In this document: positions 1 to 45,311 of the stretch, one piece after another
Layout: the number at the start of each line of letters is the position of its first letter
Position numbering within the stretch: position 1 is the stretch's first letter
Virus record (IMG/VR): IMGVR_UViG_3300015608_002795
Coordinates: 64,001 to 109,311 of that record
Strand: one strand, 5' to 3'
Origin: a virus
Lineage: Duplodnaviria > Heunggongvirae > Uroviricota > Caudoviricetes
DNA length: 45,311 nucleotides
The notes under the pieces: model-generated
What the model was told of the DNA's origin: nothing
Seen by the model: the letters and a program-made list of their open reading frames with translations, nothing else
Database searches by the model: none
Position numbers and translations under genes: made by a program

Positions 1-1
1 T

Positions 2-406
2 ATGGGAATTGAACAATTAAAAAAGTTTGATGAGATTGATAAAAATAGAAAAAACTCTAAAAATAAAATATCTAAAATTTTAACTAAATATGTGTCAAAC
101 TTAAGAGCTATAGAAAGTTTAGAAAAATCAGAAACCTGTTGGTTTGGAACACCATTTGTATGTGAGTCTAAAGAGCAAAAAAGAAAATTGGTTTCTTTTT
201 TAGAGGAAAATAAAATACAAACTAGAAATTACTTTGCAGGAAATATTTTATTACATCCTGGATTTAAACACTTAGATGATTTGAAAAAATATCCTAATTC
301 AAATACTGTATTAGACAAAGTATTCTTTTTAGGAGCATCACCACATTATAATGATGATGTTTTTAATTACATTGAAAAAATATTTATTGAAAAATGGGAG
401 AATTAA
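2..406 (+). CDS. rfbH: C-terminal part of a PLP-dependent DegT/DnrJ/EryC1/StrS-family enzyme, RfbH/DdhC-like (CDP-4-keto-6-deoxyglucose 3-dehydratase); 5' truncated by the window edge
   Basis: CWFGTPF, L...KIQTRNYFAGNILLHP and VFFLGASPH match the RfbH C-terminus (TRxxFAGNxxxxP). The listed Met is probably internal. Confidence 0.75.
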   Translation: MGIEQLKKFDEIDKNRKNSKNKISKILTKYVSNLRAIESLEKSETCWFGTPFVCESKEQKRKLVSFLEENKIQTRNYFAGNILLHPGFKHLDDLKKYPNSNTVLDKVFFLGASPHYNDDVFNYIEKIFIEKWEN

Positions 407-1173
407 AATTTGGTGAGTGTGCTAAGCATCCTGGTAATAATATGGTTAATTGTATTAATTGTGAAATTGAAAGGCCATTAAATATGAAATTCAAATCTAT
501 ACTAGTACTTGGTGATGGTTTACTTGGATCGGAGTTAGTTAAACTAACTAATTGGAATTACATTTCTAGAAAGAAAGATAATTTTAATGTTGATGATGTT
601 GAATCTTGGAATTTTTCTGAATATGACATCGTAGTTAATTGTATAGCGAACACAGATACATACTCAAATGATAAAGAATCACACTGGAATCTAAATTATA
701 GATATGTATATAATCTAATTCAATATTGTAATCAACATAATATAAAGCTAGTCCATATATCAACCGAGTATTTATATGCTGGATCAGTTAGAAACGCAAC
801 AGAAGAAGATGTCCCGGTACATTGTGATAATTGGTATTGTTATACAAAGCTATTAGGAGATGGAATAGTTCAACTTCTATCTAATAATTATTTAATATGT
901 AGGTGTATGCATAAACCAAATCCTCTACCTTTCAATAAATCGTGGATAGACCAAGTTGGAAATTTTGACTATGTAGAAAATATTGCCCCCTTAATTATTA
1001 AATCTATAAACAAGGATTTAAATGGAGTGTATAATATTGGAACAGAACTAAAAACAATGATTGATTTGGCTCAGAGAGGAAATCCGAATATTGAGGCAGC
1101 ATTTTCTCCAGATTATGTACCAAAGGATATATCTATGTCAATAAAAAAATTAAATATAAATTTAAATAAATGA
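394..1173 (+). CDS. RmlD-like NAD(P)-dependent sugar reductase (SDR); the catalytic domain starts at Met 484
   Basis: VLGDGLLG Rossmann motif, VVNCIANTD, LVHISTEYLY and YCYTKLLGD (YxxxK). Confidence 0.85.
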   Translation: MGELKFGECAKHPGNNMVNCINCEIERPLNMKFKSILVLGDGLLGSELVKLTNWNYISRKKDNFNVDDVESWNFSEYDIVVNCIANTDTYSNDKESHWNLNYRYVYNLIQYCNQHNIKLVHISTEYLYAGSVRNATEEDVPVHCDNWYCYTKLLGDGIVQLLSNNYLICRCMHKPNPLPFNKSWIDQVGNFDYVENIAPLIIKSINKDLNGVYNIGTELKTMIDLAQRGNPNIEAAFSPDYVPKDISMSIKKLNINLNK

Positions 1174-2396
1174 GTTACGAAATTATAAGTAAATGTCCTA
1201 TAACCGATAGCCAAGATAAAATATCATATTTTGACCTAGGTAACTTTCCTTTGGTAAATAATCTAAATACCAGTAGAGAGGAATCGATTAACTGTGAAAG
1301 ATATCCACTAAGTATTGACTTATATACCGAGTCTAAATTAACAGCATTAAGTTGCGCTGTTGATGGAGAAAAATTATTTTCTAACTATCTATTTAAATCT
1401 GAAGTCAACCGCCCATACATAGAACATTGTAAGGTTATGTTTCAATATATTGATAGTATTGTTGATGTACAAGATGATGATTTAATTGTGGATATAGGAG
1501 GTAATGATGGAACCTTATTAAATGCTTTTAAAGATTGTAAAAAGATAGTGTGGGATGTTTTAAATATCGATCCTTCTGAAAATTTAGCAAAATTAGCTGA
1601 ATCAAAAGGAATACCAACAATATGTGACTTTTTTTCTTTTGAGGTATCTGAAAAGGTGGGGAGAAAAGCAAAGGTAGTTGTATCAACAAATGTTTTTCAA
1701 CATCTTAAAGATATTAACTCTTTTACTAAAGGTGTTCATAATCTCTTAGATAAAGACAGTATATGGGTATTAGAATTTCCCTATTGGATACATGATTTAG
1801 AAACCCTACAATTCGATCAGATATATCATGAGCATGTTTATTACTACTCTATAGTTCCACTTAACCTAATGATGAGGAAACATCATTTAAGAATTGTTAG
1901 AATACAGGAACAGAAAATACACGGAGGTACATTACGATTGGTGATGGTTAGAGAAGACTCTGATATGATTTCTGATGGAACTTTAGAGAAATTTTTAGAA
2001 ACGGAAGAGAAATATGATTTAGAATATTATAAAAAGTGGGGTGCTAAAATAAAATTACATTTAAGTAAATGTAAGGATCTAATTTTAGAACTAAAATCAC
2101 AAGGTAAGAAAATAGCAGGATTTGGAGCGGCGGCAAAAGGATGTATTTTTCTTAACTCAATAGGAATAACAAATGAACAAATAGAATATATCGTAGATGA
2201 CACTGATATAAAACAGGGAAAATTTATGCCTGGAACAGGTATCGAAATTGTAAGTAGAGATTATTTACAAACACATGAGGTAGACTATTTGATAATATTA
2301 ACACACAATTTTGCGGAGTTTATTATGAAAAGTGTTAAAGACAATTTCAGTGGGAAGTTTATTACTTTTTTACCTGAATTCAAAATTTATGAATAA
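1170..2396 (+). CDS. NDP-hexose C-methyltransferase (TcaB9/Methyltransf_13+14-type architecture)
   Basis: LGNFPLVNN, VDIGGNDGTLL, NVFQH, FDQIYHEH, IHGGTLR, GFGAAAKG, VDDTDIKQGKFMPG. Confidence 0.9.
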   Translation: MSYEIISKCPITDSQDKISYFDLGNFPLVNNLNTSREESINCERYPLSIDLYTESKLTALSCAVDGEKLFSNYLFKSEVNRPYIEHCKVMFQYIDSIVDVQDDDLIVDIGGNDGTLLNAFKDCKKIVWDVLNIDPSENLAKLAESKGIPTICDFFSFEVSEKVGRKAKVVVSTNVFQHLKDINSFTKGVHNLLDKDSIWVLEFPYWIHDLETLQFDQIYHEHVYYYSIVPLNLMMRKHHLRIVRIQEQKIHGGTLRLVMVREDSDMISDGTLEKFLETEEKYDLEYYKKWGAKIKLHLSKCKDLILELKSQGKKIAGFGAAAKGCIFLNSIGITNEQIEYIVDDTDIKQGKFMPGTGIEIVSRDYLQTHEVDYLIILTHNFAEFIMKSVKDNFSGKFITFLPEFKIYE

Positions 2397-2398
2397 AA

Positions 2399-3097
2399 AT
2401 GGGACCATTAATAAGTATATGTATACCAACATATGAAATGAAAGGTAAAGGAGCAGAATTTCTGGAGTTTTCATTTACAAGAATGTTTCTTCAGACTTAT
2501 GAAAACTTTGAGGTAATTGTATCCGATCATAGTACAACACATGTAATTGAAGATGTTTGTAAAAGATGGCAAGGTAAATTAAATATTAAACATTTCTATA
2601 ATGAAGATGGGAGAGGAATGTTTCCAAATAATACTAATAATGCAATAAGACAGGCAAAGGGTGATATTATTAAAATTCTTTGTCAGGATGACTTTTTATT
2701 CGATGATAAATCATTGGAAAATCTTGTCTTTCAATTCACAAATAATGACAAATATTGGTTAGTTACTGCTTGTTGTCATACTGAAGATGGATATAATTTA
2801 TATAGACCGTTTTATCCAGTATATCATGACAACATACAATATGGTGAAAACACTATAAGCTCACCAAGTGTATTGATGTTTAAAAATGAAAATGTCATGC
2901 CATTTGATGAAAATCTATTTTGGTTAGTGGATGTCGACTATTATAAAATGCTATTTGATAGATATGGACTTCCTGGAATTTGTAATGTAATTACTGTGGT
3001 TAATAGAGAAGATGAGAGCACAAGAGTCTCCAACACAGTAACTTCTGAAGTTATGAATAAGGAGCTTCAATATGTAATTAATAAATATAAAAAATAA
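2399..3097 (+). CDS. Family 2 glycosyltransferase
   Basis: ISICIPTYE, FEVIVSDHS, NNAIRQAKGDIIKILCQDD. Confidence 0.9.
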   Translation: MGPLISICIPTYEMKGKGAEFLEFSFTRMFLQTYENFEVIVSDHSTTHVIEDVCKRWQGKLNIKHFYNEDGRGMFPNNTNNAIRQAKGDIIKILCQDDFLFDDKSLENLVFQFTNNDKYWLVTACCHTEDGYNLYRPFYPVYHDNIQYGENTISSPSVLMFKNENVMPFDENLFWLVDVDYYKMLFDRYGLPGICNVITVVNREDESTRVSNTVTSEVMNKELQYVINKYKK

Positions 3098-3104
3098 ATA
3101 AAAA

Positions 3105-4007
3105 ATGAAAATTTACGATTGCTTTCAATTCTTCAACGAATTTGATGTATTGGATATAAGACTAAGTACACTATATGATCATGTGGACTACTTTGTAATA
3201 AGTGAAACAAATAAAACACACTCAAATATGGACAAACCATATTATTTTGATGAAAATAAACATTTATTTGAAAAGTATATGGATAAAATTATTCATATAA
3301 AAGAATGCTATCCAGATGATATACTAAAGTTTAAAAAGAAGGAAGAAAGTAACCCCTACAATGATATGTATAATATCATATCTGACATTTATGATAAAGA
3401 AGAACACGAAAACGAGTTAAAGAGGTGGCCTAATTTTTGTAGAGATTACTTACAAAGAGAGTATATAAAATTGGGTTTAATCAATTGTGAAGACGATGAT
3501 TTAATTATGGTATCTGATTTGGATGAAATTTCAAACCCTGATGTTATTGACCAAATAAGAGAAGGCAATATTGTTGATAAATGTCTAATGCAAAATTGTT
3601 ATTACTACTATGTAAATATGGTTGCTCATACTAATTGGTATGGTGCTTATGTGGTAAAATATTCAAAGACAAAGGATGTCTCATTAACACATCTTAGAAA
3701 TGAGAGCAAAAGTTATGAGAGAATAGATAATGCTGGGTGGCACTTTAGCTTTGTTGGTGGACCAGATAGAGTTAGAAATAAAATACAAAGTTATTCACAC
3801 CAAGAGTTTAACAATCCATACATTTTAAATGGAATTGAGCAAAGAATTAATAATAAACAAGATCCATTTGGAAGAGGAAATCACACTTATAATAATCCAA
3901 TACAAACATTTTATTATGAAAATATGTTAGTTACAGATATGAGTGAGTGCCCAGAAAAAATGGTTAATCTTATAAAAGAAAAATATAGTTATTTAATAAG
4001 AGAATAA
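3105..4007 (+). CDS. GT17-family (MGAT3-like beta-1,4-GlcNAc transferase) glycosyltransferase
   Basis: IYDCFQFFNEFDVLDIRL, VDYFVISE, QRE, MVSDLDEI, AGWHFSF, KIQSYSHQE. Confidence 0.85.
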   Translation: MKIYDCFQFFNEFDVLDIRLSTLYDHVDYFVISETNKTHSNMDKPYYFDENKHLFEKYMDKIIHIKECYPDDILKFKKKEESNPYNDMYNIISDIYDKEEHENELKRWPNFCRDYLQREYIKLGLINCEDDDLIMVSDLDEISNPDVIDQIREGNIVDKCLMQNCYYYYVNMVAHTNWYGAYVVKYSKTKDVSLTHLRNESKSYERIDNAGWHFSFVGGPDRVRNKIQSYSHQEFNNPYILNGIEQRINNKQDPFGRGNHTYNNPIQTFYYENMLVTDMSECPEKMVNLIKEKYSYLIRE

Positions 4008-4008
4008 T

Positions 4009-4986
4009 ATGAATTTATTAGACCCAACATACATAAGAGATATATGTGACTATTCATTTGGGGATCACCCTGGATTAGGATTATTTGGTGGATATATGAA
4101 ACCAGCTAATATTAATAACCAAGAGTTTATGAATAAGTACAGAGATATTGTCGGTAAGAAATCCTACATGACCTTGTTCATTGATAGTATCCGACTTTAT
4201 AATAGATCAGGTATAAAATATTCGGCTGTGGAACTCGTTAATGAAGAATCTAGAAGATACAAGGACAAAGTCGTGGTTGAATATTTTAGAGAAAATGACT
4301 TATTAGATTTATGCTCTAAGCTACCTGATATGAAGTTTGTTATATTTTCATTTTTTGATGATACACCAATTGATGAGTTTATTTTTGATAAAATACCAGA
4401 GAATGTTGTCGGTGTTTATGCGGCAAATGCAATCTCATTTGGAGGCAAAGTAACACCTGTCCCATATGGAATTCAACGAAAGTTGTATCCATGGGATAAC
4501 AGACATGATATATTATCAACGTTCATTAATCAAGAATATCCACCAACTAAATTACTATATATGAGTCATAATGTTGGACATAATCCAAATCGAATTAAAA
4601 TAAATGAATATTTTTCAGATAAACCTTGGGCTACAATTAAAAATCCAGCCGGAACTAATGAATATGTAAATTATTTATTAGATATTAAAAATCATAAGTT
4701 CATGATTTGTCCTGACGGAAACGCTATTGGATGTGAATGTCACAGAGATTGGGAAGTATTATATATGAGAAGAGTTCCTGTTGTTATCCGTTCGAAGTAT
4801 TTAGAGAAAATATTTGAAGGATTTCCTGTACTTATGGTTAACGATTTTACGGAGGTAACTGCGGAATTATTAGAAAATAATGATCATTTATATCAACAGG
4901 CACTGAATTTAGATATGTCTAAATTAGATATCAAGGTAATATATGATAATATCATATCTGAAGTAGAAGAAAAAATTAAAAATTAA
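4009..4986 (+). CDS. Exostosin/GT47-like putative glycosyltransferase
   Basis: KFMICPDGNAIGCECHRDWEVLYMRRVPVV resembles the KFxxxPxGNGxDCHRxWEAL...GxIPI motif. Confidence 0.65.
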   Translation: MNLLDPTYIRDICDYSFGDHPGLGLFGGYMKPANINNQEFMNKYRDIVGKKSYMTLFIDSIRLYNRSGIKYSAVELVNEESRRYKDKVVVEYFRENDLLDLCSKLPDMKFVIFSFFDDTPIDEFIFDKIPENVVGVYAANAISFGGKVTPVPYGIQRKLYPWDNRHDILSTFINQEYPPTKLLYMSHNVGHNPNRIKINEYFSDKPWATIKNPAGTNEYVNYLLDIKNHKFMICPDGNAIGCECHRDWEVLYMRRVPVVIRSKYLEKIFEGFPVLMVNDFTEVTAELLENNDHLYQQALNLDMSKLDIKVIYDNIISEVEEKIKN

Positions 4987-4987
4987 A

Positions 4988-5596
4988 ATGATAATAGATT
5001 ACAAAAAAGTAAGGAGTATAAGTACTGAATCATACAAAAAGGACTTTAACTATGATGGATATACTGCACCATTAGACAATACTCATCAGTTTGCTGATGA
5101 GAGAGGAAATAATGGTGAACATTATAAGTTGTTAACATACCTATCAAATATGTTTGACGGAATTACAATATTAGATGTTGGTACAAATTGGGGAGATTCT
5201 GCTATTTCTTTATCACAAAATAAAAATAATAAAGTAATATCCTATGATATTATGCATATATGGAACTTTCCATTTGCTAAAGACTATACAAATTTAGAAT
5301 TTAAATTAATGGATATCAATGATGAGGATCCAGAGATAATTAAGTCAGCTAAATTAATATTCTTTGATATTGCTCATGACGGTGTTCAGGAACAAAAATT
5401 TACTGATATGCTGGAGAGAATAGGATATAAAGGATATGTTCTTTGTGATGATATAAACCTACCATGGGCACCATGGATGAAAGTTTGGTGGGACGGATTG
5501 CAAGTAGAAAAATACGACATAACCGACATTGGTCATACTTGGGGAACTGGATTACTTAATTATTACCAAGATGGTAATATACAAATAATTAAATAA
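4988..5596 (+). CDS. Class I SAM-dependent methyltransferase (Methyltransf_24-like)
   Basis: ILDVGTNWGDSA, IFFDIAHDG, VLCDDI. Confidence 0.75.
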   Translation: MIIDYKKVRSISTESYKKDFNYDGYTAPLDNTHQFADERGNNGEHYKLLTYLSNMFDGITILDVGTNWGDSAISLSQNKNNKVISYDIMHIWNFPFAKDYTNLEFKLMDINDEDPEIIKSAKLIFFDIAHDGVQEQKFTDMLERIGYKGYVLCDDINLPWAPWMKVWWDGLQVEKYDITDIGHTWGTGLLNYYQDGNIQIIK

Positions 5597-5597
5597 G

Positions 5598-6254
5598 ATG
5601 ATAGATTTAAAAAATGTAACGATAGTTTCTGTAGCTTGTTTGCGAGTACCGGAAACAATTAAAGCGATACATAAATCAATGTATGGTATAAATTTTGGTG
5701 CATCCAAGTTATTGACATCTGAAGATTTTACAGATGATACTATTGAGATTATTAAGATTGATAGATTGGATTACGAAAATTATAATAGATTTGTAGTTTT
5801 TGAACTCTATAAGTACATAGATACTGATTATGTATTAATTGTTCAAGATGATGGATATGTAATTAATCCTGAGATGTGGAGAGATGAATTCTTTAACTAT
5901 GACTATATAGGAGCACCTTGGATGTTACCACCACCAAACGATTCTGTAAGTTTTAGAGATCCGTTTGGTAATATAATGAGAGTTGGTAATGGCGGTTTTT
6001 CGTTTAGAACTAAAAAACTATTAGAAATGCCGACTAAATTAAACTTAGAATGGAGATCATATTATGGTTATTTTAATGAGGATGGATTTTTTACCTGCCA
6101 CAACAGACATTTAATTGAAGCTCAAGGATGTGTATATGCTCCAATTGATGTGGCTAAATACTTCTCACACGAAGCAGAAATACCTGAAATACAGGGAATA
6201 ACTCCTTTTGGATTTCATGGAAAATGGTCAAAGTATAATGTAAATAATGAATAG
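5598..6254 (+). CDS. DUF5672-like putative glycosyltransferase (copy 1)
   Basis: LIVQDDGYV, YDYIGAPW, VGNGGFSFR, NEDGFF, AKYFSHE, PFGFHG. Confidence 0.8.
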   Translation: MIDLKNVTIVSVACLRVPETIKAIHKSMYGINFGASKLLTSEDFTDDTIEIIKIDRLDYENYNRFVVFELYKYIDTDYVLIVQDDGYVINPEMWRDEFFNYDYIGAPWMLPPPNDSVSFRDPFGNIMRVGNGGFSFRTKKLLEMPTKLNLEWRSYYGYFNEDGFFTCHNRHLIEAQGCVYAPIDVAKYFSHEAEIPEIQGITPFGFHGKWSKYNVNNE

Positions 6255-6939
6255 TCCATTTTTTGTAATAACCGATTATAATCACCTAACACAAGATTTA
6301 TCTCAATCATGGGTATCAAAATATGCAAAAGATTACTTAATCTATGATAGAGCAGATAGATGGGAAGAAACTGATAAAATAAAAAAGCAAATAAACGTAG
6401 GTGAGAATATTTATGATATGGCTGATTTTATAGTTAACAACTATCATAACTTACCTGAGATAATGGTTTTTGTAAAAGCAGATGTTATCCCAAGACATTG
6501 TGGTGAAGAAAAATTTGAAAAGATAATTAAAAATAATTTCTATACACCAATAGAAAATTATATAAGAACAACTCCATTATACACTCCGGGATCATATGCA
6601 TACGTGGATGAGAGTGATGGTTATTGGGAAAATATTTTTGAGGTGGATTATTTATTACAAGTAGTACATCCCGGAAAATACTTTCACAGATTTAGAGATT
6701 TTTTTAATGAAGTGTTCGAAAACGCAAATTTTGGAACACACATAAGATTTACACCAGGAGGATGTCATTTAATAACAAAAAAAGATGTATTAAAATATAA
6801 TAAGGAATTCTACGAATTAATTAAAAAAATCACCTCATGGGATATAAGACCGGGTGAAGTATTTATTTTAGAAAGGGGCATCTATACTATTTTCAATAAT
6901 AACTTTATTATTAAAGATAAATATAAAAATAAAAACTAA
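6247..6939 (+). CDS. DUF3431-like protein associated with glycan clusters
   Basis: YLIYDR, NVGEN...FIVNNYHNLPEIMVF, FTPGG..LITKK, LERG resemble the DUF3431 pattern. Confidence 0.55.
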   Translation: MNSPFFVITDYNHLTQDLSQSWVSKYAKDYLIYDRADRWEETDKIKKQINVGENIYDMADFIVNNYHNLPEIMVFVKADVIPRHCGEEKFEKIIKNNFYTPIENYIRTTPLYTPGSYAYVDESDGYWENIFEVDYLLQVVHPGKYFHRFRDFFNEVFENANFGTHIRFTPGGCHLITKKDVLKYNKEFYELIKKITSWDIRPGEVFILERGIYTIFNNNFIIKDKYKNKN

Positions 6940-6940
6940 T

Positions 6941-7870
6941 ATGTTAACAGCAAATTTAACTGGTAACTTAGGTAATCATATGTGGAACTATGTCATATGT
7001 AGACTTGTTGCTGAACAACTAGGTTATGAGTGGGGAGTAAATCCGACCCCATCACATGATTATTTACACGGACAAAGTCAAATGTACTTCATGAATATTG
7101 ATTATGGAAAGGAGGTTAAAATAATCGGACAGAATTCTATGGGATTAGCTATGTTTGAAGGAGTTCCAAATGAATATTATGATGAATTAAAAGTACACAA
7201 TACACCAACTGATAGTTGTTGTATTAACATGTATGATCCAAATGTATTTAATATACAAGATAATACAATGGTTCATATTAAATCACAATCAGAAGACTAT
7301 CTAATAGATAGAAGAGAAGACGTATTACAATGGTTCAGTTTTAAAGATGAATATGTTGATAAGTATAAACAAATGTTAGTTGAAAAAGGACTAACACTTG
7401 ATGATAATCTATGTGTTATAAACTTTAGGGGTGGTGAATGGAATTCTGTTCCAAATCTAATAGCATCCCCAAAATACTGGAGAGATTGTATGGATCATAT
7501 GTTATCAATAAATCCTCAAATTAAATTTATAATAATAACAGATGATACTGCTACTGCTCAAAGGTATATACCAGGTGTTCCATGTTTTCATGTTGAAATA
7601 GGTTTTGACTTCTATGTTGTTAGAAACTCTAAATACCTAATACTAGCAAATTCTTCTTTTAGTTGGTGGGGTGGATGGTTAAATCAAAGTGCTAAACTAA
7701 TATTAGGTCCTAAATATTGGGGAAGGTCTAACTTAAGTAATGGATATTGGTCTTTAGGTGATTTGTACTCCCGATTTTTTAAATATATGGATAGGGACGG
7801 AAATATATCAGATTTTGAAACCTGTAAGAGTGAAGCTTTGAATTTTTACAAAAATAACGGGTTGATTTAA
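6941..7870 (+). CDS. GT11 alpha-1,2-fucosyltransferase-like (copy 1)
   Basis: GNLGNHMW, INFRGGE (HxRxGD position), IITDD, LILANSSFSWWGGWL. Confidence 0.9.
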   Translation: MLTANLTGNLGNHMWNYVICRLVAEQLGYEWGVNPTPSHDYLHGQSQMYFMNIDYGKEVKIIGQNSMGLAMFEGVPNEYYDELKVHNTPTDSCCINMYDPNVFNIQDNTMVHIKSQSEDYLIDRREDVLQWFSFKDEYVDKYKQMLVEKGLTLDDNLCVINFRGGEWNSVPNLIASPKYWRDCMDHMLSINPQIKFIIITDDTATAQRYIPGVPCFHVEIGFDFYVVRNSKYLILANSSFSWWGGWLNQSAKLILGPKYWGRSNLSNGYWSLGDLYSRFFKYMDRDGNISDFETCKSEALNFYKNNGLI

Positions 7871-7925
7871 GCTACTTAAAAAACAATGATTAAGTATTTT
7901 AATAGAATATAAAAAATAGATCAAG

Positions 7926-10496
7926 ATGAAAAAAATAGTTATAACAGGAGGAATTGGTTACATAGGTACTGAGTTATGTAAAATATATTCAGGTGAAGCT
8001 AGATATAAAGAAATAGTTGTAATGGATTCCAGATTTGTATCCGAGAGAGTTACTCAAATAACTGACTGGGGTATGAAGTTTATTCATGGTAGCATCTTAA
8101 ATGACAAATTAATGGAAGATGTCTTAAAGGACGCAGATTTAGTTTATCATTTAGCTGGTGTTACTGATGTTGCTTATACTAAAACACAATCTAATGTAGA
8201 AAAAGATAAAGAAATCAGAGAGTATGGTATAAACGGAACTAGAAATGTTATTAAATATGTTCCCAAACATTGTAGAATTCTATTCCCATCTACACACGTT
8301 GTATATGAAGGATTGAGTGAAACTAAATTTGACATCGAAGAATCTTTTGAAACTAGTCCTGTATTAACCTATTCAACTGGTAAGGTTCAATCTGAAATTG
8401 ATTTACAAAATTCAGATTTAAATTATGTTATCGTAAGACTTGGATCTGTTTATGGGTATTCTACCGATACAATGAGGATAAACATCATGCCTAATCTTTT
8501 TTCTAAAATTGCGTCACAAAATGGAACAATTAGTTTGTTCTCTGGTGGTGTTCAATATAAAAGTTTAGTCAATCTAATAGACGTTGTAAGAGCAATGAAA
8601 TTTTTGGGAGAATCAGAAATATCAAGAGAAACTTTTCATTTAACAAATGAAAATATGACTATTAAAGAGGTTGCTAACCTATGTAAAAAATTTAATCCTA
8701 ATGTTAATATAATTGAAACAAGTGATGAAATTCCAAACCTTGGATATACACTATCAAATAAAAAATTATTATCCACCGGATTTAAATTTCTTTATAATAT
8801 CGAAAGTAGTATTAAAGAAATGATTGAAAAATGGACACTAAAGCAACATCCAGAAGATTTAGAATATATTATACGAGGTAGTAAAGAATATATTGATGCT
8901 AGAGGTAAAATTTCTAATTTTGAATTAACAGAGCCAATTAATTTAATTGGATACATTGAGTCAAAAGCAGGATCTGTTAGAGCTAATCATTATCATCCAA
9001 TACAGGAGCAAAAATGTTTATTAATAACTGGTAAATATATTAGCGTAACAAAAGATCTTTCTGTTCCAAATGCTGAAATAGAAACTAGAATTATCAAAGC
9101 TGGTGACTTATCTGTAATTAGGCCGAATGTTGCACATACTATGGTATTTTTAGAGGATTCTATTTTCCTAAATTTAGTTAGAGGAGAAAGAGAGCATGAA
9201 AACTATGGAATTACACATACGATACCTTATGTGCTGGTTGATGAAGATTTTAGAAAAAATCTAATTCAAAACTATAAGACAGAATGTAGAGCATGTGGAA
9301 ATGATGATCTTACAGATATTGTTTCTTTAGGTATGTCCCCATTAGCCAATAATCTACTAGATAGTTTAGATGAAAAAGCAGAACTATTTCCTTTAGAAAT
9401 AAAGCATTGTGAAAAATGTCATAATGTCCAGTTGTCATATGTTGTTCCTCCTGGAAAGATGTTTGATAATTACCTATATGTTTCTTCAACTGCAGCTTCT
9501 TTTAGAAAACACTTTGAATTAGCGGCGGATCAATATATTAAAGAATTTAATCTAAATCAAAACTCATTAGTTGTTGATATTGGAAGTAATGATGGTATAT
9601 TTCTTAAACCATTGAAGGAAAAAGGAGTGAAAGTTGTTGGTGTTGAGCCAGCTAAAAACGTGGCTAAAATTGCTAACGACAATGGTGTCGAGACCATTAA
9701 TGCGTATTTTGATGAGGACTCTGTAGTTAGAATCACAGGAAAATACGGAAAAGCTGATTTGATTACAGCATCTAACGTATTTGCTCACTCAGACGTTTTA
9801 ATTGATATTACAAAAAATGCTTTCTCTTTATTAAAGGAGGACGGTAGTTTTATTGTTGAAGTGCAATATCTTTTGGATACTATTAAGGATATGACATTTG
9901 ATAATATTTATCATGAGCATGTTAATTATTGGTCAGTTACTTCTATAAATAATTTCTTTAAAAACTTAGGATTATGTGTTTATAAAGTAGAGCACATAAA
10001 TACACACGGCGGGTCAATTAGAGTATTTATTAAGAAAAATAAATCAAACATAGAGAAAAGTATTGACTTATTTTTAAGTCAAGAGAAAGAAGTAGGAATG
10101 ACAGATCATGATATCTATAAAAAGTTTGCACAGAAATTAAAAGTCATAAAAGAAAATGTAAATTCTAATATAAATATATTGAAGTCTAAATTTGGTAAAA
10201 TTGCAGCGTATGGTTCGCCTGCGAAAGCAACAACCGCACTTAATTACTTTGGAATAGACAATAATATTATTGAATACACAATTGAGGATAATAATTTAAA
10301 AGTTGGTAAAATTATACCAGGAGTAAATATACCAATTAGAAGTAAGGACTATTGCTTTGAAAATTTACCTAATGTTATAATTGTATTAGCTTGGAATTTT
10401 TTTGAAGATATTAAAAGAAATAATAAGGAATTAATAGACTGTGGTGTGATATTTATGTCTATTAAAGATTTACAAAATGGTACTATAAACGTATAA
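7926..10496 (+). CDS. Three-domain fusion: NAD-dependent epimerase/dehydratase + cupin (sugar epimerase/isomerase-like) + NDP-hexose C-methyltransferase
   Basis: ITGGIGYIG and YSTGK (SDR); DARGKI, VRANHYHPIQEQ and AHTMVFLED (cupin); CRACG, LGMSPLANN, CEKCHNVQL, VDIGSNDG, IYHEH, THGGSIR and YGSPAKA (C-MTase). Confidence 0.9.
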   Translation: MKKIVITGGIGYIGTELCKIYSGEARYKEIVVMDSRFVSERVTQITDWGMKFIHGSILNDKLMEDVLKDADLVYHLAGVTDVAYTKTQSNVEKDKEIREYGINGTRNVIKYVPKHCRILFPSTHVVYEGLSETKFDIEESFETSPVLTYSTGKVQSEIDLQNSDLNYVIVRLGSVYGYSTDTMRINIMPNLFSKIASQNGTISLFSGGVQYKSLVNLIDVVRAMKFLGESEISRETFHLTNENMTIKEVANLCKKFNPNVNIIETSDEIPNLGYTLSNKKLLSTGFKFLYNIESSIKEMIEKWTLKQHPEDLEYIIRGSKEYIDARGKISNFELTEPINLIGYIESKAGSVRANHYHPIQEQKCLLITGKYISVTKDLSVPNAEIETRIIKAGDLSVIRPNVAHTMVFLEDSIFLNLVRGEREHENYGITHTIPYVLVDEDFRKNLIQNYKTECRACGNDDLTDIVSLGMSPLANNLLDSLDEKAELFPLEIKHCEKCHNVQLSYVVPPGKMFDNYLYVSSTAASFRKHFELAADQYIKEFNLNQNSLVVDIGSNDGIFLKPLKEKGVKVVGVEPAKNVAKIANDNGVETINAYFDEDSVVRITGKYGKADLITASNVFAHSDVLIDITKNAFSLLKEDGSFIVEVQYLLDTIKDMTFDNIYHEHVNYWSVTSINNFFKNLGLCVYKVEHINTHGGSIRVFIKKNKSNIEKSIDLFLSQEKEVGMTDHDIYKKFAQKLKVIKENVNSNINILKSKFGKIAAYGSPAKATTALNYFGIDNNIIEYTIEDNNLKVGKIIPGVNIPIRSKDYCFENLPNVIIVLAWNFFEDIKRNNKELIDCGVIFMSIKDLQNGTINV

Positions 10497-10513
10497 AAAT
10501 AAAATAAAAAAAC

Positions 10514-11089
10514 ATGATTAGATTTAACATCATTACAGAAGATTCAGTTGACCATTGGCCACATATAGACTTAAATGGTAAAGTTTTACTAGATTTAGGA
10601 TGTGGAAGAGCGGTTGCACATATTGATGAGTTTCAACAAAGTCCAATTTTCTTAGGTGAAAGTGGGGCTAAAAAAGTAATAGGGGTCGATGGAAACCCAG
10701 ATGGTGGACCACTTATAAATGCTTGGAATGGCGAACCAAGTGAAATTGAGAGATTGAAAAGAATTGTAGAAGAAAAGGGTATCAATAAAAATGGTAAATA
10801 CACATTTATATGGAAGATGATTCAAACACCAGAGGACTTAAAAACTTTAATATCAAATAATGGAATCACAGCAATTAAATGTGATATTGAAGGATATGAG
10901 ACGAATTTCTACACATTAACAAAAGAAGATATGAATACTGTTGAGGTATTTGCCTTAGAATACCACACATATGATATCTTGGATAGATTTAGAGAAAAAT
11001 TTGAGGAATGGGGGTTCACAGTTTATGCGGAAGGTAAATTCACTTACGTAGATGCACCACAAGCGGGTGTTTTATTAGCAAAAAAATAA
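10514..11089 (+). CDS. SAM-dependent methyltransferase-like protein (FkbM-like)
   Basis: LLDLGCG, VIGVD, IKCDIEGYE. Confidence 0.6.
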   Translation: MIRFNIITEDSVDHWPHIDLNGKVLLDLGCGRAVAHIDEFQQSPIFLGESGAKKVIGVDGNPDGGPLINAWNGEPSEIERLKRIVEEKGINKNGKYTFIWKMIQTPEDLKTLISNNGITAIKCDIEGYETNFYTLTKEDMNTVEVFALEYHTYDILDRFREKFEEWGFTVYAEGKFTYVDAPQAGVLLAKK

Positions 11090-11097
11090 ATATAGTT

Positions 11098-11709
11098 ATG
11101 GAATTAAAAGAAGCTTGGGAAATATCAAGAAAGTTTATTACAGAATATACCGGAAAAGAACCAGGTACAATTGGTGAGAGAAATACAACACAATATGACG
11201 TTGATAAGGGAAGCGTGCATAGTTATCTTGAGACCTACCATGACCATTTTAATAAATATTTAGGTAGACCTATTAATATTCTCGAAATTGGAATTTCGGG
11301 AGGATGGAGCCTATATATGTGGAAACAATATTTTGGAAAAAGTAGCAATGTTGTTGGTATTGATATTGATCCATATAATTTAATTTGGAAAGATGAGAAT
11401 AAAGAAGTAAAAATGATATTTTCTGATATCAATGATATGGATAGAATTAGCTCAGAGCTTGGTGATATGAGATTTGATATAATCATTGATGATGGTAGTC
11501 ATGTAACAGAAGATATGATAAATACATTTTATTTCTTATTTGGTAGATTAAATGAGGGTGGTACTTATGTCATGGAAGATGTTGATGGAAACTATCCTGA
11601 TAGAGTCCAATCAATAATGGATAAACTTTCAGAACACTCTCCGGTGTTAGTAGATTTAAGAAAGGTTAAAGAAAGATATGATGATATACTAATCATATTT
11701 AAAAAATAA
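11098..11709 (+). CDS. Class I SAM-dependent O-methyltransferase
   Basis: HSYLETY, ILEIGISGGWS, VVGIDID, FDIIIDDGSH, LNEGGTYVMED. Confidence 0.85.
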   Translation: MELKEAWEISRKFITEYTGKEPGTIGERNTTQYDVDKGSVHSYLETYHDHFNKYLGRPINILEIGISGGWSLYMWKQYFGKSSNVVGIDIDPYNLIWKDENKEVKMIFSDINDMDRISSELGDMRFDIIIDDGSHVTEDMINTFYFLFGRLNEGGTYVMEDVDGNYPDRVQSIMDKLSEHSPVLVDLRKVKERYDDILIIFKK

Positions 11710-11716
11710 AAGATAA

Positions 11717-12970
11717 ATGATGAAGATAGGATTTATAGGACTCGGCAAATTAGGATTACCTTGTGCACTAGCCATCGAACAAAAAGGGCACAAGATTTAT
11801 GGATATGATATCAATCCATCGGTTAAAGACATTTTAGATGAAAAAAAACTTCCGTATAGAGAAGAAGGTGCTCAAGAATTATTAGATAATCACAATATAA
11901 AATGGGGAACAGCTTCAGAAGTAATATCTAATTCAGATATTATATTTGTTCCGATTCAGACACCACACCATCCAAAGTATGAGGGGTCAACAAGGATACC
12001 TGAAGAAAGAATAGACTTTGATTATACTTGGTTAAAAAATGGTATGAAATTAATCTCTGATGAAGTTGAGAAAATTGGAACTGATAAAATTGTAGTTATT
12101 ATATCAACTGTTTTACCAGGTACTATTAGAAATGAGATTAAACCATTGTTAAGTAATCATATTAAGCTATGTTATAATCCATTTTTTATTGCTATGGGTA
12201 CAACAATTAGAGATTTTACATCTCCTGAGTTTGTTCTATTTGGTGTAGATGATGATGAAGCCTACGAAGTAGTTAAAAAATTCTACTCAACAATACATAG
12301 TAAACCAGTGTATAAATGTACACTTGAAGAAGCCGAAATGATAAAAGTTACTTATAACACCTATATAACAATGAAGGTTTGCTTAGCAAATACTGTTATG
12401 GAATTATCACATAAACTTGAGAATATAAATTGTGATAATGTTATGAAGGGGTTATTCTTAGCAAATGAAAGGTTAATAAGTCCTAAATATTTATTAGGTG
12501 GAATGGGAGATGGTGGTGGTTGTCATCCTAGAGATAACATAGCCCTTTCTTGGTTAGCAAGAAAAGTTGACTTAAGTTTTGATTGGTATGATAACCTAAT
12601 GAATTGCCGGGAAATGCAAACTGAGTGGTTAGGCGATATAATAATTGAAGAAAGAGAAAAAAATAATTTGCCAATAATTATACTTGGTAAAACATTTAAA
12701 AAAGAAACTAATCTTATATTAGGAAGTCCGTCAATACTATTAAAGAACATTTTAGAAGAAAAGGGAATTAAATTAGAAATGTATGATCCTTGGATTGATA
12801 ATGAGGAAGCTCCTTTAAATAGACCTAGTATATTTTTCATTGGTACGAATCATGATATTTTTTTAGATTATAAATTTCCAGTAGGTTCGACGGTAATTGA
12901 TCCTTGGAGATTTATTAAAGAACAAACAGGTGTTAGATTAATAAAAATAGGAAACTCTACAAAAGATTAA
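11717..12970 (+). CDS. ugd: UDP-glucose/GDP-mannose 6-dehydrogenase family protein
   Basis: IGFIGLGKLG, FVPIQTP, ISTVLPGT, YNPFF, AEMIKVTYN, GGGCHPRD (catalytic Cys), LGKTFK. Confidence 0.88.
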   Translation: MMKIGFIGLGKLGLPCALAIEQKGHKIYGYDINPSVKDILDEKKLPYREEGAQELLDNHNIKWGTASEVISNSDIIFVPIQTPHHPKYEGSTRIPEERIDFDYTWLKNGMKLISDEVEKIGTDKIVVIISTVLPGTIRNEIKPLLSNHIKLCYNPFFIAMGTTIRDFTSPEFVLFGVDDDEAYEVVKKFYSTIHSKPVYKCTLEEAEMIKVTYNTYITMKVCLANTVMELSHKLENINCDNVMKGLFLANERLISPKYLLGGMGDGGGCHPRDNIALSWLARKVDLSFDWYDNLMNCREMQTEWLGDIIIEEREKNNLPIIILGKTFKKETNLILGSPSILLKNILEEKGIKLEMYDPWIDNEEAPLNRPSIFFIGTNHDIFLDYKFPVGSTVIDPWRFIKEQTGVRLIKIGNSTKD

Positions 12971-12971
12971 T

Positions 12972-13904
12972 ATGAATATTTTAGTAACTGGTGGTGCAGG
13001 ATTTTTCGGATCTAAATTGGCCGAAAAACTATTAGAAAAAGGATACAATGTGACCGTATATGATAAATTGATGTATGATAATAAGGTATCTGAAAAATTT
13101 ACAAGTAACAAAAATTATAGGTTGATTGTTGGTGATGTAACAGACCATCCTAAATTAGAGCATGTAATAATGAATAATGACATTGTTGTTCATTTAGCAG
13201 CACTGGTAGGTGAGCCTGTATGTAAAAGAAATAAGGATATCATTTATGATATAAATACTTTATCAACACAATTTATATCAGATGTTTGTAAAAACAATAA
13301 TAAGCAACTTGTGTTTTTAAGCACTTGTTCAAACTATGGTAAAAATAGTGATATTGTAAATGAAAAATCAGAATTAAATCCATTAGGACTATATTCTGAT
13401 TCTAAAATCAAATCTGAAAATTATATAATAGATAACTTAGAGTCACATCTCATTTTAAGATGTGCTACACTATTTGGAATTTCTCATAGAATGAGAATTG
13501 ATCTTACTATAAATCAATTCATATTTGAAGGTATTAGAGATGGGTACATCGGTATTTTTGGTGAAATGACATGGAGGCCATTCTTATATGTTGATGATGC
13601 TTGTAATATGATAATTTTAGCAGTTGAAAATAAGTTACAAGGAGTTTATAACCTTGGAGATGATTCACTAAACTTCACAAAAAGAGATATAGTTGATAAT
13701 TTGAAGAAATGTGGAATGAACTTTGATATAAAGTTCGTAGACTTTGATGATCCAAGAGATTATAGAGTTGATTTTTCAAAGATTAAGTCCGCTCTAAATT
13801 ACACTATACAATTTCCTTTGGATAAAGGAATAGAATGTGTAAGGGAATACATGATAAATAATTGGGATTCCTTATCTAAGGATCTTACAATTACTAATAA
13901 TTAA
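12972..13904 (+). CDS. NAD-dependent epimerase/dehydratase (extended SDR)
   Basis: ILVTGGAGFFG, VVHLAALVG, FLSTCSNYG, LYSDSK, WRPFLYVDD. Confidence 0.9.
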   Translation: MNILVTGGAGFFGSKLAEKLLEKGYNVTVYDKLMYDNKVSEKFTSNKNYRLIVGDVTDHPKLEHVIMNNDIVVHLAALVGEPVCKRNKDIIYDINTLSTQFISDVCKNNNKQLVFLSTCSNYGKNSDIVNEKSELNPLGLYSDSKIKSENYIIDNLESHLILRCATLFGISHRMRIDLTINQFIFEGIRDGYIGIFGEMTWRPFLYVDDACNMIILAVENKLQGVYNLGDDSLNFTKRDIVDNLKKCGMNFDIKFVDFDDPRDYRVDFSKIKSALNYTIQFPLDKGIECVREYMINNWDSLSKDLTITNN

Positions 13905-13913
13905 AAATATTTT

Positions 13914-14693
13914 ATGATACACGGATCATTCGGAGGCAGAATGGGAAACCAGATGTTTCAATATGCAATAGCTCGTATAATAGCAGAAAAAAATGGATAT
14001 AAATTTTATCTTCCAAATGTTGGTGAACCCCCTTTTCCACATCCTGAAGATCCAAATCATCATCTATATAACTACTTTCCTAATTTAGATCGTGGAGAAA
14101 TAGATGGTGGATTATTATATCAGTATCAAGAAAATCCTCAACAAATATTTGATCCAAATATTTTTAGTATTCCTAATTTTACAAGAATATATGGATACTA
14201 TCAAACTGAAAAATATTTTGACGGATTTGAAGATAAATTAAAGGAGTGGTTTAGGTTAGATATGGATAATGTAACAAAAGGACTATTGGAAAGATATCCG
14301 GTCGAGGATTATTGTTATATACATTTTAGAGTTCATGTATTTGGTGAGGGACAAACTTATATTTCACTTAAATTTTATTTAGATGCTATTGAAAAAGTTA
14401 AAGAAATAAATCCTAATATCAAAATATTAGTAATCACAGAAGATGTAGATATTACAAAAAATGTATTTAAAGATGTAGAGTGTGAAGTTATATCTAATGA
14501 TATGATGGTTGATTATAAACTATTATTTTATTCTAAATACTGTATTATATCACCTTCTACCTTCTCTTGGTGGGCCGCTTGGCTCAGTGATAAATATATC
14601 ACGGTAGCTCCTGAAAATTGGATTTACTATGATAAACCAGAAAATGGATGCTTCCCGGCAGATGTTAAAAGTAATAAGTTTATATATGTCTAA
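13914..14693 (+). CDS. GT11 alpha-1,2-fucosyltransferase-like (copy 2)
   Basis: GRMGNQMFQYA, GYYQTEKYF, IHFR, STFSWWAAWL. Confidence 0.9.
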   Translation: MIHGSFGGRMGNQMFQYAIARIIAEKNGYKFYLPNVGEPPFPHPEDPNHHLYNYFPNLDRGEIDGGLLYQYQENPQQIFDPNIFSIPNFTRIYGYYQTEKYFDGFEDKLKEWFRLDMDNVTKGLLERYPVEDYCYIHFRVHVFGEGQTYISLKFYLDAIEKVKEINPNIKILVITEDVDITKNVFKDVECEVISNDMMVDYKLLFYSKYCIISPSTFSWWAAWLSDKYITVAPENWIYYDKPENGCFPADVKSNKFIYV

Positions 14694-15387
14694 AATAGAT
14701 TTACCAAATATTACATTAGTTAGTATAACCTCTATTAGGTTAAATACCACAGTCAAAGCACTTAAAAAGTCGATGAGTGGTATTAATTTTGGATCGGTTA
14801 AACTATTTACTGATGTTGATGTCGTTGATAATGAAATCGAGGTTGTTAAAGTTCCAAAAATGGATATTATTGAATATAACAGATTTGTCATCTATGAATT
14901 ACATAAGTATATAGATACCGATTTTGCATTACAGATACAAGATGATGGATATGTAGTAAATCCTGATATGTGGAGAGATGATTTTTTACATTATGATTAT
15001 ATAGGAGCTCCTTGGGGGTTCACTTGTTTCTATGATAAGTATGGTCAACAAATAAAAGTCGGAAATGGAATTTCGATTAGGAGTAAAAGATTAATGGAGT
15101 TACCAACCTTAAAAAATATGCCATGGCATCCACATGATGGAAATTATAATGAGGATGCTCAAATATGTATTTGGAATAGAAGTCTGTTTCTTGATAATGG
15201 TATGACATTTGCACCATTTGAATTGGCAAAATACTTCTCACATGAGGAGAAACTAATTGAGTCTTTTAAAGACGGCAAAAGGACGCTTATAACACCACAA
15301 GGCGTAGAGTATGGTGATATCAAGCCATTTTGCTTTCATAATCTTTTGGGTGGAGAAAATAACGCACAATATAAAATATATGAATAA
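14686..15387 (+). CDS. DUF5672-like putative glycosyltransferase (copy 2); start moved to ATG 14686
   Basis: IQDDGYV, YDYIGAPW, VGNG, NEDAQI, AKYFSHE. The N-terminus aligns with copy 1 from ATG 14686, which overlaps the upstream TAA. Confidence 0.8.
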   Translation: MSKIDLPNITLVSITSIRLNTTVKALKKSMSGINFGSVKLFTDVDVVDNEIEVVKVPKMDIIEYNRFVIYELHKYIDTDFALQIQDDGYVVNPDMWRDDFLHYDYIGAPWGFTCFYDKYGQQIKVGNGISIRSKRLMELPTLKNMPWHPHDGNYNEDAQICIWNRSLFLDNGMTFAPFELAKYFSHEEKLIESFKDGKRTLITPQGVEYGDIKPFCFHNLLGGENNAQYKIYE

Positions 15388-16144
15388 AATAATTGTTGGA
15401 TATACTGGTTTAGTTGGTCAAACATTATTAGATAATATAAAGTTTGACTATTTTTTTAATAGTTCAAATATTAATGAATTTGAGTCAATTGTTAATGATG
15501 GTGATGAATTAGTATTAACTTGCCTATCCTCTAATAAAAGAATAGTTACTCAAAATGTTAAACAAGATTTAGATAATATTAACAATATTATAAATATTCT
15601 TTCTAGAAAGAAATATTCTAACATCAAACTTATATCAACAGTAGACGTTTATAGTGACTCACCAAAGGGTAGTAACGAAGACTATATACCAAACATATTT
15701 AAACTTGGATACGGATCAAATAGATATCTATTTGAGATGATGATACGTGAGTTTGTTAAGTGTGATGATTTAAAAATATTTAGACTAGCTGCTTTGTTTA
15801 ATAAAAAAATAAAGAAAAACGTACTTTATGATCTATTAAATGGTACACCATTTGAAATAAATGAGAATTCTACTTTTCAATGGTATAATTTGGATAACCT
15901 ATTTTCGGATATTGAGTATCTATCTAATAAATATTCAGATCAAAAGGTATTTAATTTATTTAATGAACCAATAGAAACAGTTGACCTAATAAACCTTTTT
16001 GGTAAAACAGATTGTAAAATTATCAAGGGAGATAGAATGGATTACAATTATAAAACTAAATTTTCAAATAGTGGATATTTAAAACAACAAGATGAAGTTT
16101 TAATAGAATTAAAAGAATTTATAGAAAAATATGATAATATCTAA
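15380..16144 (+). CDS. Atypical NAD(P)-binding SDR/epimerase-like protein; start moved to ATG 15380
   Basis: IVGYTGLVG, LISTVDVY, YGSNR, IFRLAALF. Confidence 0.7.
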   Translation: MNKIIVGYTGLVGQTLLDNIKFDYFFNSSNINEFESIVNDGDELVLTCLSSNKRIVTQNVKQDLDNINNIINILSRKKYSNIKLISTVDVYSDSPKGSNEDYIPNIFKLGYGSNRYLFEMMIREFVKCDDLKIFRLAALFNKKIKKNVLYDLLNGTPFEINENSTFQWYNLDNLFSDIEYLSNKYSDQKVFNLFNEPIETVDLINLFGKTDCKIIKGDRMDYNYKTKFSNSGYLKQQDEVLIELKEFIEKYDNI

Positions 16145-16913
16145 ATTACAAGGCGGGTTAGGAAACCAACTATTTCAATGGGCAGCGGCTCGATCATATT
16201 CAGATGTTCATAATTGTGAACATAAATTTGACACATCTTTTTATCCTTATCAAAATTTTAGGCAACTTGAATTATATAATTTTGAAAACCTAACGTTTAG
16301 TACTATAAATAGATTTGATATTGGAAAACCAATTATAGAAATAAATGATAATTATCACTTTCAAGAATTACCATATGTTAATGACTGTGTAGTTTTTTTA
16401 AATGGATTTTGGCAAAGTGAAAAATATTTTATTAAATCACAAAATATAATACGAAAAGAACTATCACCTGATGAAGAAACATTAAGTAGGCTAAAGAGGA
16501 CACCATTATTGGAAACCAACACACTATCCTTGCATATAAGGAGAACGGATTACGTAAGTTCTAATGGATATCATCCAGTTCAACCAATAAGTTATTACGA
16601 AGAAGCTATAAACATAATCGGAGACTATGACTTTATATTTGTTTTTTCTGACGATATTGAATGGTGTATGAATAATTTGAAATTCAAAAATATGATATTT
16701 ATGGGGGGATCTACTGGATTTTCTAATGTAGAAGAAATGTGGTTAATGTCTATGTGTAAAAATCATATAATAGCTAATAGTTCATTTAGTTGGTGGGGAG
16801 CTTGGTTAAATAGTAACCCAAATAAAAAGGTAGTGGCTCCATTAAATTGGTTTGGTAGTCATACAAATATAAATGATTCAGATATTGTTCCTGACTCATG
16901 GATAAAAATTTAA
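16131..16913 (+). CDS. GT11 alpha-1,2-fucosyltransferase-like (copy 3, WbsJ/FutC-type)
   Basis: GGLGNQLFQ, GFWQSEKYF, LHIRRTDY, FSDDIEW, HIIANSSFSWWGAWL, IVPDSWIKI. Confidence 0.93.
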   Translation: MIISKLQGGLGNQLFQWAAARSYSDVHNCEHKFDTSFYPYQNFRQLELYNFENLTFSTINRFDIGKPIIEINDNYHFQELPYVNDCVVFLNGFWQSEKYFIKSQNIIRKELSPDEETLSRLKRTPLLETNTLSLHIRRTDYVSSNGYHPVQPISYYEEAINIIGDYDFIFVFSDDIEWCMNNLKFKNMIFMGGSTGFSNVEEMWLMSMCKNHIIANSSFSWWGAWLNSNPNKKVVAPLNWFGSHTNINDSDIVPDSWIKI

Positions 16914-16919
16914 AATAAT

Positions 16920-17798
16920 ATGTCAATAAAAGTAGCCTTCGCAGATTTTTGGGGTGGGTTTAACTATAATCCAGATATAAATGTTAATAGTAAAGAGATG
17001 TATTATGGGGATAATACATTATATGACATTCTATCCGAAAGGTATGATATAGAAACTTCTACCAACCCAGATGTTTTAATCTACAGCGTTTTTGGAAATT
17101 CACATACACAATATAGTTGTAAAAAGGTATTTTATACTGGAGAAAATATGAGACCTAATTACAACCAATGTGATTACTCATTGACATTTGATTATCTAGA
17201 TGATGAAAGAAACTATAGATTCCCACTATCAGCAATTACCTTATATGAGTCTGGTATAAGAGATAAGTTTCCAAAAGAAATTGATTTTGATAAAATAAAA
17301 AAAGAAAAGACAAAGTTCTGCAATTTTGTATTTTCAAATCCAAATGCACAATTAAGAAATCAACTATTTTATGAATTATCAAAATATAAGCAAGTTGATT
17401 CTGGTGGACGAGCACTTAATAATATTGGGTATGCCGTTAGTGATAAATTAGAATTTATTAACAATTATAAATTTACCATTTGCTTTGAAAATAGTGAATA
17501 TCCAGGATATACAACTGAAAAATTAGTGCATCCTAAGTTAAAAAATAGTATTCCTATATATTGGGGAAATCCAAGAGTTGGTGAGGATTGGAATACAAAG
17601 TCATTTATCAATGCTTATGATTTTAAAGATATCAACTCTCTCATTGATTATATTAAAGAGGTAGATAATGATGATAATTTATATGAGAATATTTTAAAGG
17701 AAAGTCATTTTTTAGATGATAAATTACCACATGATTTAGATACTAATAATTTATTAGATTTTTTTGAAAAAATATTTAAAAATGAAAAAAAGCATTGA
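16920..17798 (+). CDS. GT10 alpha-1,3/4-fucosyltransferase-like
   Basis: FYTGEN, KFCNFVFSNP, VDSGG, YKFTICFENS..PGYTTEK, IPIYWG. Confidence 0.92.
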   Translation: MSIKVAFADFWGGFNYNPDINVNSKEMYYGDNTLYDILSERYDIETSTNPDVLIYSVFGNSHTQYSCKKVFYTGENMRPNYNQCDYSLTFDYLDDERNYRFPLSAITLYESGIRDKFPKEIDFDKIKKEKTKFCNFVFSNPNAQLRNQLFYELSKYKQVDSGGRALNNIGYAVSDKLEFINNYKFTICFENSEYPGYTTEKLVHPKLKNSIPIYWGNPRVGEDWNTKSFINAYDFKDINSLIDYIKEVDNDDNLYENILKESHFLDDKLPHDLDTNNLLDFFEKIFKNEKKH

Positions 17799-17910
17799 AG
17801 ATAAATTAATGGAGATTCTTTCTGAAGAACTATCAGCAAGCATTGATAGGGAAATAATGAAGGGGTTGATCCCTTCTATAAGAAAGGAAAAAATTAAAAA
17901 TGTAATTAAA
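17782..17910 (+). CDS. 42-aa micro-protein (not in ORF track) with a gp23 major-capsid-like helix and a C-terminal RKEKIKK tag
   Basis: Manual translation: MKKSIEDKLMEILSEELSASIDREIMKGLIPSIRKEKIKKCN*. The ATG overlaps the GT10 end, and the ORF fills the gap up to the convergent gene. Confidence 0.65.
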
Positions 17911-17914
17911 AAGA

Positions 17915-18514
17915 TTAAATCTTCTGAATGATTCTTGGAACGGTTTCAAGTTCCATTACTTTAGATTTATTAAGTAAAAATTCAATTTGTACAAAGTTAA
18001 ATTTAAAGGTTAACGTAAATTCTTTAGGATTAACTTTTTGTTGTGAGTAATCAAAATTAACCTCGCTTAGTGATAGAGCGATAATTTCAAAAAATTTAAT
18101 TACATAAATAGCATCACGATGTATATCAACAGCAGTTATTGTAAATGGATTAATATACATGTTAATAACATCTAAATAGTGCTTCTGAAAGATATCAAAT
18201 ACTAACCAATAATTTAAGTCAGAATCAACTGATCTAAAAGTAACTTGAAACTCTCTGGTAGAAACAATATCATTAACGTTTGTAGCAGGTTTATAAGACC
18301 TTTTTTTACCTCGTATTAAAGATTGCTCAGGTGTTTGAATACTAAGTCCTGGGAAATTAACAGATTTAATTGTAGAGTTAATATAATCAATTACGTTCTC
18401 ATACTGCACCCAATTCTTTTCTAGAATTGGAGTATAGGTGTTAATAATTTCCTGGGGTAAGAAATCACTTGGTAGATTAAATATAAACTGCGACGATTGA
18501 CTCGATAACCTCAT
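17915..18514 (-). CDS. T4 gp3-like tail tube terminator/tail completion protein (tail-tube fold)
   Basis: SVNFPGLS..TP, FQVTF..DSDLNY, SLSEVNFDYS and FTLTFKFN resemble the gp3 family; lies in a late operon. Confidence 0.6.
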   Translation of the reverse strand: MRLSSQSSQFIFNLPSDFLPQEIINTYTPILEKNWVQYENVIDYINSTIKSVNFPGLSIQTPEQSLIRGKKRSYKPATNVNDIVSTREFQVTFRSVDSDLNYWLVFDIFQKHYLDVINMYINPFTITAVDIHRDAIYVIKFFEIIALSLSEVNFDYSQQKVNPKEFTLTFKFNFVQIEFLLNKSKVMELETVPRIIQKI

Positions 18515-18516
18515 TT

Positions 18517-20370
18517 TTAAACAATATTTTGATTTGTATCAGCAGTAATAGTTACAAAGGAGGCTGTTGATCCTGTGTCACTAACAATAGTTGTGACTGT
18601 CTTCCTTGTTACAACTGCAGTTTCAGATGCTAATACATCTTGGTTTCCAGCAAATGGGAAATCACTACCTGGTACTAAATTTTGCTGGTCTATAGATTGA
18701 GCTTGATTTAATTCACCAACATTATCTAATGAGTCATATATTTTATATAATCCACTATAAATTACACTGGATGTGTTTTGTTGAGTGGATATTATATAGA
18801 ACACATTAACACCAGAATCATATATTCTTCTAACATCATTAATTTTACCAGATACTAATTTAAATACTAAAAATCCTTTTGATAAATCTATTTCTCCTGA
18901 CTCGGAAAATAAAGTTGCTTCTGTAGATATATTTTGATTTTTGATCACCAATTTAATCTCACCCATGTTTGTTAAATCCATGTATTCAATTTTACCTTCA
19001 GATATTTGATTTGCTAAAATAAATTTGATAACATTATCAAATGGATAAATGGTTATCATGATTTTACCTATTCCAAAAAATGTAGTGCTATTAACTGTAG
19101 AGTTTTCTGATTTTGCAACAATGTTATATTTATCAATTAATACTGGATATGGAACCTTAATAGTCTCAACGACCAGGTTGTTGGTGCTTTGGTTGTTAGT
19201 TGGTGTCGTACTTATACTATTTTTTAGGTTGTATATTTTTGGTTTATTTGCATTGGTTAAATTAATCTTCATTAATTGGAGACTATATTTTGAAACCTGA
19301 TCCTGCAACATACCATAAGATGCCCTTCTTGTTATTTGTGACATATCTACCGCATCTATTAAGTTCATTTCTATATCTATAATAGCAGTTGTAGTTGAAT
19401 ATTTTATAATAGGTCTGTATTCTACTTTGGTTAGAAAGTCATCAGTAACAACAATTTTCATTGACTTACCTCGAATATTTTGTTCATACATAGTTATATT
19501 ATATTCTACATAATATCGATTTCCATTATATACGGATCTATTCATGAAGTCATTAAAATCTCCGATGTTATCATTATAAACACCATATATTTCAAAAAAA
19601 TCACCATTGATAGATTCTGCTACTCTAACACCAATTTTTTCAAATTCCGGTGACTGTGGTATTGTTATCGTATTTTTGGTATTTAGTGTATAAGTTGTTA
19701 CAGAATTGACTGTGCTTTTACTCGTTATAAATTGAAAGTCTAAAAATATTGGTGAATTTAGATCAAATCCAACCCCAGATGTTAGGTTATAGTTTATCGT
19801 ATTATCCTTTATGACACCATTTGTTCTTTGATTTGCCAACGCATATAATGATGGTATTTCAATAGATATTTGTTTACCCCACAATTTTTCTTGAAAGAAA
19901 AGTGGGGGATTAGTATATCCCATTATATCCTTATTTGGTTCAGTTCCTACTTGGTCTAGATTTGTTATATCATAATAAAAATTAGATAAATCATAGGTCT
20001 TTCTAAGTGTTACATCAAATGCATAAACTCTTAAGTAATATCCTAGATATTCACCGAATGTGTAGTTTATCGGAAGGTGAACTTTTATAATATCATGTCT
20101 GATAGGAAATCCACTTGCAAAATCTTTAACCTGTAAGAAAGAATACAAAGAGGTATCAAATTTACCATAAGTATTATTAACCAAATCAATTGGAAATAAC
20201 GTGTTTAAAGATGTGTTTAATGTGCCACTAACATCATTTGCTATGTAGTTGTAGTTACCATTCTTTATATTAACACCAACTTTATATGATTCTCCTATTA
20301 AATTACCGTCATCATATATGTACTCAATTAATATATTTTTATCTACCTTAATGTATTTAGATATCCTCAT
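18517..20370 (-). CDS. Hypothetical 617-aa beta-rich protein, probably virion structural
   Basis: Long ORF directly behind a late-type promoter and co-oriented 2 nt upstream of the gp3-like gene; no recognised motif. Confidence 0.5.
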   Translation of the reverse strand: MRISKYIKVDKNILIEYIYDDGNLIGESYKVGVNIKNGNYNYIANDVSGTLNTSLNTLFPIDLVNNTYGKFDTSLYSFLQVKDFASGFPIRHDIIKVHLPINYTFGEYLGYYLRVYAFDVTLRKTYDLSNFYYDITNLDQVGTEPNKDIMGYTNPPLFFQEKLWGKQISIEIPSLYALANQRTNGVIKDNTINYNLTSGVGFDLNSPIFLDFQFITSKSTVNSVTTYTLNTKNTITIPQSPEFEKIGVRVAESINGDFFEIYGVYNDNIGDFNDFMNRSVYNGNRYYVEYNITMYEQNIRGKSMKIVVTDDFLTKVEYRPIIKYSTTTAIIDIEMNLIDAVDMSQITRRASYGMLQDQVSKYSLQLMKINLTNANKPKIYNLKNSISTTPTNNQSTNNLVVETIKVPYPVLIDKYNIVAKSENSTVNSTTFFGIGKIMITIYPFDNVIKFILANQISEGKIEYMDLTNMGEIKLVIKNQNISTEATLFSESGEIDLSKGFLVFKLVSGKINDVRRIYDSGVNVFYIISTQQNTSSVIYSGLYKIYDSLDNVGELNQAQSIDQQNLVPGSDFPFAGNQDVLASETAVVTRKTVTTIVSDTGSTASFVTITADTNQNIV

Positions 20371-20393
20371 CTTAGTGGGTTAATATTTAGTAG

Positions 20394-20402
20394 TATATAT
20401 AA
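20394..20402 (-). promoter_or_regulatory. Putative late promoter TTATATATA
   Basis: T(A/T)ATATATA motif 23 nt upstream of the ATG at 20370. Confidence 0.5.
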
Positions 20403-20440
20403 AAAATAAAAACCTTTCGTATGAAAGGTTTTTATTTTTT
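20401..20440. terminator. Intrinsic terminator (perfect 18-bp inverted repeat, 4-nt loop)
   Basis: aaaaaataaaaacctttc-gtat-gaaaggtttttatttttt at the end of the 20439..20813 gene, with U-tracts on both strands. Confidence 0.85.
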
Positions 20441-20813
20441 ATATTCGTCTTTGTACTTCTATTTTTATTTCATCATCTGATAGTGACGGATATCTTTTTT
20501 TAATTATATTATATAGATCCATTTCTTCTTTCTTTAATTTCTCTATAGATTCATTTACATTATTAATTTTACTGCAGATTTTATCTGATTCGGTTTCTAA
20601 CTCATCTAGTTTTTGTAAAACTCTATCGCGAATGCCTTCAATGGTGTCCATTTTATCAATATTTTTACCTATATCACTTAACTCGGTAGATATTTTTAGA
20701 AAATGTGTAGCCAATTTTCTAACATCATTCTCATATGTTTCTAATGTATCATTGAGGGAGTTAAACTCTCTTTTTATTGACCTAGCACTTTCTATTAAAG
20801 ATTCTTCAATCAT
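20439..20813 (-). CDS. Hypothetical coiled-coil protein
   Basis: Heptad-like E/K/L-rich sequence; ATGA-type overlap with the upstream gene. Confidence 0.6.
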   Translation of the reverse strand: MIEESLIESARSIKREFNSLNDTLETYENDVRKLATHFLKISTELSDIGKNIDKMDTIEGIRDRVLQKLDELETESDKICSKINNVNESIEKLKKEEMDLYNIIKKRYPSLSDDEIKIEVQRRI

Positions 20814-21667
20814 TTAGTTTCTTCTTTTTTTCTAGGAGCTCTTTTCTTTTTGGGAGCACCTTCCGGTAAAACCATTCTGTGTTCTTCTGAAACAGTTGGA
20901 ATTACTCTTACTTCTTTCTTACTTTTATATACTATTTTATTTATTTCCTCCTTAATTTTATCCTTTATAATAGAGGGATTTTCTAAAATTTGTTTTGTAA
21001 ATTCTTCAGATAGATAGTCAATGATACTAACCTCATATGAATCTTCCATCATTTCAATAAAATCTGGTCTAGGAATTTTATTTTCAATATCAAATGTTAT
21101 TTTTAGATCAGTATTCTTTTTGGTATTTTTAAACATTGTTATCATTGGATCTTCTGGTGAAGTATGTGGATTGTTATTTTCCATTGTTGAATTTCGGACA
21201 GGGTATTCTTGTAGTTGAACTGGTTGAGGATGAACTGGCTGATGTTGAGGTGACTGATGTGGCTGAACAACAGGTATATCTTCCTCATCCATTAGGTCTT
21301 TAAACTTCTCTATCTGGCTTTGAGCAGCACTATTTGGATTAGACATTTGCCTAGCCTTTTCCATAAGCATCCGTTTTTCTTCCTCTGGGTCATATTCCAT
21401 TATGGCGGGACCATCATCATCTTTCATAGTATTTAATGCTTCAGTTGGAATTGATTTAATTTTTTCAGCAAGGCTTATTAAGCTTTGTTGACTAAGAAAG
21501 TCTTTCGGGTCAATTTGCTCATCATAGAAATTACTATCTAATAGCCTTTTAACATCAACCCTTTGGTTATTGCTTAAGATAGCAATATTTTCAAACTGAT
21601 CTTTTACTTGGAATGATTCGTTTGATGATAAATCAATAAATCTTCTATTCTTTAGGTTTGGAAACAT
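20810..21667 (-). CDS. Hypothetical protein with a Q/P/H-rich central linker and basic tail
   Basis: QPHQSPQHQPVHPQPVQLQ linker and PKKKRAPRKK C-terminus. Confidence 0.6.
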   Translation of the reverse strand: MFPNLKNRRFIDLSSNESFQVKDQFENIAILSNNQRVDVKRLLDSNFYDEQIDPKDFLSQQSLISLAEKIKSIPTEALNTMKDDDGPAIMEYDPEEEKRMLMEKARQMSNPNSAAQSQIEKFKDLMDEEDIPVVQPHQSPQHQPVHPQPVQLQEYPVRNSTMENNNPHTSPEDPMITMFKNTKKNTDLKITFDIENKIPRPDFIEMMEDSYEVSIIDYLSEEFTKQILENPSIIKDKIKEEINKIVYKSKKEVRVIPTVSEEHRMVLPEGAPKKKRAPRKKEETK

Positions 21668-21720
21668 ATGTTTTTATTTTTTTGTATATCTATACATTGT
21701 TTTTATTCTGTATAGATACA

Positions 21721-21728
21721 AAAGTTTA
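21721..21728 (-). promoter_or_regulatory. Recurring intergenic motif TAAACTTT (possible non-late promoter element)
   Basis: Same octamer lies upstream of infC (41340) and of the 42693 gene (42643). Confidence 0.3.
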
Positions 21729-21734
21729 CTAAAT

Positions 21735-21768
21735 AAAAAAGACACCTATTTTCATAGGTGTCTTTTTT
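21735..21768. terminator. Intrinsic terminator downstream of gp32 (15-bp stem)
   Basis: aaaaaagacacctat-tttc-ataggtgtctttttt. Confidence 0.88.
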
Positions 21769-21789
21769 GGTAGTGGATACACTAATTGA

Positions 21790-22743
21790 TTAAAAATCTT
21801 TAAAGAAATCATCATCGTCACCATCAGTTGATGGGGTTGATGTAGAGCCTGTATTAAAAGATTCTTCAAAGTCAAAGTCTTCGGACGAAGCTACTGTTTC
21901 TTTTTTGAAAGACGATGAAGATTTACCAGTTAGATAAGAAATAATTTCATTTACCTTAGCTTGTTGTTCATCAGTTAGTCTCTTTGGTGAGAATTCTTCA
22001 AGTTCATGATCTCTCTTTAATAAGAAATCTTTAATAGTTGATTGAACTTTAGGATCAATTTTACCATCTACTAAAGGTGCATTTTTAAACCCTTTACCCT
22101 CAAAAAAGATAGGAAGTGAGCTTACATCTCTGAAAGCCGAACCTTTGTAATCAGGATAAGTTTCCTCTCCTGTTTGTATTTCTTTTACAGAAAGTACAAA
22201 ATCTTTACCCGCTGATAGGTCGAAGATGTTACACGAAACACCACTAATTTCACCATTTTTCTCAGCAAGAATTTTGTCTTTGATTGTTTTGCCATATTGG
22301 AAAATCATCACCTTTCCAACTAATTCTGGTTGCTGATCATCTTCAATGATGAGGACATAAGAGTAGTACTTTTTAGAATACTTTAAACATTTTGCCTTCT
22401 CTATGAGAATTGCATTTTTTGAATTAATCATATTGTAGTAAAGATCAGTCAAAGCGCATTTTTCATTAAAATTCTTCGCTGAATCAAACCAACCTGATAA
22501 TTCTTTTGCATTTTTAATGTCTACATAGTGCGTAATCTTTTCGATTGCTGCTTGTCCTACTTTACCATCTTTTGTTAAATTAGGTAAAAAACGAATCACA
22601 CTTTTGTAACCTTTTTTCTTATCTTTTGCTTTAGATAAGTCGATACGATAAATGCCATCAGCATTAACCGCTTTTTTTTCGTTCAAAAATTCCATTTTTG
22701 AATCCAAATTGCCACTAAATAAATCATCTAATTCTTGTGCCAT
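21790..22743 (-). CDS. T4 gp32-like single-stranded DNA-binding protein
   Basis: VIRFLP, YYSYVLIIEDD..PELVGKVMIFQYGKTIKDKI, FDLSAGKDF, YPDY..S.F and acidic tail DDDDFFKDF. Confidence 0.92.
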   Translation of the reverse strand: MAQELDDLFSGNLDSKMEFLNEKKAVNADGIYRIDLSKAKDKKKGYKSVIRFLPNLTKDGKVGQAAIEKITHYVDIKNAKELSGWFDSAKNFNEKCALTDLYYNMINSKNAILIEKAKCLKYSKKYYSYVLIIEDDQQPELVGKVMIFQYGKTIKDKILAEKNGEISGVSCNIFDLSAGKDFVLSVKEIQTGEETYPDYKGSAFRDVSSLPIFFEGKGFKNAPLVDGKIDPKVQSTIKDFLLKRDHELEEFSPKRLTDEQQAKVNEIISYLTGKSSSSFKKETVASSEDFDFEESFNTGSTSTPSTDGDDDDFFKDF

Positions 22744-22806
22744 AAATTGCCGTTATTTTTTGTTATATCAAGCTCGCACTTGATTATGTATTATATAATA
22801 TTAGTA

Positions 22807-23601
22807 TTAAAAAGTTTCATCTTTTAGGTAGTAAGGCCATCCAACATGTGCATAATAGCATTTCTTACTGACAAACCTATATAATTTATTATTATGCATA
22901 TAATGATTGATTCTTTTATCAAATGATTCACCTGAATATCCTGGGAATCTACTTGATGGAACCGGATGTCTAGTATTGTAATCAGTTTCTATTGCTCTTT
23001 TTTTAGATATCATATAAACATGGTCACCAAAACTATCCGTTAATCTGAAATTTTCATCTCTAATTAAAGGTATTCCAAAACTATTTTCAGCAGCATCTTC
23101 CTCTCTTTTTGGGGAATCACCATCAGGTTGATCTCCATATCCTGGTCCATATCCAGGTGATGTCCAATTCATACCTGTTCCCATACAATCTTGTCTATTA
23201 TTAATAACCTCAATAGACTGTGAAACAAATTTGCTACAATCATTTACTAAAGAGATATCTTCACATATATACATTAGATAGTCTGATTTACTTAAAATGA
23301 TTTGAGAAAAATTAGCAATTGAATAGTAATATTCTTGGGAATATTGATAGTGTGGGTTTAACTTAAATACTTTAACTACTTCTTCTGTTTGGTCAACTGA
23401 TCTGTAATGAGATATATTCTCATCAATTGAGTTGAGATATTCAAGACATTTTTGATATCCTTCATCGGATATATTATTAAACATAATAATAATCTCATCA
23501 AATTTATAGTTAAGTTTTTTTAACCAACCTCTGAGTTTATCATTGTCAATATAATGTTGGTAGGTTTTTTCATAGAGAGCGGTGGATAGGCAAACTGACA
23601 T
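22807..23601 (-). CDS. Hypothetical protein, possibly GT-A-fold glycosyltransferase
   Basis: DYLMYICED (DxD-like position) and WTSPGYG; weak resemblance only. Confidence 0.35.
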   Translation of the reverse strand: MSVCLSTALYEKTYQHYIDNDKLRGWLKKLNYKFDEIIIMFNNISDEGYQKCLEYLNSIDENISHYRSVDQTEEVVKVFKLNPHYQYSQEYYYSIANFSQIILSKSDYLMYICEDISLVNDCSKFVSQSIEVINNRQDCMGTGMNWTSPGYGPGYGDQPDGDSPKREEDAAENSFGIPLIRDENFRLTDSFGDHVYMISKKRAIETDYNTRHPVPSSRFPGYSGESFDKRINHYMHNNKLYRFVSKKCYYAHVGWPYYLKDETF

Positions 23602-23617
23602 ATTTATTTTTTATTTT

Positions 23618-23626
23618 TATATATAA
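23618..23626 (-). promoter_or_regulatory. Putative late promoter TTATATATA
   Basis: 16 nt upstream of the ATG at 23601. Confidence 0.45.
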
Positions 23627-23643
23627 TTATCAAAAATATTCCG

Positions 23644-23651
23644 TATATTTG
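23644..23651 (+). promoter_or_regulatory. Bacteroidota-type -7 promoter element TATATTTG
   Basis: Matches TAnnTTTG; intergenic and just upstream of the metG-like frame. Confidence 0.55.
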
Positions 23652-23662
23652 TACTTAACTAA

Positions 23663-24388
23663 AAACTTAAAACCTTCAACAAGAACATTTTTATAACAAC
23701 TACACTTCCTTATGTAAATTCAGTCCCACATATTGGACACTTATTTGAATTTATATTAGCAGATTCATTATCTAAATATTTTAAGAATAATGGAGATAAT
23801 GTATTCTTTAATACTGGTATAGATGAGCACGGTGCAAAAGTTTATAACAAATCCATTGAGCTTGGAATAACTATTCAAGAACATATATCAAACTTAAATG
23901 ATATATGGGTAGATTTCTGTCAAAAATTTAAAATTGAGTATGATAACTTTTATCGAACTTCTGACCCATTACATCATAAAAAAGTGAAGGTTATATGGAA
24001 CAGATTTGTTGATAGAGGAGACATCTATAAAAAGAACTACAAAGGTAAATACTGCGTAGGATGTGAGTCATTTAAAGTTGATAAGGAAATTCATAAAAAA
24101 AGGTGTAAAGAACATCCTAATTTAGATTTGATATCTGTAAATGAAGAGAATTACTTCTTTAAACTAACAAAATACAAGGATATATTACTTGAGTGGATAG
24201 ATTCAACTCCAGGATTTTTAGAACCAAAATCAAAAATAGAGGAACTTAGAAACCTAATCATTGGATCTGAGGACATTTCAATTTCAAGATTAAAAGAGAG
24301 CTGTCCATGGGGGGTTGACGTTCCTAATGACGAAGATCATGTTATTTATGTTTGGTTCGATGCTTTGTTGATAGCCACTCAAAGGTGA
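23663..24388 (+). pseudogene. metG: Truncated methionyl-tRNA synthetase: N-terminal HIGH half plus Zn knuckle, with no canonical start codon, KMSKS or anticodon domain
   Basis: The frame is open from 23663: KNIFITTTLPYVNSVPHIGH..FILAD..GIDEHGAK..YCVGCE..EENYFFKL..ISISR..WGV.VP....HVIYVWFDALL, then IATQR*. Confidence 0.85.
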
Positions 24389-24447
24389 GAGATTCACTTA
24401 AGGGAAAGAAGAAAGTAGTATTATTTAATAGGATATAATATAATAGT

Positions 24448-24738
24448 ATGATTAAAAAATGTAGATGTAAAAGCACAATGTCCGTATGTCAATCTATGTC
24501 AGATGGTGATTGGGAGGACGTTTTTGTTAAAGATAAATGGTATGATGTAAATCATGTTGAATGGTCTAATGATCCAGTACATGATTTAAAAATGCGCAAA
24601 ATAAATGGTGGGTGGAGAGACTACTTAGCTATGACAGAATTTGGAACGTGGAGACAACTGACTAGATCTGATTTTAATATTATATTTTATTCCGATGTGG
24701 AACTAAGAGAAGCTTTAATTAATGATATTCTCTTATAG
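24448..24738 (+). CDS. Hypothetical small protein with C-terminal tag LREALINDIL
   Basis: ORF track; tag shared with other small ORFs. Confidence 0.6.
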   Translation: MIKKCRCKSTMSVCQSMSDGDWEDVFVKDKWYDVNHVEWSNDPVHDLKMRKINGGWRDYLAMTEFGTWRQLTRSDFNIIFYSDVELREALINDILL

Positions 24739-25275
24739 AGAATATTGAACCTTCTCACCATTACTCATTGAATAAACAACCTTATCTATATTTGTAAATT
24801 TCTTTCTATAACCACTTGATAAATACTTATCAGCAGAGCCTGGTTTAACAAAAGCGATTGTCATATGTGGTTGGTAATCTGGATAATCATTTGTGTGTGG
24901 TAATTTTTTCAATTCTTTATTTATTTCGTGTAAGAGAGGGGAATCAACATTTAATTTAACCACACTAAATTTATCATCATCATCAAATTTTCCTATCCCA
25001 TCAATAGAGATGTCAATATCTCTACCCTTAAATTTAGTCAAAACATTCTCAACATCTTCTTTAGTTACGTCAGAATGTAATCCATATAGTAAAGTTATAT
25101 GAGGACTTTTTTCAATTCCATAAGTCGGATCAGATGGTTTATAAACATCATCGATATTTATAATAGATGTTATTTCTTTCCAATTTTCTACCTTTGGATA
25201 TATCATTACACATCCGTATTTGTATAGGTTTCCACTTTTTACATTTTCTAAAAATTCGTCAAATTTTTTAATCAT
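24733..25275 (-). CDS. 2H phosphoesterase (LigT-like), Acb1/T4 gp57B-like
   Basis: Two HxT motifs, PHITLLYG and YPDYQPHMTIAF; THDF.DY.PH.T-like segment of Acb1. Confidence 0.8.
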   Translation of the reverse strand: MIKKFDEFLENVKSGNLYKYGCVMIYPKVENWKEITSIINIDDVYKPSDPTYGIEKSPHITLLYGLHSDVTKEDVENVLTKFKGRDIDISIDGIGKFDDDDKFSVVKLNVDSPLLHEINKELKKLPHTNDYPDYQPHMTIAFVKPGSADKYLSSGYRKKFTNIDKVVYSMSNGEKVQYSL

Positions 25276-25279
25276 AAAG

Positions 25280-25846
25280 TTATTTTTTCTTCCTTCTTTT
25301 ATTTTTAGATGTATTTGAAGTTGTTTGATCTAAAAAATAAGTTTTAAATGGCTTCAACCTTTTAAGATTCCAATTCGGTTCAAACTTTTTATTGCTTCTT
25401 TCGTAATCTTGTATTGATTCGACTCCAGTATCAATTGGATTACTAATATATTGAATATTAGCTCCTTGTTTATTCATATCACTGATTCTATCTCCAATAT
25501 CAGTTCCTTTAGACATTTTTCTAACCATTTTTAATTGGTCTACAGTATGTTGCTGAGCAAGTGACTCAAACTCACTTAGTAAAATCATTACATCTTCCTC
25601 ATCATCCTCGATAAATTCTGCTAAACATTTTTCATCTACAATATTAACCACTTCTCCAATTAATTGTACTGCGGTTTGTATATACTTTTCACCATCCTCA
25701 TCTATTAAAAAATCATAATTGACATTTGGATTATTATTAATAATATTAATAATCTTAGTTTGTACAGTGCCCGCACTTCCTCTAATGAACTGTTCCCTTT
25801 TAGTTGGATCTTCTGACTTTACTCTTATACTAATAATACTTTTCAT
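25280..25846 (-). CDS. Hypothetical late protein; start moved to ATG 25846
   Basis: TAATATATA motif at 25852-25860 sits 5 nt upstream of this ATG. Confidence 0.55.
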   Translation of the reverse strand: MKSIISIRVKSEDPTKREQFIRGSAGTVQTKIINIINNNPNVNYDFLIDEDGEKYIQTAVQLIGEVVNIVDEKCLAEFIEDDEEDVMILLSEFESLAQQHTVDQLKMVRKMSKGTDIGDRISDMNKQGANIQYISNPIDTGVESIQDYERSNKKFEPNWNLKRLKPFKTYFLDQTTSNTSKNKRRKKK

Positions 25847-25851
25847 AATCT

Positions 25852-25860
25852 TATATATTA
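25852..25860 (-). promoter_or_regulatory. Putative late promoter TAATATATA
   Basis: Exact motif 5 nt upstream of an in-frame ATG. Confidence 0.5.
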
Positions 25861-25863
25861 TTT

Positions 25864-26268
25864 TCATGAAGTGCAAAAGTCAATGTGTATCCAAACTGCC
25901 GAATATATAGGCTGATTGTCATCTGTAAATTTATCATATGAATAATCGCCATGATACTCTTGATCCTGAATCCAGGATAAAAAACATATTTGCGCATACT
26001 TTTTCATTCTATTTACAAATGATTCCATATCTTCCTTAAACTCATCTATTGTTGAGGTGTTAACTTTAGATTCAATAATTGTACCATCCTCATACTTTGC
26101 AAATTCAACCATTAATAAATATCTTCCTTTACTTTCACAATGAACCCGATCACATTTTATATCCCACTTTTCCTTATACTCTAAAAAAAGATCTTTAATT
26201 AATTCCTCATCAATATCCTCATTCTCTCCATAATTTTCGAACAAAGAATATTTTAATAAGTGTTTCAT
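25864..26268 (-). CDS. Hypothetical acidic protein with a capsid-targeting-like leader (MKHLLKYSLFEN); start moved to ATG 26268
   Basis: The upstream ORF extension overlaps the + strand gene at 26288; a promoter motif precedes ATG 26268. Confidence 0.65.
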   Translation of the reverse strand: MKHLLKYSLFENYGENEDIDEELIKDLFLEYKEKWDIKCDRVHCESKGRYLLMVEFAKYEDGTIIESKVNTSTIDEFKEDMESFVNRMKKYAQICFLSWIQDQEYHGDYSYDKFTDDNQPIYSAVWIHIDFCTS

Positions 26269-26275
26269 ATTACTA

Positions 26276-26284
26276 TATATATAA
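26276..26284 (-). promoter_or_regulatory. Putative late promoter TTATATATA in a divergent intergenic gap
   Basis: 7 nt upstream of ATG 26268. Confidence 0.5.
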
Positions 26285-26287
26285 TTT

Positions 26288-26821
26288 ATGAGTCGAAAAT
26301 CAAGTATAAGAAAAATCAAAAGAAGTAATATTGCTTCTAAAAATATCGAAGCATCGCTAGCAATGCATTTATATGAAAAACAACATTCTCCAATTACTAC
26401 ACATTTTACCGGATATGGATTGTCAGAATGTGATGTTATATCAATAAGTAAATCAAATTTCATTTATGAGCACGAGGTAAAAATATCAAGATCGGATTTC
26501 AAAGCAGATTTTAAGAAAGAAAAACATAAGTTAATGACAGAAAGAAAATCTGTTACTGAAAGACTTATTAAAGAAAATAATGAAATGATCAAAGATGTTT
26601 GGTATTTTACGCCTAATTATTTTTATTTTGTTGTTCCTAAAGATTTAATAACAATTGAGGAAATTCCAGAGTATGCTGGATTAATATATGTGTCAGAGGA
26701 TCTTAACTTTAAAATAATTAAAAAAGCACCACTAATGCACCGAGAAAAGGCTACTTCTAATTTTATCAGACAACTCTCTCATAATTTAACATGTAAATTA
26801 GTTTTTAAAAAGATAGATTAA
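26288..26821 (+). CDS. MmcB-like PD-(D/E)xK nuclease-fold protein
   Basis: ECDVI, EHEVKISRSDFKADFKK..H, PNYFYFVVP, IPEYAGLI. Confidence 0.75.
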   Translation: MSRKSSIRKIKRSNIASKNIEASLAMHLYEKQHSPITTHFTGYGLSECDVISISKSNFIYEHEVKISRSDFKADFKKEKHKLMTERKSVTERLIKENNEMIKDVWYFTPNYFYFVVPKDLITIEEIPEYAGLIYVSEDLNFKIIKKAPLMHREKATSNFIRQLSHNLTCKLVFKKID

Positions 26822-26836
26822 TTCATATTAGAATTC

Positions 26837-26845
26837 TAATATATA
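26837..26845 (+). promoter_or_regulatory. Putative late promoter TAATATATA
   Basis: 19 nt upstream of the endolysin ATG. Confidence 0.55.
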
Positions 26846-26864
26846 TGGAAAATTAAAAAATTCT

Positions 26865-27464
26865 ATGAATTTATCAAAATTATCTGGCCTTATTCCAGCA
26901 GAAGTAATATCTCAAATTCCATTAGTAATGGAAAAATTTAAAATTAATACCCCTTTAAGATTATCACATTTTTTAGCACAGTGTCTCCATGAATCTGGTG
27001 GCCTAAAATTAGTAAACGAAAACTTAAACTACTCAGCACAAGGATTGGTTTCAACTTTTCCTAAATATTTTACTAAAGAATTAGCCGCAATATACGCCAG
27101 AAATCCTGAAAAAATTGGGTCACGCGTTTATGCAAATAGAATGGGAAATGGTGCTGAATCAACAAAAGAAGGATTTAAATTCAAAGGTAGAGGTTATATT
27201 CAACTAACTGGTAAAGAAAATTATAGAATTTTCTCTACTGAAATAGGAGAAGATTGTGTTGCTAATCCAGATTTAGTTGCAACAAAATACCCCTTGGCGT
27301 CAGCTGCCTGGTTTTTCTCCAGAAACGGACTGAACCAAATATCTGATTTGGGATCAACTATTGATGTTGTTACTAAAGTAAGTAAAAGAGTAAATGGTGG
27401 TAAAAAGGGATTAAATGAAAGGATAGCTTATTTTAATAAGGTATACCCACTATTGATCCAATAA
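26865..27464 (+). CDS. Glycoside hydrolase family 19 endolysin
   Basis: HFLAQCLHESGG, ENLNYS, YANRMGNG, FKGRGYIQLTGKENY, SAAWFF, RVNGG..GL.ER. Confidence 0.93.
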   Translation: MNLSKLSGLIPAEVISQIPLVMEKFKINTPLRLSHFLAQCLHESGGLKLVNENLNYSAQGLVSTFPKYFTKELAAIYARNPEKIGSRVYANRMGNGAESTKEGFKFKGRGYIQLTGKENYRIFSTEIGEDCVANPDLVATKYPLASAAWFFSRNGLNQISDLGSTIDVVTKVSKRVNGGKKGLNERIAYFNKVYPLLIQ

Positions 27465-27989
27465 TAGAATTCTCAACTGTAATTCACGAAGATTTGAAAT
27501 ATAAGAAGGACTATTACTGTTCTTCTTATATTCTATATATTCGTTTAAAAGATTAGTTAATGATTGACTATTAATATCAAATTTCTCATGCTCTAATATC
27601 CTTATAAATTTCCTAATTTCATTATTGGATAAGCAGAAAGATTTATAGTATTTAAATAAATCTTTTGATAAATCAACATCTTTACATAAAGAATTTTTAA
27701 AATGATTAACAAATTTATACGATTCGAGTGATGCCCTCCACTCAGACTGTATAAATAACTTAATGGTCCTTTCGGTGATAGTCAATCCACTATTTAATAA
27801 AAAATCGGTCGTGTTATATTTAAGGTTTCTAACTGCATAATATAACCCATTTTTAGGAACTTCACTGTATCTATTTTCAACGGTTACTTGCAGCAGCGAG
27901 TGATTCTTAGATATCATTTCTCGAAGCAATTCTAACTCACCGTTAGCACAGGTTGATATGTAGGTTTTGTGTAGAGTTTTCCTAGTCAT
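27450..27989 (-). CDS. Hypothetical protein with two ankyrin-like N-terminal repeats and C-terminal tag LRELQLRILL
   Basis: CANGELELLREMI and GLYYAVRNLKYNTTDFLLNSG resemble ankyrin helix pairs. Confidence 0.45.
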   Translation of the reverse strand: MTRKTLHKTYISTCANGELELLREMISKNHSLLQVTVENRYSEVPKNGLYYAVRNLKYNTTDFLLNSGLTITERTIKLFIQSEWRASLESYKFVNHFKNSLCKDVDLSKDLFKYYKSFCLSNNEIRKFIRILEHEKFDINSQSLTNLLNEYIEYKKNSNSPSYISNLRELQLRILLLDQ

Positions 27990-27993
27990 AATA

Positions 27994-28001
27994 CAAAGAT
28001 A
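27994..28001 (-). promoter_or_regulatory. Bacteroidota-type -7 element TATCTTTG
   Basis: TAnnTTTG match 4 nt upstream of ATG 27989. Confidence 0.5.
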
Positions 28002-28011
28002 ATAATTTTTT

Positions 28012-28020
28012 TAATATATA
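28012..28020 (+). promoter_or_regulatory. Putative late promoter TAATATATA
   Basis: 21 nt upstream of the neck gene ATG. Confidence 0.55.
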
Positions 28021-28041
28021 TACTATAAAATAATAAATAAG

Positions 28042-28800
28042 ATGGCAGCATACGCATTAGAAGAGGTAATAGATTTTGTTCAAAATGAAATAACCGTTGG
28101 GTGTGCCTTACCAAAGACACTACCAGATACAGAAATAAGAAGGTTTATCGAAACAAGAGCCCTCAAATGGTTTTATCAAAACTATCAATATGGAGTATCT
28201 AAAGTATATTATTTTGTAGATAAAACTGCCTTCACAACAGAAGAGTTTACAAGATATAATTATATAACACTTCCCTGTGAAATACAATCAATACCATTTA
28301 TATATCAGGTTAGAGGAGAGTCTTTACTACAACTAGGTATTAATGTCCCTAATTTGTCTGTAAATATGGGAGTTACAAACCAACCATACTTGTCTTCTTA
28401 TGTAACTACAATTGGTGAATTAGGCGTTTATAAAACATTAATTGATTCATTATCAGATATGATGAATCAGATGAATAAATACACAGTTAAGTATCACTAT
28501 AATCAATTAATGAATAGGTTAAATATTTTAACTGCTGTCCAATATGATTTAGTTTTAGAAACATATGCAAATATTCCTGCTGAAAATATGTATTCAGATC
28601 AATATTTTCTGAAATATGTAACCGGATGGGCTAAAATGCAAACGGGTAACTTACTTGGTAGATATGACTTTACACTTCCAGGTGGAGTGAAGTTTAATTC
28701 TGCTGACTTAGTATCACAAGGCAAAGAAGAAATGAAAGAAGTAGAAGAAGAAATCAAGAATATGAGTCAATCCGCATGGTTTTACATGGTGAAACGCTGA
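28042..28800 (+). CDS. T4 gp13-like neck (head completion) protein
   Basis: YVTGWAKMQTGNLLGRY.FTLPGGVKFN...LVSQGKEEMKEVEEE matches the gp13 C-terminal pattern (K.QWG.NL.K....LPGGV.LNG..I..EA..EI..LEEE). Confidence 0.8.
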   Translation: MAAYALEEVIDFVQNEITVGCALPKTLPDTEIRRFIETRALKWFYQNYQYGVSKVYYFVDKTAFTTEEFTRYNYITLPCEIQSIPFIYQVRGESLLQLGINVPNLSVNMGVTNQPYLSSYVTTIGELGVYKTLIDSLSDMMNQMNKYTVKYHYNQLMNRLNILTAVQYDLVLETYANIPAENMYSDQYFLKYVTGWAKMQTGNLLGRYDFTLPGGVKFNSADLVSQGKEEMKEVEEEIKNMSQSAWFYMVKR

Positions 28801-28816
28801 TTGGAGCGGATGTTTT

Positions 28817-28825
28817 TAATATATA
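28817..28825 (+). promoter_or_regulatory. Putative late promoter TAATATATA
   Basis: 4 nt upstream of the homing endonuclease ATG. Confidence 0.5.
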
Positions 28826-28829
28826 GAAT

Positions 28830-29612
28830 ATGAATACATATATTTATACATTAAAAGATCCAATAACAAATGAAATTAGATATATTGGCAAGGCTAACGA
28901 TCCTAATAAAAGAATACTTGATCACATAAAAGAATGCAAATCTTCTAATAAATCACACAAAATATCATGGGTAAAATCATTATTAGAAAAAAATCTTAAA
29001 CCAATTGTTGAAATATTAGATGAAGTTTCATCTGAGGAATGGGAAAGGTGTGAGCAATATTGGATATCACAATTTAAATCTTGGGGATTCAATCTTACTA
29101 ATATATCAAAAGGTGGATATGATAATTCATATAAAAGGAATGATGTTACGAAAAATAAAATGAGAAAGTCTAAATTAGGAACTAAACTTTCTAAATCACA
29201 AAGAGATAAAATATCAGAGTCTATTAAGAAAAAAGCTTCTGAAAATCCATTATATAATAGAGGTAAAGGAAATTCACGTATAATTTTAGATAAAGATGAA
29301 TTATATCAAAAATATATCATAGAAAATTTATCTTTAAATAAGTGCGCATCATATTTTGGTGTTAGTAAGAAAACAGTTTTTACAAACATAACGGAATATA
29401 ATTTTAAAAAGAAAAAGGACGATTGGTATTTGCAGTTATTTACAAATCCATATAAATCAGTTATACAATATAGTTTAGATGGGAAAAAGATTTCTGAATT
29501 TTTGTCCGCTTCTGATGCAAATAAGGCAACTGGAACAAATATATCAAGTATATCTAACTGTTGTTTGGGTCGGCAAAGGTCCGCCGGAGGTTTTATTTGG
29601 AAATATAAATAA
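28830..29612 (+). mobile_element. Free-standing GIY-YIG homing endonuclease with NUMOD3/NUMOD1-like DNA-binding modules
   Basis: YIYTL.DP...EIRYIGK....KR...H, E..WI, LTN...GG, TK.KMRKSK.G, and C-terminal VIQYSLDG...F.S..DA...I..CC.G...SAGGFIWKY. Confidence 0.88.
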
Positions 29613-29618
29613 TATATA
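29610..29618 (+). promoter_or_regulatory. Putative late promoter TAATATATA
   Basis: 4 nt upstream of the in-frame GTG 29623. Confidence 0.5.
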
Positions 29619-29622
29619 TCAT

Positions 29623-31269
29623 GTGAAGTATATTAAATTATATAAGATATTTGAATCAGTATATATTTCCTCAGAAACAATATCAATAATATCCAATGAA
29701 ATAAAGGAGGAAATTGACGATATTAATTTGGAAATATCTGAAGAAAATCCAAATAGGGATCGCTTCTGGGCTCAATCCACGGCCGATCTTCATAAGAATT
29801 TAAAATTAAGGATAGATGATTCACCAAAGCAATCAATTGTGGATGAATTACTCATTAAGTATGACTACATGATGCAAATAATTACACTAACAGGATCAGT
29901 TAGTATTTATAAATCTGCCATTAAGAAGCTTAAAAGAATATGTTCTTATTTATCCAATAAGCATAATATTGATTTGAATGTAATCTACATATTTGATACC
30001 TACGTAATCTCAGATAAAAAGTTATTATCTATAATAGATTGGATATTCTTTTTTGAATTTAGATATAGTCGTTCAATGTTTAATACACTTGATGGATCCG
30101 CCTTGAACGACTATACCTCACTATCTACACTACGTACTAAATGGAATATGTTATCTGATAGGGATTTTCTATTTAGATCTATGACAACCTCTTATAAAAC
30201 ATCATATTCATCTCATCCAGAGATTATTATACCTGGTTCATCATTTAATGGGTTTTTTGTGTATACTACTGATATTGATAAGAATAAAATATTAGTTTTT
30301 AAGTTTGATAGGGGTAATGATATTGGTGAAAATATGAAATATAATGTTGATATTTATTTCGATACGATATCTCCAAGGAATAAAATTATACCACTACCAC
30401 AACTAATTTCAAAAAGTGAATCTAATTTTACAAGAGTAGAAAGATTCACTATGGAATTTGATGTTTATGATAAAGAGAAAACAAGTGAGAATTTTTTTAA
30501 AATTCTAATAGATAAAACGATTCAATTTTTTAAAATTGAAAAAATGAATCTATTAAATAAAATATCAAGCCTATTAGAGGAAACAAATGAATTTTTTACA
30601 GCCGTCGAAATAGATGTATATTTGGAAAGTCGTGAGAACACACAATTAGGAATTGTACAATTTGTGATATATGATATTGATTTTGATGATGATAAAATAT
30701 TTACAATTTATGTTGATGATAATTTAAATATGTATATTAATTCTATTAAGGAGGAAAATAAAACATCTTTAGAGGAGTTAATACACGATATCTATTTAGA
30801 AATGCCGGAGAAGAATAAAGTGATGTTTGAAGGGGTAAGATATTATGAGATGATTTCTAACTTAGAATACAACGATTCAATATTTGGAAAAGGACTGGAT
30901 GAAGCAAACATAGATGAGGATTTTATTATTGAAAAATGGGATAAATTTAAAGATGGTGAAATCTCGGAAATAATGAAATTTTACCCAGGGGTGGAGGCCA
31001 GCAATTTTTTTCAGGTGAATAATTACTATATTTATTCATATATACTCGGTGGTAAGGATGATGACAATTTCGGTGAATTGATCATACTTGGAGAAGATGT
31101 AGTAAATAATAAGAGAGTATATACAATTAACCTGTCTGTTGTAAAATTAAAAGATGAATGGTATTACATATCCTTACCAAAACATAAATCTAAGTTATCC
31201 AAAATATCATATTGGAAATGTGATCAATTTGAAGGATTAATAGAATTTATAAAAAATGAAGTCAAATGA
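29623..31269 (+). CDS. Large hypothetical acidic protein with a capsid-targeting-like leader (MKYIKLYKIFES); start moved to GTG 29623
   Basis: The ORF-track extension overlaps the endonuclease gene; the motif and promoter support the GTG start. Confidence 0.6.
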   Translation: MKYIKLYKIFESVYISSETISIISNEIKEEIDDINLEISEENPNRDRFWAQSTADLHKNLKLRIDDSPKQSIVDELLIKYDYMMQIITLTGSVSIYKSAIKKLKRICSYLSNKHNIDLNVIYIFDTYVISDKKLLSIIDWIFFFEFRYSRSMFNTLDGSALNDYTSLSTLRTKWNMLSDRDFLFRSMTTSYKTSYSSHPEIIIPGSSFNGFFVYTTDIDKNKILVFKFDRGNDIGENMKYNVDIYFDTISPRNKIIPLPQLISKSESNFTRVERFTMEFDVYDKEKTSENFFKILIDKTIQFFKIEKMNLLNKISSLLEETNEFFTAVEIDVYLESRENTQLGIVQFVIYDIDFDDDKIFTIYVDDNLNMYINSIKEENKTSLEELIHDIYLEMPEKNKVMFEGVRYYEMISNLEYNDSIFGKGLDEANIDEDFIIEKWDKFKDGEISEIMKFYPGVEASNFFQVNNYYIYSYILGGKDDDNFGELIILGEDVVNNKRVYTINLSVVKLKDEWYYISLPKHKSKLSKISYWKCDQFEGLIEFIKNEVK

Positions 31270-31928
31270 ATAGTAGAGAATCAATAGAAGTTTTGGATAC
31301 AGTATCGGATATACTATTAGAATTAAATGATCAATTTGATATCGAGATAATGTTTGGATATGAAACTGTCCTAAATGTAGAGTCAAATTATAATAAAATT
31401 ATAAGTATTATCAGAGATTTTGAAAAGAATAAGAGAGAAATTCCAAAACTGGAATTTAGAATTATTACAAAAGATGGGATATCATTTAGTAATTTTAGTA
31501 ATGCCTATAATAATAAAGAAAGACCAGGTTATATAAGAAGAAAAAAAATGATAGCAGAGACAGCTTCAACGATTGTTAATAAACTCGATGCAATAAGTAA
31601 TAGAATGTCATCTATTTTAGATAAATATAAAATAAAAATAAATGATATAAAATATGATCAATATCCATTTCTATTAGTCGCCACTTCATTCGGACTTATT
31701 AAGGTGCCATTATTTGAAAAACATCAATTTGAAGAAGATGATATTACCAGGATGAGGAGAAATAACATCTCAATAAAATCATATGAAATAGATAAAGAAA
31801 AAATTGATAATCATAAAGATATACAATTGCTCTATGCTTATGTTCCTTTTGAAATATCAAAGGATAAACCTAAACCTACTAATAAGAAATTCAAGAATAA
31901 AATTAAAAAATTTATTGATTTCCTATGA
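31266..31928 (+). CDS. Hypothetical protein (VSDILLELND motif)
   Basis: ATGA overlap with the upstream gene. Confidence 0.6.
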   Translation: MNSRESIEVLDTVSDILLELNDQFDIEIMFGYETVLNVESNYNKIISIIRDFEKNKREIPKLEFRIITKDGISFSNFSNAYNNKERPGYIRRKKMIAETASTIVNKLDAISNRMSSILDKYKIKINDIKYDQYPFLLVATSFGLIKVPLFEKHQFEEDDITRMRRNNISIKSYEIDKEKIDNHKDIQLLYAYVPFEISKDKPKPTNKKFKNKIKKFIDFL

Positions 31929-32304
31929 TCTCATTTATTTTATTATCTCTCATCCTTTTGTGTGCTTCGCCGTCATATTTAATATAAGCTCCCCTCACAT
32001 ATTTAGTACCATTCATTTCTTGAAATCCATATAAAACATAACAATTAGGAAATGGATCAGATTTTATAGACTCTAAAGTGGATGTATTACATGATATTGA
32101 CCTTGAAAAAGCTTTATCATCTTCTATGTAGTATTGTATAAACGTTGGCTGGTTGGTAAAATACCTCAGTGATGGTAGTTCAGATAAATATTTTATATAC
32201 TTATCATCTTCTCCTATAAACCTTTGCTTTAATATATCATATTTTTCAATAGAGCTAATAGGTAGTTCAACTAAATGATTATTCATATTTATCTTATTTT
32301 GCAT
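31912..32304 (-). CDS. Hypothetical protein with C-terminal tag MRDNKINEII
   Basis: ORF track; last gene of the minus-strand run. Confidence 0.6.
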   Translation of the reverse strand: MQNKINMNNHLVELPISSIEKYDILKQRFIGEDDKYIKYLSELPSLRYFTNQPTFIQYYIEDDKAFSRSISCNTSTLESIKSDPFPNCYVLYGFQEMNGTKYVRGAYIKYDGEAHKRMRDNKINEIIGNQ

Positions 32305-33241
32305 GACCTATCCATCTAACTTGACTAAAGCAAGATAAATCTTTTCCCCCACCATATGATATAGAGCTTTGTAAGCACTCTTTAAGATATTGATAACCTT
32401 CTATCATGGTTTTGTCTCTATAGTCAATTAATATTTTTTTACCTTCAATCCTATTGGCTTTATTTGATTGATGAGCAGAGGCACTCCCCCAAAATTCTTT
32501 ATATTTTTTACCATTATACTCAATTACATTTCCAGGCGAATCTGAATATCCTGATAACATACCACCAATCATAACCATAGTTGCTCCCATAACTAAGCTT
32601 TTTGATATATCACCTGGTTCTTTAATACCACCATCCGCAATAATGGGCTTTTTAGCCACTTTAGCACACTCATGTATAATAGAAGCCTGACAATTTCTAC
32701 TACCAAATCCAGTTGCTGGATATGTAGTGCAGGCAGATCCAGGTCCAATGCCAACCTTAGTTGCATCAGCTCCCCAACTTTCTAAATCAATAACTGCTTC
32801 AGTTGTTGAGATATTGCCTGCTATAATGAAGGTATTTGGGAATTTTGATTTTAAATATATCATCATCTTTTCTGTTAAAATAGAATGTCCATGAGCTATG
32901 TCTATTGTAATATAATCAGGTATTAAATTTTGACTATATAAGCTTTCTAATAAATCATATGAATCCTGATTAACCCCAATTGATATTGAAACAAATAGGC
33001 CCAAATCTTTCATTTTTTTAACAAATCCATCGGTATTTCCAAATCTATGCATTATATAGAAATATCCATTTGATGCCAAAATAGATGCGATATCATCATC
33101 AATTACACACTCCATATTAGCTGGTATAATAGGCATGTTAAATCTATATTTACCAAATTCTAAAGATGTATCACATTCACTTCTTGATGTCACGATACAT
33201 TTTCTCGGTACCAAATTAATATCATTAAAATCAAATTTCAT
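32294..33241 (-). CDS. guaC: GMP reductase; start moved to ATG 33241
   Basis: FDFNDINLVP, PIIPANM, IDIAHGHS, IAGN, KVGIGPGSACTT, IADGGI, FWGSAS, LQSSISYGG. Confidence 0.92.
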   Translation of the reverse strand: MKFDFNDINLVPRKCIVTSRSECDTSLEFGKYRFNMPIIPANMECVIDDDIASILASNGYFYIMHRFGNTDGFVKKMKDLGLFVSISIGVNQDSYDLLESLYSQNLIPDYITIDIAHGHSILTEKMMIYLKSKFPNTFIIAGNISTTEAVIDLESWGADATKVGIGPGSACTTYPATGFGSRNCQASIIHECAKVAKKPIIADGGIKEPGDISKSLVMGATMVMIGGMLSGYSDSPGNVIEYNGKKYKEFWGSASAHQSNKANRIEGKKILIDYRDKTMIEGYQYLKECLQSSISYGGGKDLSCFSQVRWIGHAK

Positions 33242-33242
33242 A

Positions 33243-33548
33243 TTAATAAAATGAGTATTTTTCATTTTCAATAATGCAGTAAATAGAGCAAGGAATTAAA
33301 TTTATATGATTCTCATGTGTATCATCAACTACAAATCTTACACACCCATCTATAATTTCTTGATTTGTTATTCTAATGGTCATATTATTCAACCCTTTTA
33401 ACATAATATAAATAGGATCCTTTTTATCTATTTTCAAATGTGTTTTCTTACCACATAGTTTCCCATTTTCGTCTGAAAAATAAGATTTTTTAATCACACT
33501 TTCTAATTCTTTTTTCTTATCGAATTCAATTTTCATTTCGTACTTCAT
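33243..33548 (-). CDS. Hypothetical protein; start moved to ATG 33548
   Basis: Fits between the SDR and guaC genes without overlap. Confidence 0.55.
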   Translation of the reverse strand: MKYEMKIEFDKKKELESVIKKSYFSDENGKLCGKKTHLKIDKKDPIYIMLKGLNNMTIRITNQEIIDGCVRFVVDDTHENHINLIPCSIYCIIENEKYSFY

Positions 33549-33556
33549 AAATAATA

Positions 33557-34555
33557 TTATTTTGATTTCCAAAAGGAGTATATTCCCTTTTCTAATTCAT
33601 AAGTTCCCCAATGAAACCTATCTCTCTTCGGTTGTTTTTTTGCCCATTCCCACATTTGAGATAACCCATCATGAAGACTTGTCTTATCATAGTATCCTAA
33701 TAACTGCATAGATTTTAACCAAGTTGGATGAGCATCTTTGACTTCATGCCGTGCTTCTTTATATACAACTTCACCATCATTTATAACTTCCCTTAGAATT
33801 TTATTAGCTTCGTTAATTGTATAATAGGTTGTTCCACCTACATTAATAATTTCTTTAGAACAGTTTTCCTGAATGGCTGCTTTCCATAGTGGTTCTAGAC
33901 AGTCGTCAATGTAACTAAAAGCCCTAGTTTGTTCACCATCTCCGAATATAGTCATTGATTCATTATTCATGTATTGATACATCCATATGCCTAACACATT
34001 TCTATATCTATCCCATATATTTTGATTTGTTCCATATACATTATGTGGACGAATTATACACCAATCTAATCCATGTTGTTCACCAGCAACTTTAATATCC
34101 ATTTCACATGCATATTTAGCAATTCCATATGGGTCAACTGGTGCAGGAATATGTGATTCGTCAAATGGTGGAGTTCCATGTCCATAGACTGCCATTGTAG
34201 ATGTAAATATTAAACGTTTAACATCATAACGGATACATTCATTAATAACATTAGCAGTAGCAACTAAATTATTTTGATAATTAAATTGTCTGATAAATGG
34301 TGATAACCCTTCTGCAGCATAAGCAGCAAAGTGATAGACATATTCTGGTCGTTCGACCTCAAAAATTGATTTTAGTCCGGGATCTTTTAAATCCATTAGA
34401 TGAAATTTAACTTTTGGATTAATATTATCACGATATCCACCACTTAAATCATCAATGCCAATTACCGTATATTCGGGTTTATTTTCAATTATCCAATCTG
34501 CTAATTTTGACCCAATTAATCCCGCAACTCCTGTGATCAATATTTTTTTATCCAT
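33557..34555 (-). CDS. NAD-dependent epimerase/dehydratase (extended SDR)
   Basis: ILITGVAGLIG, GIDDLSGG, YHFAAYAAE, FTSTMAVYG, YGIAK, RPHNVYG, QTRAFSYIDD. Confidence 0.92.
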   Translation of the reverse strand: MDKKILITGVAGLIGSKLADWIIENKPEYTVIGIDDLSGGYRDNINPKVKFHLMDLKDPGLKSIFEVERPEYVYHFAAYAAEGLSPFIRQFNYQNNLVATANVINECIRYDVKRLIFTSTMAVYGHGTPPFDESHIPAPVDPYGIAKYACEMDIKVAGEQHGLDWCIIRPHNVYGTNQNIWDRYRNVLGIWMYQYMNNESMTIFGDGEQTRAFSYIDDCLEPLWKAAIQENCSKEIINVGGTTYYTINEANKILREVINDGEVVYKEARHEVKDAHPTWLKSMQLLGYYDKTSLHDGLSQMWEWAKKQPKRDRFHWGTYELEKGIYSFWKSK

Positions 34556-34584
34556 TTAGTTTATTATTTTTACTCTACTTATAG

Positions 34585-35625
34585 TTATAATACATCTCTA
34601 AGTTTCTCAAAAGCTTTCCTTTGATCACTGGTTATAATTTTCGGTATCTTAACATTAAGCTTAACATTTAAATCGCCATATCCATAAATATTACCATTTT
34701 GTGATAAGTTTGGAACTCCTTTTCCCTTTATAACAACCACCTTACCACTTTCACATCCTGCGGGCACTTTAATATTCACCACCCCATTTGGTGTATCAAT
34801 TTGTATATCACTACCTAATACAGCATCTGATATACTTATCCATTCTTCACAATTTAAATTTGTATTTTCTCTTTTAAATTTATCATCTGGTATCTCTTCT
34901 ATGACAATATAAAGATCTCCCGCCTCACCATCTCTTATGAAATTACCATATCCTGGCATAGTTAATTGCATACCACTTAAAGCACCTGCCGGAATTTTAA
35001 TATCAATGGTTTCTTCTTTGTAAACAATTCCTTCTCCGTGACAATCAACACATCTGTTTTTAACAGTTTTTCCTTGTCCGTTACATTCATTACAGGTCAT
35101 CACTTGTTGAATTCGACCGATAGGAGATTCTTGAATGATTACTCTTTGTCCTTTTCCTCCACATGTGTTACAATTTGTTGTATCTGTTCCACCATGTCCA
35201 TTACAAGTGCCACACTTATCATGTCTTTTGTATTTTATTTTTTTATCCGAACCAAAAAGAACTTCAATTAATGTTAGTGAGGTCTTAATTCTTAAGTCAT
35301 TGCCTTTCCTTTGCTTTTGATGTCTTCCGAATCCACCAAATCCACCAAATCCACCGAATAAATCTTCAAATTGTGAGAAAATATCGTTCATATTAAATGA
35401 GTGTGAGTGGAAACTTTGTCCACCAGCTGAACCAAATTGATCGTAATTATTTTTCTTTTGTGGATCAGACAAAACATCATAGGCTTCTGCAAGCTCTTTA
35501 AATTTATCTTCATCGCCTCCTTTATCCGGGTGATGTTCAATTGCCTTTTTTCTGTAAGCTTTTTTTATTTCATCAGGGTTAGCACTCTTGTCTACTCCTA
35601 ATATTTCGTAATAGTTTTTATTCAT
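34585..35625 (-). CDS. dnaJ: DnaJ co-chaperone
   Basis: YYEILGV, HPD, G/F-rich linker and four CxxCxGxG motifs. Confidence 0.95.
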
Positions 35626-35627
35626 AT

Positions 35628-36329
35628 TTAATTTTTATTTTCCCAATATGTTCCTATAAGATAGTTTGGCATTTTCCCCTCACTAATTAGTCTCTTCATT
35701 ACCATCATGTCATTGAGTTTAACTGGATCAAATTTTGGTTTTAGCTCTAAATTATCAGATGTTGCTGATACAAACCCATCACATTTAATTCCATCAACTA
35801 TATAATTATTTCTACTTTTGTAAAATAACCAGTCATCACCTGCCCATATTTTCATTTCGTTAGGTATTTCGATATAACTTTTTTTATGCATGAAAAAACA
35901 ACAAGCAAAAGAATCTTGCCGATTTCTATTTATATAGTCAGGTTGAATCGGTATCATATTTAAAGACTCAACCTCTGTTTTAAAATTGTTATTAGACATT
36001 CCTATCATGCCGTTATCCTCTGTTATATATTTTGATATTTCTTTCAGGTGATTCCAATTAAACCAAACATCATCACTTAAAAAACACATTTTATCAAACC
36101 TAGCCAATTGGGCACCCTTATTCCAAGCGGGGTTCACATAAGTATTTTCTGGCTCACATATATATTTAATTTTAGTTAAATTTCTAAGATTACTTAATTG
36201 AAACCTTGAAGGATTTGTAGTGTTATCAATTAAAATAATTTCTCCAACCTCATCACATTGTGATAACTCCTGAAGTGTTTGATGAATTCGACTGACTTTA
36301 AATAAAGTTGGTATAATAAAACTTATCAT
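35628..36329 (-). CDS. Family 2 glycosyltransferase
   Basis: [37 protein letters not shown]. Confidence 0.8.
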
Positions 36330-36342
36330 CTGTTATTATTTT

Positions 36343-36351
36343 TAATATATA
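36343..36351 (+). promoter_or_regulatory. Putative late promoter TAATATATA in a divergent gap
   Basis: 16 nt upstream of ATG 36368. Confidence 0.5.
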
Positions 36352-36367
36352 TGATCAAAATCTTTTT

Positions 36368-36823
36368 ATGTTTAATATGCTTAAAAGTTGGAACATGTTT
36401 AATGAGTCTGCTTACGATAAAATAAAGCTAGATAATATTCAAAAGTATATGTATAGTGAAGAAGATTATAAAATGGTAAATAAAATTAGGAAATCCACAG
36501 AAAAAATTGAAAAGGAGTATGGGTTTACTATAGATTTTGATAGATTTGACAAAATGGGGCTTCCATTTATTGACATTAAAGAAAAAAGTAAAGATAGAGG
36601 AGATAACCTTTTTGCCACGTATAAGATCAAAGATCGAAATTTTTCTATGTGGTATGTAAAAAAATTAGAACAAACATGTAATATGAGCGTTTGGGACTCG
36701 GATTATGTATGGCCAGATCTAACATCAATTACACCTAATATGACTTTTGATAATTATTATCTCAGTATAAAAGGAGATTTTTTTGATGAACTCGAAAGAG
36801 TTTACTATATTTACTATCAATAA
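36368..36823 (+). CDS. Hypothetical protein with a capsid-targeting-like leader (MLKSWNMFNES)
   Basis: ORF track; promoter and leader motif. Confidence 0.6.
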   Translation: MFNMLKSWNMFNESAYDKIKLDNIQKYMYSEEDYKMVNKIRKSTEKIEKEYGFTIDFDRFDKMGLPFIDIKEKSKDRGDNLFATYKIKDRNFSMWYVKKLEQTCNMSVWDSDYVWPDLTSITPNMTFDNYYLSIKGDFFDELERVYYIYYQ

Positions 36824-36838
36824 AAATAATATTAAAAA

Positions 36839-37732
36839 ATGATTTACAATAAAATATATGACTTTTGTAAAGTAAAAAATAAGGGAAACTGCTTTATGAA
36901 TGGCCCTGAGCCAACACCAAGAGTTAAGTTTATAATGGATCTCTTGGATACAGAGGGTATTGAATATGAATTGGATGTATTCGAGGGTGAGAAAAGAAAG
37001 CCATATAAATTTGAAGATAGTCCAGAAAGAAAAAGAGAAAAAAAGTCCGGTAGACCAGAGAGAAACCCAAAAAGAGGAATGTTTGATTTTCTTACTGATT
37101 TAGGTATTAAGAAGATTGAAGACGATGAACCAGAATTTGTAAATAAATATTTCAATATTATTATGAGAGGTAGCTCAAATAAAATGATAGTTGCCCATCA
37201 TGATATTAATAATCCAAGACCTGATAACGCTAATGATAATTCTTGCTCAGTAATAAATGTTATCGCTACAAAAAAATTAAGACCAGAAATAAATGCTGTC
37301 CTTTTAGATGGTGAAGAATTTGGTGGAATAGGATCTAATCACCTTTCTAAACAAATTAAAGCGGGTGAATTTGGGGTTATTGATTGGGTATTAAACTTTG
37401 AACTAACTGGGAAAGGAGGTAAATATTTCTTTATTGGGGATTATCCTGGTAGATTAAGTGATAAAATAACTGGTAGATTCAATTGTCCAATTGTTCATAC
37501 TCCATTTAATGATTCTGTTATTTTAAGAAGACATGGAATTGACTCTGTTGTTATTAACCCAATACCACCTCTTCCAGATGGTGAAACATCGAGTGTGCAA
37601 GCACCAGATGGTAAATATCTTGATATTAGTATGCTTTACAACTGCCACTCTATGAAAGATTCACTATCTACTATATCAGTAGAAGATATGAAAGAATTTG
37701 TAGAAGAAGTGGTGCTAAAAATTATTGACTAA
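36839..37732 (+). CDS. M28-family Zn metallopeptidase with a charged insertion
   Basis: VAHHD, ANDN.CSV, DGEEFGG.GS, LNFE, HSM.D. Confidence 0.8.
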   Translation: MIYNKIYDFCKVKNKGNCFMNGPEPTPRVKFIMDLLDTEGIEYELDVFEGEKRKPYKFEDSPERKREKKSGRPERNPKRGMFDFLTDLGIKKIEDDEPEFVNKYFNIIMRGSSNKMIVAHHDINNPRPDNANDNSCSVINVIATKKLRPEINAVLLDGEEFGGIGSNHLSKQIKAGEFGVIDWVLNFELTGKGGKYFFIGDYPGRLSDKITGRFNCPIVHTPFNDSVILRRHGIDSVVINPIPPLPDGETSSVQAPDGKYLDISMLYNCHSMKDSLSTISVEDMKEFVEEVVLKIID

Positions 37733-38082
37733 TGGATTACATTGTTTCTAATATTACTACCCGTGGAGAGATTAGAATATCTAATAAGGAAATGGAAGGT
37801 AAATTAATTTATAAGGGTCACCGATTAGGACTGCCGGATGATTTACTTCCTCACATTATTCACTATACTCATGAGAAATTCAGAAACTCTTATTATTTCC
37901 TGGATTATAAGAAATGGAAAGATATTTATAATTTTGAGAAACTCACCCCACAAATGAATAAGTGTTGGTTTAAAGAAACTGATAATAAAAAAGCATTACT
38001 AAATTCTTATAAATTGCTATTAGAAACACTAAAAGAAGAAGTTGGTGATTTTAAAAATATTTATGTAGTTGAGGTAATTTAA
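37732..38082 (+). CDS. Hypothetical protein
   Basis: TAATG coupling to the peptidase gene. Confidence 0.55.
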   Translation: MDYIVSNITTRGEIRISNKEMEGKLIYKGHRLGLPDDLLPHIIHYTHEKFRNSYYFLDYKKWKDIYNFEKLTPQMNKCWFKETDNKKALLNSYKLLLETLKEEVGDFKNIYVVEVI

Positions 38083-38092
38083 TATCTAAAAT

Positions 38093-38101
38093 TAATATAT
38101 A
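38093..38101 (+). promoter_or_regulatory. Putative late promoter TAATATATA
   Basis: 5 nt upstream of ATG 38107. Confidence 0.5.
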
Positions 38102-38106
38102 ATGAT

Positions 38107-38706
38107 ATGAGTAGTAAATTTGATATTTCCGAAGACGATTTTTTAATTTCAAAAAATTCCGTATTAATATTATTAGATCAATTAATTGAAGAATATTCTG
38201 ATTTTACAAATGATGTGTCTCCTAAACATTGGAGAACAACAGGACATCATATAACCGAATTAAAGAAGATGAGGGATGAAATCAAAGATCGTTTGACACC
38301 AATCACTATTGAGGAAAAAGAAATAGATTGGGTTAAAGATGCTAGGAAAAAAGATGATGAAAGTAAGGAGAAAATCGCATCTGATATGGAAACGGTTGAC
38401 CGAATTGAAAATGAGGTAAAATCTGTAAGAAATTATGTAAAAATGAAAAGTTCACAAATGAATAACCATATGGAAACTGTCGATGGTTATTTAAATAAAA
38501 ATAGAATAAAAAAGTTCGAATCGTTTGAAAATAAAATATCACATATTAGTAAACTAAAAGTTGGAGATAAGATCATATATCAAGGATCTAAATGCGAAGT
38601 TTTAACGGAAGATGATTTTTCAATTCGAGTTAAATCACTACAAACCGATAGAGAATTTACAATCAATCAAGGCCAAATAGAAGAAAGTGGATTGAGATTT
38701 GCTTAA
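38107..38706 (+). CDS. Hypothetical late protein with an internal IKKFESFEN motif and a C-terminal SH3/KOW-like module
   Basis: LKVGDKIIYQG..CEVL; repeated METVD. Confidence 0.55.
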   Translation: MSSKFDISEDDFLISKNSVLILLDQLIEEYSDFTNDVSPKHWRTTGHHITELKKMRDEIKDRLTPITIEEKEIDWVKDARKKDDESKEKIASDMETVDRIENEVKSVRNYVKMKSSQMNNHMETVDGYLNKNRIKKFESFENKISHISKLKVGDKIIYQGSKCEVLTEDDFSIRVKSLQTDREFTINQGQIEESGLRFA

Positions 38707-38713
38707 ATTTTAG

Positions 38714-38721
38714 TATATTTG
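38714..38721 (+). promoter_or_regulatory. Bacteroidota-type promoter (TTG at 38692, 19-nt spacer, TATATTTG)
   Basis: Both elements have consensus-like spacing, 14 nt upstream of ATG 38736. Confidence 0.6.
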
Positions 38722-38735
38722 GGCAAAACAATTAA

Positions 38736-39491
38736 ATGAAATACTTAATACAAGACAGCCTATACAAAGAATTTCATGAGGAAAGATTAATTCATACTTT
38801 GAACCGAATGGGTTTAGAATATGAAATGTTTAGCTTGCAATATTTTGTTGATGATATAGAAGTTAAAACAGATAGAACCGATGTAATGGTTTTTGGCGCA
38901 GTTAAGGCTGCCCATCTAGCAAAAAAGTATAAATGGAATCCAGGATCCTTCTATAATGAAAATCATGATTATATCGTTTATTCCAAATATTATAAGGAAA
39001 ATATGTTAAATTGGGATTCTAAGATTCAAAAGGCTTCAGATACAATAGATATAGATGGTCCGTTTTTTGCTCGACCAACTGGAGATACAAAATTATTTAA
39101 GGGTAAGGCATATGAAAATGTAGAAGAGTGGAATAATGACGCGTCTTATTTTTTAACTAATAACCCAAATTCTAAAGATGAATTGATTCAAGTGGATCCA
39201 TTGCAAAATATTTTACAGGAAATTAGATGCTTTATTGTAAAAGGTAAGGTAATTACTGCGTCAATGTATAAACTCGGTAACGTAGTTTTATATAAAGAGT
39301 GTATGGATGATGATATTATAGAATATGCCAATAATATGGCATCCATCTATCAACCAGCTGACGCATTTGTGATGGATATCTGTCGGACAGACAATGGGGT
39401 AAAGATAGTTGAATGTAATTGTATTAATTGTGCAGGATTTTATGACATTGATATGCAAAAATTAATTGTATCTTTAGAGGATAATTTTTAA
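38736..39491 (+). CDS. ATP-grasp protein (DUF4343/R2K-like)
   Basis: FARP....KLFKG, EIRCFIV.GKVITASMY, AFVMDI, KIVECNCINCAGFY. Confidence 0.82.
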   Translation: MKYLIQDSLYKEFHEERLIHTLNRMGLEYEMFSLQYFVDDIEVKTDRTDVMVFGAVKAAHLAKKYKWNPGSFYNENHDYIVYSKYYKENMLNWDSKIQKASDTIDIDGPFFARPTGDTKLFKGKAYENVEEWNNDASYFLTNNPNSKDELIQVDPLQNILQEIRCFIVKGKVITASMYKLGNVVLYKECMDDDIIEYANNMASIYQPADAFVMDICRTDNGVKIVECNCINCAGFYDIDMQKLIVSLEDNF

Positions 39492-39560
39492 CATGGAATT
39501 TTATTATAGAAATAAAAAACTAATAACACCATTTATTAGAGATAAAAAAATAGATATTAT

Positions 39561-40052
39561 ATGTTTATAATGGGCAAAGAGCGTGACTATATTGTTCACG
39601 ATGAAAATAATGTTAAGGGATTTTTTGGAGACTATAGGTTTCTATCAAATTTCCATATGGCACCTGTTTGGTATGAGGGTATATTGTACCCATCAACTGA
39701 ACATGCCTATCAAGCAGCAAAGACACTTGACGAAAGTGTAAGAATGGAATTCTTAGGATTAACTTGTGGTAAAGCTAAGAACAAAGGACAAGAAATTGGA
39801 CTTAGAGATAACTGGGACACCATTAAATATGATGTTATGTTCGCTGTTGTTTTTGATAAATTTTTTAGGCACCAAGATTTAAAAGAATTGCTTTTATCAA
39901 CTGGTGATAAATATTTAGAAGAAACAAATCACTGGGGTGATATTTTTTGGGGCAGATGTGATGATGTCGGGCAAAATAATCTCGGTAAATTATTAATGTG
40001 TGTTAGAAAAATAATTAAAGATAATCCCAATAGAAAAGGATTTATTATATAA
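39561..40052 (+). CDS. NADAR (YbiA-like) N-glycosidase
   Basis: FLSNF, YPSTEHAYQAAK, W..IK..VM.....DKF..H..L...LL.TG...L.E...W.D.FWG, GQNNLGKLLM.VR. Confidence 0.93.
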   Translation: MFIMGKERDYIVHDENNVKGFFGDYRFLSNFHMAPVWYEGILYPSTEHAYQAAKTLDESVRMEFLGLTCGKAKNKGQEIGLRDNWDTIKYDVMFAVVFDKFFRHQDLKELLLSTGDKYLEETNHWGDIFWGRCDDVGQNNLGKLLMCVRKIIKDNPNRKGFII

Positions 40053-40077
40053 CCAATCACTGGGAAGAAGTCTTATT

Positions 40078-40086
40078 TTATATATA
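40078..40086 (+). promoter_or_regulatory. Putative late promoter TTATATATA
   Basis: 4 nt upstream of the homing endonuclease ATG. Confidence 0.5.
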
Positions 40087-40090
40087 GTAT

Positions 40091-40834
40091 ATGATAATAT
40101 ACAAAATAACAAATATAATTAACAAAAAGATATATATTGGACAAACAATTAGAAGTATAGAAGAAAGGTGGAAAAAACATACATGGTTATCTACAAAGAA
40201 AAATAGTAAAATGGCGATAACTCTCGCTATAATAAAATATGGTGAAGAAAACTTTGTAATAGAAAAAATAGATGAGGCATATAATATAGACGAACTAAAT
40301 GAAAAAGAAATATTTTATATTAAAAAATATAAATCAAAATGTCCAAATGGATATAATATTGGAAATGGTGGATTAAATAGAAATCATTCAATTGAAACCA
40401 GGAGAAAAATAGGAGAATCTAATAAAGGAAAAGTTGGATATTATAAAGGACTTAAATTAAGTGACGAACATAGAAAAAATTTATCCATATCACACACCGG
40501 GCACAATATGAAAGAAGAAACAAAAATAAAATTATCAACTATAAATAAACTTAAGAAAATCGATCCTAAAGTTAGAGAGGCGGCGTCAATAAAAAATAGT
40601 AAGATATATCTTTTGGAGAAAGATAATAGTTTATATGTTATAACCAATATGAAGAAATTTGCAATGAGAAATGGACATGATAAATCCAATCTCTCTGAAT
40701 TGGCTAGTGGCAAAAAGGCAACATATAAAGGATTTAAGCTTGTTGAAAATATCGGACTTTTAAAACAGGTTGATAGTATAGAAGAAATTGTGAATAAGTA
40801 TACCACCATATATGAAAATATTATATACCAGTAA
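40091..40834 (+). mobile_element. Free-standing GIY-YIG (Seg-like) homing endonuclease with NUMOD3 repeats
   Basis: IIYKITN..N.KIYIGQT, AI.KYG.ENF, E..YI, GYNI..GG, HS.ETRRKIGESNKG, LSDEHRKNLS. Confidence 0.92.
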
Positions 40835-40847
40835 ATTTCTTTGACAA

Positions 40848-41033
40848 ATGAAAATTTCATCTAAAAAACCTACCGTAGAAGAAGTTTATAAAAAAATGAT
40901 TCTGAACTCTTGTTATGGAAGCACCGGAATCGAACCCATTATAAACTACAAAATACACTATAAAAGAATTATTAGTCCGGGTATAGTTCTTATTAGGAAA
41001 TTTAAAATTAAAAAAATCTTATCTAAGATATGA
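40848..41033 (+). CDS. 61-aa micro-protein carrying PolB motif B (KMILNSCYG) plus tag IRKFKIKKIL
   Basis: ORF track sequence; K-x3-NS-x-YG. Confidence 0.65.
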   Translation: MKISSKKPTVEEVYKKMILNSCYGSTGIEPIINYKIHYKRIISPGIVLIRKFKIKKILSKI

Positions 41034-41203
41034 GTAATAGTTTTTACAACCCAAAAGAAAGAGGTACGATAAAAATTTTACCAATGGATTTCGCTAGTTT
41101 ATATCCATCAAGTTTTAAAAAATATTTTTTTAATCATGTATTATTAAGAAAATCTAAAACTAAAAAGGTATTAAATAAAATATATGACACTGGAAGAAAT
41201 TAA
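41030..41203 (+). CDS. 57-aa micro-protein (not in ORF track) carrying PolB motif A (DFASLYPS) plus tag LRKSKTKKVL
   Basis: Manual translation: MSNSFYNPKERGTIKILPMDFASLYPSSFKKYFFNHVLLRKSKTKKVLNKIYDTGRN*; ATGA overlap with the previous ORF. Confidence 0.7.
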   Translation: MSNSFYNPKERGTIKILPMDFASLYPSSFKKYFFNHVLLRKSKTKKVLNKIYDTGRN

Positions 41204-41342
41204 AAATTTGAAAAAAATTCCGATTAAATTTGTTGATGATCTATATGATAAATTCAAGGTTGATTACTCGATATTGTTTTCAATTGTTACTGATGATATT
41301 TCAATATTGAGAGAACTATTAATAGATGAGATCGTAAATTAA
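41184..41342 (+). CDS. 52-aa micro-protein (not in ORF track) with tag LRELLIDEIV
   Basis: Manual translation: MTLEEIKNLKKIPIKFVDDLYDKFKVDYSILFSIVTDDISILRELLIDEIVN*. Confidence 0.6.
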   Translation: MTLEEIKNLKKIPIKFVDDLYDKFKVDYSILFSIVTDDISILRELLIDEIVN

Positions 41343-41347
41343 ACTTT
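41340..41347 (+). promoter_or_regulatory. Recurring motif TAAACTTT upstream of infC
   Basis: Three intergenic copies in the window. Confidence 0.3.
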
Positions 41348-41373
41348 ATAATAAAAATAAAATAAAATAATAG

Positions 41374-41904
41374 ATGAGTAAACGAATGTTTATCAAACAA
41401 AGAAAACACAAAATTAACAAAGAAATTTTCCCAGCTCCTAAAGTTAGAGTTGTTGGAGAAGGGGTCGAACCACAAATAATGGACACTAGAGATGCTATTG
41501 ATTTAGCATTTTCTATGGATAAAGACTTGATTTTAATAACTGAGAATGCAAATCCTCCCGTTGCTAGAGTTGAAGATTACAATAAGTTTTTATATCAACA
41601 AGAAAAGATGGAAAAAGAGAGGAAGAGAAATTCTGCTAAAATTGAAACTAGAGAAATTCAGTTGAGTGTTAGTATTGCGGATAATGATCTTAAAACAAAA
41701 TCCAAAAAGGCTAGAGAATTCTTAGAAGAAGATAATAAAGTCAAATGTGTTATTCAACTTAAAGGAAGACAAAAAGCTATGCCGGAACAAGGAGAATTAG
41801 TTATGTTGAAATTTGCTAGTTCGCTATCTGATATAGGAGCTCCTGAAACTCTACCTAAACTAGATGGTGGTAGATGGCTTATGATGTTAAAACCTAAGAA
41901 ATAA
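41374..41904 (+). CDS. infC: Translation initiation factor IF-3
   Basis: IN.EI..PKVRVVG, DLILI..NANPPVARV.DY.KFLY, EIQLS..IA.ND...K...A..FL....KVKC.I..KGRQ, P.LDG.R..M.L.P. Confidence 0.95.
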   Translation: MSKRMFIKQRKHKINKEIFPAPKVRVVGEGVEPQIMDTRDAIDLAFSMDKDLILITENANPPVARVEDYNKFLYQQEKMEKERKRNSAKIETREIQLSVSIADNDLKTKSKKAREFLEEDNKVKCVIQLKGRQKAMPEQGELVMLKFASSLSDIGAPETLPKLDGGRWLMMLKPKK

Positions 41905-41905
41905 A

Positions 41906-42301
41906 ATGAAGAAGATATTGAGTAAACTATTTTATCTAACTAATACCACATCAGAACATTTAGAGGCTAATGTTCCCTTAGGATCAAAAATATTAAATGT
42001 CAGTATTGACTATGGTGTTTTAAATGTACTAATTGAATCAAGTGATTCTAGCGACATGGATAAAATGAGTCTTCTTGTTTTTAAATTTGATAGTCGAGAT
42101 GCCCCCGAAATGAGTACACCGAAAGAATATATTTATGTTGGTACTTCATTTGATACCAACCCACAAGTACTCCCTAAAACTAATGGTAATCACTGTCAAT
42201 TCGATTTTTCACTCGGTAAAGTAAATTATCATATTTTTAGAAAAATAAGCTTACAAGAGAAAAGAGATAACCTAATAGAAAGTATTATTGATAAAAAATA
42301 A
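41906..42301 (+). CDS. Hypothetical phage protein with C-terminal tag KRDNLIESII
   Basis: P.G.KILNV and YIYVGT...YHIF resemble a common small phage beta-rich family; tag appended. Confidence 0.6.
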   Translation: MKKILSKLFYLTNTTSEHLEANVPLGSKILNVSIDYGVLNVLIESSDSSDMDKMSLLVFKFDSRDAPEMSTPKEYIYVGTSFDTNPQVLPKTNGNHCQFDFSLGKVNYHIFRKISLQEKRDNLIESIIDKK

Positions 42302-42309
42302 ATAATTAT

Positions 42310-42606
42310 ATGAACTTAAATGTACATCCTGTGAATTTTAGCCCTGATGATAAACTAATTTCTCTAATTGAGGAAAAAGTTAAAAAATTAAATATCTTCA
42401 ATGACACAATTACAAGTGTTGATGTTTATCTAAAGCTAGAGGGGTCGCACGCAGTTAGAGACAAAGTGGTAGAAATAAAAGTAAATGTGTTAAAGAATCA
42501 AATTTTCGTTAAAGAACAAACTAAGACATTTGAAGAGTCACTATCAATTGCTTTAGACTCAGCCATCAGCCAATTAAGAAAGAAAAAAGAAATTCTTAAA
42601 GGTTAA
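42310..42606 (+). CDS. hpf: Ribosome hibernation promoting factor / RaiA (short form)
   Basis: NF..D.KL...I.EKV.KL..F.D.I...DV.LK, K.VEIKV, FVKE..KTFEE....A.D....QL.K.K. Confidence 0.9.
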   Translation: MNLNVHPVNFSPDDKLISLIEEKVKKLNIFNDTITSVDVYLKLEGSHAVRDKVVEIKVNVLKNQIFVKEQTKTFEESLSIALDSAISQLRKKKEILKG

Positions 42607-42642
42607 ATAATAACTCCTTAATAGTTAAGGTATTTGTATGCC

Positions 42643-42650
42643 TAAACTTT
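42643..42650 (+). promoter_or_regulatory. Recurring motif TAAACTTT
   Basis: Intergenic, upstream of ATG 42693. Confidence 0.3.
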
Positions 42651-42692
42651 GTTGTATTTTTTTATAAAATATAAAAGTATAATTACGAACAT

Positions 42693-43181
42693 ATGAGAAT
42701 ATTAATTAAACCAAGTGATATAGTCAAGAGGTGCCTATGGGACTCCTATTCCTACTATATTGTTGGATCAGAAAAAGAAGCTGAAAAATTACTTAAGGAA
42801 GATAATGAATTTGAACTCTCGGAGAGGGATGCTATTGTTTTAGGACTATTAAAAGTTATGGAAACTGATAATTTGGTCCACCGATTTAATGACTACATGG
42901 TTCATTTTTTAACAATTAAATCAATTAAAGAAAAAGATGATGTTATTGTTAGAAAGAAGTCAGTAGAAATTGCAATTGATAAATTTTTAGATAAATTTCC
43001 TGATTATTGGGTACCTCCAGCTAATTATGCCAATGCAGTAAAAGACTTGGTTGATTACATAGATAGTTTGAAAGAGAAAATTGAAACATTGGAGGTGACA
43101 AAAGTCACCATTCAAAATATGATTCAAGAAGTATATGTTTCAAATGCGGTAAGAAAATTGTTAAACTTCAATGTATATTAA
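42693..43181 (+). CDS. Hypothetical protein
   Basis: ORF track; no recognised motif. Confidence 0.6.
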   Translation: MRILIKPSDIVKRCLWDSYSYYIVGSEKEAEKLLKEDNEFELSERDAIVLGLLKVMETDNLVHRFNDYMVHFLTIKSIKEKDDVIVRKKSVEIAIDKFLDKFPDYWVPPANYANAVKDLVDYIDSLKEKIETLEVTKVTIQNMIQEVYVSNAVRKLLNFNVY

Positions 43182-43296
43182 ATGCAAACAACAGATATCT
43201 TAGAAAGAATAATTGAATTAGTTAAGGAATATCCTAATGATTCAGAATTAGGATCCAAAATTAGAGCCCTTTATTGGGAATATAAAGAAAAATTAA

Positions 43297-43313
<17 letters not shown>
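43182..43313 (+). CDS. 43-aa small protein (not in ORF track) of the YPND-x-ELG-x-KIR type
   Basis: Manual translation: MQTTDILERIIELVKEYPNDSELGSKIRALYWEYKEKLNDDEE*; the ATG directly follows the upstream TAA. Confidence 0.65.
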
Positions 43314-45153
<1,840 letters not shown>

Positions 45154-45157
45154 ACAT

Positions 45158-45166
45158 TATATATTA
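45158..45166 (-). promoter_or_regulatory. Putative late promoter TAATATATA
   Basis: 4 nt upstream of ATG 45153. Confidence 0.5.
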
Positions 45167-45227
45167 AATTTGTATCTACAAAAATTATCTTATATTTATG
45201 TATATAAGCTGAATTTAATACGTTTTA

Positions 45228-45283
45228 TAACTCATTGACTATCAACTGCCCCAAGGGTTTTTTGATTGATAATCAAACAATTA
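45228..45283. repeat. Imperfect 18-bp inverted repeat with a 20-nt spacer
   Basis: TAACTCATTGACTATCAA (45228-45245) matches the reverse complement of 45266-45283, TAATTGTTTGATTATCAA, at 14/18. Confidence 0.5.
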
Positions 45284-45292
45284 CAAAAAATT

Positions 45293-45311
45293 ATGCTAAA
45301 AGTTGGAGATA
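45293..45311 (+). CDS. Start of an ORF cut by the window edge (MLKVGD...)
   Basis: ATG after an A-rich leader; too short to assign. Confidence 0.3.

Follow-up and report, generated by a model that had tools for sequence, protein, structure and literature searches.

Among the closest described systems is the Vp54 N-glycan machinery of the chlorovirus PBCV-1, which includes A075L (CAZy GT114), A111/114R and A064R (PMC11571054, PMC7826918). A075L is a cytosolic enzyme that attaches xylose to a fucose of the capsid N-glycan (PMC11571054), and a fucosyltransferase domain of GT10-like type is also employed by the virus (PMC7826918). Large lytic T4-like cyanophages of the P-SSM2 type carry polymorphic "LPS / capsular polysaccharide modification" clusters, which combine SDR epimerases/dehydratases and many glycosyltransferases with the sugar kinases and nucleotidyltransferases of complete activation pathways, and whose content differs between close relatives (PMC7824862). 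The mycobacteriophages Che8, Corndog and Myrna likewise encode their own transferases, and the work of Freeman et al. 2023, in the summary given by PMC12619734, locates the glycans on capsid and tail-tube subunits. A chemical precedent is provided by the capsular heptose pathway of Campylobacter jejuni, wherein the C4-dehydrogenase Cj1427 directly yields a 4-keto sugar and a PLP-dependent C3-dehydratase then removes the 3-hydroxyl (PMC10680097). With these cyanophage, mycobacteriophage and giant-virus precedents in print, islands comparable to the one described here are already known.

The window analyzed here is a 45,311-nucleotide stretch of a 109-kb contig, a fragment of a huge phage of the Mahaphage clade whose host phylum is Bacteroidetes (PMC7162821). 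Exactly 20 plus-strand ORFs fill positions 2 to 17,798 (Table 1), in agreement with a preliminary description of this region as a tightly coupled operon. Most neighboring ORFs are separated or overlap by 1-17 bases, and the widest gap is 55 bases. The island extends past the window, with the full RfbH-like gene (431 aa; L004:13111-14406) starting 890 bases before it, and two further glycosyltransferase genes, a GT2+GT6 fusion (570 aa) and a GT2 (241 aa), lying directly upstream. In total, 22 genes are arranged back-to-back over about 21 kb (contig positions 60714-81798).

Table 1. Genes of the glycan island within the window and the two adjacent tail-type genes.
Position	Strand	Feature	Basis
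2..406	+	RfbH/E1-type NDP-4-keto-6-deoxyhexose 3-dehydrase, C-terminal 134 aa	Pfam DegT_DnrJ_EryC1
394..1173	+	Short RmlD-like SDR, 259 aa, probable NDP-4-ketosugar reductase	Pfam RmlD_sub_bind 58.6 bits
1170..2396	+	NDP-sugar C-methyltransferase, 408 aa	Pfam Methyltransf_14 122 bits, plus Methyltransf_23, Methyltransf_13
2399..3097	+	GT2 glycosyltransferase, 232 aa	Pfam Glycos_transf_2 52.5 bits
3105..4007	+	GT17-like glycosyltransferase, 300 aa	Pfam Glyco_transf_17 76.8 bits, cut-off 26
4009..4986	+	GT114 glycosyltransferase, 325 aa, PBCV-1 A075L homologue	PDB profile match; no Pfam match
4988..5596	+	Probable small SAM-dependent O-methyltransferase, 202 aa	Atlas feature search; no Pfam match
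5598..6254	+	DUF5672 protein, 218 aa, putative glycosyltransferase	Pfam DUF5672 74.5 bits
6247..6939	+	DUF3431 protein, 230 aa	Pfam DUF3431 28.6 bits, cut-off 25, partial match
6941..7870	+	Divergent GT11-like protein, 309 aa	Pfam Glyco_transf_11 E 2e-4, 21.1 bits, below cut-off 23.9
7926..10496	+	SDR (N-terminal) + sugar 3-C-methyltransferase (C-terminal) fusion, 856 aa	Pfam Epimerase and Methyltransf_13/23/14
10514..11089	+	Probable FkbM-like methyltransferase, 191 aa	Atlas feature search; no Pfam match
11098..11709	+	Class I SAM methyltransferase, 203 aa	Pfam Methyltransf_24 28.3 bits
11717..12970	+	NDP-sugar 6-dehydrogenase, Ugd-like, 417 aa	Pfam UDPG_MGDP_dh N, central, C domains
12972..13904	+	Extended SDR, 310 aa	Pfam Epimerase 122 bits
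13914..14693	+	GT11 (alpha-1,2-fucosyltransferase family) protein, 259 aa	Pfam Glyco_transf_11 47.4 bits
14629..15387	+	Second DUF5672 protein, 252 aa	Pfam DUF5672 49.3 bits
15311..16144	+	Short SDR/RmlD-like reductase, 277-aa ORF	Atlas structure match; no Pfam match
16131..16913	+	GT11 protein, 260 aa	Pfam Glyco_transf_11 95 bits
16920..17798	+	GT10 alpha-1,3/4-fucosyltransferase-type protein, 292 aa, last gene of the island	Pfam FucT_N 86.8, Glyco_transf_10 80 bits
17915..18514	-	Tail-tube/Hcp-type fold protein, 199 aa, convergent, right flank of the island	Structure model
18517..20370	-	Conserved protein, 617 aa, upstream of the tube-like gene	Homologues and structure model

Among the sugar-tailoring enzymes, the RfbH-like protein matches NCBIfam RfbH across its full length (369.6 bits) and PDB entry 3bcx (E 1e-79). 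It is of the E1 type, with His where aminotransferases have Lys and a conserved Cys motif. The 856-aa fusion is conserved more widely than any other island gene (31 related IMG/VR loci) and matches the TylC3-type structure 4rv9 (E 1.6e-72) and TcaB9 (E 3e-53), with 6vo6 as the nearest PDB entry to its N-terminal domain. The 310-aa SDR also matches the 6vo6-type sugar-nucleotide dehydrogenase (E 5.6e-49), with UDP-xylose synthase (UXS) farther away (about 1e-20), and it lacks the Asp-Glu motif of the 4,6-dehydratase type. Entry 6vo6 is presumably Cj1427 itself. The Ugd-like protein scores above the cut-off of NCBIfam NDP-sugDHase (193.1 bits), and the match of the 259-aa SDR to NCBIfam rmlD is weak. 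The 277-aa ORF, which probably starts at residue 24 (near base 15380), looks like a short SDR, judging from an Atlas model (pTM 0.91) that resembles Epimerase/RmlD clusters at TM 0.87-0.92.

Nearly all enzyme families proposed in the preliminary description hold. The exception is the 325-aa protein, whose "GT47-like" identity we reject in favor of GT114, because its profile matches PDB entries 8q8i/8avq/8asa of A075L (E 3.6e-30). The single sequence gives E 5e-18, the equivalents of Arg158, Arg208 and Asn202 are conserved, and about 1,500 metagenomic homologues exist; the protein carries some 45 more N-terminal residues than A075L. Two of the three proposed GT11 proteins exceed the Pfam cut-off, and the third, which is conserved in 12 related loci, falls below it yet shares an N-terminal G-x-G-N-x-M motif with both. 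PDB searches with the 218-aa DUF5672 and 230-aa DUF3431 proteins returned no match, and the true start of the 252-aa DUF5672 protein is probably downstream of its first ATG. Embedding leads from Atlas feature scores suggest small methyltransferases for the 202-aa and 191-aa proteins (0.96-0.99 against viral clusters with Methyltransf_24/Methyltransf_3 and 0.90-0.93 against Methyltransf_21 clusters, respectively).

A plausible tailoring module would consist of the two 6vo6-type SDRs, the E1/RfbH-type 3-dehydrase, the two sugar C-methyltransferases and a further two or three short reductases. Starting from an NDP-hexose or 6-deoxyhexose of the host, it would oxidize C4 and remove the 3-hydroxyl, after which C-methyl branches might be added and the keto group reduced to give a branched deoxy or dideoxy sugar. 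The first two steps would resemble those of the C. jejuni pathway, although the island 3-dehydrase is of the Fe-S, E1/RfbH type rather than ColD-like, and two C-methyltransferases are added. The Ugd-like dehydrogenase could contribute a uronic acid or pentose precursor. Ten to twelve soluble glycosyltransferases (three GT2, one GT6, GT17, GT114 and GT10, three GT11, and perhaps the two DUF5672 proteins and the DUF3431 protein) would then assemble an oligosaccharide rich in fucose-type sugars, which the three small methyltransferases may O-methylate. Sugar kinases, nucleotidyltransferases and a recognizable 4,6-dehydratase are absent from the island, and without the latter two it must start from host nucleotide-sugars. 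The island resembles the P-SSM2-type clusters in being a large, polymorphic block of SDR and glycosyltransferase genes in a large phage, but it has neither of their activating enzyme types, belongs to the Mahaphage lineage with another host phylum, and includes GT114.

In line with the preliminary description, which saw no obvious transmembrane segments, no island protein has a Kyte-Doolittle transmembrane segment, and none has a signal-like N-terminus. The families Polysacc_synt (Wzx), Wzy_C, Bac_transf, Glycos_transf_4, ABC2_membrane and NTP_transferase are absent from this contig, from three related IMG/VR contigs and from the 642-kb record of a related huge phage, LR756502.1, whereas the positive controls for these searches were detected in 10-14 of 14 control genomes. 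These absences rest mainly on the 642-kb record, because CheckV estimates our contig at only about 39% of its genome. No ligase, polyprenyl-phosphate transferase or hydroxymethylase was found, even in that record. The earlier remark that the window lacks a flippase, Wzy, an ABC exporter, an initiating transferase and a hydroxymethylase therefore extends to a far longer genome, and the upstream flank, which had been singled out as a possible location for exporters, carries phage genes (ClpB-like and PARG-like) instead.

Our leading reading, to which we give slightly less than an even chance, is a cytoplasmic line that converts host nucleotide-sugars into a methylated fucose/xylose/deoxyhexose glycan of variable make-up, most probably attached to virion proteins. 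The acceptor would be a soluble macromolecule, most probably structural proteins of the tail or capsid, following the pattern of chloroviruses and mycobacteriophages. As in PBCV-1, the transferases are virus-encoded, soluble and cytoplasmic, with no membrane or export step, and include an A075L homologue with its phosphate-binding arginines kept and a Helicobacter-type GT10 fucosyltransferase, alongside sugar methyltransferases. This homologue ties the island more strongly to giant-virus virion glycosylation than the preliminary description did, whereas the virion-protein acceptor suggested there is still inferred rather than established. The island differs in belonging to a tailed phage of a bacterium and in adding several enzymes that, to our knowledge, have no report from PBCV-1, namely an E1-type 3-dehydrase, sugar C-methyltransferases, and GT6, GT11 and GT17 proteins. 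Mycobacteriophages reportedly use few transferases and no sugar-tailoring pathway, in contrast to the 22 genes here.

Some of the mycobacteriophage glycans are described from tail-tube subunits, and the island here adjoins a tail-tube-fold gene. Its 199-aa product has no Pfam or PHROG match but has more than 1,800 homologues, which are 73-99% identical among the matches listed and, with few exceptions, have exactly the same length of 199 aa. A moderate-confidence model (pLDDT 62) resembles tube-family chains of T4, P1, KP1 and lambda (Foldseek probability 1.0, TM 0.4-0.55), so the proposed convergence of the operon on a tail gene is reasonably supported. The neighboring 617-aa protein (more than 1,500 homologues, on contigs up to 780 kb) is probably a tail component. 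Its model (pLDDT 72) includes beta-sandwich domains, a tail-tube/Dit-like domain and a disordered C-terminal tail that is hypervariable among homologues, and residues 434-550 align with borderline scores (VIA-align Z 7.2-8.4) to tail/baseplate chains of T5, TP901-1, Douge and 80alpha. Speculatively, this protein is a candidate glycan acceptor. The slot between the ClpB-like and tail-tube-fold genes is occupied in this contig, LR756502.1, LR745206.1 and L008, with flanks 69-80% identical among the four phages. A related island in L024 adjoins a portal gene, which favors virion proteins as the acceptor, but that in L027 adjoins RecA- and DnaB-like genes rather than structural genes, which counts against them.

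The main rival, which we consider possible but doubtful, is that the phage transferases edit host undecaprenyl-linked O-antigen, capsule or O-glycosylation intermediates at the inner membrane face. Host flippases and ligases would export the altered glycan, and the surface, changed over the long infection of a huge phage, might exclude superinfecting phages or help the cell evade grazers or immunity. Transferases of the GT2, GT6, GT10 and GT11 families are typical of Bacteroidota and Helicobacter LPS/capsule loci and normally lack membrane segments. Bacterial O-antigen loci, too, generally encode soluble glycosyltransferases, and the missing segments are therefore compatible with action on host lipid-linked glycans. 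In O-antigen and capsule loci, soluble or peripheral enzymes of these four families serve undecaprenyl-linked acceptors, and initiation, flipping and ligation could come from the host, which weighs against a virion acceptor. The diversification of island content, a trait shared with O-antigen loci, the host phylum and the published reading of comparable jumbo-cyanophage clusters as host surface modification (PMC7824862) point the same way. However, even the 642-kb record lacks an initiating transferase, a flippase, a polymerase/ligase and an ABC exporter, and editing of this kind must borrow every membrane step from the host. In addition, the nearest characterized relative of one enzyme is a cytosolic protein whose target is the capsid protein of a virus, and the island occupies a fixed slot beside tail-type genes.

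Some other soluble acceptor, such as non-structural phage proteins, host cytoplasmic proteins or a small molecule as in natural-product deoxysugar decoration, seems improbable. C-methylated deoxysugars of the TylC3/TcaB9 type are typical of antibiotic glycosides, as the PDB names indicate, island positions are sometimes non-structural, and one proposal for cyanophages is a sugar cluster of metabolite type (PMC7824862). Yet neither the island nor its flanks carry aglycone-forming genes (PKS, NRPS, terpene), and at least 10 glycosyltransferases far exceed the usual natural-product pathway.

We find it very hard to credit that the phage evades restriction by having these transferases add sugars to modified bases in its DNA. 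LPS-related phage glycosyltransferases do place mono- to trisaccharides on 5hmC (bioRxiv 10.1101/2023.12.21.572611), but 5hmC systems need either a hydroxymethylase or a cytosine methyltransferase paired with a TET-like dioxygenase. A search for Tet_JBP, run without a positive control, gave zero matches, and the 642-kb relative encodes a single homologue of thymidylate synthase, an ordinary ThyA that matches E. coli-type enzymes at E 1e-74. The adenylosuccinate synthetase is likewise an ordinary PurA, and its identity as PurZ was rejected. More than 10 transferases, deoxysugars and O-methylation would also go far beyond known DNA glycans.

That the locus is a chimera of assembly, or was recently captured from a host and plays no part in the phage, is a concern of the preliminary description for which host-like enzyme families and nothing else speak. 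It can be dismissed as next to impossible, because synteny of both flanks and of most island genes extends to independently assembled huge phages (16 of the 22 in LR756502.1) and about 12 IMG/VR contigs, GC content is uniform (28-31%), and homologues with 45-86% protein identity indicate long-term purifying selection. The island is genuine phage DNA. Only about four of its genes are shared with LR745206.1, and this phage-to-phage variation in gene content at a fixed slot suggests that the glycan differs from strain to strain.

The island is a compact array of 22 genes over 21,085 bases. Exactly 20 of its ORFs, all on the plus strand, fall in the window, as the preliminary description had counted, with gaps or overlaps of a few bases between them. 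A 431-aa RfbH-like gene straddles the left edge of the window, whose first ORF is the C-terminal third of that gene. This gene is preceded by a 570-aa GT2+GT6 fusion (GT6 domain, 165 bits) and, before that, by a 241-aa GT2. The GT6 domain retains a D-V-D motif and an H-D-E-S-H-L-N-K-Y block, and the fusion ends in a zinc-ribbon-like tail (C-x2-C ... C-x2-C). Its second Met (residue 34), located right after the stop of the preceding GT2, is probably the real start. Farther upstream are genes for a ClpB-like AAA+ protein, two small conserved proteins, a PARG-like protein, a methyltransferase and a GT4-type transferase. The last three form a row 4 kb left of the island, with the ClpB-like gene in between, and have no homologue in the related loci examined. 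No exporter or polymerase gene, which had been named beforehand as counting against the original interpretation, is present in the island's upstream flank.

Positions of the island, its neighbors and other features (L004 is a stretch of the same contig that reaches upstream of the window)
Feature	Record	Position	Strand
GT4-type glycosyltransferase, class I methyltransferase and microbial-type PARG (ADP-ribose glycohydrolase), in a row	contig	54475-56922 (L004:4475-6922)	
Whole island	contig	60714-81798	
GT2+GT6 fusion	L004	L004:11357-13069	
Island portion in the window	window	2-17798	+
325-aa GT114 protein	window	4009-4986	+
309-aa GT11-like protein	window	6941-7870	+
GC-rich hairpin	window	17859-17876	
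199-aa protein	window	17915-18514	-
617-aa protein	window	18517-20370	-
220-aa protein with weak Thg1 match	window	31266-31928	+
IMPDH/GMP-reductase-family gene	window	32294-33271	-
Second sugar set with DnaJ	window	33557-36329	-
Adenylosuccinate synthetase, full-length	window	43737-45050	+
Related island and the genes that follow it	L024	L024:15314-20269	

Nearly all of the enzyme families initially proposed for the island are borne out by Pfam. These include the RfbH/DegT-like, RmlD-like and Ugd-like proteins, an extended SDR, a class I methyltransferase, and two Methyltransf_14 sugar C-methyltransferase domains, one of which is within an 856-aa fusion with an SDR. The GT17, two DUF5672 and GT10 (with FucT_N domain) assignments likewise stand, and this part of the island also carries a GT2 and one DUF3431 protein. 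Three GT11 enzymes had been proposed, and two of these are clear by Pfam, whereas the 309-aa third scores 21.1 bits for Glyco_transf_11, under the cut-off of 23.9, and found no match in a profile search against the PDB. An N-terminal glycine/asparagine motif is common to this protein and both clear GT11 proteins, and thus it appears GT11-like by resemblance rather than a family member by Pfam score. Sequence searches against the PDB with the DUF5672 and DUF3431 proteins gave nothing useful. Four ORFs (325, 277, 202 and 191 aa) have no Pfam match. The 277-aa ORF looks like a short SDR/RmlD-like reductase that probably starts at residue 24. For the 202-aa and 191-aa ORFs, language-model features alone suggest small SAM methyltransferases.

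The 325-aa protein had been called GT47-like, and this proved right in substance. It is a homologue of PBCV-1 A075L, a protein once classed as exostosin/GT47 that is now the founding member of CAZy GT114 (PMC11571054). A profile of 11 phage homologues (A1) searched against the PDB matches three A075L structures (8q8i/8avq/8asa) with an E value of 3.6e-30, and the single sequence matches A075L at 5e-18. Profile positions 111-319 correspond to A075L chain positions 68-279, which covers the GT-B core. The phosphate-binding residues of A075L are Arg158 and Arg208 (PMC11571054), and both align to arginines of the phage protein that are invariant in the profile (R195 and R246). The catalytic base, Asp73, is outside the pairwise alignment, and the ungapped offset of the profile match would place it on the invariant D118. 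By homology, the protein is a predicted member of CAZy GT114 and a putative A075L-type beta-xylosyltransferase, an enzyme type that would take xylose from UDP-xylose and attach it to O4 of fucose.

The sugar-tailoring enzymes have characteristics of a pathway to unusual deoxysugars. Over its full length, the RfbH-like protein can be aligned with the E1 dehydrase of Yersinia (E 1e-79). In alignments with 3bcx (wild type) and 3bb8 (H-to-K variant), it has His at the position of the aminotransferase Lys and keeps the C-x-C and flanking Cys of the Fe-S cluster motif. By this active-site His and Cys motif it is a predicted E1/RfbH NDP-4-keto-6-deoxyhexose 3-dehydrase, with an RfbH NCBIfam score of 369.6 bits that is under the equivalog cut-off of 423. 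In its C-terminal half, the 856-aa fusion matches sugar 3-C-methyltransferases of the TylC3 (E 1.6e-72) and TcaB9 (E 3e-53) types. PDB 6vo6, which we take to be Cj1427, the Campylobacter GDP-heptose C4-dehydrogenase, is the nearest structure for both the N-terminal SDR of the fusion (E 6e-17) and the 310-aa SDR (E 5.6e-49). The 310-aa protein was also considered as a UDP-xylose synthase (UXS), and this was dropped given UXS matches about 28 orders of magnitude weaker than that to 6vo6. A clear UDP-xylose synthase is not evident in the island, where the SDR beside the Ugd-like gene resembles UXS just distantly. The Ugd-like enzyme itself scores above the NDP-sugar dehydrogenase subfamily cut-off.

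None of the island SDRs has the Asp-Glu pair of 4,6-dehydratases before Y-x3-K, no island protein has a ferredoxin-reductase-type domain (E3 reductase), and no NTP_transferase nucleotidyltransferase is present in the contig, three related contigs or the 642-kb relative record. A complete 3,6-dideoxyhexose (rfb/asc-type) pathway, with its own nucleotidyltransferase, 4,6-dehydratase and E3 reductase, is not encoded by the island. C. jejuni makes 3-deoxy-4-keto sugars with a C4-dehydrogenase and then a C3-dehydratase that depends on PLP (PMC10680097). Because of this precedent, the E1 features, the C-methyltransferase and 6vo6 matches, and the lack of a 4,6-dehydratase motif and nucleotidyltransferase, the simplest pathway would begin with host NDP-sugars and proceed through C4 oxidation, C3 deoxygenation, C-methylation and reduction. 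The product would be a branched deoxy or dideoxy sugar. The set of GT10, three GT11-type, GT6 and GT114 transferases points to a fucose-centered glycan, probably with galactose- or xylose-type branches, and up to three small methyltransferases would O-methylate it.

The contig is a single linear sequence of 109,311 bases (about 39% of a genome by CheckV), of which the window covers 64001-109311. GC content is uniform at 26-32%, and at 28-31% across the island. DNA similarity and synteny tie it to LR756502.1, a 642-kb uncultured phage. Five genomes of >634 kb have been placed in the Mahaphage clade, and Bacteroidetes are predicted as their hosts of replication (PMC7162821).

The SDR-C-methyltransferase fusion, used as a query, retrieves 31 IMG/VR loci. 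About a dozen of these have a common core of GT2, GT17, GT114, DUF5672, GT11-type and Ugd genes, and across related loci the genes come in shuffled order, with many locus-specific ones between them. In L024, a 134-kb IMG/VR contig, a related island with the fusion and GT114 has a 728-aa gene and a P22-like portal gene of 920 aa directly after it. The slot that the island fills, with the ClpB-like gene on one side and the convergent 199-aa/617-aa pair on the other, is the same in our contig, LR756502.1, LR745206.1 (L038) and another related locus (L008), and the flanks have 69-80% protein identity. LR756502.1 has 16 of the 22 island genes in common. In the slot of LR745206.1 there is a similar-size cassette of about 18 genes, of which merely about four have counterparts in the window's island. 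Between two >630-kb phages with 75-77% identity in the flanks, this amounts to replacement of the entire cassette. LR756504.1 keeps the 199/617 pair with no adjoining island. Surface-antigen loci show this pattern of a constant site whose content is exchanged, and it argues against a chimera and against recent capture.

Export and initiation functions were sought in five records: the contig, three of its relatives from IMG/VR, and LR756502.1 in full. Both phosphoglycosyl transferase families and the Wzx-type, Wzy/ligase and ABC-2 exporter families (PF02397, PF00953, PF01943, PF04932 and PF01061) gave zero matches in all five, and the same searches gave matches in 10-14 of 14 control genomes. 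This extends the first impression that a flippase, Wzy, exporter and initiating transferase are missing from the window, and by these searches the phage locus is not a Wzx/Wzy- or ABC-dependent O-antigen or capsule locus. Hydrophobic stretches that could form a membrane helix are absent from all island proteins, consistent with the original remark on transmembrane segments, and so are any that could serve as a signal peptide.

We tentatively favor, at just short of an even chance, glycosylation of virion or other phage proteins by the island. A virion-protein acceptor is favored because all island enzymes are soluble, because even the 642-kb relative record encodes no membrane step, because the GT114 protein is homologous to a cytosolic chlorovirus capsid-glycan enzyme, and because the island adjoins tail-type genes here and a portal gene in L024. 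Chloroviruses also employ a GT10-like fucosyltransferase domain (PMC7826918). As in the virion glycosylation of chloroviruses and mycobacteriophages, the island has soluble virus-encoded transferases and is independent of virus-encoded export.

Three points temper this preference. In bacteria, the same transferase families act on lipid-linked acceptors without being membrane proteins. The host could supply every missing step, and in locus L027 a related island adjoins RecA- and DnaB-like genes. Comparable cyanophage clusters have been interpreted as host-surface modification (PMC7824862), and editing of host glycans by the island enzymes is the main, though less likely, alternative. Other soluble acceptors are improbable. 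DNA is a very improbable acceptor. Sugar hypermodification of DNA, of the T4 or the MT/5mYOX type, requires a dCMP/dUMP hydroxymethylase, or else a cytosine methyltransferase with a TET-like dioxygenase. The 642-kb relative has a sole thymidylate-synthase-family (PF00303) gene, which encodes an ordinary ThyA, and a Tet_JBP (TET/JBP) search found no match with a control set that held no positive.

The preliminary description also had the operon converging on a tail gene, which is reasonably supported by the tail-tube-type fold of the 199-aa protein. This protein has >1,800 homologues, nearly all exactly 199 aa, and its model (pLDDT 62, moderate confidence) gives consistent matches to T4, P1, KP1 and lambda tail-tube-family chains and to Hcp. 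The 617-aa protein has >1,500 homologues on contigs up to 780 kb. In the phage collection its sequence homologues are confined to huge-phage genomes of 462-735 kb, and fold homologues are found in the Tenacibaculum jumbo phages PTm1 and pT24. It models as several beta-sandwich domains, and residues 434-550 give borderline matches to tail-tip/baseplate proteins (VIA-align Z 7.2-8.4). Identification as a tail sheath was dropped, as Foldseek (PDB, BFVD) and VIA-align listed no sheath and returned the beta-sandwich and borderline tail-tip/baseplate matches alone. This family (homologues P0003-P0122) ends in a disordered C-terminal tail. Beyond a short conserved motif, T-A-I-V-T-R-K/R, both the length and the sequence of the tail are hypervariable, and many relatives have a great deal of Ser/Thr or Gly there. 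A Ser/Thr-rich tail as an acceptor signature was likewise set aside as no more than an idea, since Ser/Thr reaches 32 of 60 residues in relatives and is unexceptional in this phage's protein. The 617-aa neighbor is only a tentative lead for the glycan acceptor.

A more specific and more doubtful model is that Bacteroidota huge phages coat a tail or capsid protein, with the 617-aa neighbor as one candidate, with a self-made, strain-variable, methylated glycan of fucose, xylose and branched deoxysugars. The model includes a toolkit in common with algal giant viruses, here GT114, a GT10-type fucosyltransferase and O-methyltransferases, and an island evolving like a virion O-antigen locus. If true, cytoplasmic protein glycosylation would be widely used by viruses, whether their hosts are bacteria or eukaryotes.

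Jumbo cyanophages have already been described with large sugar clusters, and mycobacteriophage virion glycosylation and autonomous glycosylation in giant viruses are likewise published. Specific to this case are the Mahaphage-clade huge-phage lineage, the fixed slot beside tail-type genes, in which relatives have exchanged almost the whole cassette, the E1-type dehydrase with two C-methyltransferases and 6vo6-type dehydrogenases but without any activation enzyme, and the blood-group-type set of GT6, GT10 and GT11. Neither the Mahaphage founding paper (PMC7162821) nor a 2026 jumbo-phage review (PMC13282480) mentions glycosylation. If the virion is the target, particle glycosylation would be not a curiosity of mycobacteriophages and giant viruses but widespread, elaborate and fast-evolving in the largest known phages, which would bear on phage escape from recognition, adhesion to mucus or particles, and persistence outside cells. 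The island is also a source of soluble, probably easily expressed enzymes for rare chemistry, including the E1-type 3-dehydrase, sugar C-methyltransferases, GT114 and the GT6/GT10/GT11 blood-group-type transferases.

Matches to a Bacteroidota promoter motif number 3 in the window against 2.8 expected, which is uninformative on island transcription, and sigma-70 and terminator scans are at background level. A GC-rich hairpin with a 6-bp stem lies in the 116 bases that separate the convergent GT10 and 199-aa genes and may be their shared terminator, in a scan whose terminator count is at background.

Elsewhere in the window are phage genes for a single-strand DNA-binding protein, an endolysin, GIY-YIG/HNH homing endonucleases and an RNA-ligase-like protein. 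The adenylosuccinate synthetase carries a PurZ-type PHROG label, and a PurZ or Z-genome reading was dropped after PDB comparison gave E 1e-116 to bacterial PurA and merely 8e-21 to a PurA-like phage enzyme. Together with the IMPDH/GMP-reductase-family gene, it looks like a purine-metabolism auxiliary gene and not part of a Z-genome system. The second small sugar set consists of a GalE/TviC-like SDR epimerase (332 aa) and a GT2 (233 aa), with a full-length DnaJ (J, zinc-finger and C-terminal domains) between them. This DnaJ and the ClpB-like protein encoded left of the island give the phage its own chaperone set. The 220-aa protein has a sub-threshold Pfam match (E 0.001, 19.5 bits versus a cut-off of 29.2) to Thg1, the tRNA-His guanylyltransferase, which is of possible interest beside the phage's large tRNA island.

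Follow-up and report, generated by a model that had tools for sequence, protein, structure and literature searches.

Capsid proteins, DNA polymerases and tail proteins are phage parts that can change little, and many bacterial receptors have evolved to sense them. In T4, the block of the major capsid protein gp23 around the long helix reads ...HGMDADAELSGILATEIMLEINREVV.... An old report is said to have noted a sequence likeness between gp67 and a segment of gp23. The T4 prohead core proteins gp67 and gp68, of 80 and 141 aa, have a part in head-shape determination (PMC9026906). A 10-residue capsid targeting sequence (CTS) brings unrelated proteins to the T4 prohead core, and has been interpreted as a means, arisen in evolution, of getting diverse proteins into the head (PMC9026906). 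In the literature, we found no description of minigenes that each reproduce one conserved block of a core protein and carry a shared tag, and the family of tagged capsid-helix mini-proteins analyzed here is apparently undescribed.

We analyzed a micro-gene, P0001, that lies in a window of 45,311 nucleotides, the final 45 kb of an IMG/VR virus record of 109 kb, the completeness of which is rated at 39%. The nearest complete relatives are two uncultured phages, LR756502 and LR745206 (642 and 635 kb). An earlier note on this DNA had described the product as a 42-aa protein ending in KIKKCN at 17910. The ATG start at 17782 was confirmed; however, one base had been lost in the A-run after ...RKEKIK, and the last six residues of the claimed protein were wrong. 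The true frame reads ...IRKEKIKNVIKKIKSSE up to the TGA, giving a product of 49 aa with the C terminus ...KIKNVIKKIKSSE. The same 49-aa product was called by gene callers on 26 contigs in public data, and two close variants of it exist. Recoding of the TGA was considered and dismissed, the neighboring genes all reading through under table 11. The region, with identical sequence, is also present in contigs of four further runs, all metatranscriptomes; these contigs are long, span both convergent operons and have flat depth, and hence attest to presence in the libraries rather than to transcription. An Rfam search of the region revealed no RNA family.

The coordinates of P0001 and of the other features are collected in Table 1. 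The operon that ends here is 17 kb long, runs on the + strand and consists of genes for sugar-nucleotide enzymes and glycosyltransferases; P0001, on the same strand and overlapping the stop of the GT10 gene, does close it, as the earlier note had stated. The start of P0001 sits 17 nt inside the 3' end of the GT10 gene, and translational coupling of the two genes is therefore possible. At the other end, P0001 shares a 3' overlap of 17 nt with a convergent 199-aa gene, an arrangement found in every relative seen. That the 199-aa gene is tail-tube-like is a lead only. An Atlas search of a 617-aa neighbor gene was uninformative. Two terminator-like sites were found, against 0.2 expected from shuffled sequences: the + strand hairpin after the stop codon is consistent with P0001 being the last gene of its transcript, and the other hairpin, for the convergent tail operon, lies within P0001 itself. 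P0001 thus stands where it could be co-transcribed with the glycan operon, as its final gene.

Table 1. Features of the 45,311-nt window referred to in the text
Feature	Position	Strand	Details
GT10 alpha-1,3-fucosyltransferase gene, upstream of P0001	16920..17798	+	FucT_N 1.3e-24; Glyco_transf_10 2.3e-22
Micro-gene P0001	17782..17931	+	49 aa; ATG start; TGA stop 17929-17931
Capsid-like helix block of P0001	17794..17874	+	residues 5-31; ...EDKL..ILSEEL.ASIDREI..GL
Terminator-like hairpin, for the convergent tail operon	17859..17876	-	inside P0001 linker codons (KGLIPS)
C-terminal tag of P0001	17878..17916	+	residues 33-45; IRKEKIKNVIKKI
Convergent 199-aa gene, tail-tube-like (a lead only)	17915..18514	-	Atlas clusters Phage_TTP_2 / T4_gp19, scores 0.95-0.98
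Terminator-like hairpin	17936..17955	+	5 nt after the P0001 stop
130-aa protein without known family	31912..32304	-	ends ...RDNKINEIIGNQ; tag 8.3 bits, 2 residues from stop
DnaJ gene	34585..35625		
PolB motif B sibling	40848..41033	+	61 aa; tag LIRKFKIKKILSKI; DNA_pol_B_2 E 7.5e-4
PolB motif A sibling (DFASLYPS)	41030..41203	+	57 aa; tag LLRKSKTKKVLNKI

A family profile search retrieved at least 579 cluster representatives related to P0001 at E ≤ 1; the best 120 of them all had E < 1e-22 and were nearly all 73-75 aa long. These relatives are annotated as hypothetical proteins only, or not at all, and the contigs that carry them come from huge phages (up to 642 kb). When 36 diverse members were aligned, mean column identity was 65% over the full length; among four DNA copies dN/dS was 0.15-0.37, with dS saturated. 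Homologous ORFs of 62-74 aa occupy the same place in LR756502, LR745206 and another IMG/VR contig, and the arrangement recurs at 8 further loci: sugar genes precede the gene, the start of which overlaps, and the convergent 199-aa gene again shares a 17-nt overlap with it. The earlier note had suggested looking in related genomes for orthologues at the end of the glycan operon, and there they are. The gene just upstream varies by genome (GT10, an unknown 259-aa gene, UDP-galactopyranose mutase or a 228-aa gene), its stop being overlapped by the start of the mini-protein in all relatives examined. P0001 shares this position, last in the glycan operon and with a 3' overlap with the convergent gene. 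It is 41-54% identical to the 75-aa members, from which it differs by the absence of the first ~25 residues, and it conforms to the family pattern, in which the core ..D.L..MLS.E...SID..IL.GLG.. leads into a basic tail with ..INKIF at its end. We conclude that P0001 is a genuine small gene under selection. Judged by these alignments, it belongs to a large, conserved, unnamed family as an N-terminally short member: the window lineage (49-50 aa) has lost the N-terminal ~25 residues, and the helix, linker and tag remain.

The earlier note had likened the peptide to the conserved helix of gp23. At the level of the family, this claim held. Pfam Gp23 was matched by all 36 members tested (E ≤ 0.1, best E 3.9e-7), and ~15% of database members have a precomputed Gp23 match. 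Because the 109-kb record is without a capsid gene, the comparison that would have been made with the phage's own capsid protein was made with the genes of its relatives. Using hhalign, family columns 18-56 were placed on residues 333-371 of the clade's capsid protein (P 1.5e-4), the homologous helix, and 35 of the 36 members align to the same positions, 337-373, of the clade capsid HMM. The score of a 75-aa member against this HMM was reached by none of 2000 shuffles; when the same member was used in tblastn searches, ~38 of 43 weak matches outside its own clade fell on annotated T4-type capsid or head genes. Longer relatives cover Gp23 positions 162-198, that is, the helix plus the preceding strand, and the residues conserved in the mini-protein family are those conserved in gp23. 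For the family, the homology of the matched block with the corresponding segment of the capsid protein is solid. The block itself reads as a strand and a long helix with the motif ..L..L..EI...I(D/N)R... From its alignment with T4 gp24 (residues 198-230) and from general knowledge, we infer that the helix corresponds to the "spine" helix in the P-domain of HK97-type folds. In the clade's own capsid protein the helix departs from the canonical gp23 motif, which the mini-protein keeps better.

Taken by itself, the 49-aa peptide shows a likeness to gp23 that is borderline. Its sole Pfam match was Gp23 (PF07068), with residues 5-31 falling on profile positions 170-196 (residues ~345-373 of the clade's major capsid protein), at E 0.032 and 14.1 bits; this is below the gathering cut-off of 24.4 bits, which some of the 75-aa relatives exceed. 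As many as 29 of 2000 shuffles scored as high as P0001 against the clade capsid HMM. When the peptide was used in a tblastn search of phage genomes, 2 orthologues only and no capsid gene were retrieved. Both the profile search and the shuffle test had been proposed in the earlier note, and both divide in the same way: P0001 is under the cut-off and is equaled by some shuffles, and the family or its 75-aa member passes. A profile search of the PDB gave nothing significant, with GCN4 coiled coils on top (E ~0.2) and T4 gp24 at E 0.63. A GCN4-type parallel coiled coil was considered and rejected: the match (E 0.2-0.6) is not significant and extends over 14 residues only. Read directly from the sequence, the heptads of P0001 break after two repeats.

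The second part of the peptide is its tail. According to the earlier note, P0001 carries the same tag as two peptides of the window with motifs of family B DNA polymerase (PolB). The exact string IRKEKIKK is found nowhere else in the 109-kb record, and the siblings were found by the tail profile only; what stands is a common pattern. The tails of P0001, of the two PolB-motif ORFs and of the relatives' micro-ORFs share R-K-x-K-I-x-K-(I/L/V)-(F/L/I), the clade-wide form being R-x-x-K-I-x-K-I-(L/F) close to the stop codon and the broader consensus h-R-(D/E/N/K)-x-K-I-N-K-I-L followed by 0-8 residues. With a first tail HMM, P0001 scored 13.8 bits and the PolB motif B and motif A peptides 17.5 and 17.1 bits; there were 11 matches at ≥10 bits in the window's record and LR756502, against none in reversed sequences. 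A second, iterated HMM gave 16 matches at ≥14 bits against none in reversed sequences, 15 of the 16 lying within 14 residues of the stop; under this HMM P0001 scored 11.1 bits, with its tag 5 residues from the stop, and at ≥10 bits the reversed-sequence control yielded 1 match (0 for the first HMM). The conserved residues of the tag are encoded by varying synonymous codons and conservation ends at the stop, so that the peptide, rather than any DNA element, is what selection acts on. For the same reasons, a DNA repeat, promoter, ribosome-binding site or initiation region of a downstream gene was dismissed, and several tag bearers have no downstream gene at all. A sliding-clamp-binding motif was dismissed as well, the real PolB of a relative ending in a T4-like ..MDIFGGSGF. 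We conclude that the tag is real and selected at the protein level.

At least 25 small proteins of one relative, otherwise unrelated, bear the tag, among them three further capsid blocks and peptides with PolB motifs A and B; it therefore appears to serve generally for addressing or docking and not to belong to a capsid mimic. The bearers are 49 to 242 aa long, with genes that are scattered along the genome, not grouped with head genes; Pfam and PHROG searches of 10 larger bearers returned no family.

A six-frame Gp23 search of the relatives detected the true capsid genes (560-571 aa) and, apart from these, small ORFs with similarity to further segments of the profile. One of them matches Gp23 positions 222-260 with 26.3 bits, above the cut-off (ORF L011), and another positions 302-356 with E 2.2e-4. 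LR756502 has four capsid blocks (residues 32-86, 333-371, 421-451 and 513-546) as separate minigenes, each with a tag-like tail, that of the 32-86 block only loosely so. A minigene with PolB motif A also appears in the census of this genome, as do small proteins with a UVR motif that resemble the phage's ClpC-like ATPase. The motif A block of the 57-aa sibling in the window has no Pfam support. As the earlier note had proposed, P0001 is a third peptide in which a hallmark block is joined to the tag: it is of the same kind as both PolB-motif peptides, and the tails of all three match one HMM. Overall, it is very probable that P0001 is a real gene whose product joins a capsid-derived block to a shared tag.

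How does this product compare with described systems? It shares with gp23 and gp24 (PF07068) the conserved long-helix block (Pfam positions 162-198, residues 198-230 of T4 gp24). Unlike gp23, the mini-protein covers about 30-45 of ~376 profile positions, hence it cannot form an HK97-type fold; it also ends in a foreign tag, and its gene lies a long way from those for the head. P0001 was accordingly rejected as a capsid protein, being under the score cut-off and covering less than a tenth of the fold. With gp67 and gp68 it has small size in common; the genes of these proteins, in contrast, belong to the head module and their products are processed by gp21. A closer parallel is offered by the T4 internal proteins IPI, IPII and IPIII and by Alt, where a short portable peptide is likewise common to many unrelated small proteins. 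The T4 CTS, however, is N-terminal, binds the scaffold core and is removed after L/I-x-E, whereas the tag described here is C-terminal and basic; no L/I-x-E precedes it in P0001, and the relatives read ..GLE-PD.., with Gly at P3. Nor do the T4 internal proteins copy capsid blocks, as this mini-protein does. The likeness to CTS-tagged proteins, an analogy, would thus be one of logic only.

Our preferred reading is that P0001 encodes a two-part mini-protein that serves as a tag-addressed accessory of head assembly, and we put the probability of this whole statement at roughly 0.4. The first part copies, from long ago, a single conserved block of the T4-type major capsid protein, its long helix; the second, after a short linker, is the basic C-terminal R-x-x-K-I-x-K-I-(L/F). 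Like the T4 CTS, the tag may address its bearers to, or dock them on, a single partner common to all. The capsid-like helix would give P0001 affinity for the head pathway, binding either the surfaces touched by this helix within the capsid protein or a scaffold or chaperone that handles the helix, and P0001 would act as an accessory of head assembly, not as a capsid protein. The link to the head is drawn from the four capsid blocks of LR756502, each with its own tagged minigene, and from the precedent of the T4 CTS. The mechanism, an analogy in large part, is advanced tentatively; modulation of capsid assembly, one of the two roles named in the earlier note, is possible and is our leading guess. 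Against a head accessory speak the presence of the tag on PolB motif A and B and UVR-motif peptides, which are unrelated to heads, and its C-terminal position without a preceding L/I-x-E, the T4 CTS being N-terminal. The gene, moreover, lies in a sugar operon and not in a head module, the tagged genes are scattered over the genome, and the window peptide matches gp23 weakly and resembles GCN4-type coiled coils.

The breadth of the tag allows P0001 to be seen as one tagged effector among many, in which capsid ancestry no longer matters and the body is a helix, maybe self-associating. It would then act like the other tagged small proteins, in host takeover or by docking to a chaperone or protease through the tag. 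The tag is indeed attached to unrelated bodies of no family, the window variant is without the strand and its helix matches GCN4-pLI over 14 residues, and the clade's DnaJ and ClpC-like ATPase are candidate readers of a basic-hydrophobic C-terminal motif. Yet the residues conserved in the family are the conserved residues of gp23, and three other capsid blocks are tagged in the same genomes, which is hardly a coincidence; we regard this reading as unlikely. The other role named in the earlier note was that of a capsid-epitope decoy, by which tagged capsid and DNA polymerase blocks would occupy host immune receptors without triggering them. The proteins sensed by the Avs families include capsid, tail-tube and polymerase proteins, and they overlap the parent proteins of the tagged blocks; the polymerase in question, however, is of family A, not family B (PMC13581612). 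The known capsid sensors Avs7, Avs8 and Avs10 recognize folded cores and not stretches of 30-40 residues, and activation needed truncations to the core fold (PMC13581612), a core domain that a helix of 30-40 residues is unlikely to reproduce. The blocks retained are the most conserved ones, and the mini-protein keeps the canonical motif that its own capsid protein has let go, as a decoy might; the tag, though, is also found on many proteins that copy nothing. The specific decoy idea is not favored and is unlikely in our estimate. In a wider version, huge phages would possess an undescribed system of minigenes, each joining one of the most conserved segments of a core protein (the four capsid blocks together with PolB motifs A and B) to the common tag; the products would blind host receptors that sense core phage proteins, or poison the same proteins in competitors, with the tag recruiting a shared effector, e.g., the phage's Clp-type unfoldase. 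To this we give rather little weight.

Poisoning of a competitor can also be considered for the block peptide alone, which would act as a dominant negative on the folding or assembly of a rival's capsid, the tag perhaps handing the rival's capsid protein to the phage's Clp-type unfoldase. The blocks are shared by every T4-type phage, the helix in the phage's own capsid protein has moved away from the motif that the mini-protein retains, and a relative encodes the ClpC-like ATPase; nevertheless, this idea is entirely inferential, self-poisoning would have to be avoided and no precedent was found in the literature, which makes it distinctly improbable. The position of the gene suggests instead an adaptor of the glycan operon, whose capsid-like block would bring glycosyltransferases to the capsid, or mimic an acceptor site, and so direct or regulate virion glycosylation. 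The mini-protein is always last in the sugar operon, its start overlapping the upstream stop even though the upstream gene differs. The gene can just as well be called a neighbor of the tail-tube gene; glycan operons contain none of the other tagged capsid blocks, no glycosylation motif is evident and nothing places the glycan on the virion. Such an adaptor is improbable. Finally, P0001 might be a functionless relic, the decaying remnant of a duplicated capsid gene or a fragment that a homing endonuclease took with it. Pieces of conserved genes outside the parent gene are indeed known from fragments associated with free-standing Seg/Mob-type endonucleases in T4-like phages, both PolB-motif siblings in the window stand directly behind a GIY-YIG/NUMOD3 homing endonuclease gene, and the copy in the window is truncated in comparison with its family. 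In contrast to such fragments, P0001 has no endonuclease neighbor (no endonuclease gene was found within 4 kb of the micro-gene in the window, in W01, W02 and G001 or at the 8 further loci), its family has hundreds of conserved full-length copies, under purifying selection and in fixed synteny, and it has a selected tag that varies synonymously. A relic or an endonuclease footprint is, on account of this conservation, largely excluded and very improbable.

Whatever their role, a conserved set of small proteins that combine an invariant block with a common tag would be a new class of phage genes, and the roles considered for it span assembly helper, address-tagged cargo, immune decoy and weapon between phages. 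The tag is a short linear motif on at least 25 orphan proteins per genome and presumably has one reader protein. If identified, this reader would provide a pathway for a sizeable share of the dark matter of huge phages.

Across the LR756502 genome (a 642-kb uncultured huge phage and a nearest complete relative) and the window, the C-terminal tag, a short linear motif, is carried by at least 25 orphan proteins (49-242 aa) that are unrelated in other respects. Its consensus is h-R-(D/E/N)-x-K-I-N-K-I-L, after which come 0-8 residues and then the stop codon. We conclude that selection on the tag acts at the protein level.

Coordinates of features in the window, in LR756502 and in a relative's sequence (L011)
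Feature	Sequence	Position	Strand	Remark
Sugar-nucleotide enzyme operon	window	1-17798	+	17 kb
Hairpins	window	17859-17876; 17936-17955		apparent ends of two convergent operons
Tag bearer	window	31912-32304	-	
DnaJ	window	34585-35625	-	full: J domain, zinc centre, C-terminal domain
GIY-YIG/NUMOD3 homing endonuclease	window	40091-40834	+	
Tagged micro-gene, PolB motif B	window	40848-41033		directly after endonuclease gene
Tagged micro-gene, PolB motif A	window	41030-41203		overlaps motif B micro-gene
Translation initiation factor IF-3	window	41374-41904	+	
Adenylosuccinate synthetase	window	43737-45050	+	
Tagged micro-protein	L011 (G001)	1673-1825		50 aa
Tag bearers, examples	LR756502	397848-398246; 485383-485616; 323430-323636; 90418-91146		
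Split family B DNA polymerase, two halves	LR756502	253853-255391; 120483-121907	+; -	
ClpB/ClpC-like double-AAA ATPase	LR756502	440544-442667	+	707 aa, UVR motif
Small proteins resembling this ATPase	LR756502	320919-321134; 381760-382026; 154346-154507		

In the huge-phage relatives, the family B DNA polymerase is encoded by two genes, broken between motifs A and B and lying ~130 kb apart in LR756502. There the C-terminal half opens with a tag-like string, MTRDEKIKKI.... By comparison with the RB69 sequence, this string appears to be the homologue of a segment that occurs naturally in the finger domain of T4-family polymerases. In the window micro-genes, motif B precedes motif A, the inverse of the natural order.

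Three small LR756502 proteins with tag-like tails resemble the UVR/M-domain or D2 region of the 707-aa ATPase. The body of the 50-aa L011 micro-protein matches EF-hand_7 (E = 9.6e-5); by eye, it is also like the motif at the N terminus of gp21, the T4 prohead protease. Either an EF-hand_7 protein or gp21 may be its parent, or possibly neither.

Each of the two convergent operons appears to terminate at a hairpin within the last gene of the other, and one hairpin is encoded by the linker codons (KGLIPS) of the micro-gene that closes the glycan operon. This operon comprises two C-methyltransferase fusions, several epimerases/dehydratases, UDP-glucose dehydrogenase, and fucosyltransferases GT11 and GT10; its glycan may be destined for the virion or the host surface.

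Follow-up and report, generated by a model that had tools for sequence, protein, structure and literature searches.

A shared short helix, here called the C-tag, terminates roughly one in eight of the proteins that this giant bacteriophage encodes; among its relatives, the share reaches one in five. The tail has the form R-D/E-x-K-L/I-x-x-I/L-L/G, and its carriers are otherwise unrelated small proteins of the early type. The starting point was the window, by which we mean the entire stretch of 45,311 nucleotides analysed here (positions 64,001 to 109,311 of IMG/VR record IMGVR_UViG_3300015608_002795, Caudoviricetes), for which the initial annotation had listed eight small proteins with similar C-termini. 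A scan of the whole genome and its relatives revealed that the tag is far commoner than these eight cases: under a looser pattern, three relatives with genomes of 344-642 kb have it at the end of 15-20% of their genes, and its overall share is 11-20% of genes. The whole 109-kb contig encodes 155 proteins, among which a simple pattern yielded 22 matches; 18 of these lie within 8 residues of the protein end, where 1.0 would be expected. When a position matrix trained only on LR756502.1, a related 642-kb phage, was applied with a cut-off of 10 bits or more, 15 of the 155 C-termini passed, compared to the 0.1, 0.06 and 0.08 expected from internal windows, shuffled proteins and shuffled tails, respectively; a single N-terminus passed. 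The proposed enrichment at C-termini is therefore borne out, and exceeds 100-fold relative to internal, shuffled and N-terminal controls alike.

The AT-rich composition of the genome is not the source of the motif because LR756501.1, a phage of similar composition (32% GC), shows 1 match against 1.2 expected. The codons at the conserved tag positions vary synonymously, in the same proportions as in genome-wide usage, which indicates that selection acts on the protein and that the cause is not a DNA element; the same variation rules out explanations at the DNA level, such as a promoter, a terminator or a coupling signal located within the end of the gene. The reversed DNA pattern gave no matches, compared to 19-27 for the true pattern. 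In 596 Gb of cellular genomes, the DNA pattern produced almost only chance matches that did not fall at the ends of open reading frames, whereas in viral contigs nearly all matches were true ORF ends. The C-tag is confined to viruses. Searching the literature, we found no description of the motif, of shared C-terminal tags in huge phages, or of phage Clp degrons.

About 12-16 residues long, the tag forms an amphipathic alpha-helix that is both self-contained and portable. Its core is phi-R-[D/E/N]-x-[K/R]-[L/I]-x-x-[I/L]-[L/G/I], and the helix is often opened by an S/T-x-x-E cap and closed by a glycine cap such as -LGI. As we read the logo, R0, D1, K3, L4, L7 and L8 largely share one helical face, as would be expected of a recognised surface. 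Between 82 and 87% of the high-scoring copies lie no more than 8 residues from the stop, most of them with 0-1 residue after position +9, and the remaining 13-18% are internal, so that a free C-terminus appears to be preferred but not required. The tag is modular and under selection as protein sequence. Orthologues keep it, and it is better conserved than the bodies to which it is attached: of the homologues, 51 of 54 and 19 of 19 retain it, the identity in homologue comparisons is 0.55 for the tag and 0.38 for the body (p=1e-6), and families are uniform, with either all members tagged or none. The DUF1281/Api92-like family is instructive in this respect. The tail is present in just the roughly 30 closest of its 148 homologues and is clearly a later addition to a widespread, pre-existing body; 3-9 residues follow the tag helix in this family, and AlphaFold2 places the tail as a terminal helix (residues 216-230, pLDDT 83-87) after a body modelled at pLDDT 95-98. 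In being modular, tolerant of position, conserved against a diverging background and present on unrelated proteins, the tag has the traits of a short linear docking motif.

Five of the eight tails first listed in the window are canonical by their matrix scores, and each adjoins the stop codon. The strongest (19.7 bits) is EKRDNLIESIIDKK at 42260-42298, which ends the 131-aa product of the gene at 41906..42301 (+); this protein has just three homologues, all near-identical, among 5.8 billion proteins, and accordingly there is no alignment from which to fold it. The 52-aa product of 41184..41342 (+) ends in ILRELLIDEIVN at 41307-41339 (16.8 bits), and the 96-aa product of 24448..24738 (+) in ELREALINDILL at 24703-24735 (14.3 bits); in LR756502.1, the tag of the homologue of this 96-aa protein is an R-N variant. 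On the minus strand, the 130-aa product of 31912..32304 ends in RMRDNKINEIIGNQ at 31915-31953 (13.4 bits), and the 179-aa product of 27450..27989 in NLRELQLRILLLDQ at 27453-27491 (13.1 bits); the latter gene has a host-type TAnnTTTG box 12 nt upstream of its start. Of the eight strings quoted in the initial annotation, seven are exact and adjoin the stop codon, whereas the eighth, at 17782, was misread. The positions given there are those of the gene starts and not of the tags. A megablast comparison of the window with GenBank phages returned no match, and the distant mode gave short matches only.

The other three tails first counted with the tag, those at 40848, 41030 and 17782, do not belong with the canonical five; they are a related but distinct class, R-K-x-K-I. 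The first two end micro-proteins that contain motifs of DNA polymerase B. The 61-aa product of 40848..41033 (+) contains PolB motif B (K-x3-NS-x-YG; Pfam DNA_pol_B_2 E=7.5e-4, under the curated cut-off) and an R-K type tail, IRKFKIKKILSKI, at 40992-41030 (8.4 bits); micro-ORFs resembling it are present in relatives. The 57-aa product of 41030..41203 (+) contains PolB motif A (DFASLYPS), recurs in LR745206.1 and G004, and carries the tail LRKSKTKKVLNKI at 41144-41182, followed by 7 further residues; with a score of -0.9 bits, this tail is not the main tag. We looked for a full PolB type-2 gene behind these micro-ORFs and found none. The third is the 49-aa product of 17782..17931 (+), the ORF of which ends in IRKEKIKNVIKKIKSSE (about 17878-17928, 5.0 bits) and which has a weak, non-significant likeness to a gp23 capsid helix (Pfam Gp23 E=0.032). 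The idea that new cargos, including fragments of essential proteins, are made by fusion to the tag thus holds in part: the tag was added to the DUF1281/Api92-like family, whereas the fragments carry the distinct R-K class.

The tail also varies between lineages. In LR756504.1, the tails read R-K-x-K/R-I, with K at position +1 in 45 of 66; this is the single R-K-lineage genome available, and no close relative of it was found in IMG/VR. LR756501.1 lacks the C-tag, and 43 of its genes end instead in D-P-Y-G-E-E-x-W. The proportion of tags with glycine at +8 differs among genomes (6-62%), and in LR756504.1 no tag has it.

The bodies that carry the tag are unrelated, as had been proposed: 132 tagged proteins form 126 sequence clusters, with bodies that range from 49 to 622 aa (the median for the carriers is 111 aa) and include different known domains. 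No model in Pfam-A, PHROGs or NCBIfam covers the tag in any of the 132 proteins, and the domains detected are scattered (5 different Pfam families and 14 PHROGs families, each with one member, and 9 weak single matches in NCBIfam). Recognisable enzymatic or structural domains are almost absent, in agreement with the early impression that enzymes and structural genes lack the tag, and membrane segments were predicted in 1 of 114 tagged proteins. Tandem arrays of tagged genes are common (22 genes within 15 kb in one example, 19 within 11 kb in another), and there are some small paralogous groups, including one family of 28 members. Tagged genes differ only mildly in their stop codons and in how often they overlap the following gene (ATGA overlap 24% vs 12%).

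The absence of the late promoter upstream of tagged genes, first remarked in the window, holds across the clade. The putative late promoter TAATATATA precedes 3 of 408 C-tagged genes (0.7%), compared to 17.4% of other genes and 84 of the 172 genes (48.8%) whose products carry a separate, N-terminal tag that resembles the T4 capsid signal and is present in the same genomes. The two tags are nearly exclusive, with 3 proteins bearing both where about 31 would be expected. The C-tag is thus restricted to one class of genes, those for small, soluble, fast-evolving accessory proteins that are not under the putative late promoter.

We propose, with moderate confidence, that the tag is most likely a docking helix for these non-late accessory proteins. 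Under this proposal, one common partner would recognise the hydrophobic face flanked by R, D and K and would handle more than 100 unrelated proteins per genome as one group. An unlikely alternative, and the one that fares best among the rivals, is that the tag helices pair or bundle with each other, in homo- or hetero-oligomers or a condensate-like assembly, such that the tags themselves would be the hub. A short amphipathic helix with charges flanking a Leu/Ile face is reminiscent of short coiled coils, and the AlphaFold2 model shows the terminal helix apart from the body. However, if each protein paired with itself, more than 100 families in diverged genomes would not need the same sequence; a helix of two and a half to three turns is short for a stable bundle; and indiscriminate hetero-pairing of 100-150 proteins seems costly.

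Equally hard to favour, and perhaps slightly more so, is a stabiliser that acts in cis without a common partner, whereby the capped helix would aid folding or shield the protein against host proteases that recognise unstructured or non-polar C-termini. Such a role would suit carriers that are small ORFans with very few homologues, and the motif does include classical N-cap and C-cap features of helices. Many sequences could cap a helix, however, whereas the tag maintains a strict R, D/E and K/R at fixed positions and switches lineage-wide, from D to K in LR756504.1 and to DPYGEE-x-W in LR756501.1. To us, this combination of fixed residues and lineage-wide switches looks like co-evolution with a reader and not like generic stability. 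It is quite improbable that the tag is a relic of common ancestry, that is, the sole recognisable remnant of one small ancestral gene. The frequent tandem arrays and small paralogous groups would be compatible with such a descent, but the bodies range widely in size and contain different Pfam domains, the latter already showing in part that the folds are unrelated, and in the DUF1281/Api92-like family the tag clearly joined a widespread body later.

We consider it very doubtful that the tag targets proteins to membranes or nucleic acids in the manner of the C-terminal helices of MinD and FtsA. Although the helix is terminal, amphipathic and furnished with basic residues, strongly so in the R-K subclass, the main tag is charge-balanced, with an acidic residue conserved at +1, and the aromatics typical of membrane-targeting helices are missing from it; the near absence of membrane segments among the carriers likewise speaks against it, peripheral binding still being compatible with that count. 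Less probable still is a packaging signal by which proteins would enter the head and be injected. Encapsulins have the fold of phage capsids and take up cargo by C-terminal peptides, and huge phages are thought to package many proteins; nevertheless, the putative late promoter is almost absent from C-tagged genes and is associated with the different, T4-like N-terminal tag, with which the C-tag hardly ever coexists, and we found no encapsulin or microcompartment shell genes in five genomes. The idea that the motif arises from AT-rich composition, or from a DNA or RNA element across the gene ends, is already refuted by the controls given at the outset even though the favoured residues all have AT-rich codons, given that shuffles, internal windows and N-termini yield few or no matches, the phage of similar composition has no tag, synonymous codons vary and the reversed pattern is not found.

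If the docking helix has a single reader, our leading candidate would be the protein-handling machinery of the phage itself, namely a ClpC-type unfoldase without an N-domain, ClpP paralogues and DnaK/DnaJ/GrpE; this is a guess, with a low though appreciable chance of being right. With such a reader, the tag would either mark early proteins for turnover or act as a tether, turning its carriers into adaptors. The window encodes two members of this set: a full-length DnaJ with J domain, zinc centre and C-terminal domain at 34585..35625 (-) (Pfam DnaJ 1.8e-23, DnaJ_CXXCXGXG 6.6e-13, DnaJ_C 3.7e-37), one component of a proteostasis set that is a weak candidate for the reader, and a GrpE at 43297..43731 (+) (Pfam GrpE 4.3e-25). 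The latter is one of 15 proteins of LR756502.1 that are common to four genomes with the R-[DK]-x-K-I tag and absent from LR756501.1, the single tag-negative genome compared; these 15 include 3 ClpP, GrpE, a weak J-domain protein and a UVR-motif protein. The apparent phyletic link of the tag to the genes for ClpP, GrpE and the UVR protein is a weak one that hinges on one tag-negative genome and follows phylogeny. The ClpC-like protein of the phage has the ClpP-docking [VM]GF loop and no N-domain.

Several observations bear on this candidate. Among 16 further huge-phage records with a ClpC-like gene, the tag is present in two only, and four ClpC-like records that are 99-100% complete have neither tag variant; possession of a ClpC-like gene hence does not suffice for the tag to be present. 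Although LR756501.1 lacks ClpP and its Clp ATPase is a different one, it possesses its own analogous C-terminal tag, which is evidence against phage ClpP as the general reader of such tags. Furthermore, a degron that needs a free carboxylate fits poorly with the internal copies. The small contigs returned by a search for small, complete tag-bearing phages without Clp genes were fragments, 7% complete. A complex prediction for the ClpC-like protein (alignment A3) with the 52-aa protein encoded at 41184 scored 0.00, a value obtained without controls that is neither support nor counter-evidence.

Two forms of mimicry were considered and rejected. The UVR motif of the ClpC M-domain and of UvrB/UvrC, F-E-x-A-A-x-L-R-D-x-[IL]-x-x-L, forms a helical hairpin. 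The notion that the tag imitates this helix and varies in step with it (LRD in tag-A genomes and LKK in LR756504.1) is kept as an anecdote only, because the UVR motif is also present in the ClpC-like proteins of 14 tag-negative records and the R-K lineage is represented by one genome. The tag did not match the UVR model PF02151 at E<=0.001 and, in our reading of the two motifs, appears to share with it just phi-R-D, the hydrophobic spacing being shifted by one residue. The -LGI ending as a mimic of the ClpP-docking [LIV]-G-[FL] loop is not general, given the variable share of tags with glycine at +8.

Known terminal peptides provide several points of comparison. Clp proteases recognise such peptides, including the ssrA tag and the C-terminus of MuA, and the 'XB' tail of SspB docks on ClpX. 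Like the C-tag, these degrons and tethers are short terminal peptides on unrelated proteins, and in their case one machine reads them. The small early protein Gp53 of phage SPO1 acts as a ClpC adaptor (PMC6873191). The likeness here is that a small early phage protein engages ClpC, and that the tag-bearing phages encode a ClpC-like unfoldase and ClpP. The Clp peptides nevertheless have unrelated sequences, whereas the C-tag is a capped helix, sometimes internal and present on a large fraction of genes, and its link to Clp is a candidate one. The closest conceptual analogue of an adaptor role is the PRANC/F-box-like motif of poxvirus ankyrin proteins, a folded eukaryotic module of about 30 residues with Skp1 as its partner. 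There, too, many variable bodies that bind targets share one conserved module, appended by the virus at the C-terminus; PRANC links them via Skp1 to a degradation machine, and is to be set against a phage helix of 12-16 residues.

Docking tails of replication and transcription proteins are a further parallel. T4 gp43, gp55 and gp33 bind gp45 by their tails, bacterial clamp-binding proteins use QL[SD]LF motifs (-QLVLGL in Pol IV), and SSB and T7 gp2.5 have acidic tails. All are C-terminal linear motifs on several proteins that dock on one hub, and -L-x-x-L-G-I loosely resembles -L-V-L-G-L. However, the tag logo, with R, D/E and K/R and with neither Gln nor an aromatic, differs from the clamp-binding motif, as do its spacing and its helical form; moreover, the tag carriers are ORFans without DNA-enzyme domains and are ten times more numerous. 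The capsid-targeting sequence (CTS) of T4 is N-terminal, resides on late internal proteins and is cleaved by the prohead protease. It resembles the C-tag as one short peptide shared by several unrelated phage proteins, which it brings to one destination, and differs from it in that the C-tag is C-terminal, lies on non-late genes and avoids the coexisting CTS-like tag. Finally, the encapsulation and cargo-loading peptides of microcompartments and encapsulins are terminal amphipathic helices or peptides by which unrelated cargo attaches to one shell protein. Certain copies of the tag (for example, ILRELLIDEIV) look like Pdu-type encapsulation helices, but those peptides have no conserved R-D-x-K signature. 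The BMC domain PF00936 and encapsulin PF04454 had no match in the phage genomes G000, LR756502.1, LR745206.1, G004 and LR756504.1, whereas control genomes were matched.

Most genes of huge phages are ORFans that cannot be annotated, and the tag groups hundreds of these proteins into one class that is non-late and soluble and is probably involved in host takeover or anti-defence. It is also an experimental handle because one peptide can serve as bait for the machine that reads all tagged proteins, and the lineage switches (D to K at +1, or DPYGEE-x-W) offer a built-in co-variation test for the reader. Because its DNA pattern marks ORF ends in viral contigs and almost none in cellular genomes, the tag is, in addition, a simple and specific marker of the clade in metagenomes. 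Should a protease or a chaperone turn out to be the reader, systems of the Bacteroidota type would gain in the tag a natural, portable degron or tether.

A more speculative and, in our view, unlikely possibility is that at least two peptide labels sort the proteomes of the largest known phages. An N-terminal label would mark late, probably head-packaged proteins, and a lineage-specific C-terminal label, in the versions R-D-x-K-L-x-x-L-G-I, R-K-x-K-I-x-x-L or D-P-Y-G-E-E-x-W, would mark 40-150 early effectors per genome. In the boldest form of this idea, the C-terminal label would plug the effectors into the phage ClpC-ClpP/Hsp70 machinery. If this were the case, these phages would have either an early proteome that clears itself or a library of adaptors that send host targets to destruction, a natural bacterial 'PROTAC'.

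The initial annotation of this virus proposed, from eight C-termini, a helical C-terminal tag common to unrelated small proteins, and our analysis confirms and extends this observation, giving the tag a core of R-D/E-x-K-L/I-x-x-I/L-L/G. Seven of the eight strings quoted there are exact, each adjoining a stop codon; the string attributed to 17782 is wrong, that ORF ending IRKEKIKNVIKKIKSSE instead, and the coordinates given there are the starts of the genes and not of the tags. In the proteins of the contig, the simple tag pattern has 22 matches, 18 of them no more than 8 residues from the end, where 1.0 would be expected. To guard against circularity, a 16-position matrix was trained on the related genome LR756502.1 alone and then applied to the contig, where 15 of the 155 C-termini scored at least 10 bits; internal windows predict 0.1 such C-termini, shuffled proteins 0.06 and shuffled tails 0.08, and a single N-terminus passes. 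The scores of the contig C-termini are bimodally distributed, with the products of the genes at 41906, 41184, 24448, 31912 and 27450 being clear members (13-20 bits), and the micro-ORFs at 40848, 17782 and 41030, at only 8.4, 5.0 and −0.9 bits, falling outside the main tag. Because the codons at the conserved positions match the synonymous usage of the genome (Arg is encoded by AGA 13 times, AGG 3, CGT 2 and CGC 1), the tag is selected at the level of the peptide and not as a DNA element.

The contig (109,311 bp, 29.7% GC, the window being its last 45 kb) has a CheckV completeness of 39%, and its nearest public relative, with 73% amino-acid identity in an 856-aa protein, is LR756502.1, a 642-kb uncultured phage that belongs to the >634-kb 'Mahaphage' genomes with predicted Bacteroidetes hosts (PMC7162821). 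Genes were called by a simple codon-bias method in the contig (155 genes) and five related genomes, all taken whole: LR756502.1 (947), LR745206.1 (935), the 735-kb phage LR756501.1 (985), LR756504.1 (910) and G004 (IMG/VR 3300042308_001511; 344 kb, 492 genes). Under a pattern allowing D/E/N/Q/K at +1, tagged genes account for 11% of the contig genes, 15.8% in LR756502.1, 15.1% in LR745206.1, 20.3% in G004 and 7.3% in LR756504.1. In LR756501.1, the share is 0.1% (1 match, 1.2 expected) at a similar GC content (32%), so that the C-terminal enrichment stands above the AT-rich background.

In IMG/VR, a degenerate DNA pattern encoding R-D-x-K-[LI]-x-x-[LI]-G-I and a stop codon matched 93 stretches, most of them located on 80-480 kb contigs or pieces of such genomes; nearly all are genuine ORF ends amid more tagged ORFs (22 in 15 kb in one example), and 295 C-terminal pattern matches compare with 51 internal ones. 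The same search across 596 Gb of bacterial and archaeal sequence yielded at least 120 stretches, with about six ORF ends among the matches listed; among these, several cellular ORF-end tags at one locus occur only on a 22% GC contig from a Muiribacterium MAG bin. The preponderance of ORF ends in viruses and their paucity in cellular genomes argue that the tag is a virus-specific, clade-wide feature. We found no description of it in the searchable literature.

In a logo built from 132 tags, where R at position 0 is invariant by construction, a hydrophobic residue occupies −1, D prevails over E (and N) at +1 and K over R at +3, followed by L or I at +4, N/D/K at +5, I/L/V at +7 and L/G/I at +8, the commonest stop position being +10. 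Many copies start with S/T-x-x-E 4-5 residues upstream and end in -LGI, features that would correspond to a helix N-cap box and a Schellman-type C-cap. AlphaFold2 modeling of the one carrier with a deep alignment placed a terminal helix at residues 216-230 (pLDDT 83-87) after a body with pLDDT 95-98. A free C-terminus is preferred, not obligatory: about 82-87% of the high-scoring copies are at most 8 residues away from the end, and the remaining 13-18% are internal, usually followed by G/D/N. The internal copies look like gene fusions, which suggests that tagged genes were joined to downstream neighbours via stop-codon loss. Internal high-scoring tags are present in the contig gene 48622-49338, outside the window, and in about 35 genes of LR745206.1 and G004.

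By BLAST, the bodies of the 132 tagged proteins sort into 126 clusters, and they are 49-622 aa long (median 111). Membrane segments are found in 1 of 114 tagged proteins, and Pfam, PHROGs and NCBIfam searches detected scattered, differing domains (DUF1281_C, DUF6011, DUF2158, zinc ribbons), with no matching model in these databases that covers the tag. Within protein families, either all members are tagged or none is. Homologues of the LR756502.1 tagged proteins retain the tag in 51 of 54 cases in LR745206.1 and 19 of 19 in G004, and identity is 0.55 in the tag versus 0.38 in the body (p=1e-6). In the widespread DUF1281/Api92-like family, the body is common to 148 homologues up to ...WGYDP.DY, and the R-D-x-x-I-D-x-[IV]-[IL] extension is limited to the ~30 closest (at least 44% identity), the other homologues ending in unrelated acidic tails. 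This restriction shows that, at least in this family, the tag is a later addition to a pre-existing protein.

Related lineages carry their own versions of the label. In LR756504.1, 45 of 66 tails keep this architecture but have Lys at +1 (R-K-x-[KR]-I-[DEN]-x-L). LR756501.1, the R-D-x-K-negative genome, has D-P-Y-G-E-E-x-W at 43 gene ends; the corresponding DNA pattern has 109 matches in this genome and none in four others. Many copies at the D-P-Y-G-E-E-x-W loci (L239-L275, for example record positions 552409-556034) are apparently internal. Every lineage examined also encodes an N-terminal motif of the MK[YH]LK.[YF].xFE type in 34-76 proteins per genome, as in the window gene 24733-25275 (−), which starts MIKKFDEF... 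The N-terminal and C-terminal labels avoid each other, the numbers of proteins with both being 1 versus 12 expected in LR756502.1, 0 versus 8.9 in LR745206.1, 2 versus 6.9 in G004 and 0 versus 3.3 in LR756504.1.

The two labels also differ in expression class. Many genes have, 10-25 nt upstream, an AT-rich motif of the TAATATATA type that is similar to the T4 late promoter and presumably corresponds to the 'late promoter' that the initial annotation reported to be missing directly upstream of tagged genes. This absence is borne out: within 60 nt upstream of genes pooled over the four genomes with R-D-x-K-type tags, the putative late motif is found at 3/408 C-tagged genes (0.7%), 84/172 N-tagged genes (48.8%) and 339/1949 other genes (17.4%). 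Compared to other genes, the motif is rarer at C-tagged (Fisher p=2.9e-26) and commoner at N-tagged genes (p=3.9e-19), with p=2.8e-48 between the two tagged classes; host-type TAnnTTTG boxes lie upstream of 12.5% of C-tagged, 10.3% of other and 5.2% of N-tagged genes. The same late-motif contrast holds for R-K-tagged versus N-tagged genes in LR756504.1 (1/66 versus 16/46) and for DPYGEE-tagged versus N-tagged genes in LR756501.1 (3/42 versus 18/60), which argues that all three C-terminal tags mark equivalent, non-late gene classes. In the contig, TTTAATATATA, probably the T4-like late promoter of the clade, occurs 10-25 nt before many starts (for example window 28042, 36368 and 35628 (−)), among them those of HNH endonuclease genes located between tRNA clusters.

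As to the suggestion that tag cargos may include fragments of essential proteins, the micro-proteins concerned form a real, recurrent class, but they carry an R-K tail, not the main tag. The ORFs at 40848 (PolB motif B), 41030 (PolB motif A) and 17782 have in common the basic tail [IL]-R-K-x-K-I-x-[KN]-[IV]-[LIFW], which is also the C-terminus of 11 micro-proteins (35-79 aa) in LR745206.1 and of one in G004; the match of the 17782 ORF to gp23 is not significant (E=0.032). Micro-ORFs with a single PolB motif, A or B, lie at 40848-41203 in the window, where a GIY-YIG/NUMOD3 homing endonuclease gene (40091-40834) precedes them, and recur in LR745206.1 (83154-83393, 255010-255237 and 265897-266055), G004 (80417-80539) and LR756501.1 (554211-554555), the last a motif-B protein ending in the DPYGEE tail of its own lineage. 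Across these four lineages, each such micro-ORF bears the tail type of its lineage. The real PolB of these phages, of ~500 aa, stops soon after motif A, which may mean that the polymerase is split.

With regard to a partner recognizing the tag, the Clp/Hsp70 machinery encoded by the phage is the leading candidate, although we consider it unlikely to be the answer. At contig 58515-60632, which is 5.5-3.4 kb before the window, lies the gene for a ClpC-type unfoldase. Its domains are AAA, AAA_lid_9, a UVR-containing M-domain, AAA_2 and ClpB_D2-small; it carries the ClpP-docking loop FGTG[VM]GF and lacks a Clp_N domain. The window encodes a full DnaJ (34585-35625 (−)) and GrpE (43297-43731), along with translation initiation factor IF3 (41386-41904) and a ribosome hibernation factor (S30AE/HPF; 42310-42606). 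All four large GenBank genomes encode DnaK, and ClpP occurs in 1-3 copies in LR756502.1, LR745206.1, LR756504.1 and three near-complete tag-bearing IMG/VR genomes. ClpP is absent from LR756501.1, whose Clp ATPase is of another type, with an N-domain and no M-domain or ClpP loop. Comparing gene content singles out just 15 proteins of LR756502.1 whose homologues occur in each of LR745206.1, G004 and LR756504.1 but not in LR756501.1: three ClpP, GrpE, a weak J-domain protein, a 138-aa UVR-motif protein, a CopG-like protein, a PD-(D/E)XK nuclease, two RNA-repair domains and five proteins without a Pfam match (a sixth, of 160 aa, matches below threshold only). This enrichment in protein-handling genes is suggestive, but it comes from a single contrast and tracks phylogeny. 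However, the tag is present in just two of 16 additional huge-phage records that have a ClpC-like gene, in each case one with the UVR motif, and four genomes that are 99-100% complete have neither tag variant. A precedent is the small early protein Gp53 of phage SPO1, a ClpC adaptor (PMC6873191), and jumbo phages have been noted to carry genes for ClpP, ClpS, ClpA and ClpX (PMC7824862). Two tagged mini-proteins of LR756502.1 (320919-321134 and 381760-382026; 71 and 88 aa) contain a UVR motif copy with 13/28 identities to the phage ClpC-like M-domain (E about 3e-7) and might regulate or mimic that domain.

Other genes of the region encode auxiliary enzymes: an M28 peptidase (36896-37732), an R2K-clade ATP-grasp enzyme (38799-39491), a NADAR domain protein (39561-40052), adenylosuccinate synthetase (43737-45050) and, just upstream of the window, a microbial-type PARG (contig 56158-56922).

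Taken together, these observations portray the tag as a portable terminal helix that labels non-late, small accessory proteins in a clade of huge phages, comes in lineage-specific versions and is complementary to the N-terminal label of the late class. The most economical mechanism would be a docking handle read by one common partner, a role for the tag to which we give about as much credence as to its contrary.

Follow-up and report, generated by a model that had tools for sequence, protein, structure and literature searches.

The window analyzed here (the whole stretch of 45,311 nucleotides) forms the 3' part of a huge-phage fragment of 109 kb from IMG/VR, which has 30% GC and is 39% complete according to CheckV. 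Its plus strand carries a translationally coupled operon of a NADAR gene and the small open reading frames ORF1, ORF2 and ORF3, into which a gene for a GIY-YIG endonuclease has been inserted. ORF1 contains KKMILNSCYGSTG, and ORF2, which starts at an ATGA overlap with ORF1, contains ILPMDFASLYPS. ORF3 is the third coupled small ORF of the same operon, and the micro-genes are followed downstream by genes for IF3, a ribosome hibernation factor, GrpE and adenylosuccinate synthetase. A preliminary description of this DNA had read ORF1 and the ATGA-coupled ORF2 as micro-genes with motifs B and A of family B DNA polymerase (PolB), each with a C-terminal tail; positions, motifs and tails were all confirmed. 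The features of the locus are:

39561..40052, plus strand: NADAR gene, the first gene of the operon (PF08719, E 2e-20), in which the last codons are replaced by the endonuclease insertion.
40028..40823, plus strand: inserted cassette with the GIY-YIG endonuclease gene, missing in relatives (alignment with L048).
40091..40834, plus strand: gene for a free-standing GIY-YIG and NUMOD3 homing endonuclease of 247 aa (PF01541, PF07460).
40834..40851, plus strand: relic of the original NADAR 3' end, AAT TTC TTT GAC AAA TGA (NFFDK and stop), the same as the NADAR end of L048; it retains the ATGA overlap onto ORF1.
40848..41033, plus strand: ORF1, a 61-aa micro-protein with a motif-B-like core in a predicted helix, followed by a basic tail (orthologues in L048, L049-51, L053 and L054).
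40893..40919, plus strand: ORF1 core K-M-I-L-N-S-C-Y-G (pattern K-x3-N-S-x-Y-G), kept in 5/5 orthologues.
40989..41030, plus strand: basic C-terminal tail of ORF1, LIRKFKIKKILSKI, which aligns to the ORF2 family and fits a genome-wide tail pattern.
41030..41203, plus strand: ORF2, a 57-aa member of a family of micro-proteins with PolB motif A (profile search; full-length orthologue P0003).
41084..41110, plus strand: ORF2 core M-D-F-A-S-L-Y-P-S, i.e., PolB motif A with the catalytic Asp and steric-gate Tyr positions.
41141..41182, plus strand: basic tail of ORF2, LLRKSKTKKVLNKI, inside a confidently predicted helix.
41184..41342, plus strand: ORF3, a 52-aa shortened member of a family of small UVR-motif proteins, overlapping ORF2 by 20 nt.
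41374..41904, plus strand: IF3 gene (PF05198, PF00707), the conserved neighbour on the downstream side, at which the module ends; syntenic in all clade relatives.

The locus recurs on at least 24 independent contigs, and ORF2 is identical on at least 24. The strain contigs, which are 98.7-100% identical, have no variable site in ORF1 or ORF2 and are hence uninformative on selection. Wastewater metatranscriptome runs (n = 4) also contain the locus, as contigs with flat cover over 15 kb on both strands, and DNA carry-over would look alike. It is the comparison with more distant relatives, given below, which shows that ORF1 and ORF2 are genuine, conserved protein-coding micro-genes.

The gene between NADAR and ORF1 matches PF01541 with 36.8 bits (cut-off 22.6) and PF07460 with 32.6 bits (cut-off 20.4), and its nearest phage relatives are annotated homing endonucleases. 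It has the catalytic domain, the NUMOD module and the presence/absence polymorphism of a homing endonuclease, being found in all near-identical strain contigs and missing in L048-L054. In these relatives, i.e., L048 at 90% nucleotide identity and the more distant L049-L054, the gene order is NADAR, ORF1, ORF2, (ORF3), IF3. Positions 1-337 of L048 correspond to 39691-40027 of the window and positions 350-753 to 40824-41227, so about 796 nt in the window replace 12 nt of L048, with breakpoints at 40027/40028 and 40823/40824. In the relatives without the endonuclease, NADAR extends to ...NFFDK and stop and overlaps the start of ORF1. NADAR is 98-100% identical to its L048 counterpart as far as about 39915 but only 70-73% identical over the final ~110 nt ahead of the insertion, as expected if the endonuclease target or a co-conversion tract lies in NADAR and not in the micro-ORFs. 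The GIY-YIG gene is therefore a recent secondary insertion into the NADAR 3' end and a passenger at the locus. It resembles the free-standing GIY-YIG homing endonucleases of T4-like phages (Seg/Mob type; PMC2988022) in its combination of GIY-YIG and NUMOD3, its presence/absence polymorphism, its insertion at a gene end and its one diverged flank, while as a passenger it stands outside the micro-protein module. A constant tie of the micro-ORFs to a mobile element was not found, as L048-L054 and all other loci of the ORF2 family are without an endonuclease next to the micro-ORFs. The pair does directly follow a GIY-YIG gene, as described earlier, but the link that was drawn from this position does not hold, since the gene is missing in more distant relatives and sits inside the NADAR 3' end.

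When the 109 kb contig was translated in six frames, each of the two polymerase motifs occurred a single time. Across 1.34 million six-frame residues from the AT-rich DNA of huge phages, the pattern K...NS.YG had 20 matches, of which 16 lay in ORF1 orthologues, two in true PolBs and two in mini-PolBs, with none at random. A 61-aa match to D..SLYP in G002 and G004 was rejected as spurious, because it lies in an antisense frame within a 685-aa gene. A chance origin of the motifs is thus excluded, as K...NS.YG had no random match and D..SLYP had one spurious antisense frame, at two loci. Motif C (Y-x-D-T-D-S) is absent from the entire contig, on which there is also no PolB gene (the contig being 39% complete), and ORF1 and ORF2, with 57-61 aa, have neither exonuclease motifs nor a full palm-fingers-thumb fold. 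These results agree with the earlier statement that motif C and the flanking fold are lacking. A VTDD in ORF3 was considered as motif C and rejected since it is not conserved. The order of the motifs, B before A, is real as described, but has little weight, because they lie in separate genes and no relationship between the two cores was detected. From GGAATCGAACC, a remnant of a tRNA had been suspected within ORF1, and ARAGORN and Rfam gave nothing; Rfam likewise found no intron-like RNA at 39000-42500.

The first lead to relatives of ORF2 came from tblastn of ORF1 and ORF2 against GenBank phages, where all matches were non-significant. One of them (E=2) was a 79-aa ORF in the 634 kb phage LR745206, which has the MDFASLYPS core as in ORF2 and a basic tail. 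A degenerate DNA scan of IMG/VR for MDFASLYP returned 27 full-length PolBs and one further small ORF, in L039, which is homologous to the LR745206 ORF (E 4e-9). A search profile of ORF2 and the L039 ORF, with the LR745206 row left out, was run against 1.84 billion representative proteins and gave 50 matches at E<=1e-3, all of 44-117 aa and none of them a polymerase or full-length PolB. The family thus has at least 50 clusters at 50% identity, and its members are all from metagenomic huge phages; among the 50,697 GenBank phage records, LR745206 alone has a family member.

The aligned members (alignment A3) begin with an optional acidic helix (EE.YKKMLEEL) and a Ser/Gly-rich stretch, followed by the core N-[M/F]-D-F-A-S-L-Y-P-S-[T/S], in which all 50 sequences have D, L and Y and nearly all have F, S and P. 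The core is followed by 8-15 variable residues and a basic amphipathic helix R-K-x-K-I-K-K-I-L. ORF2, row 1 of the alignment, shares the length range of 44-117 aa, the core and the basic helix 8-15 residues later, and is 30-75% identical to the other members; P0003, P0008, P0013 and P0032 are full-length relatives of it, through the KIYDSGRN end. For ORF2, AlphaFold2 predicts a short hairpin, little order in the core and a long helix at residues 26-53, with a pLDDT of 71.3 overall and 93 in the tail block. A word-indexed protein search with ORF2 returned ORF2 alone, this method being insensitive for such short proteins, and scans of IMG/VR for close relatives found nothing with ORF1, ORF2 or IF3 and two distant loci only with NADAR. 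Pfam and PHROGs have no model for the ORF2 family, two Aravind-lab surveys do not mention it, and the literature search gave no paper with DFASLYPS and nothing on phage microProteins of polymerases. The ORF2 family is therefore an apparently undescribed family of huge-phage micro-proteins. The search for short ORFs of the type PolB motif plus tag in related huge phages, which the preliminary description had proposed, accordingly yielded 50 clusters of the motif-A type, as well as orthologues of both ORFs in syntenic loci.

Searched against the PDB, the ORF2-family profile matches family-B polymerases only, with a best E of 0.002. The matches include HSV UL30, Pol alpha, RB69 gp43 and archaeal PolBs, and all align on the P..G....V..DFASLYPS strand. 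Among Pfam families, PF00136 is matched by 24/50 members and PF03175 by 9/50, and no other family recurs. These Pfam matches of other members reach E 1e-4 at best, below the curated cut-offs, and ORF2 itself has no match to the Pfam PolB models at E<=1. The ORF2 core, which has the family B polymerase motif A D-x-x-S-L-Y-P-S, also matches the PolB N-halves of related huge phages with 21-23 bits over 22 residues, and this match spans a lineage-specific TTQRQFF after the motif. By sequence comparison, these results show that the ORF2-family core and the motif-A strand of T4-type family-B DNA polymerase are homologous. No significant likeness was seen between the tail and the first helix of the PolB fingers (-1 to -3 bits).

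While the residues of the core are fixed, its codons vary among relatives (Ser AGT, AGC, TCT and TCA; Leu TTA, CTA, TTG, CTC and CTT). In LR745206, the micro-protein and motif A of the phage's own polB differ in codon at 5/7 common residues. Selection thus acts on the peptide, which excludes both a recent capture and a decoy at DNA level. The comparison of the micro-ORFs with the codons of the phage's polB had been proposed earlier, and fixed residues with varying codons gave the pattern of protein-level selection, in LR745206, as the polB of the window phage lies off the contig. With the LR745206 polB as the parent compared, we found neither the near nucleotide identity to polB nor the unconstrained decay of a pseudogene or captured fragment. 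This supports the earlier view that the pair is not a frameshifted polB pseudogene, as the peptide is conserved, the codons differ and the ORFs are intact in relatives. The dN/dS of ORF2 compared to L048 is 0.88, from small counts and with the changes outside core and tail.

ORF1 has a narrower distribution. Five relatives have an orthologue, in which the tail and K-[ML]-I-L-N-S-[CS]-Y-G are kept but the central part has diverged. Synonymous codons vary, and the dN/dS of ORF1 compared to L048 is 0.22, from 7.5 synonymous changes and the same number of non-synonymous ones. Gene calling missed some of the orthologues, which start with codons other than ATG, and the copy in L052 is frameshifted. 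ORF1-type proteins form 3 clusters only among 5.8 billion proteins. In hhalign, 16 columns of the tail are all that aligns between ORF1 and the ORF2 family (E 6.5e-6). With the tail alone in common, ORF1 is not a member of this family but a sibling of ORF2 restricted to this narrow clade. ORF1 matches PF03175 with 18.9 bits (E 7.5e-4), below the curated cut-off of 25.8; of the five orthologues, the two closest, which have YGSTG, match PF03175 with E about 6e-4, and the ORF1 profile found no PolB in the PDB. A PolB ancestry of the putative motif B is thus weakly supported. Of the two motifs described earlier as textbook cases, motif A in ORF2 is strong by profile, but motif B in ORF1 is weakly backed, by a regular expression and the weak Pfam match. 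AlphaFold2 predicts three helices for ORF1, with low confidence (pLDDT 63.8).

The C-terminal tails follow the pattern R/K, polar, any residue, K/R, aliphatic, any two residues, aliphatic, aliphatic. This pattern is found in the last 22 residues of 10/160 predicted genes of the contig, where about 0.4 are expected by chance, and at 5 of 26,978 internal positions. Many small proteins of LR745206 and L039 end in the same kind of tail. Because codons and downstream context vary, the tail is a motif at protein level. In ORF1 and ORF2, this genome-wide motif takes a basic form, and within each genome the two tails are nearly identical to each other. The near-identical tags described earlier are thus present, as the similar basic tails LIRKFKIKKILSKI and LLRKSKTKKVLNKI, but they are not special to the pair, given the 10/160 genes.

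The gene immediately upstream of the micro-protein, often overlapping it, is NADAR in this clade. At other loci of the family it is a microbial-type PARG (L039, L057 and L058, with one gene between in L058) or a Pol-beta-type nucleotidyltransferase (NTase) of ~210 aa (LR745206, L059 and L060), and L055 has no recognisable ADP-ribose or NTase enzyme as neighbour. These three upstream enzyme types represent only three independent arrangements. A NAMPT gene lies convergently downstream in LR745206 and L059, and L059 also has a NUDIX gene. Downstream of the micro-protein, a UVR-motif gene is found in this clade and at the PARG-type loci, with homologues of ORF3 in L039, L055, L057 and L058. The ORF3 orthologues, of 78-82 aa, match PF02151, those of L048 and L054 with 23.0 and 23.9 bits (cut-off 21.5). 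ORF3 of the window has lost the PF02151 motif by a 33-codon deletion and therefore does not itself count as a UVR protein; the dN/dS of ORF3 is 0.18.

Phage NADARs are reported to neutralise DNA ADP-ribosylation by DarT1 (bioRxiv 10.1101/2024.07.11.602962). As with the orphan NADAR counter-defence genes of T4-like phages against DarTG1 in that report, a stand-alone phage NADAR heads the operon analyzed here. The abstract of the report describes no coupled micro-proteins (bioRxiv 10.1101/2024.07.11.602962). The NADAR at the present locus would have a putative counter-defence role.

In LR745206 and 46 IMG/VR loci, T4-type PolB is encoded by two genes, one for an N-half of about 512-531 aa with exonuclease and motif A, and one for a C-half of about 474-477 aa with motifs B and C and the thumb. 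The half-genes of LR745206 are about 100 kb apart. The split state of PolB in the window phage is extrapolated from other huge phages with the family. The halves of a split gp43 are known to co-purify and, once reassembled, to be active (Petrov et al. 2010, cited in PMC2988022). The micro-protein is missing from all five split-PolB contigs of huge phages that were searched (33-98% complete, four of them at least 89%), and is therefore unneeded for the assembly of split PolB. Nor do the halves, with motifs of their own, require the micro-proteins to form a complete enzyme. A nearby mini-PolB has lost the catalytic Asp of motif A. The predicted complex of a PolB C-half (alignment A5) and ORF2 (alignment A3) had a score of 0.00, for partners from different phages, and speaks neither for nor against binding.

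Compared to T4-type gp43 (PF00136), ORF2 aligns to the motif-A strand with its core and about 20 residues around it, lineage-specific residues included, and ORF1 fits the K-x3-N-S-x-Y-G pattern. However, with 57-61 aa and without exonuclease domain, fingers, thumb and motif C, neither is a polymerase alone. The split gp43 (43A/43B) of Aeromonas phages 25 and 44RR (Petrov et al. 2010, cited in PMC2988022) is similar in that PolB comes in separately encoded pieces. While the 43A and 43B halves, with their own motifs, make up the complete enzyme, the micro-proteins are extra, far smaller and missing from many split-PolB phages. A different comparison is with the microProteins of eukaryotes. These are small proteins made of one interaction element of a larger protein, and they titrate that protein or its partners. 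The micro-proteins described here are likewise small and contain a single element, and their source is a larger protein found in the same genome lineage, which for the ORF2 family is seen in the matches to PDB, Pfam and PolB N-halves. In contrast to eukaryotic microProteins, the element that is kept is a catalytic motif and not a dimerisation domain. We know of no phage example of microProteins.

A possible function that could join these observations is that the micro-proteins present an element of the polymerase active site, on a helical handle, to a partner which normally pairs with that element. Such an action as presenting peptides is suggested by sequence and is put forward tentatively. 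That the motif-A residues are invariant, catalytic Asp included, while the mini-PolB has lost this Asp, favours a partner in which a real active site is formed or recognised over a mere bait. The preferred partner would be a PolB-type palm without its own functional motif A, i.e., a free C-half, since motif A and motifs B and C lie on different polypeptides in related huge phages; as a target, the free C-half is likewise a tentative candidate. The effect would be that assembly of the polymerase is regulated or altered when host defence ADP-ribosylates DNA. Observations that speak against this proposal are the lack of a micro-protein in the five split-PolB contigs, the locus L055 without an enzyme neighbour, the weak PolB ancestry of ORF1 and the dN/dS of 0.88 for ORF2. 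As a whole, we give this best explanation an even chance of being correct. In a more specific version, the motif-A micro-protein would be a trans-acting donor of the active site, docking on the free C-half in place of the exonuclease-bearing N-half. The result might be a proofreading-free polymerase that copes with an ADP-ribosylated template, alongside the coupled ADP-ribose hydrolase and the UVR-motif protein. We regard this version as improbable.

Alternatively, the micro-proteins could be decoys directed at the host, in which mimics of polymerase segments soak up a defence factor. The factor might act as a sensor, or as a toxin (e.g., an ADP-ribosyltransferase) that attacks the phage polymerase at these motifs by modification or cleavage, and the neighbouring hydrolase would then remove the modification. 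Selection at peptide level over the exact polymerase motif fits such a role, as do the repeated coupling to ADP-ribose hydrolases (NADAR, PARG) with NAD+ salvage genes near, and the patchy, accessory distribution of the family, which is usual for counter-defence genes. However, in a folded PolB, motif A lies buried within the palm, where it is invisible to a sensor of the native enzyme, and a sensor of folded polymerase is therefore an unlikely target. In addition, a pure bait has no obvious need for every catalytic residue to be invariant. To our knowledge, no defence factor targets these PolB motifs, and overall we find a decoy for host defence unlikely. The PolB ancestry might also be merely historical, the proteins being small, basic and helical and acting as nucleic-acid binders, or being routed by the tail to degradation or packaging, with a core role unrelated to polymerase. 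This is rather doubtful, yet several observations are in line with it: the tail recurs in many unrelated small proteins that the genome encodes, no other part is predicted with such confidence, it is all that ORF1 and ORF2 have in common, and the neighbours vary. What such a history leaves unexplained is that the invariant part across 50 diverged sequences is the core and not the tail, and that it consists of exactly the residues which active polymerases keep.

The adjoining GIY-YIG gene raises the question of whether the micro-ORFs are non-functional debris, i.e., fragments of polB left by the mobility of a homing endonuclease, intron or intein, or a misassembly. PolB motifs A and B are known intein insertion sites, which would suit this origin. 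It is refuted by the more distant relatives that keep both ORFs intact without an endonuclease gene, by the 50 clusters of the family, by a peptide that is kept while codons differ and by the occurrence on at least 24 independent contigs, so we consider debris extremely improbable. The same holds for the earlier suggestion of a decoy or landing site at DNA level, in which the micro-ORFs would copy polB DNA recognised by homing endonucleases or inteins. Nothing but the position beside the endonuclease gene favours it, and it is contradicted by the core DNA, which varies synonymously and differs in codon from the LR745206 polB at 5/7 residues, and by the insertion and diverged flank, which are in NADAR and not in the micro-ORFs. 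Even together, debris and DNA-level decoy have a very small probability.

The catalytic motifs of polymerases are thought to be meaningful only inside the full fold. That at least 50 diverged clusters of proteins with 45-80 residues keep a 9-residue active-site motif invariant implies a selectable function of the isolated element. If the target is a polymerase, as in the explanation that we prefer, the micro-proteins would represent the first case of a replicative DNA polymerase with a microProtein-type regulator or a sub-domain-sized subunit, and would add a layer to the split-polymerase biology of huge phages. If the target is a host factor, they would point to a defence that acts on active-site segments of polymerases. 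In either case, the constant coupling to NADAR, PARG or NTase genes provides a testable entry into how huge phages handle immunity based on ADP-ribosylation.

Some of the phages that carry a micro-protein of the PolB-motif-A family, to which ORF2 (window 41030-41203) belongs, also encode a larger mini-PolB. The mini-PolB genes are found at:

L039, 2840-3514, minus strand, mini-PolB of 221-224 aa
L057, 2647-3312, plus strand, mini-PolB of 221-224 aa
LR745206 (634 kb huge phage), 597340-597888, mini-PolB

The mini-PolB contains the pre-A strand and motif A, in which the catalytic Asp is replaced by Ser or Thr (SFSSLYPNII), together with motifs B (KTYINSFYG) and C (YIDTDT) and the shared C-terminal tail. 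It is not recognized by Pfam. In L039 and L057, the micro-protein gene lies 1-2 kb downstream of the mini-PolB gene.

At other loci, a Pol-beta-type nucleotidyltransferase of ~210 aa is coupled upstream of the micro-protein:

L003, 3115-3753, nucleotidyltransferase
L059, 4121-4765, nucleotidyltransferase
L060, 4370-4999, nucleotidyltransferase

In Pfam, this protein matches generic NTase families only. A split "minimal DNA Pol III alpha" has been described for group 2.2 jumbo phages (Iyer et al. 2021), and the nucleotidyltransferase might be one piece of it.

In this huge-phage group the T4-type PolB is itself split, with its N- and C-halves on separate genes, as seen in LR745206 (L042, L043), G002-G006 (L107-L110) and L061-L106. 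Motif A lies before the break and motif B after it, and the halves are ~100 kb apart in LR745206. A further observation is that the C-half gene has a coding gap of 35-40 nt immediately 5' of motif B in 11 distinct huge-phage loci, including:

L061, L083, L085, L090, L091, L093, L095, L098, L099 and L104, at about 3100-3180 in most, coding gap in the C-half gene

On the 5' side, the frame ends in ...ALQLAL, with CTT (once CTG) as last codon, and a stop follows within two codons in most of these loci. A GC-rich hairpin of 10-12 bp with co-varying arms lies 3' of ALQLAL and of the stop where present, after which coding resumes at CTA AAA... (LKLVLNGSYG) with no in-frame start codon 3' of the gap. 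In relatives lacking the gap, the C-half frame is continuous across the site. The gap resembles a translational bypass of the T4 gene-60 type or a byp-like element.

ORF1 (window 40848-41033), which carries the motif-B-like core, has orthologues without an ATG start in more distant relatives:

L052, 2197-2381, ORF1 orthologue, frameshifted
L053, 206-400, ORF1 orthologue
L054, 1916-2101, ORF1 orthologue

These are absent from the gene calls and probably start with GTG or TTG. ORF3 (window 41184-41342), the coupled gene 3' of ORF2, encodes 52 aa compared with 78-82 aa for the UVR-motif protein; the motif was lost by a 33-codon deletion, while both ends are conserved (dN/dS 0.18).

Upstream, the last ~110 nt of NADAR before the endonuclease insertion (window 39916-40064) are 70-73% identical to L048, a close relative without the GIY-YIG gene, and NADAR further upstream is 98-100% identical. 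A 14-nt near-repeat, AAC[A/C]AATCACTGGG, occurs at 39923 and, within the insert, at 40051. The diverged flank and near-repeat may stem from co-conversion or be left over from the donor locus. Separately, three of the four wastewater RNA-library runs contain minor contigs, at depth 3-8 versus 25-60, in which 39866 is linked to 41110 through 37 unrelated letters. They may reflect a variant from which the NADAR 3' part, the endonuclease gene, ORF1 and the ORF2 start are missing, or an assembly chimera.

The tail R-[D/E]-x-K-[I/L]-x-x-[I/V]-[I/L] forms the C-terminus of 10 of the 160 predicted genes on the whole contig (chance expectation ~0.4), for example:

window 41906-42301, gene with tail motif
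window 31912-32304, minus strand, gene with tail motif
window 24448-24738, gene with tail motif

A 43-aa ORF (window 17782-17910), whose translation ends in IRKEKIKNVIK, is another tail-bearing micro-protein. The motif is encoded by varying codons, and LR745206 and L039 carry the same C-terminal tail, which may serve as a degron, packaging signal or docking helix.
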